From NCBI GenBank assembly GCA_905250055.1, contig CAJNOF010000042.1, positions 481,805 to 545,804 of the forward strand: a DNA stretch of 64,000 nt, in the 5' to 3' direction. The notes under the pieces are model-generated. The model saw nothing but the letters and a program-made list of their open reading frames with translations. It ran no database searches and was not told the origin of the DNA. Position 1 is the first letter of the stretch, and each line of letters opens with the position of its first letter. The DNA is from Rotaria sp. Taxonomy: Eukaryota. This document shows, piece by piece, positions 1 through 64,000 of this stretch. Both the position numbers and the translations under genes were made by a program.

Positions 1-2902
1 TCGGTAATATTGAATTTTTGAAAGAATGCAAAGATAAATCGCAAGATAACATTTAATGATTTGTATCCAGGTGTAAGTGATGCTAATTGTGTGTAATGCT
101 GATGTTGATCAATAAACATACTATCAACTTCATCGACAATTGCCGCTTCATAAGGTCTGTGAGCACGTACTTCGGTTTGCAAATAAAATTCAGTGCGTAG
201 TAGATCACCAGCAAAATGATTGACCGTTCCGTAGATGATGTGAACATTGTAGTTTGGGCTGTCAGGACGATCATAACAGTTGTGTCCAACCGTCAGATCA
301 AACATTTGATAGAAGGATGCAAATTCCTCGGCATCACGTCGAGCAAGAATTTCTGAAGTGGTAATTATATCGACACGTTTGTTCAATGGAGGAAGGGAAA
401 GATAAACAGCCACTACAGTAGAAAAATACAAGATACATTAAATAAAAATAAACCTTTTTCTTTAAATTTTTGTCCAGTTGCAACCGACCGATCACACTGA
501 TTTGTGGCGGCTTCTTTACATCCGTATTTCGACACAATTTTTTTAAACGTATTGCAACGGCTTTTGGCTGAATTCTGAACTGTACGCTTTTAAATTCAAT
601 CGAACACGTTCGGTTAAAACTTTTTTCAAAACTCAATTGCAAGAATTTCTTCCGAACTAAATAGAATCGATCAGAGCTCAACGGAACTAGAAAGAATAGT
701 TACCAGAAAAAAGTAAACTTATCAGTTTCGACAGCCGCAACTTTGAGTCTCGACTGATATTGATAAGGTTAGGCTATTCTCTGCTTGTTTTCAATGCATT
801 ATTATCATGTATGATGAGTCATTGCACGAGAGCCAACATCAACTTTGCGCAAATCAAGATACTTATGTTCTGATTTTACTCTCAAATAGTTCTAAATGGT
901 TAGTTTTGGGATGAAAAATTTGAGCGATTTACAGGACAAGTTGAGGACAATTTATTTTGCAACGAACTTTTATAGCCCTCATCCAATGGAGTGCGAGGAA
1001 AACGATTCTTTAATTATTAGCTACATAAATCTTCCCGATGACGTTATAAGTTCTTTGATATATTACTTGGTGGGAAATCAATAAAGACATTCTTTCAATG
1101 ACTTTTCAAGCATTGAAATGAAAATGTTTGAACAAACAACAATGCTTTCTCTTAGGTGCGAATTCATAGTAATGACTGAAAATACCTTTACGGTCAATAT
1201 CAATATTTAATTTCATTACCATCCATATTAATACTAGTCAACATGTTTGATCTCAACAGCGAATTGTATTTGTATTGGTAAATATCTAATCATTAATAAG
1301 TTTTATAGAAGATAAATTTTCCTACAAATAATTATAAATATATTTTTGTCTAAAACTTTTTGAATTTTTCGGTCTAGCATCATCAGATGATATTATCACC
1401 TTTTTCATGCACTTAAAACTATCTTACATCGTTAATGACTTTTATTGATCTGAGAAAAACATATTTGTTATCTAATGAACATTTTTGACAAGATACAAAT
1501 ACAGAAATATAGACAGTTAATTTTATCCTTTGAAGAATGGGAATAACGTAGTTGATAGAACTTAAAAGTTATATATAAGAATAAGAATTCAGATTGAATT
1601 ACTGAGAACTCAATAGTGGGATATTATCCAACATGAGTTTAAATTTTGAACTTACACATAGCCACAATAATGGATTTGCCCTCGCCAGTGCGTATTTGTG
1701 CTAATCGTCCTTGACCTTGACGTTGATTTTCAATTAGAAGAAGAAGAGATAGAATCTGAATATCTCTTGGACGATATTGTTCGTGAAGATGTGCTGCTTG
1801 AACAATGACAGCAATCGTATGAAGCTCGTCGTTGTTCACCTGACGTTGCCGAATATCTGAAGATTTCCATCGAGATATTTGTGTTTCGTAATGTTTCATC
1901 ACCATTCGAAATCGTTGTTCCAAGTCGGTTATATCCAAAGATGAATTTTCCTGAGCTAGTTCTTGAAGAAGCATTGAAACTGATTTAGATTTACCTTTTT
2001 CGTCAATAATTTTAGTCACTTCATCCATCCATTGAAGTTCTGAATGCATAGTAATTGCGTTGACAATTCGTTCAATATCCCATGGAAATGATATTTCATT
2101 GGTTAAAATCATTTTAACAACGAGTAACGCTGTTTTCAGTACTGAGACATTTTGTATTTGTAAACTATTGAACATCAGCTCGAGTGATTGAATTGCGTAA
2201 TAGTCCCAATCTAGTTCAGATAATTCGGCAAGAATGGCACTCAATAGGCTTCGATCATCATCTGGTGATTTTTCAACTACATCAAACAAAAATGGGTCTA
2301 TTGCAGTGGTTGAACATGGTTCAAATGAAAGAAGTTGATGAGTCACATAACTATCATTAAGGGATGGCTGGTCGACCATACTAAAAGAAGAAGCAACATA
2401 TCATCTCTTTATAATAAGATCTGAATCTGGAAAAAAGTAAACAGTACCTATTGTTTTGATTATTCAATTGAGGTTGCTGTGGGGATGAAGCGGAATTAAA
2501 AAGTGTCGATGGTGTCAAGTCCATAGTCATAGCTGCTTTTGGGATGATTGCTGGTGCGAAATCGAACGATATTGGATTATTATTGTTATTATTCGACTCA
2601 GATAGAAGTGGAGTGTGAAGATAATCGAGCCATACTTCACATGGAATTTCACCTGATTGTATTACTTGAAGAATCTTATCTACTGGCAACATTGGTACAG
2701 TGACGATATCACGTGTTAAAAGTTCATGTAAATAGCATAGGTTCTTTTCCAACTGTTCTGGCATTGATTTTTCGAATTGACTTGTCCAATCGATGATCGT
2801 TTGTAGTAAACAGTATTTCTGCTCATATGTCCATGATTCCAATGCAAACAAAAGTTCATATACAACTTTATAATGATCCATAGCTTGTTTGGATGATGCC
2901 AT
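1..2902 (-). CDS. SecA-DEAD-like ATPase domain protein (partial; continues beyond window start); exons approx 2902..2448, 2380..1656, 412..1
   Basis: ORFs 2381..2908(-) and 1639..2379(-) join through a 67-nt GT-AG intron (donor aat ag|gtactg, acceptor ttttag|t atg gtc). Exon B ends ...GEGKSIIVAM|gtaagt (phase 1). The acceptor tttctactgtag at 414-413 opens an exon running to position 1. The joined protein reads ...RPRDIQILSLLLLIENQRQGQGRLAQIRTGEGKSIIVAMLAVYLSLPPLNKRVDIITTSEILARRDAEEFASFYQMFDLTVGHN...IIYGTVNHFAGDLLRTEF...RPYEAAIVDEVDSMFIDQ. This is collinear with the bacterial SecA motor: RHFDVQLLGGMVL...[43 protein letters not shown]...GLTVG...ITYGTNNEFGFDYLRDNM...[25 protein letters not shown]. 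About 350 aa N-terminal extension has no recognisable family. The first in-frame ATG is at 2902-2900, with an upstream in-frame stop at 2938. Confidence 0.75.
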
Positions 2903-4273
2903 GATCAAACTGTCTCTTGTTTCACTAAAAATGTATCATTTATACACACTGGTTAATCATCACATGTCACCATAGGTTACCGTAAAGTTGCCAAACCAAA
3001 CAAAATCGATAAGAAAGTGTGTTTGCTAAGCGGTAGAATGTGCGCTTTTTACGGTTTTAAAAACAAAATTATTTTGAAAAAGAAAGCGAGTCGAAAGACG
3101 ATGACTCTCACAAACTTGCTTTTTACAACGAAAACAATTGTTTTTCTACCTTCTTTGAAGGTAAAAAGCGCACATGTTAACGCGTTAAAATGAGGCCTTA
3201 TCAAGAGTGAGTACTGTGCGCAGACGTTAGCACGTGGAATTCTATCGTATGTGGACGTGACTTGGTTGAAAAAAGAAAAGCTCAATAATCATTAACATCC
3301 ACCTACATTCTCAAGAAAAGAAGTCATGAAGCTCACATTTTAATTAAGCATTACTCTAGCCTAATCTGACTTTCGCCTATGTCAAACTGGCATGGTTCAT
3401 ATTCATCCTTCGATCTAGGATTGGACTAGTTCATTTTTTAAATTCTTCTAAGCAAATTAGAGAGTGGACATAGTCTTAACATCAACGCTTGGATTAATAC
3501 ATATGAAAAAATAAGAATAATAATCTACTTTTCGCCAATCGATTCTTGAAGGGGACCTACTCATAATAGGTTTATCACTTAACGTAGTCCAATCTAGCTG
3601 AATTCCTTAGCAATCAGTGACCCTCATGAGAAACGCTTTTGATTTAAACTTTAGTTCGATATACTAAACTAGACCATACTTCTAGCTTATTTAAATTCTA
3701 TTGATGATCTTCAAACGAACTTTTATGTCTTCTTCACTAGAAGGTGTGCTCAGCTGCGATATAGTGACAAATGACTCTGCGGATGTTCCTGATTACTAGT
3801 TTATCAAATGTTGGAATTTCTCTCGTTATATTTTTACTTATTGACTAGGTACACTCTTTTGGTTCCATGAAATATTTTATTCGGTTCCTGAACACATATA
3901 TATGTGTGATCGTTCTTGTTACATCGCGGAATTATTCTTGTGTATCTCTTCTCTCTATTCTTCATCTAACGGAGATACTATCACTATTATCCTTTTCATT
4001 GCTCATGCACCATTACAAGAGCTCGTGGTGGTTTCAAATTAGTCCCTTCACCGTTATTGATGAATATATTCGTTAAAGCAAACTTTATGGAAAAAATGAC
4101 AACTACAATTCCTGAACTCTGTTTTTTTATATGCTCTGTATCGTCTCTAACATCCTGCACTGGTGGAAGCCCATTGTACTGATTCTGATGTTCATATCGG
4201 TTATGCCCCTCTGTATCAATTACATAATTAGTCGAATTATAAGTCTGGATTCGCTCCGTAATTAACATTATTA

Positions 4274-4606
4274 TTGAATGGACTCTTACTACTTTCGGGT
4301 AGGCGTGGGTGTGGGTGTAGGTATTTACGTCAACTACATCAATTCCCACACCCGGAGCACTTAGTCAAAAGGAAAAGACCGTCAAATGAACCTACACCGG
4401 TACGGTTAATATCACGGTACTTTTCATCTTTGATTCCTTCAACTGAAAACGAGCAGCATCCAACAAGATGTTGTTACGTTTGTAGTCATGCACAAAACGA
4501 ATCTAATTGCACAAGAAATAAATCGACACACGAATGTACAAGTTGCAAGGTTGCACTTTGTGTTGATCCATGTTTTCGTGTATATCATACCTTGCTAAAC
4601 TTTTAA
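4274..4606 (+). mobile_element. Remnant of piggyBac-type transposase C-terminal cysteine-rich zinc-finger domain (degraded element)
   Basis: The ORF ends ...KRKRPSNEPTPVR...RCCYVCSHAQNESNCTRNKSTHECTSCKVALCVDPCFRVYHTLLNF*. The CxxC...CxxC...CxxC...C(F)..YH pattern at the extreme C-terminus, preceded by a basic NLS-like stretch, is characteristic of piggyBac-family transposases and PGBD proteins. No intact DDE domain is visible upstream, so I treat it as a fossil. Confidence 0.45.
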
Positions 4607-7141
4607 GCGAAACTTTGAATTTCAAAAACCACTTTTGTAGGATCTCATTTGTTGCGCTTTGCTATTAAAAAAACAACTTCTGTTTGCTATATAAAATAAT
4701 AAAACATGTTTGTCGCAGATTTTTTATATTATCCTTAAATGTTTGTGAATATTTGAAGGTTATAACGTGAAAAGTTCACTGTTTATTTTCAAGCAAAAGT
4801 TAACGATGAAAGGGTTAAACAAACAGGCGGTACAAAAGTTTCTGAATAAATGTCGGTTCATTTTTGATCGACTAAAGCATATGTGAACAAAATCAGAAGT
4901 ATTTGTACATAATCTATGTTGAAATAATATGTGATATGTAAAAGGAAACGAATACCAAAGAAAGTACTGAACCCACATTATGTTGCGACTTCTTTCGGTA
5001 CATTTCATGAGATGGTGTTTATCTTTTTTTATAACAAATTACCGTCTCTATTCTCAACAAATCATGTAGAAAACACTATGGAAATCTTTGAAAATACATG
5101 GAGGGAACTCACTATCTGATCTCTAGCCATTTTTAGATTACTGTTTTTATTATTTTTGCTCGCTGTTCAACTTTGTCATTTCAACTATTTTTATCCAAAA
5201 ATGGCGCCATTCGATTCTTAAAAAAATTTTATTGGCTCATCATCGTTTTCATATTCAGATTTGACATTATTTCTTTCACCATTGCTCGTTAAATTGTCGA
5301 TCACACCATCTAACATGATACTGTATGATTTTCTAGTAAGTTTGTAGAGAATTGAATGGCTTATCCAACTGAGAAAAGAGCAGCATCATACTATCAGTCG
5401 CAATGAACAAAATACAAGAATACTCACCAGAGATACATGTTTCCGTGCCCACTACTTTGAGCTGTTTTTACCAGTCACATTTTAGTCCTAACTAAAGATG
5501 TGCTCTCTACTGAGAGACAAAATATGATAAAACTTCTTTGAATATACATTTAGAAAGAGCTTTCGAGTTTATTCACCCATGTTTTAGTCAATGAAAAATG
5601 GACCAACATTTGTGCAGGAACTTTTGCATCACTGGTTAACACAAAAAATATGTAAAATGAAAGATTTCTCATAGATTACAGTTGCTTTTCACGATAATCG
5701 AACATCAGAATAAGAACCTTTCAAATTTCCGCATTTCAAACGGAAATTGTTTATTTTGTCTTTGCGCGCCCTACTATTTGTTTTCATTGTTATTATTCCC
5801 TCATTATTTTTCTTGTTGTTTTAATTCGCGTTTTTTAATTTAACATTCTTATCATTATAATCATTGAATTAATCGACAAACAAGTCTATTTTACATATTC
5901 ATGATATTTACGGCAGACTTTATGCACTACTGTATATTAATCAACTAACAAACAATGATTTTGACTATATTTCAAAATTACAACTTCATCATTTTTGCAA
6001 AAAAAAAACTCTAAAAAACCTAATGCCTGTTATTCTCGATTACTAAATGTGTGTAATGGGAAGGAGTGGGGAGCCGCAAAAACATGCTTTTAAACTTACA
6101 CTCACCATTTTCTTCGACAATGAATGTGAATTCCTCAAAATCGTCAATTAACCGTTTGTTGTATGATTAAATGTAACAACATATGGCATAGATAAAGGAT
6201 TCGTTACTTACCCAAATACGCAACTCTAATCAACTTGAAATATTGCCATCACTTGATGTTTACACAGTTATATGTTGTTATGCTTTTTCATCTCAATGCA
6301 TCACTTATTCGATATGCATCATCGTATTTCTACTAACCATACATCAAATATGGATCATAGAGTCCCCACAAAACAATTGATTGACCTTACTGACTATCAT
6401 CCAATCATATGAATCTACATGTCGAAAAAATCAATAAATTGCGCAGCAGCAAGCACAACAAGCTGCTGCTCGACAAAATAATTCACTGGTGCATCAACAT
6501 TTTATACAAATGAATCGAAATCAATTAATAATGGCGTCGACTGCATCGCAGCACGCAGGTCAACATCGTCATCATCAAGTACTATTTAAGCAAAAATAAA
6601 ATTCAGAATTATAGCTCATAATTAGCAAATGATTGATATTTGGTCAGCTTACCTATAAATAGTTGAAATGAAGCGGAAAGGTCTCTCAATTAGAAGAACC
6701 AAAATTGCAATAACTTTAGTTGAATTTCATCAGGTATCAGTATTTTGTAGAAATATGCGTCAATTTAACAAAGAAACATAACTCGAAAAGCAAGAAAAAA
6801 AATCTCAAAAACTTCTTCCGATTAAACTAAATTTCACAAAGCATTGTTCTTTTTTTTGTATTCTTTCATTTTAATTCCTTTAAGCTTGAGAATTCGACAA
6901 TACATAATTACAAAACAATACTTTCAAACATCATCTTAGATCGATGTTCCATACCAATTTATGTGACTTAAAGAAATTTTTAAATTTTAATGCACAATCA
7001 CAGATGATTATCAACGAACAATATGATTACGGCATATCTATAAATATGAATATAATCAAGCACACGAAAAAGAATAGACTTTGAACATAGTTTCAAAGGT
7101 AAATACATTTATTCTTCCGTATGTCAAGTAAATGCATTTCA

Positions 7142-7350
7142 TTATGAGTACAGAGCTTGTCCACGCAAAACGTTATTCCGTCACGCTTTGTTTGTTTCAT
7201 TACGTACAAATGATTCAATGTTTAAGAACAAATGTTTTTGCAGTTTTGGACAAAAAATTGTGCTTTTCAAAATGAGAAATTGCAAAGCTGTTCACCACTA
7301 CTCATTCACTATAAACAGAGCGTGACGGAATAACATCTTCCATGGACAGG
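7142..7350. repeat. Short inverted repeat (about 45-bp arms, about 110-bp spacer)
   Basis: The reverse complement of 7142-7190 (gtacagagcttgtccacgcaaaacgttattccgtcacgctttg) matches 7306-7350 (aacagagcgtgacggaataacatcttccatggacaggctctac) with several mismatches. Confidence 0.4.
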
Positions 7351-8079
7351 CTCTACAAACATTTTTTAAGGTCATAAATAATTTTGTTTTTCAAAAATAA
7401 TTATATTTGATTTTGTCTGTAGAAAATTTTCTCTTCAATAGAATCAAATTATACTGTTTTTTACTATTGATAAAACGTGGTTAAGTGTTGAACAACTTTG
7501 AAAATAAAAAGAATAATTTTATTAATTGTTGACGCACTACAAATATAATTAATTATTTCTTATTTTAGAAGAAAAAAAGGCAATCATTTTTTTCTAGGTC
7601 AATGCATATTTTAATTGAAATTAATAAGATCTATAGTTTGACACGCACGTAATGCGGCATCGAAAAAAATAAAGCTGAGAATAGATTAAGGATTGGCAAA
7701 AGAGAGATTTTTTTCAGAAAAAAATGGACACTTTTTTACGCATTTATGATGTTTTTCGAAAACTTGTTTTTGATAAATATCGAGAAACAGGCAATTTTAA
7801 TCTTACTTGTGTATGCTTTGTTCTTGTAAGATATTCGTTGATTGGCGAGATCGATTAATATTCTCTATTTTGTCTTCAACAACTCTACTATGACTGATAA
7901 AAATGCACGGTAAAAATTGTTGACTTGTTTTTTTATCTAAATCATCATTCGTCAAAAGTTCACTTTTTCTCTGACTTGACAAGTCTTTTTAGTCACGCAC
8001 ATGTAATAATTCAGGACCAAGATGAGATCATTAGAGCTGTGTGTCATTAAAGTATAGTGTTTATTTAGATGAGTTAAAA

Positions 8080-9054
8080 ATGGCTTCTGATATAGCCACG
8101 GCTCTTTATATTTTCTCTATTGGAGATCGTCTTTATCAAACTGTCGCTTTGTCAATTATTATTGTAAGTTCAATTGGAAATGTTTGCAATTGTTTAGTTT
8201 TTCTTTGTACTCCACCTTTGAATAAACATCCAAATGCTTTATTCATCATTGGATCATCAGTTGGTAGCTTCTTTTTTATCAATATTGGTCTTCTTTCAGC
8301 TGTTATACGAGTATATAGTGGTATTGATCCATCGAATCGATGGTTATTTTGGTGTAAAGTCGGTACTTGGTTTACTTATTCGGGTGGTTGTTTTAGTTTT
8401 ATGTGTAATTGTTTTGCAGCTCTTGGTCAATTTCTTTTAACATTACCAAGAGCCAAATGGCATCGATTAATCACACATATTCGAGCACAAATAATGATTT
8501 TATGCACAGCAATTATTTGGCTTCTTATTTTCTTACCATTTCCTATATATTATATACACATTCGTTCATCAAGTACAACATTTGTCTGTACTAGTTCTTT
8601 CTCTTTAATCAGTCTCTACGGTACCTATTGGATTATAATTGGTTATTATTTTTTACCAATTATTCTCATATTCACTTTATTTTTTTTGACTTGGTATAAT
8701 TTACAACAACTTTTAAGACGTCGTCGTAGATTAGATGCTGCAGTAACTCGAATGATGCTTATTCAGATGTGTGTTTTATTGATCAGTGGTATACCAGCAG
8801 GCTTTTACTGTTGTTATATTTTGGCTACACAATATGTTTTGAAGACAAGATTACGATTAGCATATGAATATCTTGTTTTACTTGTTCTTACTCTACTTAC
8901 GTATTTTACTAACGGAATTTCTTTTTGGATATATTTATTTGCATCTAAAACCTTTCGAAAACATATCAAAGACTTTGTTTTCAAATTTTCAATATTCAAA
9001 CATCGAGTAGGACCATTACCTGCTCAAGTGACAAGAACAAATGTAAATCGTTAA
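8080..9054 (+). CDS. Intronless rhodopsin-like orphan 7TM receptor (GPCR)
   Basis: Single ORF. The real ATG at 8080 (MASDIATALYIFSIG...) lies downstream of the GTG used by the ORF track. There are seven hydrophobic segments. A basic RRRRRLD stretch follows TM5 and looks like intracellular loop 3. The motif NGISFWIYLF in TM7 is NPxxY-like. The tail is KTFRKHIKDF. No introns. Confidence 0.65.
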   Translation: MASDIATALYIFSIGDRLYQTVALSIIIVSSIGNVCNCLVFLCTPPLNKHPNALFIIGSSVGSFFFINIGLLSAVIRVYSGIDPSNRWLFWCKVGTWFTYSGGCFSFMCNCFAALGQFLLTLPRAKWHRLITHIRAQIMILCTAIIWLLIFLPFPIYYIHIRSSSTTFVCTSSFSLISLYGTYWIIIGYYFLPIILIFTLFFLTWYNLQQLLRRRRRLDAAVTRMMLIQMCVLLISGIPAGFYCCYILATQYVLKTRLRLAYEYLVLLVLTLLTYFTNGISFWIYLFASKTFRKHIKDFVFKFSIFKHRVGPLPAQVTRTNVNR

Positions 9055-9924
9055 AATCGTTTTAATACATGTTTAAATTATATTTATTGGCAAATGTTTA
9101 TCTTAAACTATTTGCATATAGAAACACAATTCATCATTCCTTACTTGTCATTTGTTTTATTTATTGAAATTCTTTTATCAATAAATAAATTTTCATCATC
9201 AATCAATGGAGAAAAAAACTGAAATATCGATTCAACAAGTTAATATATTATGCTTCTTACATGCGGCAAGTTCCCAAGAAAACTTGCTTATGCCATCAAG
9301 GAGCAACATGAATTTTCTTACAATGTGCACTTGTCTCGACATTTTTCAAATGATGCTCTATGTCAAAGTTATCATAAGCCCCGTGAAATAGGAGTCAAAC
9401 TTTCTTTTTATATCAAATCATTAATCTGATAAGTTTTGTTCAATCTAATATCGTTATTCTCTGATGAAAGATTATTAATCCTTTAACTTTGATCAATTAA
9501 TTTTTCAAGATGTCAACTGGCACATTATACTAAGTCTTGGAAGATATATAGATTGATATGAATTGATTCTATATCTACCATTATAATCCTCTAGTGATTC
9601 TCTATCTATACTATATAGCTTAGGTTTTTTATTTCTTTATATGTGTACACAAGGGTGTAAGTGTGGGTGTGCATGGTTATTCTTCATAAAAACTCTAGAC
9701 CCAGACTCACCTACATCCTGATCCCACACCCATACCGTCATACACAAGAGATGATCTGAAATTCGTACAATCAGTCAGGAAAAACCTGAGGACTAGTGCC
9801 AAAGTGTGAACTTTATTTGATTTTTATTGTTCAATAAAGCATGTATCATACAGAAATATCGCTCACTTAAATGTATTGATACGTATGCCTGTTGTGTCTT
9901 CTGTATTCATTAGGAAAAAAAAAT

Positions 9925-12364
9925 CTATAGTTGATAACGTTCTGGTGCCATATCGATAAATTCATCAGAAATTTCTGGAATTTCCAGATCGCTAAGGGAA
10001 TCAATAGTTGATTGTGAAATTGGAAAATCCCAACATTTGAACAGTGGCACCAGATTGTATTCTACTTGACGCGAGAAAGTTTCGATCCAATAATCGATCT
10101 TTTCTTGATCAGTGTCAAGCTTTGGTTGGTCTTGTTCGTATTGACGAAAGACAGCCTTATAGCTGTCCCATCCAAACTCTCGTGCCAATTGTGCATATAT
10201 GAAAAGAGCAACACCAGGGTTCTCTTTCCAGACATCAAAACTTGATCCCTTCTTTATATACTTCCATGTATTCTTTATTTGATCCTTGAGCCAAGGATGA
10301 ATCCATACTTGATGATGGCAAATAGTATCCATCGCATGCAAAGTGAAAATATTCACGGTCACTTCATCAGCACCATCGTATGCTAAATGTAATGTTTGTA
10401 ATCGATTTGATTAAGTGTAGCAACAAATCGCATACATACTCCAATAATCTCGTTGCATATTATGACCGATCTCATGAAATAGATCCCATGCACCATTCTT
10501 TTCTAGCTTGTTGCTATTTAGTATGTACCCTTCAGAGAATGGATCAGATACATCCATATGTGTGACAATAGGATAACCACTGTCTAAAATAAGCATTCTT
10601 CTTCAGCAGAGAGCGAAGAAATTCATTACGGGTTCAATATCCTTACGCATGTAGCCAAGTGAAGGTTGCTCGTCACATACAATACGTTCACGATGTGTCG
10701 GTTCTGTACCTCTTAGCTCATGATGAGCAAGTACAACAGCATCCCAATACTGAAGAACTCGATCTAATTGAATACTATCCAAATGAAGTACACTCTTCGA
10801 AGGAACATTAAACACAATATGTCGACCAGCTATATCTGCCCAACGACCTTGTGCGTAGTGATGCCGGTATTACCATGTTGTCGCTCGATTGGAATCAGTG
10901 AGATCGTATGTAGGCGCCAGAACAACATGATGCAAATGAACAGTGATAGAGTTCATTTCATCTTCAGGACTTTCAAGGAAAAGAAGGCCACCAAAAGCTG
11001 AACTCAGTCGAACATGATTGCTAGTCAATGATTTGCAGACAGAAATGCATGACCATCGACGAAGTTCATCGCAGCTCTAATCAGTATATATTTCTATTGT
11101 GCTATAAAAGCAATTCTCGTGAGAAGACATACTTCAAGATCATCGCTGTGACAACCTATTCGCGCTGGGCATCCAGTTGCACCTACTTGTTCTAATACAT
11201 CAATCTGGATGGAAATATCTGCAGCCACATAATATCCTAAGAGAAAGCGAAGACATTGCGACGTATATGCAGGAGAACATTCAACAGTTTGATTATCTTC
11301 TTTCATACCTGTCGAGAACCATTCGCTGAAATTTGATTGAATATGGCACTTAACATTCGTTTCAGTCGATGGTGGTTGATTGAAATCACGCGGAAAATTC
11401 GTCACACCTAGAAGTCGTACTCTACGCATTGCATCTCAAATGACTTACATTTGCTCACCAGAAGCCTTGATACCGGGTAGTACACACAAAATACTACAGA
11501 TACCTATTGATTGTTCTCGACACTATCTATCTTGAATTGGACAATTAATCGATGGAATAACATCGCTATCAGCATTTACGACAGTATTCTGTAGAGTTTC
11601 AACTGGTACACCAGACAATGTATCACCGAACTCTTTGATAGCCAATGCAACGGTGGTCAAGTATTTGATACTATCCGAATAGTTGACAAGATTTTGCACA
11701 ATGTGATAGACATTTTTAAATGCAACTAAGTCGGGTTGAAAAGGAATTGGATCGGGACAATCAATACAATTACCCGTAATTTTCACACCAATATAGTCAC
11801 AGAAACGTGCAAATGGGAAATTCGAGAGAAGTGTACCTTCGTTATGTTCTAGTCAACCCCAGGCAGTTGCTCCACAAATCAGAGAACCTCCATCTTGTAA
11901 ATATGCACACTATAACAAAACACTGATATTTAACAGATCGATAATGAAAAAACAATTATATGTACCAGATCACTCATAAAGGAATCATTCTTCGCCTCAC
12001 GTCCATTCCATATCAGTATTTTACCAGCTCGTGCCACATTATCCATCGAATCTGTATCATTGATCGATTCGAATTCAGTATCATATCCGCGAGCGAGCCA
12101 TTGTAGACAATTTTCAACAAAATCTTGATCTTCGGTTTCATCATTAAGAAAAATCTCGGTACAGCCGTTAAGTGCAAATACTAAACATAGACTGTGACCA
12201 AATTGAGTGGCCACAACGATCACATTGTTGAAGTCTTCACTACACAGAACAGTACGTGTATTATCTGTCATTGGAATGAGAGTTCCTGGTGAGCCAATAT
12301 TACTAAGAGAATCCACACCATCAAACAAAATTTGAGATACTTGATCAAATTCATCGTCAGCCAT
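9925..12364 (-). pseudogene. TCAF-like / peptidase M60-like domain gene, apparently disrupted (in-frame stops plus one frameshift)
   Basis: The real ATG is at 12364-12362 (MADDEFDQVSQILFDGV...). A 56-nt intron follows (ctg|gtacat...ttgttatag). Downstream a HExxH motif reads WDLFHEIGHNMQRDYW, which is M60/enhancin-like as in TRPM8-channel-associated factors. A plausible 49-nt intron removes the TAA between 10411 and 10362 (tgg a|gtatgcg...cattacatttag|CA). The remaining in-frame TGA near 11850 could be removed only by a 9-nt 'intron', which is too short. A TAG/TAA/TGA cluster sits at 11430-11525 with no usable GT donor. The frame changes between ORF 11094..11429 and ORF 10603..10815. Confidence 0.5.
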
Positions 12365-25066: not shown

Positions 25067-25855
25067 AAATTAATATGTATTCGAGAATCAAAGATATTCG
25101 GTTAAAAATTGAATAACTCAAGAACAGTGTGTGTTAGCGATTTGTCCTTTTCACCATAGAAAGAGCACGACGAGGGACACTAATCTATATATGATACGAT
25201 AAGATTCAGTAGTGATGAAGGTTAGAACAATATGAACCTTTGAAAAAAATAGCTTGAACTCACAGATCCATAGAATCATTCTTTTCTTCTTTTATATGGA
25301 TTATAATGATGGCCAGCCACCTATCCATAGCACACAATATCCAGCTATCAATTATTTGATAGTCGAAAGCTTGAAGGTCAGCATGAAGAAGTTATGCAGT
25401 CCTTTATTGAAATATTCTAATAATGTGAAATTTCTCTTGAATAATATATACATACAGGTTATCAATTGTTCTAAAGCGAATGACAAGAGTCAATATGGAT
25501 TGAAAAACAATCTAAAATGCGAAATATATCGTATTCGAGCACATCGATAACATTATTATATAATATTTATAGATTAGACTTTTCTGAACGATTATTAAAA
25601 CTGGTTCATATTTTTTTTTTATTATTTTTTATTAAAAGAAGAAAAAAATGATTCCATGGATCCATGATTTCAATCTATTTTTTTCAACGGTTCATATTTT
25701 TCTAACCTTCATCACTATTGAAGCGCATTTTATCTTACATAGACAAGTGTCCCCGACTGTGCTATTTCTATTTTGAAAAGGACAAATCGCTAAGACATAC
25801 TGTTCTTGAGTTATTCAATTTTTGATCGAGTATCTTTAATTTCCGAATAGACATT
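25067..25855. mobile_element. Non-autonomous element with about 150-bp terminal inverted repeats, present in unit A but absent from unit B
   Basis: 25085-25240 (aatcaaagatattcggttaaaaattgaataactcaagaacagtgtgtgttagcgatttgtccttttcaccatagaaagagcacgacgagggacac...) is the imperfect reverse complement of 25700-25850. Unit B reads ...ttctcatgttgaattataaaactagttcatgtattttaat straight through, which marks an empty site. Confidence 0.5.
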
Positions 25856-28148
25856 AGTTCATGTATTTTAATATATTATCGCATTGCTATGCGATTTCCA
25901 ATTCCAATGACTTCAGACAATACACCTAACCAACTTATTCATTTATCTTTTTCAAGTTTTTTTCATATTACTATTAAAATTTCAATTAATTTGTTGTCTG
26001 AATGATTTTTCGATTTTTGTAGTTTAGTTCAAATTCTATTTCCTTGTATTCTCTTTGCTTTTCCATTAAAATATAAATAAGTATTTTTCTGTGGTATCCA
26101 TTCTCGCATTTTAGAAGTAGTTTTAATTCATGTTCAACTAGTGATCTTTGTTTGCAAGCTATTTATTGCTATATGTCTATTTAAAAAACAAAGAAGGTTT
26201 GTTTTTTTTTCATCGAATTATTTTTAGGATATAGAAGATTACATACAGAGAATAATCGTTTCAATATTTTATGAATCTATCTCTGAGTTTTATGTGTTTT
26301 TACTTTAAGATTTTGTCTCAAAAAATAGTCCTTAAAAATTCTTCATAAAAATCTAATGAGAAAAAAAGCTTTTTTCAAAAGTAATTGAAGAACCATATAT
26401 AGTCATTAGTACTATACTATAAAACAATGCATATTCGAAAGTCACAATTTTTTTTACAAAACTCCTTTATTTTCTTTTCATTTAATCAGTTTCAGACAAT
26501 TAGAACATGGTTTAGATCATCAGTACATAAAGAAAGAAATTCTCGTCGAACTTTCTACGAGATATGTAATTACTTCAATTCTCTTGAACATTTTTAATAG
26601 AATTATTTAAAGTATAAAAGACTTGCTATTGATAGATTATTTTTTGAGTGTTTTCTATGTTAACAGCATAGGAAGGCAACGTGAAAAATATAATCATTTT
26701 TATTGATCATTTATTTATCAAACATACAAGGTTTTGAATTAAAAGTATATCTTTGAAAGTTTCATTATGAAGTAAATCAGTCCAATGTCGATATTCTTAT
26801 AATTTTCAATCAACGTTATAACTTTCAATCATACTTATAACCTTGAATCTTATTTAGAAATAGTTCGATGATAGGCATTAATCAATAGAATTTTCAAGAT
26901 TACTCAAAAATTCTAATATAAAACATCGATGTTTAATTATTTTCTAAATGTTTATCATCAAAATGAGCTGAAAAAAATCACAACTTCATTTTTCTAATTA
27001 ATTTCGATAATAATTGATGCAAACCAAAGTAAGTCGATTAAAGCTTTGTTTTTTTATTTATCACAAAGAAAAATTGATTACAATGTATATGTGTTTTGCA
27101 AAAATTTTAATCAATTATAATCGAAATTGATTGAAAGATTCAATCAGCTTTTGATTTTTTTGTTATAATCATTTTTAAATCTAATTATTATCCTAGGCTT
27201 TTTCTTACATGCATTCAGACAAATGAAAACTATTAGTCATATTCATATCTAAATAAGCTGCACTCACAACAAACATTAAGAAGCCACCATCCACTTGTCC
27301 TTTATGAATAATGTAGCAAGTATTTTTCTTTGCCTTTAACTTATAAAGAAACCATGTTGGCATCTTCTCTTCTTTTTAGTTATATGTGATTATACTGATG
27401 GGGAGTGTTAACTAAATTTCCTCATCATATAAATTGAAAATAATTACCATTTAAGATATATAGAAGTAGAGTAGATATTAGTTTCACTTTATAAATACAA
27501 TTCTCAGTTGTTCACTTTTTAAAGATTATCATTAATCATACAACAACAAAAAAAATATTGTGTTACACCTGCACTCACGCTCGATAGAGAAGTACAAGAA
27601 ACGTAACATGTAAATGAATACATGAAAAATCACTCAAAAACTAATCTATAGATAGTAGTGCTTAACATAATGTATGTATTTTAATTTATTCGATCAAATG
27701 TATCAGTTAAACCCATTTAATTAGGAGTTCCGCTTAGTAAAAATCTACTTAGGAAACCGAAAAGTTAATTAAAATAGTTGATAGCCAAAAGTGCAGTTAA
27801 TGATTGTATCTCAATCAATTTTTTGATTGAAAATTTGATTAGTTCTAAATCTAAAGTGATTAGTTAACCAGTTTTAACTTCTACACTGTGGCCCACACAC
27901 ACACTTAGACTTACAAACTCTACATCACATACACAACGATCTTCACATTCCACACTCTCGTCGACGAGAAAAATGACATCTTGCTGTAGTATAGCATTGA
28001 TTTTTGATATGAATCATTTGAGTAGAAAAATACCAACCTTTTCAATCGATACAATATCAACTTTTTTTTTCACTTTATTTGAATGACTCTTCATGCTTGA
28101 TCGATTTCATTTCGAGTCGAAAATGTTTTTTTCTTTGCCGTTTCTGTA

Positions 28149-28155
28149 TAAATGA
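28149..28155 (+). promoter_or_regulatory. TATA box (tgTATAAATga) about 55 nt upstream of paralogue B ATG; the same motif is at 22827-22836 upstream of paralogue A
   Basis: ctgtataaatgataaaaatatcg precedes ...atatagATGACTTCAATGCAG. ctgtataaataatcaaaatacc is conserved in unit A at the same relative position. Confidence 0.4.
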
Positions 28156-28206
28156 TAAAAATATCGACGAACATCAACATAATTTACCGTTTCTCTTCAT
28201 ATATAG

Positions 28207-29219
28207 ATGACTTCAATGCAGACAAGAGAGTCACGTTATTATCCAATCGATGCAGCTCAATCAGTTCCTCCAAGATCCTTGCGTTTTCGTTCTGGACCAC
28301 TACCACATAAGATCGACCTTCGTCCATGGATGTCTCAGATTGAGCAACAAGGCGACATTGGTTCGTGGTATGTACTTTCATGTGTGGTCTATTTCATTCT
28401 TAAAAAAAAAGTTGTTTTGTTTTCTTTTGCAGTAGTGCCAATGCTTTAGCCGGTGTTCTAGAATATTTGATCAAACGTAAATATAATATTGATATGGATG
28501 TATCTCGTTTATTTATCTATTACAATTCTCGACGAATTGATTTTCAACATTCAATATTAACAGATACTGGAGCCACTCTAACAACCAGTGCCAAAGCAGT
28601 ACGTAAATACGGTGCTTGTGATGAAAAATTTTGGCCATATGATATAAGCTTAGTGAATAAACGGCCGACACCAAACGCATATCGAGCAGCACATCGTTTC
28701 ACTGCCAGACCAGTTAAAATTCCAATAAACTTGCCATCAATAAAAGCATCATTGGCTAATGGTCTACCGATTGCGATTAGTATAATTTTGCGCAATTCAG
28801 CAGGTACTGAGGTGAAGAAAAATGAGGGCTATATATCCATTCCCAATCCCTCATGTACAACAATAAGAAATTCGGAATGGTACTCCGTTGTTATTAGTGG
28901 CTATGATGAAAGAACACAGCATTTTCTAGTACGTAATTCCCGGGGCGAACAATGGGTAAGCAGATATAAAACTACATCTAAAATAATTTCAATCATGTTT
29001 CTCTGGGGTCTCAAAGGCTATTTTTATATTCCATATCAGTATCTATCTATACGATCACTCGTTTACATGGATGACAACGCATGGACCATCAAAGATATCC
29101 TTTACCGCACTCAACATTTGCCGACCATGCTTGTTTTACGTTCAGCCAGACACCGTCGACACAGGAAATATCTACACACTGCATATGATTCGCATCAACA
29201 AAGACGAAACGTACACTAA
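28207..29219 (+). CDS. Papain-fold (family C1-like) cysteine peptidase paralogue B, apparently intact; 3 exons, no signal peptide, no propeptide
   Basis: Exon 1 is 28207..28367: MTSMQTRESRYYPIDAAQSVPPRSLRFRSGPLPHKIDLRPWMSQIEQQGDIGS(C), with donor tg|gtatgt in phase 2. Exon 2 begins after ttttgcag at 28433 with t agt gcc and reads C-SANALAGVLEYLIKRKYNIDMDVSRLFIYYNSRR...GYISIPNPSCTTIRNSEWYSVVISGYDERTQHFLVRNSRGEQW|gtaagc. Exon 3 begins after tctcaaag: GYFYIPYQYLSIRSLVYMDDNAWTIKDILYRTQHLPTML...RRNVH*. The residue positions are Q (-6 from Cys), C in GSC, H in HSIVISGY and N in RNSRGEQWG. The H-N spacing is 16, as in papain. Confidence 0.6.
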
Positions 29220-32200
29220 GGTCTGAGGTGTATGAGATTGGGCCGACGAAAGAAGTTCAACCACTATCCAATCGGTTTTTAGTCGAGGTCATGTGCAATG
29301 TATAGACCTAAATAAACTATGAATATTTTGAAAAGAATTCATGCCCTCAGTTGATTGCTACGAAGTTGCTGCACTGTTACGGCATCGTTCTAATAAATAC
29401 TGCGGCCCGTCTCAGGAACACCAGAAAAATTGATTTTCGAGTTTCGACTCGAAATCTTGTCAAGAGACAGACCTTAACAGGAATACTTTATTGTCAAATT
29501 TTCAGATTCTATCACTGTTCCTATCTGAAGATACAACTTTGGTAATAGTGTGTCTTCCACATTACCCATATAAAACACTGTATTCGCTGTTATCATTCAA
29601 GGATAGAAGCAAGTCAAAAGATATGAAACTGCTATAATAAATTATTCTCCTTAAGGTCTCCCTTTTAGTAAAATTTCGAGTCTAAATTTGAGAATCAATT
29701 TTCTGTTGCTCCCCAAGGGAACCATGGCGTTTATTTAAAAAATATTGTTAAAGTACAGTAACTACATAGTAATAAGCTAAAGTCATGAACTCTTTTCCGA
29801 GTATTCAAAGCTCATTTAGGCTTACATAATTTATATGGTCTTGACTGAAAAGCGATTGAACAGCTGCTGGACGTACCTCGTTATTTCTGGGTGTATGTTC
29901 GCGTAGAATGAGGATGTGTGACTATGAGTGTATACCCATAGCACTCACTCATACGCAAAAATCCTAAAGAAAAATTGTAAAGTATAATTGTTCAAAAAAT
30001 AAAAGTTGTGCTTAAAGTGAAATAAAATAATATATTAAATTAAAAAGTTTTGACATCGATCAATATTTCTTAAAAAGTCTAAGATAAAACAATGCAAAAA
30101 AACAATCGCAACAGTTTCTCATGTTGAATTATAAAACTAGTTCATGTATTTTAATAATTTCTCGCACTGTTAAATGATTTACAATTCGAATAACTTCAGA
30201 CGACATGCATCGCTTATTTTGTATGTATATATTATTTTTTCATATGTGAAACATATGTATGTTGTCGGTTACTTTTTTTTATGTTAATTATGATATTTCG
30301 AATAAAAAAGACTTTTTCTAAACTTAGTCCGTAAAGTTCTCTATAAAGTCTTGTGAAAAGAGTTTTATAATTGGAAAATGATTTGTGCTTTCAACAATAT
30401 TATACTTCAAAAAAAATTTGTAGTAAAAGGCACATCGTAGTTTTCTTTTTTATAAAATTTATCGTTTCTCTTCTTCTGACTAAAGATGCTTCAGAGCATT
30501 CTAAAAAGACGTTTTTTATGTTTTTCAAATGTACTCATTCTATAAACAAGATCATTAAAACATGAATGAAGAAAAACATTCAAAAAAAGTGTTCTATTCA
30601 GATAGACTTACAATCTGATAACAAAAGATATTTTGCACAATTCACTGAGTTTCTCTTAGGTTACAAAGGGCTATATTCATTTGTTTTTTTTTGTAATGTG
30701 ATCAAAGAGAAACACAGTATGATAAAAGCTTTAAACAGTATCTTGAAAGTAGACTTCTTGAGAATTTAGCACTGTTGACCAAGCAAGTTTTTCTAGTTAT
30801 TCTTTTAAAAGACTGTCTTGTGACAAATTTTGTAGAGAATTTCAAGAATTATATTTTGAGAAAAGAACTCAAGTCGAAATATCTAAAATTGAGCGAAAGT
30901 CCTTGAATATGCTTTCCTCTTCCCCCATTGTTATATGGTTAATAGCAAGTGTTTTGCAATTTATATATAAAAATATGTTATAGAGTAATGCATGCATGAT
31001 TTAGTCCCTCAACTTTGCTTTTTATTTGTATTATATTAATACATCTGTTTTCAATAGAATAATCGCAAGCTCTGTTTGATTAGAACATCGCCTCAACAGA
31101 TTATTATATCATCATATAAAGATAGATATTCATTTTATCTAACAAATCGTCGTATAAATAAATACTTTAGATATGATACATAATTGCAAAGAAGCAAAAA
31201 AACAAAGAATAAAATACTACAATCGGATTGAATCATTTCAATATAAAATAAAATCTAATGAAAATAAGTCACTAGATGAATATCAAGTTCATCATCTATG
31301 TTGTCTCAATGAGAACAATTAATAATTGAATGTACGTTTCAATTATATTATAGAATCAGCATTCTAACATTAATAATGAAGAAAATCATATTGTGAGTCA
31401 GAAGCAAAACTAATATATCAATAATATTAGAAGTCAGTTTGATTTAATAGATGTTATTATTCATATGTATTACCCATGGCGCATGTCTACTCAGACTATT
31501 AGTACTATATAGCAGTACTCATAAGAACAGGTATGATAACGCTTTCAACTTTCCTGTTTCAGCTATAAACAATTGCAGAGAGTATTTTCTATACAAATTC
31601 GAATGAATTATTAGAAGAAGTGCGAATAAATCGAAAAGAAAGCTATTTCAAAATATTTTTTTACTTATCAAAAAAAAATTTTGCGACGTCATCTATGATA
31701 CAAATTTATCTGATAATTGAGACCGATTTCGATTCTGTAAGTAGTACAGGCAGCTCAAATGTATCAAATATTACACGAAAAAATCGCAAATGTTTTTATG
31801 GTATCAGTTTAAATAAATTTCAAAAATATTCATCTGTTTGATACAATACATTACGAAGTAAGACTTTCAACATATAACACCGGTCTAGTAAACATTACAG
31901 TAATTAATAAAACGACGGTAGTTGCTCAATAGTTATTACATGTGTATATATTATCTCCTTTATTCAAAATGTTGAAAAGAAGAATCATTGACTCCAGAAT
32001 AGAAAAAAGGAACTTGATGATGTTCTTATAACATTAACTATTCTTTAGAAATTATAAACATATGATTGATAGGTGTCAAATAATTGATTAAATAATAGTA
32101 ATGATGTTTTTTTGAGCTATTGTGAAATAACTATCTTAATGATGATTCATAAGTAACTACCTTTTTCTCATAAAATACACCTCTATTCAATGAAAAAATT

Positions 32201-32424
32201 TAGTAGGCAGTACGATAGTTATATTATATGACTCATACTTTTTTTTCTGTTCTCTTTAATAATATACTTTTTTCCAACTCCTTTTCCCCGCTCAATTGAC
32301 GAAAACGTGTTCTTTATTGATAGTAGTTGATGGGAAAAAACCCAGTCATACATATTTTTCTCTCATTTTTTTGTGTGTCTTACATTGGTATTTAAATATA
32401 AAACGGCATACTTCGATTTAAAAG

Positions 32425-32940
32425 ATGACAACAGAAGAATTCTTCGACTTAAATCAACAATTTTCTAAAGATATAATGTATTCGACAATAGAAGAAGAAA
32501 AAGAACGTCAATACATCGAAGATTTTGTAGCTTATCTAAAGAAGGATTTAGAACAGTTCACAGTTGTATCGGCTTCTACTTTAAAGTATATTTTTTTATG
32601 TGCAACTTTTTATTTCTATATTAATATTTATTTTTGAAGTGTCACTCATGATCAACATGTAAACCACGTGTTAAATATTATGACAACAAATAATAATCAA
32701 AAAATACAACAAAATATAGATTATACCAAAAAATTCATAAATCAACAACAATTTGAATTATTCAATAGAAATAATTTGTCAATAAGTTCAAATTCTATTG
32801 ATATGGATATAGATAATAACGATAAAGATTCTGAACAAATATCGTCAAGTGTTGATGCAATAACAAGCATGAAACATACTTTTGATAGTATAAATACAAA
32901 TAATAGTAAGTTATTTTTAAAAACAAGTTCACATTATCTG
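32425..32940 (+). CDS. Possible two-exon 5' part of an unidentified gene (low-complexity N/Q/D-rich protein)
   Basis: ORF 32425 reads MTTEEFFDLNQQFSKDIMYSTIEEEKERQYIEDFVAYLKKDLEQFTVVSASTL with the donor at aa|gtatat. After tttttgaag the sequence VTHDQHVNHVLNIMTTNNNQKIQQNIDYTKKFINQQQFELFNR...TNN runs to |gtaagt at about 32915. AT-rich low-complexity sequence can produce such ORFs by chance. Confidence 0.2.
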
Positions 32941-34606
32941 ATATTTTATGTAATAATTTTAATTAAAATATAAGATGCAACTCAACAGTTGTTGACAACA
33001 GGTATTTATACGTCATTCTTTTTCTTTTACTTTATTTATTCATCCCAAAAAAAAAAAAAACGAAAAACCAATAGTTTTGAGATTAAACATATAACTAGAT
33101 GGCATTGTCATTCATGTATATTTTTGTTATTTAGTTATATAATATAACATTTTAAATATTTTTTTGTTAATCATTTTTTTTTGAAATATACATTTATAGC
33201 CATAATTATTATTTGTCAACGAATACAGTTAGTGAATCTTTATATAATTAATATGTGAAATACAATAAAACTTTTTTTTTTTTTTTACTATTTAGAAAAT
33301 GTTTTTTCCAATGTATGATTAATTGTAATGTATTAATGAATAGAAATCTCTATCACAATTTTAAACGAAGAAAGTTTCTATTGTTTTGTTATCGAATGCA
33401 ATAGTAATTTTATTTAAGAAAAAAAAAATTTGCACAAGGTAACATGTTTGGTCTTGCGTTTAGACTTGTTCAAATCTCCTCTTAAAGATGCATTTGTTAT
33501 CGGATGGCCTCTCTGAAGATATTAGATGTTTTTTCCGGTTTATTTTTGTATTCGGTGACTAGTTTTCCCTATACATTTCTCAGATCTGGTTGCATAGACT
33601 ATGACAGAGATCTTAACAAAGTCCTGGCTTTTCGTTACAGATCATCACAGACGTTATTGATTTATGATCTTAGACCGTACACCAATAACATCTCGTTATA
33701 ATATAGATACACTACTATAATAAACAACAGCAGCTACAATGTGTTTCACATTTTAATTCTATGGATATTACGCTAACAGTTATTTTTTTTATTGGAAAGA
33801 GCATGTTAGACAACAGAGCCCTTTTTTTTCAAAAGTCCTACGTTTAATGTGGAGAAATGGGAGGATAAGTTCATTACTTCGAAAAATAACCATCTATTTA
33901 TATGAGTATCTGTTCGTATAGTATAATTAAAAAGTTTAATTTAAAAAACGAGCACTGTTGATTGAATGCTTTTTCGAACACAAAAAAAAACCGAATGGTA
34001 ACAGTGACGCTTCTTTGAAGATTCTGAGATACGCAAGTAAAAAAGCATATATTTTATGCAGAAATTGATGGGAATCATTTAACATTTTAGAAGAGAACAA
34101 GGTGAAAAATAAAAAAATCGTATCGTTTATGACATATCAAACTTAAAGCTATGTTTTTATGGATTTTCTTAATATCGATTTTTCTAATCGAAAATTAACA
34201 GTTCTTGCAGAAGATGAGAGGTTTCACAGCGAGCTCAAATTATTTTCTTTATCAATATTTCTACTAAGATAAGTTTTGTTTCGATTGGAAATAAGAATTT
34301 TTCCGTTCATGTCTGCCGTTTCCGACTGAAGAACTTGAGAAGCTAGTCGATATTGATCATCAAATTTCTACTTTCAAGTTTTTATCATTTCTTCGAATTT
34401 TTGTTGTTGAAAACAACGTCTTTCCGACAGTAACGGACATTGGTGCAGGAATCATTGATCTATAAAAGTCTATTAAATTTCTATGAAGGATTCTTTTTTG
34501 TTATTAAAATATTATAATTTAGCAAATCTTTATTTGCTTGTGTTATATTTTTTTATTTGTTATGCATCCTTATATGTGATAAAATATTATATATAGGTGA
34601 ACAACA

Positions 34607-37600
34607 AATGACTGCACTCGATTATTGTCGTTGGATGTTGACAAAATTAAATTTGGCTATTACCGCACTAGAACCAGTCTTAGTAAATTTGGGTATTTCT
34701 ACTGAAATTGCCGGTTTGTATTAAAATCAATATAAGTAAATAAAACACTTACGAATTGTATCATATTCATTCTAGATTCTTATTTAAAAACACTTGAAAT
34801 TCCTTCACCTGAAGATATTCATATAACTGCTCAAGAACCATTACAAATATTATCGAATTTGTTTCAAATGTCAATTAATATATTGCCATCTTTTCGTCAA
34901 ATAAACAATGTTGATGATTTTAATAATACAATTCCTATAGGACAAGAATTAAATGAAACACCTGAAAGAACAATTGGAGGTATGTGCTATTTTTTTTTTT
35001 AATTTTTCTTCGCTCTAATCATTGAGTGTATTATTAAATATATAGCACCAAGTGAACAAAATGAATGTCATTTGAATGGAGAAATTCAAGCAATAATACC
35101 ATCGAATTTACCAAGATTTTTTAATTCGAAAGATACTTGTCTAACAATATCTTTATCAGAATTATTATTACAAGCTCAAAAATATGTTCAAGAAATAGAA
35201 TTAGCCGAACTTAAAATATATGAACAACCACAAGAATTTTGGAAAAAACGTTCAATTAATTGTTTAAAAAATAAATGGTGTCCAGCTATTCATGGACGAA
35301 GTGGTAAACAACGACATTATATTGGTATAAAAGTAAGCTTAAAAATTAATTATTTGATCAATCTGTATATATATGTATATATCATTTATAATCTAGTGGT
35401 CAAAATTTATCGATTCTAATCCAAATAATTTATTTGTTTTTGTTCAATTACTTTCATATGATAATCAATCACATTTATCAAAAGTTTTAGTACCACCAGA
35501 AACAACAGTTAAACAAATAAAATCATCAGAAAAAAAACAACAAAGAAATAATAGACGTCAAACACTTAGTGATTTGATTATCAAAGATATATATGGTTTT
35601 GATAGAACAACAAATACAATCCTTTGTCCTATAACTGAAGATGAATATCGTCGATGTCAAAAAAAGTAAAGTATATTTATATGAATAAATTTCATCATAG
35701 ATAAAAAGTTTTCTTTTTCTTTTTCTTTTTTTTTTCTTTAGTTTAAAAGTACTCATGTTCAGTTTATATAAAACAAGTGAAGAAATTGAAAATTTAAATT
35801 CTATACAAGATTTAAATGATAATCAAACAGTAAACAAAGATGAAGATAATGAAATATTTGCAGATGAAGACGAAGATAGTTCTATGGAAAATCAATTACT
35901 TAAATTATGTAAACTTCGTATTCGTCTTTGTCGACGAACAGATGAAAATACATTAGAATATATATCCAATTTCATCGATACTGAATGGATCGAAGAAAGT
36001 AAGTCTTTTATGATATATATATAAGGTGTCTCAGATATGTAAGCTGTAAACGGTACGGATTTTAGACAGATCGGTCCCCCAGTAGACCGATTACTGTCGG
36101 TATGCTTATTTAGTTATTTTACTCGGATTATATCATAGAGAATATGTAATCTAACTTCGTTAATAGTTGATTATGTCATATATTACTATACAATTTTGAT
36201 CGATCGAGTTAATTTTTTTCTCAGTAATTAAGATCTCAACTAGACTAGCTTATGTACAAAATTTTTTCGATATAGTTTCTTCGGATTATGAATTTTTTAA
36301 AAACTCTATATTTCATACAATATCAGTAAAAAAGAATAAGCCTAGTTGTTGAAAAACTCATATCTCTGAGAAAGTACATGAAAAAATTTTTGTATAGAAA
36401 CTGATCTATTTGATATATTGATTTGAAGTTTTATTAAAAATTTACGGTTCATGAGAAGAAAATTTAATATCTCGATAAAATCAATGAATTCTTTCGAAAT
36501 TGTTAGAATTATATATGTCCTTTATACTAAGTAAAATACGCACTGAAAAGTTTTTACTCATTTGGATATTCTTCGAAGGTAGTATTTTTTAATAAAACTG
36601 AAAAAAAGAAGCTTTGTAGTCTTCTTTACCACTAACGAGGGAAGCTCCCCAACTGACGGACGCCGTTCAACTCCGTATTATGGCTACAAGGTAGGTCTCT
36701 ATGAGACTAAGAAAACCTTAAAACGATTCATGCCCATGACCTATCGATGAAGAGTTATGACCGTTTTACTGAATTTTGGACATGCGACAAGGGATTTCCA
36801 AAAAAATCGAATTAAAGAATTTCGACCTGAAAATTTGCCCATAGGTTAGGTCTAATGGTCATTAAAATTGCTTGAAAGTTTCAGCCAAAGCGAATGTTCT
36901 TTTCTCGAGATATTGAATGGTCAAGTAAACTCGGTTTTTGTGACCTGTCTGTGAAAACTGACTATTTTTTGACCATTCAATATCTTGAGAAAGAACATTC
37001 GTTTTGGCTGAAACTTTCAAGCAATTCTAATCACTATGAGACCTAACCTACGGGCAAATTTTCAGGTCGAAATTCTTTAATTCGATTTTTTGGAAATCCC
37101 TTGTCGCATGTCCAAAATTCAATAAAACGGTCATAACTCTTCACCGATAGGCCATGGGCACGAATCCTTTTAAGGTTTTCTTAGCCTCATAGATACCTAC
37201 CTTGTAGCCATAATATGGAGTTGAACGACGTCCGTCAGTTGGGGACCTTCCCTCGTAAGATAATAATTAGCTCGATTAATTAAAGTATAACACAAATATT
37301 CAAATCTTTTTTTTTTGCATCGTGATTTTAGGTATCATCTATACTGATAATACTTTTTTCAAAAACAAAAATTCTAAATTTCGATTTCTTTTACAGGTAA
37401 AGGTAATGAACCATTAGCTATTGATCCATCAAAAGTAACTCCAAAATATCTTTGTAAATGTGGTAATGAAATAATTAAAGTACCATTAAATACGGATAGT
37501 GAAAAAAATGGTAAATAATTCTTTGATATTCATTACTATTTATATTTAATAATAATATTTATTAAGGTTTTGTTGTACGTTTAAATAATGCAGAATTAGA

Positions 37601-37920
37601 TTCTTCTCTAATTCATGGAGTTAAAGATAAACAAATATTTTTTAAATCACTTCCAAATAAAATACCTAAACAAAATTCTCTACATGTAATGGTATCAAAA
37701 AAAAGTGTTTCAAAAACAATTAAATTAAAACATAATCCATATGATGGTCTTGATGAAAATACTCTTTTAAATTTTTGTATAAATTATGTGGAAAATAGTA
37801 AATATAAACGATTTCTTGTTTTCAAATAAAATACAAACAATACATCTATTTTTTTTTGATATATTTTAGGTGATAATCCACATAATCATAAAAATGACCG
37901 ATACAAAATTTCAATGCAAA
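34607..37920 (+). CDS. Unidentified conserved-looking multi-exon gene (about 8 exons)
   Basis: The exons chain with GT-AG boundaries in consistent phase. They begin MTALDYCRWMLTKLNLAITALEPVLVNL|D|SYLKTLEIPSPEDIHITAQEPLQILSNLFQMSINILPSFRQ...ERTIGG|APSEQNECHLNGEIQAIIPSNLPRFF...KNKWCPAIHGRSGKQRHYIGIK|. Further exons fall at 35460-35668 (...CPITEDEYRRCQKK), 35740-36006 (...LLKLCKLRIRLCRRTDENTLEYISNFIDTEWIEE), 37397-37510 (GKGNEPLAIDPSKVTPKYLCKCGNEIIKVPLNTDSEKN) and 37568-37830 (FVVRLNNAELDSSLIHGVKDKQIFFKSLPNKIPKQNSLHVMVSKK...RFLVFK*). I could not assign a family. Confidence 0.4.
36640..37260. mobile_element. Foldback / MITE-like element with near-perfect about 300-bp inverted arms inside an intron of the 34607 gene
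   Basis: 36640-36925 (cgagggaagctccccaactgacggacgccgttcaactccgtattatggctacaaggtaggtctctatgag...) is the near-exact reverse complement of 36950-37260 (...ctcatagatacctaccttgtagccataatatggagttgaacgacgtccgtcagttggggaccttccctcg). The central spacer is short. A possible TAA/TTA flanking duplication sits at accactaa|CGAGGG...CCCTCG|taagat. Confidence 0.6.
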
Positions 37921-39764
37921 AAAATGAAATCAATCGAATCAATACATAACTTTACTTGAAAAAAAAAAATTTTTTTGCTGTTGTTGTATATTTGTCTCAT
38001 GTGAAAATAATATGTTCGTGTTTAGTCTTCTCAATATTAATGATTATTGAATCCGGTGTTTTTATTTTAAGAGCATATAAAACAAAAAGTCTTTTTTAAA
38101 ATATAATATATTTCCTGGATTAAAAAGATGACTCGAAATATACCGAGTAAAATAGCTTCATTGAATCAAGAATAATTGTGACTATTAGAATAAACTTTTG
38201 GTTTTTAAACAAATCAAATACTTATTTAGATTTAATCATATGATATATGAGAGATTTTCAAAAATTCTACTCTTGATGTATATTAAAATATGTAAAGATC
38301 AAAGTGGAACTATTAACATTCATCTAATTTATTTAATATGATGAGCAACATTTGTTGAATTAAAAAATGAATCTAGTAGAGTAAATTTATCGGGCGATAT
38401 TGAAACAATATCATCTTGTTTTACATTTTTATTAATGAATATTCCATGAAAGTTTGTCCTAAAAACTATTATTTAGCAGTTAGATTAGTAACAATATCAG
38501 AAAAGTTCACTAGCCCTCCGTCCTGCTTAAAATGTGTTGAGTTCCTCATCACATTTCTTCTGGTTACTCCAATGACGATGAAATATTTCTAAGTGTATGT
38601 CTTCGTCTTCAGTTGACTTTACGCTGGTTTGTAGAACGCGATGAGCTGATTTCGATGACAAAAAAAGCGTTCTTCTCCGTAGATTATTATTTCGGAAATT
38701 TTAATTTTTATGCTAGTGTTGCTCTTACCATTGAGAATTTTAACATAGAATGCGTCTTAATGGACGGTACAAATCAATACAATCAACATAAATAGAAATC
38801 ATAACATCGTCTATACTTTTCAATACCATTAATATGATAGCTGTACGGAATTGAATGACACACATAGTTACGATTTCTATTTATGTTGATGGGTCAAGTC
38901 AATTAAGACGCTTGTAGCATTGAAGTTTTCAATATTGACAACAAAACTAACATCTTTCAGTCGTTTTTCTGATATCGATACAGTTAATAACAAAGAACGA
39001 TTTATATCATTGCAATCAGTTTGTTGAGCTCTTTAAACTAGCATGCAGCCAGTATAAAATAAAAACTCACACTTGCGAACCTTCGTTTGTAAGTTAGATG
39101 TTTATTATTATCAATAGAATAGGATTCATTGCTAAAGAACGTCTAAGTGAATGAGGAAAAGTAACAAGCATTTATGAACATTCAAACATTGATTATTTAT
39201 ATTCATTTATTTATTCACTAAGTGTTCAAAAGAAGGTAAAAGAATCAATATAGCCGGACCGTAGAATCACATCCTATATTTCTTACAATAGTACTTAATT
39301 GAATTTCTAAAGAAATCCTAAGAAAACATCTAATCAACTGGATAGAAGTGCACAGAAAGTTCGGTCATAAAAATGCAATTTTTACCTGAATGTCCTTTAC
39401 TTTATGAAGGACTTTATAGACTAAAGAATAGCGACATCTAACATGAACACAAAAAAGAATAGAGGAAATCGCTCATTAAATATGAGATTTTCGTTCATAA
39501 CTCAACTCGTTCTCCATCATCAATTCTTGTCATTTAATTTATTGTTCATTCGCACGTACTACAACGACTCATCGTCACTGAATAGTCATCTTAACCTTTT
39601 TTCGTTCGCGTTAACTGAACAAACAAACCATCTTCAACTCTTATATGTGTGTGTGTGTATCTACCTTTTCTCTTCTTTTTTTCATCATTTTCATCTTGTT
39701 GAATTAGTCGTTAAATTAAATAGGAGTACACAGATATCTTTGTTATCGGTTTCTTTTTTAGACA

Positions 39765-44659
<4,895 letters not shown>

Positions 44660-45585
44660 CTAAATCAAATTCAATTATCTTTCTTTCGTTTGTTTTTTTT
44701 TTTGGTCGATCTCATTTGCTTTTTTTTTTAATGTTTTTCTTTTTTGCTTTTGTAATTTAATTCAAACAAAATCATACTATCGATTATTGATAATAACAAA
44801 CAAATAATAATTTTTGTTTTTTTTTTCATAGTATTAGTTTGTGAAGACAAAAGAAAATTTTCGAAAATAATTCGCAAATGTGCTGATATATATAAAAATT
44901 TAAGTGTTTTTTTTTTATTCAATTAATGTATATTTTTGTTTTTGGCTTTATATGAGATAAATATAATAAGAATTATTTGATTGTATTATTTTATTTTATG
45001 ATAAAATAAAAATTAAAAAAAAAATAATAATCGATTAATGAAGATTAATTGTTTAATCTGTGAAAAAATTTTCATCAAATGTTTTATTTCTTAATTGTTA
45101 TTTTTTGTATTATATTGAAATATTAATGCAATTTTGAAATGAGAAAACGGATTTCTTTATATATTTGCTTTTTGATAAAATAATATTTTCGAAATTAGAT
45201 TTATTGCTTGAAGATAATCTAAAAATGTTTCATTATATAAATTTTACAAAACTGTTGAGAAGATACAGATCTACACTTAAGTACCTTGTATGCTTCGATC
45301 TCTTTTTGCTTGATGAGTATATTTCGAAATCGTAAAATCAGTTCTGTCAATCCGCTCCGAATCATGAAATGGCGTCACATACACTCTATAGAGATTTTCG
45401 TAATACTGCACGAACATCCCTTAGTGATCTTTGATTAATGACTTTATTATCGAAATTGTGAATTTTATCATTTGATGGTACAAAATTGGCTTTCTATATA
45501 CTATACTTCTTGATAATATCAATTCTCTTGAAATAATGAAAGCGGATAATATTTAAAATTCAATTTTAATATTTGTTAATTTCAG

Positions 45586-46454
45586 ATGGCACTTTTATTT
45601 TATCATGATTTCATGTCACAGCCCTGTCGGGCTTTATATATTTTTCTTAAAATGACTGGTATTCCATTTCAAGCAAAAGATATTGCATTAAGAAAAGGTC
45701 AACATATGACTAATGATTATGTTCAAATAAATCCATTTAAAAAAGTACCAGTTATTAATGATTCAGGTTTTATTCTTACTGAAAGGTAATCTCAAAACAA
45801 AAAAACATCAACAAAAAAAAACATTTTTTCTTAAGTGTGGCAATTTTAACATATCTTTGTGATAAGCATAAAAAACATGATTGGTATCCAACAGAATTAC
45901 ATAAACGAGCACGTATTAACGAATATACACATTGGCAACATGCAAATTTACGTGCAAATGGTTCAATGCTTTTTCAAACAAAAGTAAAAAAAAAACAATA
46001 AAAATTATTCATTATATAACAACTCACGACGTTTATTGCTTGTTTTTTTTTAGGTGATTATACCACATATTAAAAAAAAACCACCAACAGATCGTGAATT
46101 AGAAAAATGGTATAAACGATGGGAAGAATCAACCGATGGTCTTGAAAATGTTTGGCTCAATCGATCATCTTATTTAGCTGGTAATCATATAACTATTGCT
46201 GATTTACTTGGTAAAATTCTATTTATTATTATGATTAAATTATATAAATTAGAAATTATATTTGAATAGGTATTTGTGAAATGATGCAACCAATAGCTGC
46301 TGGTTATAATTTGGATACAAATAAATTTCCTCGTGTTCAAGATTGGATGGAACGAATTAAGAAAGAAACTCAACCACATTTCGATGAAGCACATATTATT
46401 TCAATGCGTTTGAGAGAAAAAATTTTACAAGAAGAAAAACAAAAGATTTATTAA
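45586..46454 (+). CDS. Theta-class glutathione S-transferase, 4 exons
   Basis: Exons 45586-45785, 45836-45983, 46054-46210 and 46270-46454. The protein reads MALLFYHDFMSQPCRALYIFLKMTGIPFQAKDIALRKGQHMTNDYVQINPFKKVPVINDSGFILTE|SVAILTYLCDKHKKHDWYPTELHKRARINEYTHWQHANLR...|VIIPHIKKKPP...SSYLAGNHITIADLL|ICEMMQPIAAGYNLDTNKFPRVQDWMERIKKE.... For comparison, GSTT1 reads ESVAILLYLTRKY...WYPQDLQARARVDEYLAWQH. The SxxC(R) region is near the N-terminus. Confidence 0.8.
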
Positions 46455-47996
46455 TAATAAATTTCATATCTATTGATATTCTTTTTTTCTTTCTTTACTT
46501 CATTCTGCTGCAATAGAAAAGTCTTTTCTTTTTACTAAACTTTATAATGAATAAAATAGAGATGATCAATTTCAAAGAAGTTCATTTACAAAAAAAAAAT
46601 ATTATAATTGTGTATTGAACAAAATTGTTTAATATAAGTTTCTATTAAATATAATTGTGATGAGAGACTCGAGGAAATGATCTCATAATCGAGAAAACTT
46701 TTATCATTCATCGATTTCCAAAAACTCACATAAATCTAGTCAACTGTAGAAAAATCTTCTGGTTGAAACATTCTGGAATTAGGAAATTTACATTTATAAT
46801 AAATGATGTATTCATACAATATTGTACTGTAATGGTCATCATCTTTTCCATGTTGAAACTTGTATATTCTTATTTGCTAAATCTTAAAAACAATATTTTT
46901 CAAACAAAAAGAAAAAAAACCAGTATTTATAATTTTTAAATCTATGATAATTTTTAGTTTCATCATTAACAATTTACATGATTTGAAAAAAAAAAAGAAT
47001 ATCTTCAATTGTCTAATATTTAATATTTCAAATACCGATGAAAACTTATCAAATGGATGAAATTGATTACTTTGTACTCTTAAAGATCAATAGTAAATTC
47101 TATAATTATACAGGCCTTTTAATGATATGCATGGCTTTTGTATTCGTTATTTTTCAATACTTTTTAGTTGACACATCTTCTCTTTTCTCTCACTCATCTT
47201 GTTTATACGATAGATCGACAGGCGATAGACATAATTACAATTTGATTCGTTCGATAGTTATATTTAGTATATATGGAAGCATTTATATATATATGTCCAA
47301 TGTTAGAAAGAGACATAAATATTAATTGTTGGCGAACATATGTCATAACGGAAAAGTTTTTTTTTTTTTTTTTTGAAAAAAAAATCTTCAAGGCTTGATT
47401 GATGATTATTAACATTAGAAAAGATTGTACATTTGCATAATCAGAAGCCACTAAAAGCTTATCGTTTTCTTTCTCGAGAAGGGATGTTTTTTTTTTTTTT
47501 CTTATTTGGAACGAATAAGAATTCTCTAACAATCTAACCAATGAAAAATTGATCCGTTCTGTAGATTTTTCTATGACGAGAGAAGAAAAACAAGAAAAAA
47601 AAAAAAAAAAGAAAGAACATTCTACAAATTAAAGAAAAAAAGGTGCGTAGGAGAAAGCAACAAAAAAAAAGAAAGAACAAATCAAATTATCTATCGAAAA
47701 GAACGATTCACATATACATACATACATACAGACAGTCAGACAAACATATATAGTCCAAAGAGCCTAACACATCAACAAGAAAAAAAATATTTGATTAATT
47801 GTTCGAACGGAAAATATAATCATATATATATTTTTCTTTTTTACTTTCTCATCATACAAATATTAAAAACTAATAATATATTAGTTAAAAGGAAAAGACA
47901 AGACAATAATTTGATTTGTGGTGAGTAGGTTTATCATTATTTTGAGATTATTCAAAAACAATTTTGTTTTTTTTTTTTTCTTTTAATATTCTAAGT

Positions 47997-50536
47997 ATGT
48001 TATTACCACCTTGTTGGACATTATCATCAACATCTATTGAAAATTCATCATCATTTAATGATATTATGTTATCAACAGCAACAACATCGAATCAACATCA
48101 ACCAAATTTTTGGTTTACTGGTAATCATTTACCATCATTTTTTTCATCACCATCATCAACAACAATAGGAAATGGTGGTGGTAGTGGAGGAATAGATAAA
48201 TATTCTTATATACCACAAACAACAACAAATAAAATTTTATTTGATACAAATCCATGTAGTTCAAATTCAACAAGTTCACCACCATTATCAAATGATTTTT
48301 TATTAACACGTTCAAATCCAACAGCAACATTAAATTTAACACAATTTAATTATATTCAACAAAATCATCATCATTTATCATCACATAATTTTCTTCCACG
48401 AGATGATTGGTCACAAATACCAATGACACAAACAACAAATTCTTCAACTTCTGCTATATGGGCAAAGGGTAAGAGAAACAAAAAGAAAAAAACAAATGTT
48501 TCTCTCTTTCTCTCTCTCTCTCTCTTACATCAAAATCATTTATATGCCATCCTATTCTAATATAAAAATAGAAGAGAATGAGGTTGCTCAATACCTCATA
48601 TATATATATATATATACATTCATCCATCCATCTATTCATATTCTATGTCTTAATGGTTATTCGATGATTGGAAGGATGATTTATAATATTTGTCGCCGGC
48701 ACATTACATCTGCTTAAGCTCGTTTTTTATGCAATACAAAAAAAATCATGACAATATATTTCCGTTTTTTCATCAAGTGACACTTTCAGCTTCATCTATC
48801 AAGTAACATTTGAATGAATATAGACATCCTATGATTTCCTTTGACCACCCAGAGAGAGAGAGAGAGAGAGAGAGAGGACAATTTGTCATTTTAAAATAGT
48901 ACCAGTACGAATGACCTCTGTTATTTTCCTTGGGCTTTTTTTTTGCGTGACGCTTATATACATATCATTCTTATTGCTCAATTGATTTGTTGACACATTA
49001 TTATTGGTTAAACTTCGATTTCTTCCCTATTAAACACCTTATATATATGATACACATATGTATAAGTGTCGTTTTAATGAGATCAACACATATTTAATGA
49101 GTAACAAATGACAAGTTTCTTTTTTTTTGCGTACGAATCAATAAGACATAATATTCGTGATCGGAAGAGCGAAAAAAAAAAACAAAACAAAAATAAGATA
49201 AATTAATTGAAACGAGTCTAGAAGGTGAAAGCAATGAGCCGAAACATCTTGTGAGAAAAAAAAAAAAAAAACAAGTACGCATACAAATCATATTGTGTCA
49301 TATTGAGAATATGTCGGCTTTATTCTTAAAAGAGAATTTATCTTTCAATAGATATTCGTCAATGAACCATCATAGCATATAAAAAAAGAAGAATTGATCT
49401 ACTTGTTCGAATACATCATTAGATTTATTAAAAAATACGCTTCATTGCATGTCTATATAATATATTCGATACAAAAATAATTTAATATTATCGAAGGTAA
49501 ATGACTATTATATAGCGCGACATATACACCATTAAAATAAAGGAGAAAAATGCACGACATCATTTTAATTCGTAAGGTATATTTATACACTAAATAAATA
49601 GCAAAAGTGCAAAAAAGAAACAACAAGGATACTATATGAATATAATCTATGATGATAAAAAAAAAAAAGAAACTTCTCCACTATTATAATATCTAATTGA
49701 TAATCATATATATATATATATGATGATCGATTGAAAAATGATTTTGCCGGTATACCATGAAATTGTCATCAAACACATATACTCAAAAGTGCATCCACTC
49801 GAAAAGTAAGATCGATGTTTATGAATGCACATATGAGAGACAATGCCATCATCAATGTGTAAATGTGCACATGTCATTCTTTTGACTTTTTTTTTTTGAT
49901 CTTATTCTCAAGTATGTTTACAGTATACATATGTATTGAGAGAGAGAAAGAAAGATATTAATAAAGCGTAAATTCTGATTGCTCTTTTTTTTGTTTTTAT
50001 AATAAACAAATAATTTCTGATTGATAAATTTTTAGGTGGTGTTCCAATTGATAATTCTCAAATAACACATTATTCTGATATTGTTAATGGTAATGAATCA
50101 ATAAAAGATGTTAAACGTAAAAGTAGTCGACCAACATTTACTGGTCATCAAATATTTGCATTAGAAAAAATGTTTGAAAATACAAAATATTTAGCTGGAA
50201 CAGAACGTTCAAGACTTGCATCACAATTAGCTATGAGTGAAGCACAAGTTAAAGTAAAAAAAAAAGATCGTTTTTTTTTTGTTTCTTTTGTATTGAAAAA
50301 AAAAACAAATATTAGAAAGTAAATTTTGTTTTCTTTTTTTTGTAGGTTTGGTTTCAAAATAGGTAGGATTATATTCAAATTGATTTTTTTTTATTATTGA
50401 ATATTTTTATAGACGTACAAAATGGCGAAAAAAACATGCTGCTGAAATTCATGGAAGTGGAACTGGTAGTAAAAAAACAAAACAACGAAATGATGGATCA
50501 ATACCTAATATTGAATCGGATTCGAGTTTAACTTAA
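47997..50536 (+). CDS. nkx6: NK6-class homeobox transcription factor, 4 exons including a 17-nt micro-exon
   Basis: Exon 1 is 47997-48468, a Ser/Thr/Asn-rich N-terminus ending ...AIWAK(G), with a phase-1 donor g|gtaaga. Exon 2 is 50036-50253: [72 protein letters not shown]. Exon 3 is 50346-50362: VWFQN(R). Exon 4 is 50413-50536: [40 protein letters not shown]. The homeodomain matches NKX6: [59 protein letters not shown]. Confidence 0.8.
48501..48524. repeat. (CT)n microsatellite in NK6 intron 1
   Basis: ctctctttctctctctctctctct. Confidence 0.8.
48851..48876. repeat. (AG)13 microsatellite in NK6 intron 1
   Basis: agagagagagagagagagagagagag. There is also (TA)n at about 48598-48616 and at 49706-49721, and many A/T homopolymers of 10-16 nt throughout. 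Confidence 0.85.
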
Positions 50537-52207
50537 ATTGTTCATTAATATGTGTTTTTTTTTTGATTTTTAGTGTTTAAGCTATATGTGAACAAAAGAA
50601 AAAGAGATTTATTCTGTACATTTTCTATCTCATTCGCGAAATTAAAATTGTTTTTTTTTTTTTTTTCTTTTTTTGTATGTGCTTGTTTTATATCATTATT
50701 TGAATATGCTAGAAAAAACGAAAAAGATTGTTTCAATTTAAAATTAAACAAATATATCAAGCAGAAATATTACATATTGTATCGGAAGTTGAATAAATAA
50801 ATATTTTGTATTATATTTAATATAGAAATGAATAGTTTATCTAATAAAGAATAGATTGATTAGTTATCGAACATTTATTATACATAGACAAAGTTTAAAT
50901 ATAATTAAACTATTTGATAATTTTTCTATAGTGAAATATCTAATTTTGAATTATATGTTGACTGATGTTCGCTTTTTTTTAATATTCATAATGTATATCT
51001 TAATCGTAATCGTTGATATATTATTTGGATTAAGGTGAATTATTAGGTTGATTGGTTCTGATCAACCAATCATTGATTATTAAGATAAGTTAACGCTTAT
51101 CATCTCTCTTTTCAATTTGATGAATGATGAACGAACTCGAAAGGAGTTGAAATAGGGTAAGACTGATTCGAAAGGTAAACTTTTGTACAAAGGTTTTAAT
51201 CGATTACAACATTTATATAATGTTATATTAATGTTCAAAACTTTTAATTTCTCATTAAAAGAAAATAATCTCAATATTATAATATAGATGTTGTAATCGT
51301 GACCAGATGTTTATATAGGTATGTTAGTTTATTTGTTAAAAACATTCGAAGAATAGTATTTAGTATCCATAGTAGGACATATTATAAATTTAATATAGAA
51401 ATCTTTTTATTTTGTTTAGTTATTTGAGTATCTTTTTAATCTAATCGATCAAAAATTGACGACACTTCTAATATAATTATTTTAAAATCCTTATATAAAC
51501 TAGAAACAAAATTGAAATTAAGATATAACTAGAATTGGAATATCAGAACTATTTTTATTCGATAATATTTTTTTTTAGTTGTTATTTTTGGTAATACTTG
51601 ACATGTCTCAGTAATTTAGTCTATTCATTGATTTTTGTACAATTACATCGCTTGAAATAACGTTTTGTTAAACAAAAAATTCCTATTTTTTGTTTTTTAA
51701 TATGTACATTATTTTGTAGGATACTTTTACAATACTTATCAATAAGATCACAATGACTAAATTTTTCTGTTTTTTTTTTTATTCTACTTGTAGTAAAAAA
51801 AAAACATGTGATTGTATGACTTTATCTCTAGTTAGATCTTAATCTTTGTCCAATCAATACAAAATTGGTACGAAGTACGTTGCATGAATTAAAATGATCA
51901 AATATTTTTTTTTTTTATACGTTAATTAATGAATAGAAATTATTAACAAGTAGTCGAAAAATTAGTTTATACAATAGTCAAAAAAAATTTTCAGAGTCGA
52001 AGTCAAAGAGTTTGATTTCGTAGGATTTAAATCTTAGTATGAATAGTAAACATAATATATCCACCATTTGCTAATAAACTCTTATAATATTAAATGTGTT
52101 TATAGAATCATTTTTTTGTGCTTTTATTTTTCAAGAATAATTTATACATTCTATGTTATAATTGTATAAAGCTATTAATAATTTTTACTAATTACTGTCC
52201 GTTTCTA

Positions 52208-52881
52208 AATATAGTGCGCGCCACTGTTTTTTAAATAACTCAAGAACGCAACGAGCTAGAGACCTGCGGTTTTCATCAATCAATAGATGACATAGGGGAC
52301 GTCTTTTTCTCAAATAATGTATCAGGCGAAATCCTTTTAAAACTACTCATCTTTCAAAAACATGGAAAAGAATGCATGAAAATGACCTGCCATCTAGATG
52401 GAATTTTCATTTTGACCTTTGATTTAGATAGAGGAACTTGAGATCTATAGTTTAAGATACAATGCACTTTCTTACTTTTCCTTATGTTTTCATCGAAATG
52501 TTCCGCTACTATGATAAAAATGCAAAAAACATAGTACAAAAATCAGTAAAATTCCCTATTATTTGCACATGTAAATACATGGTTCCATTTGGTCAACGTT
52601 AGAATGCAATAAGAAAAGTATTTGCATCGTATCTTGAACTGTAGATTTGAAGTTCCTCTATCTAAATCAAAGGTCAAACTGGAAATTTCATCTGGATGGC
52701 AGGTCATATTCATGCATTCTTTTACAAGTTTATCAAGGATGAGTAGTTTTAAAAGAATTTCGCTTGGCACATTAAGTGAGAAAAAGACGTCCCCCTGTCT
52801 CATCTATCGATTGGTGAAAACCGCAGGTGTCTGGCTCGTTGCGTTCTTGAGTTATTTAAAAAATAGTGGCGCACACTATAT
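52208..52881. mobile_element. Foldback element (about 670 bp) with about 300-bp inverted arms
   Basis: 52208-52500 (aatatagtgcgcgccactgttttttaaataactcaagaacgcaacgagctagagacctgcggttttcatcaatcaatagatgacataggggacgtc...) pairs with 52600-52881 (...gacgtccccctgtctcatctatcgattggtgaaaaccgcaggtgtctggctcgttgcgttcttgagttatttaaaaaatagtggcgcacactatatt). ORFs 52354..52539(-) and 52622..52927(+) encode mirror peptides (KSKVKMKIPSRWQVIFMHSF / KSKVKLEISSGWQVIFMHSF), which follows from the symmetry and does not indicate coding. Confidence 0.55.
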
Positions 52882-53149
52882 TTTGAAATGGATAGTAGTA
52901 AATATTATTTTATTAATTAAAATTTGAATAAAACTAATCATTTAATATATGTTAAAAATTTTTTTTGAAATCTTTTAGATAGCAATATTTAAATTTAAAT
53001 GAATAATTGTATTCATTTTTGTCTTTTTTTATTATTTTTTTTTCCGGAAACAAAAAACAAAAGTTTTGTTCTACAATATTTGAGATTATTTTAATAGAAA
53101 TGTTTTTATAAAAATCAAACACAAAACAATATTATTATACATTTATATC

Positions 53150-53647
53150 TTATTCATTTTTTAATAATAATTGAAATTGTTCTTGAGCTTCTTTTATTCG
53201 TTTGATCTTTTCTTGTTTTGTTAAAATAGGCATTGCTCGACGATTAAGAATAAATGTTATAATACTAAATAATATTTCAATTGTAATTAATGTTAAACCA
53301 ATAGCTGAAAGTAAAATTTCTATACGTTGTGTATGTGATTGTAAAACAAGAAAGAATATAAAACCAATAGCAGAAAAAAATCCATATAAAATAAAAATAA
53401 TTATAAGAGTATTGTTTAACATTAAATTTCCTTTGATACCAAAATATTGTCGAAGAAATTCATTTAAACATAACATAAATATCATTGTCATTTCAATACC
53501 AAATGCACTTGTTCCATATGGTATATTATAATATTTAAAAATAAATAAAGGAATTTCAAGAATAAACCAAAATATTGTATAATAAATGTTTATACGTAAA
53601 AGAATCTGAAGAACAGTACTGGATTGATCGGAAACAGTGAGAAACAT
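53150..53647 (-). CDS. TMEM216/TMEM17/TMEM80-family four-pass membrane protein (ciliary transition-zone family)
   Basis: Single ORF with the real ATG at 53647: MFLTVSDQSSTVLQILLRINIYYTIFWFILEIPLFIFKYYNIPYGTSAFGIEMTMIFMLCLNEFLRQYFGIKGNL.... Compare TMEM216: LNGYYSATYFLLELFIFLYKGVLLPYPTANLVLDVVMLLLYLGIEVIRLFFGTKGNL. There are four hydrophobic helices. Confidence 0.6.
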   Translation of the reverse strand: MFLTVSDQSSTVLQILLRINIYYTIFWFILEIPLFIFKYYNIPYGTSAFGIEMTMIFMLCLNEFLRQYFGIKGNLMLNNTLIIIFILYGFFSAIGFIFFLVLQSHTQRIEILLSAIGLTLITIEILFSIITFILNRRAMPILTKQEKIKRIKEAQEQFQLLLKNE

Positions 53648-55527
53648 TGAACTTTTTGTTTTTTTTCTTTCTAAAATATAATTATATATTCATTGTATAA
53701 AAATGATAATAATATCAATTCATAATATTGTCAAAAGCAATGTAACTATTATTATTAATCATAGAAAGATTGTTTTATTCATCATTATTCTCTAGAAATC
53801 ATATATAAATAATATCTGTATTTAACATATTATGAGTTAATGAATATATTCTAGTCAAGTTCATTGGAACTGAAAATGAAAGAAATAATTTCATCGGTTT
53901 CTAAATAAATAAGGTGAAGAGAGGGAATACAAAATTTCAGTAGACTTTTGTTTTTAATTTGTTTATACATGATTTCATAGAGCCCTGCAGGTTGGTTACG
54001 AAGGTATACATTGCATCGTAATAGGATCTCTCTCATTACAAAAAAAACCCAAGAAATCGATAAGGTCAGATGTATGACTAAAAGTTTTTTTTTTTTTTTT
54101 TGAGTTTTCTAATTTAATATGAAAACAACTGAGTAGAAAAATATTGTTTGATTAGAATATTGCATTTATTGAAAAAAAAAATAAAACCAAATGTATTATC
54201 TTATTAGAATCATTAGATTTTGAACTACAAAAGTACGTATTTATTTATTTATTTTTTGATATTTTGTTTTATTTTAGAAACATTGAACATTTTGTTAATC
54301 TTTTGACAAAAGGATAAAAATGATTTTGCATTCATCAGTTTTTGTTTTCATAGTTTAATCAAAAAGCAAAATGAATAATAAATTCATTAACACGATGCTA
54401 GGAACCATAGAATAAAGTTTTACACTTAAGTTTAAAAACAAAACAAAACGAAACAATATCCAGTTTTCTCAACGATGAAAAAAATCAAATAAATAATTTT
54501 GTAGTTCGAAATTTGATGATTTAAAAAAAAATCCCTAAAAAACACATGTTCTAATGTTATCTATTATGAATAAAATTTTATACTTTATTAATCTCAAATT
54601 TAATTGAATAGATACTTTTTTTTTTGTAATTTCTAAATCAATTAAGAATAAAATCTTTTGAAATTTTATGTTCTACATATCTTACATGAATTTTAATTTA
54701 TACTCATTGAAAAATTTTAGAGATTGTAGTAATCTTCAATTCTACTTACGTATAGAATTTCAAATCAGAAAATCTTCTTTTTTTGAAATAAACTAAATAA
54801 CTAGAACTACCATTATAAATTATTCTTCCAAGGTAATGCCTCTTTCGATAAGGATGTTGTAGAACGCCATCTAGTTTGTTCGACTTCTTCTAATTTGTTT
54901 GTTTTTTTTTTGATTTGTTCAGTCAGATGATCAGTATATATTGGAAGCAAGAAAATAATCACTTATATTATATTAATTTAAATTCTTATTCTATATTTAT
55001 ATTATGATTGTTTCCAAAGAAAAAAAAAACAATTCAATGGCAAAATTTAAATATAGAATTAGAAATTAGGAATCATTCAAAAGTGATTTAGTTTTCATTA
55101 TTTTTCTTGAGTTAGTATTATTTATTTCTTATTGTTTGTATTTTGTTTGTCTTATATTAAACAATAATTTAATATTAGGGAAAACTTTTTTTGTTTTCTC
55201 CTAATCAATGATCAAAATGATTACTGTAAGTAAACTATATGTGCGCAAATTTATGATGATTAATTTGCTGATGAATTTCACACATGATTCAAATGAGTAA
55301 TAATTTCTTTTATCTTTTCTAATTGTATGCACGAATAGGGTGGGGCGGAAATTTCTTTTCTACGACATAAGTCAAATAGTTTACTAACCTACGTAGAGAC
55401 TTTGCTTTTATACGCTTACATGTAATTAAATTCTTATATTCATGATTATGAAAAATCTATTTCTGGTCTTGTTCACATGAAATTCCAGATTCAAGAAAAA
55501 AAAAGAAACATTCTATCATTTTCAGCG

Positions 55528-64000: not shown

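What the first reader, a model, noticed from the sequence alone, without database searches (positions are those of the whole stretch)
1..2902. Intron-containing metazoan gene encoding a SecA-type DEAD motor fused to a novel about 350-aa N-terminal region
From the sequence: after splicing the three exons (introns of 67 nt and about 1.24 kb, both GT-AG, phases consistent), the protein is collinear with the first nucleotide-binding domain of bacterial SecA over more than 150 residues. The shared features include the RxxDxQLL pre-Walker segment, the GEGK[ST] P-loop, LARRDAE, GLTVG, YGTxNxFxxDxLR and the DEVDSxxIDE Walker-B/DEAD region. From established knowledge: SecA is a bacterial and plastid protein-translocation ATPase, and canonical animal genomes are not expected to carry it. 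The introns and the AT-rich codon usage, which matches neighbouring host genes, argue against bacterial contamination. This looks like either an ancient or recent horizontally acquired gene that has been domesticated, or an undescribed eukaryotic family that reuses the SecA motor, for example as a STAND-like or translocase-like module. The gene is truncated by the window edge, so the preprotein cross-linking and helicase-wing domains cannot be assessed.
Basis: partly seen in the sequence, partly recalled or inferred. Interest (0 to 1): 0.85.

Follow-up and report, generated by a model that had tools for sequence, protein, structure and literature searches.

The report
Rotifer gene with SecA-like motor
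This is a real, intron-containing bdelloid rotifer gene whose protein carries the ATPase motor of the bacterial secretion enzyme SecA but lacks the parts that dock onto the secretion channel; it belongs to a little-studied family shared by intracellular bacteria and a few eukaryotes, and it is already present, mis-modelled, in public annotation.

Summary
Splicing 2902-2448, 2380-1656 and 412-1 (minus strand, two GT-AG introns) gives an open 530-aa frame. It matches Pfam SecA_DEAD at 112 bits, against 26 bits for generic DEAD.

The window is Rotaria sp. Silwood1 or a near relative, and it also carries nicastrin and TMEM17. A public gene model, P0131, uses the same two introns. The full gene, rebuilt from the 98%-identical public locus, encodes about 1615 aa:
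- a rotifer-specific helical N-terminus;
- an intact SecA-type motor (NBD1, PPXD-like insert, NBD2);
- a helical region;
- one hydrophobic glycine-rich module;
- a C-terminal region of about 400 aa.

It is not a Sec translocase. It has no SecA_SW domain and scores 206 bits against NCBIfam cut-offs of 725-1493.

It belongs to a monophyletic SecA-like family. That family is found in giant proteins of obligate intracellular bacteria (Rickettsiales, Legionellales, Chlamydiae, Bacteroidota symbionts) and, patchily, in Paramecium, cyprinid fish and bdelloids. The motor-plus-hydrophobic-module architecture is shared across these groups.

The most likely origin is an old horizontal acquisition that predates the bdelloid radiation, followed by duplication and intron gain. 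Function is unknown; my inference is a membrane-anchored polypeptide-clamping ATPase.

The finding is moderately interesting and only partly new.

The parts
2448..2902 (-). Exon 1: start codon at 2902-2900, aa 1-151 plus 2 nt of codon 152. It encodes helical domain A (aa 1-104 = 2902-2591) and the start of a disordered N/S/Q-rich linker.
   Evidence: Translation. Identical to the public model P0131. AF2 model: six helices at 2-104 with pLDDT about 80-89. There is an in-frame stop upstream of the ATG.
2381..2447 (-). Intron 1, 67 nt, GT..AG, phase 2.
   Evidence: Read-through ends in a stop (ORF 2381-2908). The same junction is used in P0131. GC is 0.284.
1656..2380 (-). Exon 2: aa 152-393 plus 1 nt. 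It encodes the rest of the linker (to aa ~188), helical domain B (aa 190-290 = 2268-1966), and the start of SecA-type NBD1 from aa ~291 (1965 downward).
   Evidence: Domain B has pLDDT about 75-80. Pfam SecA_DEAD starts at aa 291.
1672..1686 (-). Walker A P-loop, GEGKS (aa 384-388).
   Evidence: Read directly from the sequence. Invariant TGEGK[ST] across the family and canonical SecA.
413..1655 (-). Intron 2, 1243 nt, GT..AG, phase 1. It splits the helix after the P-loop (IIVAM|LAVYL).
   Evidence: Read-through gives ...AMCKFKI-stop. There is an intron at the same codon in the paralogous loci L004 (~1.25 kb) and L005 (~67 nt). Divergence between the window and the public locus is 1.2% here, against 0.3% in the CDS.
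1..412 (-). Exon 3, truncated by the window edge: aa 394-530, the rest of the NBD1 core up to just past Walker B.
   Evidence: The gene continues in public locus L006 to about 1615 aa in total.
123..134 (-). Walker B / DEAD-equivalent, DEVD (aa 487-490).
   Evidence: Read directly from the sequence. VDEVD is invariant in the family and in SecA.

Best explanation
SHOWN. The window holds the 5' third of a nuclear gene of the bdelloid rotifer Rotaria sp. Silwood1, or a very close relative. The full gene encodes a protein of about 1615 aa with five parts:
- a bdelloid-specific all-helical N-terminus, made of domain A, an ~85-aa disordered linker and domain B;
- a catalytically intact SecA-type SF2 motor (NBD1 with a PPXD-like insert, then NBD2, then a long scaffold-like helix);
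- a helical, weakly TPR-like region;
- a single hydrophobic glycine-rich module (WWKTVFIFVMGVALIVGGAFLC...LGTSMILDGLIDVY);
- a C-terminal region of about 400 aa.

It belongs to a monophyletic 'SecA-like' family that is distinct from the Sec translocase. That family lacks the SecA wing/scaffold (SecA_SW) and SEC-C parts. It is carried mainly by giant proteins of obligate intracellular bacteria (Rickettsiales including Wolbachia, Legionellales, Coxiellaceae, Chlamydiae, Bacteroidota symbionts). It also occurs patchily in eukaryotes (Paramecium, cyprinid fish, bdelloids). The combination of motor and hydrophobic module is shared by bacterial and eukaryotic members.

INFERRED, ORIGIN. The gene entered the bdelloid lineage by horizontal transfer from an intracellular bacterium, or via a protist, before Didymodactylos and Rotaria diverged. 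It then gained introns and a new N-terminus and duplicated into at least three paralogue groups.

INFERRED, MECHANISM. This is the weakest step. ATP binding and hydrolysis at the NBD1/NBD2 interface would open and close a SecA-like clamp on an unfolded polypeptide. The hydrophobic module would anchor the motor in a membrane. The motor would work without SecYEG, to thread, extract or insert a protein. The N-terminal helical domains would act as lineage-specific adaptors.
For: Gene model and SecA specificity.

Host context: nicastrin and TMEM17 lie in the same window. The locus matches a 661-kb Rotaria sp. Silwood1 contig at 98.3% identity and has the same neighbours (Peptidase_M60, a 7TM-like gene). 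The public model P0131 is identical to the window protein apart from one substitution (placed at codon 241).

Conserved intron position in paralogues.

Constraint: between the window and the public copy the CDS has 5 differences in 1592 nt (4 synonymous, 1 not). Intron 2 has 15 in 1243 nt and the upstream kb has 9 in 1000 nt.

Full-length architecture. Pfam on orthologues finds SecA_DEAD, partial SecA_PP_bind and P-loop_SecA, and no SecA_SW.

All catalytic motifs are intact.

Family distribution.

Trees: the family is separated from canonical SecA at 100% bootstrap. Rotifers are monophyletic at 100%. They sit in a mixed bacterial/eukaryotic clade supported at 98-100%.

An HMM of the hydrophobic module hits the same giant ORFs downstream of the motor in Cytophagales, Legionellaceae, Rickettsiaceae, Wolbachia and others. 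Rotifer and Paramecium post-motor regions align with hhalign probability 96.7%, E=3.5e-10.

The N-terminal 330 aa has only 21 hits in 1.84 billion representatives. The ones I could identify are bdelloid.
Against: - No expression data were available, so splicing rests on gene structure, conservation and an independent gene model.
- The trees are neighbour-joining on corrected p-distances. Nodes inside the mixed clade are weak (15-58%), so neither donor nor direction of transfer is resolved.
- Gomez-Valero et al. 2014 (PMC4256840, Table 5) concluded the opposite direction, eukaryote to Legionella, for an L. fallonii SecA DEAD-like protein.
- Only the C-terminal half of the PPXD profile matches, so a polypeptide clamp is not established.
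- SecA derives from DEAD-box helicases, so an RNA-dependent activity is not excluded.
- The HMM hits to the hydrophobic module may be inflated by composition, and their E-values refer to a small local database.
- Membrane insertion is inferred from a single hydropathy peak.
- The N-terminal AF2 model is only moderately confident (mean pLDDT 62).
Confidence: 0.6

Rival explanations
1. The family acts as an immune or conflict sensor-effector, analogous to STAND or helicase-type receptors. The variable N-terminal helical domains would be adaptors, the SecA-like NTPase the switch, the TPR-like region a sensor, and the hydrophobic glycine-rich module a membrane-damaging effector. This overlaps with the best explanation on what the gene is and differs only on what the motor is for.
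For: The family is multi-copy. There are at least three paralogue groups per bdelloid genome, tandem paralogues 91% identical in Danio aesculapii, and several copies in Paramecium. The N-terminus is lineage-specific and fast-evolving. Some members have TPR repeats (P0134, P0152), with weak TPR_11 hits in rotifer proteins. The family is shared between hosts and intracellular bacteria, as many conflict systems are.
Confidence: 0.2
2. It is an SF2 nucleic-acid helicase or RNA-dependent ATPase that merely descends from SecA, with no role in handling polypeptides.
Confidence: 0.12
3. It is a genuine Sec-pathway SecA (organellar, plastid-type or endosymbiont-type) working with SecYEG.
For: UniRef and JGI name relatives 'Protein translocase subunit SecA'. 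NBD1, a partial PPXD and NBD2 are present.
Against: There is no SecA_SW or SEC-C domain in any family member examined. NCBIfam SecA and SecA2 models score 126-206 bits against cut-offs of 725-1493, and they match only profile positions ~20-585, the motor region. The family is separated from canonical SecA at 100% bootstrap on a long branch. About 1000 extra residues have no SecA counterpart. From established knowledge, rotifers have no plastid and animal mitochondria have no SecYEG.
Confidence: 0.02
4. It is bacterial contamination or a chimeric assembly, or a decaying pseudogene.
For: The closest non-rotifer relatives are bacterial. The public annotation of the gene is broken into two models and skips 103 codons.
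Against: The gene has two spliceosomal-type introns, one at a position conserved in paralogues. It is physically linked to nicastrin and TMEM17. An independent 661-kb contig carries the same locus. The reading frame is intact over about 1615 codons in the DNA, including the piece the annotation skipped. All catalytic motifs are intact. Coding divergence is lower than non-coding divergence.
Confidence: 0.02

Closest known systems
SecA preprotein translocase ATPase (bacterial/plastid; Pfam SecA_DEAD + SecA_PP_bind + P-loop_SecA + SecA_SW; e.g. E. coli SecA 2fsf, M. tuberculosis SecA2 4uaq)
   Different: There is no helical wing or two-helix-finger domain (SecA_SW) and no SEC-C zinc tail. It scores far below the curated SecA and SecA2 cut-offs. 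It has about 290 extra residues at the N-terminus and about 780 at the C-terminus, including a hydrophobic module. It is encoded in an animal nucleus with introns.
'SecA-like helicase-related' or 'SecA DEAD-like' domains of intracellular-bacterial effectors: Amoebophilus asiaticus effectors (Zhang et al. 2012, PMC3482391) and L. fallonii lfa2470 (Gomez-Valero et al. 2014, PMC4256840, Table 5)
   Same: This is probably the same family. The closest bacterial relatives found here are Cardinium, Bacteroidota or Cytophagales MAGs, Legionellaceae, Coxiellaceae, Rickettsiales and Chlamydiae. They share the motor-plus-hydrophobic-module layout.
   Different: Those reports are single-line domain mentions with no architecture, structure or function. 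I did not have the lfa2470 or Amoebophilus sequences, so identity with this clade is inferred from taxonomy and domain name, not tested. The rotifer protein has its own N-terminus and introns.
Other non-Sec SecA_DEAD proteins: 'secondary SecA_DEAD domain proteins' next to type I secretion genes (Kamneva et al. 2015, PMC4452313); SecA-like domains in Omnitrophota giant proteins (bioRxiv 10.1101/2023.11.21.568195); and in actinobacterial giant toxins (Kaur et al. 2021, PMC8195603)
   Same: In each case a SecA-type motor is used outside the SecYEG pathway. It is often found in very large proteins, and the authors propose that it helps export the protein itself.
   Different: These come from different lineages and contexts (free-living or predatory bacteria, T1SS neighbourhoods). 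No relationship to the present clade was tested. None is eukaryotic.
Horizontally acquired, intron-bearing genes of bdelloid rotifers (from established knowledge: a large share of bdelloid genes is of non-metazoan origin)
   Same: The nearest relatives are non-metazoan. Introns have been acquired, the gene is linked to core metazoan genes, and it has expanded into paralogues. The neighbouring genes (M60, papain-like) have similar composition.
   Different: I found no paper that lists this family among bdelloid foreign genes. The acquisition is old, since it is shared by Didymodactylos and Rotaria, rather than recent.

Membership tests
Canonical SecA translocase | NBD1 (SecA_DEAD) with Walker A and B | tested here: met
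   PF07517 at 111.8 bits, E=5e-32, on the window protein. GEGKS is at 1686-1672 and DEVD at 134-123.
Canonical SecA translocase | Preprotein cross-linking domain (SecA_PP_bind) inserted in NBD1 | tested here: inconclusive
   It lies beyond the window edge. In orthologues, in a paralogue (the L004 composite) and in other family members only part of the profile matches: positions 21-109/110 in P0121, otherwise about 47-110/110, at 20-47 bits. The AF2 model shows an insert of about 140 aa at the right place.
Canonical SecA translocase | NBD2 (P-loop_SecA) with motifs V and VI | tested here: met
   Met outside the window, in the same gene (locus L006) and in orthologues. PF21090 gives 39-54 bits in rotifer proteins. 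ATNLAGRGTD and GRAGRQGQPGS are present.
Canonical SecA translocase | Helical scaffold/wing domain with two-helix finger (SecA_SW, PF07516) and SEC-C tail | tested here: not met
Canonical SecA translocase | Whole-protein score above the curated family cut-off | tested here: not met
   The best score is 206 bits against a cut-off of 862 (NF006630). TIGR00963 gives 164 against 800. The SecA2 models give 126-190 against 725-1100.
Canonical SecA translocase | Works with SecYEG in the same compartment | not testable with these tools
   This needs biochemistry or localisation. From established knowledge, animal cytosol and mitochondria lack SecYEG.
SecA-like motor family of intracellular bacteria and some eukaryotes (unnamed) | Motor groups with the family and apart from canonical SecA | tested here: met
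   The family node has 100% bootstrap. The rotifer clade has 100% and lies inside a mixed clade supported at 98-100%. Profile scores are 350-1145 bits for family members against about 330 or less for true SecA.
SecA-like motor family of intracellular bacteria and some eukaryotes (unnamed) | Hydrophobic glycine-rich module 300-900 aa downstream of motif VI in the same protein | tested here: met
   It lies outside the window, at aa ~1180-1230 of the reconstructed protein. The HMM hits rotifer, Paramecium, EukProt and about 25 bacterial giant ORFs.
DEAD-box RNA helicases | Best match to the DEAD/Helicase_C profiles; no SecA-type insert | tested here: not met
STAND NTPases (NACHT/NB-ARC type) | STAND-class P-loop NTPase domain | tested here: not met
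   No NACHT or NB-ARC hit was found. The NTPase is an SF2 RecA pair. Any resemblance is architectural only.
Bdelloid horizontally acquired genes | Closest relatives are non-metazoan, and the gene is integrated in the host genome with introns and linked to metazoan genes | tested here: met
   The direction and donor of the transfer are not resolved.

The most novel reading that the evidence does not exclude
The family would be a self-contained, SecYEG-independent protein-translocation or membrane-insertion machine. A SecA-type motor is covalently tethered to its own glycine-zipper-like membrane module. That module would oligomerise into a conduit, so the motor threads polypeptides, or the giant protein itself, across or into a host membrane. 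Intracellular bacteria would deploy it as an effector, and bdelloids, ciliates and fish would have captured it for their own use, possibly in defence.
Probability: 0.1. Interest if true: 0.85.

Novelty: new variant of a known kind. Interest (0 to 1): 0.55.

Why it matters
SecA is the textbook motor of bacterial and plastid protein export, and it is defined by its partnership with SecYEG. This gene puts an intact SecA-type motor in an animal nucleus. More broadly, it points to a coherent, uncharacterised family in which that motor has lost its channel-docking parts and is tied to a conserved hydrophobic module.

The family is spread across many obligate intracellular bacteria (Wolbachia, Rickettsia, Legionella, Coxiella relatives, Chlamydiae, Cardinium-like symbionts) and a few of the eukaryotic lineages that host such bacteria. 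That distribution makes it a candidate host-manipulation or host-defence machine, and a tractable test of what a SecA motor can do without SecY.

There are also two practical points. Pipelines currently name these proteins 'Protein translocase subunit SecA', which is misleading. The public model of this particular gene is split and lacks 103 codons.

Tried and rejected
- Foldseek against PDB for the N-terminal model: nothing below E=2.
- PADLOC defence models: only two hits, both just under the 0.001 E-value threshold and neither with a matched stretch that passes on its own.
- Homologue search with the C-terminal 462 aa: only three hits, two bdelloid and one unnamed JGI protein, because the word index limits sensitivity. 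A local HMM was needed to see the module in bacteria.
- Literature searches for SecA with bdelloid or rotifer, 'subunit SecA-like', and SecA with zebrafish or Paramecium: no paper on the eukaryotic family.
- Plastid-type SecA origin: not tested by phylogeny because no plastid sequences were in hand. Rejected on domain content and scores.
- Identifying a specific bacterial donor: the internal nodes of the mixed clade have 15-58% support, so none is named.
- The Anopheles members as evidence for an insect gene: rejected as independent evidence, because they are sister to Wolbachia wCon at 100% and may be Wolbachia DNA or a Wolbachia-derived insertion.
Full report
**1. The observation**

On the minus strand the three exons are 2902-2448, 2380-1656 and 412-1. 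They are joined across a 67-nt and a 1243-nt GT-AG intron and give an uninterrupted 530-aa frame that runs off the window. Retaining either intron ends the frame within a few codons.

The spliced protein matches Pfam SecA_DEAD at 111.8 bits (E=5e-32; aa 291-497 = profile 24-214 of 290). Generic DEAD reaches only 26.3 bits. Every PDB sequence hit is a SecA or SecA2 chain. BLASTP against a gammaproteobacterial SecA gives 36% identity over 181 residues, query 324-496 against SecA 46-218.

**2. Whose gene it is**

The window also carries nicastrin (two exons), TMEM17, a Peptidase_M60 fragment and papain-like genes.

The closest proteins are from bdelloid rotifers. One of them, P0131 from Rotaria sp. 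Silwood1, is identical to the window protein over all 530 residues except one K/R change. The reverse complement of window 1-12000 aligns to that gene's locus on a 661-kb contig at 98.3% identity, with the same neighbours.

So this is a rotifer chromosome, not a contaminant. An independent gene model already uses the same two introns.

Intron 2 interrupts the helix after the P-loop (IIVAM|LAVYL), a stretch that is contiguous in all bacterial relatives. An intron sits at the same codon in two paralogous loci, about 1.25 kb long in L004 and about 67 nt in L005.

Between the window and the public copy the CDS differs at 5 of 1592 nt (4 synonymous, 1 not). Intron 2 differs at 15 of 1243 nt and the upstream kilobase at 9 of 1000 nt. 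The counts are small, but they point to constraint.

**3. The whole gene**

The public locus lets the gene be completed past window position 1. It encodes about 1615 aa. The public annotation skips 103 codons that are intact in the DNA; these hold the end of the PPXD-like insert and motif III. It also splits off the last ~350 aa as a separate gene.

The orthologues in R. sordida (P0121, 1503 aa) and Silwood2 (P0122, 1546 aa) have the same layout.

Pfam finds SecA_DEAD, part of SecA_PP_bind and P-loop_SecA, and never SecA_SW or SEC-C. NCBIfam's SecA and SecA2 models reach 126-206 bits against cut-offs of 725-1493, and they align only to the motor region of each profile.

All catalytic motifs are intact: Walker A and B, TGT, ATNLAGRGTD and GRAGRQGQPGS.

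About 420 residues of the model have no SecA counterpart. After NBD2 the model has:
- a 45-residue helix;
- a helical domain;
- a small beta element;
- two hydrophobic helices.

The full-length protein has one strong hydropathy peak, at aa ~1180-1203.

**4. The N-terminus**

Relative to SecA the extension is about 280-320 aa, not 350.

The AF2 model has mean pLDDT 62. It shows a six-helix domain A (aa 2-104) and a five-helix domain B (aa 191-290), both with pLDDT about 75-89. Between them lies an ~85-aa disordered, N/S/Q-rich linker that contains intron 1.

A full HMMER pass over 1.84 billion representative proteins found only 21 hits for the first 330 aa. The ones I could identify are bdelloid paralogues.

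**5. The family**

A profile of the non-canonical hits retrieves a set scoring 350-1145 bits, clearly above true SecA at about 330 or less. The set includes:
- many bdelloid proteins of 1100-1600 aa;
- several Paramecium species;
- Danio aesculapii (on a 74-Mb chromosome, one intron, with a tandem paralogue) and Pimephales;
- two Anopheles entries and a EukProt protist;
- Legionella clemsonensis, Legionellales, Chlamydiia, Cardinium and Bacteroidota MAGs.

A scan of one genome per bacterial species returned, as best matches (30-40% identity over 500 aa), almost only obligate intracellular lineages. These were Rickettsiaceae, Midichloriaceae, Bandiella, Wolbachia wCon, Rickettsia, Holosporaceae, Legionellaceae, Coxiellaceae, Chlamydiae or Parachlamydiaceae, and Cytophagales or Bacteroidota. 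The ORFs are 1100-2580 aa long.

Neighbour-joining trees with bootstrap separate the family from canonical SecA at 100%. Bdelloids are monophyletic at 100%, with paralogue groups that each contain Didymodactylos and/or Rotaria. The bdelloids sit in a clade supported at 98-100% that mixes these bacteria with Paramecium, fish and the EukProt protein. The Anopheles entries are sister to Wolbachia at 100%. No bacterial sister of the rotifers is supported.

An HMM of the hydrophobic glycine-rich module hits the same giant bacterial ORFs 300-900 aa downstream of motif VI. Rotifer and Paramecium post-motor regions align with hhalign probability 96.7%. The motor-plus-module architecture is therefore ancestral to the clade. 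It did not arise as a fusion in the rotifer lineage.

**6. What is already known**

- Zhang et al. 2012 (PMC3482391) list 'SecA-like helicase-related domains' among Amoebophilus effector domains.
- Gomez-Valero et al. 2014 (PMC4256840, Table 5) list L. fallonii lfa2470 [SecA DEAD-like] among genes they judged to be acquired from eukaryotes.
- Kamneva et al. 2015 (PMC4452313) describe secondary SecA_DEAD proteins next to type I secretion genes.
- SecA-like domains have been noted in Omnitrophota giant proteins and in actinobacterial giant toxins, with a proposed role in self-export.

I found nothing on the rotifer, fish or ciliate members. One Daphnia transcriptome table lists a 'SecA DEAD-like domain' transcript.

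**7. Interpretation**

The identity is well supported. This is a domesticated, multi-copy bdelloid member of a non-translocase SecA-like family.

The origin is most simply an old horizontal transfer. The evidence is the patchy eukaryotic distribution, the broad diversity among intracellular bacteria, and the age of the gene, which predates the Didymodactylos/Rotaria split. The direction of transfer is not resolved.

The mechanism is inferred. The motor is intact and keeps SecA-specific features, so ATP-driven clamping or threading of a polypeptide is the default reading. The hydrophobic module suggests this happens at a membrane, without SecYEG. Two readings remain open: an immune-type role, suggested by the expansions, the variable N-terminus and the weak TPR signal, and a nucleic-acid-dependent activity.

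**8. Verdict**

It is less surprising than it looked, for three reasons: the host is a bdelloid, the gene is already in public annotation, and the domain has been noticed in symbiont effectors. What appears undescribed is the family-level picture: a SecA motor without its SecY-docking parts, coupled to a conserved hydrophobic module, and shared by many intracellular bacteria and a few host lineages. Interest 0.55.

Noticed in passing
window 1-64000 (shift near 30000): Base composition drops from about 0.30-0.39 GC in the first ~30 kb to about 0.23-0.29 for most of the remainder (0.318 in the last 2-kb bin). Gene GC3 differs sharply between the two parts. The SecA-like gene is 0.285, M60 0.349 and papain-like 0.289, against 0.05-0.08 for nicastrin and 0.10 for TMEM17. 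The left part may be a foreign-gene-rich compartment.
   Followed up: partly
window 23089-23658 (+) and 28467-29219 (+): Two paralogous papain-like ORFs lie about 5 kb apart. The first matches Peptidase_C1, with a weaker Peptidase_C39_2 hit. The second gives no Pfam hit although its sequence is clearly similar.
   Followed up: no
window 9925-10362 (-); L006 1500-2980: A Peptidase_M60 (enhancin-like) gene lies next to the SecA-like gene. Its composition is similar, so it may be another non-metazoan-type gene.
   Followed up: no
L006 10001-16465 (public Rotaria sp. Silwood1 locus of this gene): The public model P0131 skips 103 codons that are open in the DNA (the end of the PPXD-like insert plus motif III). 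It also ends early, and the last ~350 aa are annotated as a separate 348-aa gene.
   Followed up: yes
P0147, P0149 (Anopheles arabiensis / quadriannulatus UniRef entries) and L024 (Wolbachia wCon): The Anopheles 'proteins' are sister to a 2583-codon Wolbachia ORF at 100% bootstrap. They are probably Wolbachia DNA or a Wolbachia-derived insertion in those assemblies.
   Followed up: partly
L008 (Saccharibacteria bin Umea3_bin-0930) and L018 (Methanobrevibacter MAG Po218_bin58): Two of the best 'bacterial/archaeal' matches sit in bins whose taxonomy is implausible for this family. In the tree L008 groups with Rickettsiales at 82% bootstrap, while L018 falls among gammaproteobacterial MAG sequences with weak support (20-27%). 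Both contigs are probably mis-binned.
   Followed up: no
L007 5001-8930 and 13076-13930 (Danio aesculapii chromosome LR812512.1): Two SecA-like genes lie in tandem, 91% identical at the protein level. The first has one short first exon and one large exon; the second runs off the locus.
   Followed up: partly
P0130 (1472 aa, ENA metagenome): A single protein contains two SecA-like motor units. The first is partial and starts inside the PPXD-like region; the second is complete. They are separated by ankyrin-like text.
   Followed up: no
L002 431-7663 (Logan SRR24390608, 26% GC): The SecA-like gene appears cut into ORFs of 833, 68 and 550 aa separated by gaps of 38-64 nt. The upstream ORF carries the hydrophobic module. 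This could be tandem copies with tiny introns in an unidentified AT-rich eukaryote, or frameshifts in a symbiont.
   Followed up: no
window 15125-15850 (+): A 241-aa ORF has no Pfam match. It was not examined further.
   Followed up: no

What the first reader, a model, noticed from the sequence alone, without database searches (positions are those of the whole stretch)
1..30000. Cluster of bacterial-flavoured genes (SecA-like motor, ART toxin-like, prodomain-less C1 peptidases) next to piggyBac debris: candidate horizontally acquired or effector island
Three unrelated gene families typical of bacterial toxins or secretion (SecA-type ATPase, R-S-E ADP-ribosyltransferase, propeptide-less papain-like protease) co-occur in the first 30 kb. 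They are interspersed with a piggyBac transposase fossil, TTAA-flanked MITEs and a disrupted TCAF-like gene. The second half of the window is ordinary conserved metazoan housekeeping and developmental genes (WDR47, GST, NK6, BCAT, nicastrin). The contrast suggests a lineage-specific accessory region, possibly a toxin or effector locus. An ART plus a protease would be a plausible effector pair in a parasite or predator. Transposon-mediated capture of foreign DNA is another possibility.
Basis: inference. Interest (0 to 1): 0.6.

Follow-up and report, generated by a model that had tools for sequence, protein, structure and literature searches.

The report
Rotifer accessory region with bacterial-type genes
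The first 30 kb of this window, from the bdelloid rotifer Rotaria sp. Silwood1, is an unstable stretch holding old, domesticated and partly decaying genes of bacterial type, which is the known pattern of foreign-gene accumulation in bdelloids and not a fresh toxin or effector island.

Summary
The first 30 kb carries the 5' part of a SecA-like ATPase gene, an intact R-S-E ADP-ribosyltransferase (ART) ORF, two tandem prodomain-less C1 peptidase genes and an M60/TCAF-like pseudogene. The second half holds ordinary animal genes such as nicastrin, TMEM17 and a WD40 protein.

The window is 98.2% identical to a 795-kb contig of the bdelloid rotifer Rotaria sp. Silwood1. About 8% of bdelloid genes are of non-metazoan origin, and these cluster with transposons in dynamic regions.

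The C1 peptidases (closest to bacterial xylellain-type enzymes) and the SecA-like gene (closest non-eukaryotic relatives are bacterial non-canonical SecA-like proteins) fit old horizontal acquisition. Both have spliceosomal introns and AT-rich codons.

The ART has a bacterial-toxin fold, but every identified relative is from a rotifer, so transfer is not shown for it.

Nothing supports one co-transferred island or a secreted effector pair:
- The families have different distributions.
- They are not linked in any other locus examined.
- They lack signal peptides.
- Both C1 copies are defective in this haplotype.

Codon GC3 does separate the two halves: 0.25-0.41 for the accessory genes against 0.04-0.16 for the core genes.

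Verdict: a new example of a known phenomenon, of modest interest.

The parts
1..2902 (-). 5' part (530 codons) of a SecA-like DEAD-motor ATPase gene. Exons are 2902-2448, 2380-1656 and 412-1. Introns are 67 nt and 1243 nt. The gene continues beyond the window.
   Evidence: GT-AG splice sites read from the sequence. Pfam SecA_DEAD E=5e-32. Homologues come only from Rotaria sp. Silwood1/2 and Didymodactylos, then from bacteria. The long intron is at the same position in paralogue L002.
4262..4606 (+). Cysteine-rich C-terminal remnant of a piggyBac-type transposase (weak).
   Evidence: zf-Tnp_2 E=1.6e-4, 22.6 bits, below the 24-bit cut-off. No DDE domain in three-frame translations of 3000-4700.
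4298..4325 (+). Degenerate telomere-like (TGTGGG)n tract. Similar short tracts lie near 9715-9745(-), 24139-24150(-) and 27892-27903(-).
   Evidence: 5 matches to (TGTGGG)2 with at most 1 mismatch, against 0.03 expected. 13 TGTGGG hexamers in the first 32 kb and 0 in the second. TGTGGG is the bdelloid telomeric repeat (PMC8494291).
8041..9054 (+). Intact single-exon ORF of 337 aa, multi-pass membrane protein (7TM-like), family unknown.
   Evidence: ORF list. No Pfam hit at E<=0.1. GC3 0.18.
9925..12364 (-). M60/TCAF-like metallopeptidase pseudogene. Six exons (12364-11966, 11909-11448, 11408-11133, 11076-10647, 10583-10440, 10382-9928). HEIGH motif kept. Three premature stops at 11853-11855, 11523-11525 and 10870-10872.
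   Evidence: Spliced CDS of 2166 nt stays in frame with 3 stops. Peptidase_M60 E=1.8e-44 and M60-like_N E=3.7e-8. The other haplotype (L004) shares the TAA and lacks 11210-13479.
15125..15850 (+). Intact single-exon R-S-E ADP-ribosyltransferase gene (241 aa), member of a bdelloid-wide multi-copy family.
   Evidence: 161 homologues, all named ones bdelloid, 57-68% identical. Catalytic R, S-x-x-S-x-T and E-x-E invariant. The fold matches Lmo0066, Tre1, C2-I, iota Ia, CDTa and C3. The protein is identical in L004, with 2 synonymous differences. dN/dS<0.1 against A. vaga.
17850..18740 (+). F-box-like gene fragments (rotifer gene between the ART and the C1 duplication).
   Evidence: F-box-like E=7.3e-4, below the cut-off. 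Overlapping ORFs.
21341..30201 (+). Tandem segmental duplication with a period of about 5.3 kb. The units are 21341-25072 and 26566-30201, 72-88% identical.
   Evidence: the repeat finder families D1-D12.
22894..23912 (+). C1 peptidase copy a. Exons 22894-23045, 23106-23628 and 23679-23912. In-frame TGA at 23002-23004. The oxyanion Gln is replaced by Leu. Catalytic Cys and His are kept.
   Evidence: P0241 (Rotaria sp. Silwood1) is 99% identical. 100% identical in L004.
24241..24974 (.). TTAA-flanked element of 734 bp with imperfect terminal inverted repeats containing CCCT(C/T)AGA (piggyBac-type MITE candidate).
   Evidence: Single copy in the window. The TTAA/TIR scan as a whole is not above chance.
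25072..25856 (.). MITE-like element with 227-nt terminal inverted repeats (84% complementary) and a TA target duplication. It is inserted in duplication unit 1 only.
   Evidence: Inverted repeat I1. Empty site in unit 2 at about 30139.
28207..29219 (+). C1 peptidase copy b. Exons 28207-28367, 28433-28955 and 29007-29219. This haplotype carries His->Tyr (TAC 28881-28883), NSWG->NSRG (28941) and loss of the intron-2 acceptor AG->GG (29005). The L004 haplotype is intact at all three sites.

Best explanation
The window comes from the bdelloid rotifer Rotaria sp. Silwood1. Positions 1 to about 31,000 are a dynamic accessory segment of the kind described for bdelloid subtelomeres and internal hotspots of foreign genes. 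In such segments, lineage-specific and horizontally derived gene families accumulate, duplicate and decay next to transposon remnants. The bacterial-type genes arrived separately and long ago and have been domesticated.

1. C1 peptidases. These belong to a bdelloid-wide expansion of bacterial xylellain-type enzymes that lack a prodomain. Intron positions are shared with Adineta. Here they form a tandem pair, both defective in this haplotype.

2. SecA-like gene. It belongs to a patchily distributed rotifer family whose annotated full-length paralogue has only the two-lobed SecA ATPase motor behind a rotifer-specific N-terminal region of about 290 residues. It is related to non-canonical bacterial SecA-like proteins. 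It therefore cannot be a preprotein translocase in the classical sense (inferred).

3. ART. It is an intact, selectively maintained, cytosolic minimal C3/VIP2-like enzyme. Its E-x-E motif predicts arginine-specific mono-ADP-ribosylation of an intracellular target (inferred). Its family is bdelloid-restricted, and a bacterial origin is not demonstrable.

The adjacency of the three reflects the regional biology: low constraint, duplication and insertion. It does not reflect a shared function or a joint transfer.
For: Identity of the organism and integration:
- 98.26% identity over 17.8 kb to GCA_905331535.1 contig CAJNZB010000042.1 (795 kb), continuing into the core genes.
- GT-AG introns in the SecA-like, C1 and M60-like genes.

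C1 peptidases:
- Xylellain 3ois E=1.6e-32 against cathepsins at 1.3e-9 or weaker.
- Bacterial C1 peptidases at 40-43% identity and E~1e-46, level with rotifer paralogues from Adineta, Rotaria and Didymodactylos.
- In a neighbour-joining tree the rotifer sequences form their own clades.
- A. vaga P0246 has the same three-exon layout.

SecA-like:
- After the rotifer hits and some unnamed ones come Cardinium (E=1.5e-28) and P0141. P0141 lies on a 55%-GC bacterial contig next to an ankyrin-repeat gene. Canonical SecA scores E~1e-17.
- Paralogue P0125 has SecA_DEAD and P-loop_SecA but no wing/scaffold or SEC-C domain. It scores 169 bits against an NCBIfam SecA cut-off of 862.

ART:
- Invariant R, S-x-x-S-x-T and E-x-E motifs and a toxin-like fold.
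- Only synonymous differences between haplotypes; dN/dS<0.1.

Regional character:
- GC3 0.25-0.41 against 0.04-0.16. Non-ORF GC 0.29-0.31 against 0.25-0.27.
- Telomere-like repeats occur only in the first half.
- A 5.3-kb tandem duplication and a MITE insertion.
- A pseudogene with 3 stops.
- A 2.27-kb indel and allele-specific inactivation of C1b between haplotypes.

Published background: in A. vaga 8.3% of genes are candidates for horizontal transfer. They are enriched with transposons, haplotype divergence and allelic deletions in subtelomeres, with some internal hotspots (PMC8494291).
Against: - The position of the segment relative to a telomere is unknown. It lies about 190-255 kb into a 795-kb contig.
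- The telomere-like tracts are short and degenerate.
- Age and independence of the acquisitions are inferred from distribution and intron sharing, not from full phylogenies.
- P0376, an unnamed hit from an AT-rich eukaryotic contig, is closer to the SecA-like gene than any identified bacterial protein. The donor and the direction of transfer are therefore not settled.
- Lack of linkage was tested at only five other loci with 10-kb flanks.
- The GC3 contrast could reflect expression level rather than origin.
- No expression data for these genes were examined.
Confidence: 0.75

Rival explanations
1. A single block of bacterial DNA (a toxin or secretion island), perhaps captured with the help of a piggyBac element, was inserted here and is specific to this lineage.
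For: Three bacterial-type families lie within 30 kb, near a possible piggyBac remnant and MITE-like elements. The compositional break falls at about 31 kb.
Against: - The genes are interleaved with rotifer genes and a pseudogene, and lie on both strands.
- All have eukaryotic introns or AT-rich codons (GC3 0.25-0.41), unlike the 55%-GC bacterial relative.
- The C1 and ART families occur in Adineta, Rotaria and Didymodactylos with many paralogues. SecA-like hits came only from Rotaria Silwood1/2 and Didymodactylos among named species.
- There is no linkage in A. vaga or in metagenomic rotifer contigs.
- The piggyBac evidence is below threshold.
Confidence: 0.04
2. A working toxin/effector locus: the ART and the C1 protease are secreted together and act on prey, host or competitors.
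For: The ART fold and motifs match secreted bacterial toxins. The ART is under purifying selection.
Against: - There are no signal-peptide-like N-termini. The maximum Kyte-Doolittle value over 10 residues is 0.03-1.6, against 3.1 for nicastrin.
- C1a has a stop codon and has lost its oxyanion Gln. C1b in this haplotype has lost its catalytic His and a splice site.
- The ART is not next to a C1 gene at the other loci examined.
- Bdelloids are free-living filter and scraper feeders (general knowledge).
Confidence: 0.04
3. Bacterial contamination or a chimeric assembly joins foreign DNA to rotifer DNA.
For: Bacterial-type protein families; the ART and SecA-like genes are not annotated in the public assemblies.
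Against: - Spliceosomal introns are present.
- GC is 30-39%, with rotifer-like codon third positions.
- An independent assembly covers 10.8-32.7 kb collinearly at 98% identity and runs into the core genes.
- Paralogues lie on chromosome-scale A. vaga scaffolds.
Confidence: 0.01
4. The genes are old, vertically inherited animal genes that were lost elsewhere or diverged quickly. This applies most to the ART, which could derive from the large rotifer ART-TPR family.
For: - The ART profile finds only rotifer proteins among the identified hits. The remote hits are rotifer ART-TPR proteins with PF01129/PF03496 domains.
- The A. vaga annotation lists 431 genes under arginine ADP-ribosyltransferase activity (PMC11258130 Supplementary Data 3).
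- A SecA-like gene sits on an unidentified AT-rich eukaryotic contig.
Against: - For C1 and SecA-like, no non-rotifer animal appears among the 120 best hits, while bacteria do.
- C1 is 75 bits closer to a bacterial enzyme than to any animal cathepsin among solved structures.
Confidence: 0.15

Closest known systems
Bdelloid rotifer foreign-gene regions (Gladyshev et al. 2008; A. vaga subtelomeres and internal HGT hotspots, PMC8494291)
   Same: Non-metazoan-type genes with introns sit beside transposon remnants, telomere-like repeats, pseudogenes, tandem duplications and structural differences between haplotypes, next to ordinary animal genes.
   Different: The telomere-proximal position is not shown: the segment lies about 200 kb inside a 795-kb contig. 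The species is Rotaria sp. Silwood1. In two literature searches I found no paper that mentions these gene families in bdelloids.
C2/C3/VIP2-type R-S-E ADP-ribosyltransferase toxins (Lmo0066, Tre1, C2-I, iota Ia, CDTa, C3)
   Same: Predicted fold and the R, S-x-x-S-x-T and E-x-E catalytic motifs. Size similar to the C3 exoenzymes.
   Different: No sequence-level Pfam or NCBIfam match. No signal peptide, translocation partner or immunity gene. The gene is encoded in an animal genome as a conserved multi-copy family.
Xylellain-type bacterial C1 peptidases (PDB 3ois)
   Same: Best solved relative, E=1.6e-32, aligned over the whole catalytic domain. No I29 prodomain.
   Different: Three-exon rotifer genes. 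Both copies in this haplotype carry inactivating changes.
SecA / SecA2 preprotein translocase ATPases
   Same: NBD1 DEAD motor with Walker A and DEVD motifs. Paralogues also have NBD2.
   Different: There is a 290-residue rotifer-specific N-terminal extension. The paralogue has no wing/scaffold (PF07516) or SEC-C domain. Scores are far below the curated SecA cut-offs. The closest relatives are non-canonical bacterial SecA-like proteins, one of them adjacent to an ankyrin-repeat gene.
TCAF / M60-like (enhancin-type) metallopeptidases
   Same: M60-like_N and Peptidase_M60 domains with an HEIGH motif.
   Different: Pseudogene with three premature stops, and its 5' part is deleted in the other haplotype. 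Its origin, animal or foreign, was not tested.

Membership tests
SecA preprotein translocase | NBD1 DEAD-like motor with Walker A/B | tested here: met
   SecA_DEAD E=5e-32. 'RTGEGKS' and 'DEVDS' motifs.
SecA preprotein translocase | NBD2 (P-loop_SecA) and preprotein cross-linking domain | tested here: inconclusive
   These parts lie off the window. Paralogue P0125 has P-loop_SecA at 2.2e-14, but SecA_PP_bind only at 0.0029, below the cut-off.
SecA preprotein translocase | Helical scaffold/wing domain (PF07516) and C-terminal SEC-C zinc site; score above the curated family cut-off | tested here: not met
   No PF07516 or PF02810 in paralogue P0125 or in the precomputed Pfam lists of the other rotifer models. 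P0125 scores 169 bits against a cut-off of 862.
R-S-E ADP-ribosyltransferase toxins (C2/C3/VIP2 type) | Catalytic Arg, S-T-S-like motif and (Q/E)-x-E motif | tested here: met
   R127, S151/S154/T156 and E196-K-E198 are invariant in 21 sequences. They align with the motifs of Lmo0066.
R-S-E ADP-ribosyltransferase toxins (C2/C3/VIP2 type) | ART fold | tested here: met
   Foldseek against PDB: the 50 best hits listed are all ART toxins, E=4e-9 to 2e-6. The model's mean pLDDT is 64.7, and about 77-89 over most of the catalytic half.
R-S-E ADP-ribosyltransferase toxins (C2/C3/VIP2 type) | Sequence membership in PF03496 / PF01129 | tested here: not met
   No Pfam hit at E<=0.01. Linked only through remote profile hits at E=1e-7 to 1e-4.
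R-S-E ADP-ribosyltransferase toxins (C2/C3/VIP2 type) | Export signal, delivery partner or immunity protein | tested here: not met
   No hydrophobic N-terminus. No ADP-ribosylhydrolase or binding-component gene among the neighbours here or in L001/L007.
R-S-E ADP-ribosyltransferase toxins (C2/C3/VIP2 type) | NAD-dependent ADP-ribosylation activity | not testable with these tools
   Needs a biochemical assay.
Papain-like C1 cysteine peptidase | Pfam Peptidase_C1 above the cut-off | tested here: met
   31.2 bits against 20.7 for exon 2 of C1a. Xylellain 1.6e-32.
Papain-like C1 cysteine peptidase | Complete Gln-Cys-His-Asn catalytic set in an open reading frame | tested here: not met
   C1a has Gln->Leu and a TGA at 23002. 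C1b in the window allele has His->Tyr and has lost a splice acceptor. The L004 allele of C1b is complete.
Papain-like C1 cysteine peptidase | I29-type inhibitory prodomain (typical of animal cathepsins) | tested here: not met
   Only about 30 residues precede the mature-domain start, and there is no I29 hit. This confirms 'prodomain-less'.
Bdelloid horizontally acquired gene (usual operational criteria) | Best non-metazoan hit much stronger than best non-rotifer metazoan hit, with physical integration next to animal genes and introns | tested here: met
   Met for C1 and SecA-like. Integration shown. Not met for the ART, which has no identifiable non-rotifer hit.
piggyBac transposon | DDE_Tnp_1_7 transposase core, TTAA target duplication and terminal repeats around it | tested here: not met
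   Only zf-Tnp_2 below the cut-off. No DDE match. No TIR/TTAA pair bracketing 3000-4700.
M60-like / TCAF peptidase | M60-like_N plus Peptidase_M60 with HExxH, in an intact ORF | tested here: not met
   The domains and HEIGH are present, but there are three premature stops.

The most novel reading that the evidence does not exclude
The intact ART of about 230 residues represents a bdelloid-wide, cytosolic family that no Pfam or NCBIfam model detects. It would be a domesticated toxin-type arginine ADP-ribosyltransferase serving in rotifer defence or stress signalling. The rotifer SecA-like ATPases would be a second, independently domesticated bacterial motor in the same kind of dynamic region, comparable to the horizontally acquired NRPS/PKS clusters that bdelloids switch on against fungi.
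Probability: 0.15. Interest if true: 0.55.

Novelty: new member of a known kind. Interest (0 to 1): 0.3.

Why it matters
The finding adds a worked example, in Rotaria, of how bdelloid genomes store foreign-type genes. The genes sit in a compositionally distinct, rearranging segment, where they duplicate and decay at different rates on the two haplotypes.

It also flags two families that deserve attention from rotifer biologists:
- A strongly conserved minimal ART that domain databases miss. Its copy here is not annotated in the one public assembly locus examined.
- A SecA-motor family without translocase domains whose closest identified bacterial relatives include an endosymbiont protein.

It does not change any general picture.

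Tried and rejected
- Exact-protein look-ups of the ART ORF and of P0123 found nothing on record.
- phmmer and profile searches of the ART against PDB sequences gave only a weak hit to Lmo0066, E=0.59 and 0.1. The fold search was needed to settle the fold.
- PADLOC gave no meaningful defence-system match for the ART, C1 or SecA-like proteins.
- NCBIfam gave nothing for the ART and only sub-threshold hits for C1.
- No tRNA genes and no Rfam families were found in the window.
- Full-text searches for bdelloid + ADP-ribosyltransferase + horizontal gene transfer, and for bdelloid + SecA, returned no paper on these genes.
- The TTAA-flanked TIR scan was not above shuffled expectation.
- I first read three in-frame stops in 9928-11076 of the M60-like gene. 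Two of them turned out to lie in short in-frame introns. The pseudogene call rests on three other positions after splicing.
- I considered an alternative genetic code for the in-frame stops and rejected it, because the neighbouring genes are open with the standard code.
- Cross-species synteny could not be tested properly. The tools reach rotifer genomes only through exact protein look-ups with 10-kb flanks.

Full report
**Source organism.** The window is AT-rich: GC is 0.30-0.39 in the first 30 kb and 0.23-0.29 in most of the rest. Its genes have short GT-AG introns. A C1 peptidase fragment from the window is 99% identical to a protein of Rotaria sp. Silwood1. The DNA around that protein is contig CAJNZB010000042.1 of GCA_905331535.1, 795 kb, fetched as locus L004. 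It aligns to window 13480-31190 at 98.26% identity and onward to 32708. The species is a bdelloid rotifer of the family Philodinidae. The window is therefore another haplotype or isolate of that species, and the left half is physically continuous with the right half in an independent assembly.

**What is in 1-30 kb.**

- *SecA-like gene, minus strand.* Exons are 2902-2448, 2380-1656 and 412-1, and the gene runs off the window. The introns are 67 and 1243 nt. The 530 residues visible consist of a family-specific N-terminal region of about 290 residues followed by a SecA DEAD motor (Pfam E=5e-32).
- *Possible piggyBac remnant, 4262-4606.* It is a cysteine-rich ORF resembling the piggyBac C-terminal zinc finger, but it scores below Pfam's cut-off and has no transposase core upstream.
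- *7TM-like ORF, 8041-9054.* It is intact and matches no family.
- *M60/TCAF-like gene, 12364-9925(-).* After removing five short introns, the 2166-nt CDS stays in frame but carries three premature stops. The other haplotype shares at least one of these stops and lacks 2.27 kb (window 11210-13479) that includes the 5' exons. It is a pseudogene.
- *ART ORF, 15125-15850(+).* It is intact and encodes 241 residues.
- *F-box-like gene*, around 17850-18740.
- *Tandem duplication, period about 5.3 kb.* The units are 21341-25072 and 26566-30201, 72-88% identical. Each unit carries a three-exon C1 peptidase gene.
- *Mobile-element traces.* Unit 1 has since received a 785-bp MITE-like element with 227-nt inverted ends and a TA target duplication. 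The empty site is preserved in unit 2. A TTAA-flanked 734-bp element at 24241-24974 is a weaker candidate.

**The ART.** It has no Pfam or NCBIfam match. It has 161 homologues at 57-68% identity, and every named one comes from Adineta or Rotaria. Several species carry many copies, and A. vaga has a tandem pair. Among 21 sequences, R127 (YYRG), S151/S154/T156 and E196-K-E198 are invariant.

An AlphaFold model has mean pLDDT 64.7, and about 77-89 over most of the catalytic half. Foldseek matched it to bacterial R-S-E toxins only: Listeria Lmo0066, Serratia Tre1, C2-I, iota Ia, CDTa, VahC, Vis, C3 and SpvB, at E=4e-9 to 2e-6.

The protein is identical in the second haplotype. There are 2 synonymous differences in 726 nt, while the surrounding DNA differs by 1.8%. 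dN/dS against A. vaga copies is below 0.1, with dS saturated. It is therefore a maintained gene. It has no hydrophobic N-terminus.

A profile search of 1.84 billion representative proteins gave only 56 hits. The close ones are bdelloid, including Didymodactylos. The remote ones that could be identified are rotifer ART-TPR proteins carrying PF01129/PF03496 domains. The toxin-like fold is real, but a bacterial origin for this family cannot be shown.

Bdelloids have a very large ART repertoire. The A. vaga annotation lists 431 genes under arginine ADP-ribosyltransferase activity, and the term was over-represented among genes down-regulated 7 h after fungal challenge (PMC11258130 Supplementary Data 3).

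**The C1 peptidases.** The best solved relative is bacterial xylellain (3ois, E=1.6e-32, 116 bits). Animal cathepsins score 41 bits or less. In the large protein search, bacterial C1 peptidases score as well as rotifer paralogues from Adineta, Rotaria and Didymodactylos. The bacteria include Leptospira, cyanobacteria, Polyangiaceae, Emticicia and Beggiatoa, at 40-43% identity and E~1e-46. No non-rotifer animal is in the top 120.

In a neighbour-joining tree the rotifer sequences form one large clade. A smaller, long-branched clade holds the two window copies and A. vaga P0246. P0246 has the same three-exon layout but unrelated neighbours: a P450, LRR proteins, a receptor phosphatase and a bZIP protein. 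This fits an old acquisition followed by expansion.

In this window:
- C1a has an in-frame TGA (23002-23004) and has lost the oxyanion Gln.
- C1b has Tyr in place of the catalytic His, Arg in place of the conserved Trp of NSWG, and GG in place of the intron-2 acceptor AG.
- The other haplotype has the functional state at all three C1b positions.

**The SecA-like gene.** Named rotifer homologues come only from Rotaria sp. Silwood1/2 and Didymodactylos, at 35-79% identity. No Adineta protein is among the 120 listed hits.

The next hits are unnamed metagenomic proteins. One of these clusters (P0135/P0376, 46% identical over the motor) maps to an AT-rich eukaryotic contig carrying AP3D1, THOC1 and Ras genes. 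Then come a Candidatus Cardinium protein (E=1.5e-28) and P0141. P0141 lies on a 55%-GC bacterial contig directly downstream of an ankyrin-repeat gene. Canonical SecA proteins follow at E~1e-17.

The annotated full-length rotifer paralogue has both ATPase lobes but no wing/scaffold or SEC-C domain. It scores 169 bits against a curated SecA cut-off of 862. The long intron is at the same position in a 53-72% identical paralogue, so the gene has been resident for a long time.

*Composition supports an accessory segment.*
- GC3 is 0.25-0.41 for the SecA-like, ART, C1 and M60-like genes, and 0.18 for the 7TM ORF. It is 0.04-0.16 for nine core-gene exons.
- Non-ORF GC differs only slightly, 0.29-0.31 against 0.25-0.27.
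- Degenerate telomere-like TGTGGG tracts occur only in the first half: 13 hexamers against 0, and 5 dimer matches against 0.03 expected.

*Linkage does not support an island.* Three ART loci, two C1 loci and one SecA-like locus from other genomes or contigs share nothing with the window beyond the gene itself. In A. vaga, the locus tags of ART and C1 family members are hundreds to thousands of genes apart.

The genes are interleaved with rotifer genes and have different phyletic distributions. This matches the published description of bdelloid genomes. In A. vaga 8.3% of genes are candidates for horizontal transfer. They are enriched in subtelomeres together with transposons, haplotype divergence and allelic deletions, and there are a few internal hotspots (PMC8494291).

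**Conclusion.**
- The 'horizontally acquired' reading is right for the C1 and SecA-like genes, but as old and separate events.
- For the ART, horizontal transfer remains unproven.
- The 'effector pair' and 'captured island' readings are not supported.
- What remains of interest is the conserved, database-invisible ART family and the motor-only SecA-like family. Both are leads rather than findings.

Noticed in passing
window 15125-15850; L004 2121-2846: The intact, conserved ART ORF is not among the called genes of the public Rotaria sp. Silwood1 locus, and no protein more than 68% identical is in the protein collection. The gene appears to be unannotated.
   Followed up: partly
window 28881, 28941, 29005: Three inactivating changes in C1 copy b (His->Tyr, Trp->Arg, splice acceptor AG->GG) are present in this haplotype only. 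The L004 haplotype has the functional state at all three positions, so decay is allele-specific.
   Followed up: yes
window 11210-13479: A 2.27-kb stretch containing the 5' exons of the M60-like pseudogene is absent from the L004 haplotype.
   Followed up: partly
window 30250-31190; L004 17254-19133: A segment of about 940 bp is single-copy in the window but aligns twice in tandem in L004, another structural difference between haplotypes.
   Followed up: no
window 4298-4325, ~9715-9745, 24139-24150, 27892-27903: Short degenerate tracts of the bdelloid telomeric repeat TGTGGG occur only in the first half of the window.
   Followed up: partly
window 32000-64000 (e.g. 58382-59575, 61067-62011, 40940-41443): Core genes have extremely AT-biased third codon positions (GC3 0.04-0.16). 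This is well below the non-ORF GC of 0.25-0.27, which suggests selection or a bias beyond mutation pressure.
   Followed up: no
alignment A1, N-terminus of the ART family: Cys4 is nearly invariant, and two members start with Met-Gly-Cys. This hints at N-terminal lipidation and membrane attachment of these cytosolic ARTs.
   Followed up: no
L001 (A. vaga CP075496.1:9861053-9881769): Two ART paralogues lie in tandem (dS 0.065, dN/dS 0.30). They are followed by an ankyrin-repeat gene and, about 9 kb downstream, a 2237-residue protein with ankyrin, helicase and PARP domains.
   Followed up: no
L009 (JGI 3300071516 Ga0620986_00186) 7211-17006: An unidentified AT-rich (24.5% GC) eukaryotic contig carries a SecA_DEAD ORF and a P-loop_SecA ORF flanked by two long ORFs with no family match. 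Together they may form one giant SecA-like gene.
   Followed up: no
L005 2177-5611: In a 55%-GC bacterial contig, the non-canonical SecA-like gene starts 9 bp after an ankyrin-repeat gene and lies close to a DDE_3 transposase. This arrangement would suit a host-associated bacterium.
   Followed up: no
window 413-1655: The 1243-nt intron of the SecA-like gene is very long for a bdelloid intron, which is typically around 50-60 nt (general knowledge). No inverted repeats or other copies were found in the window, and the paralogue L002 has a similarly long intron at the same position.
   Followed up: partly
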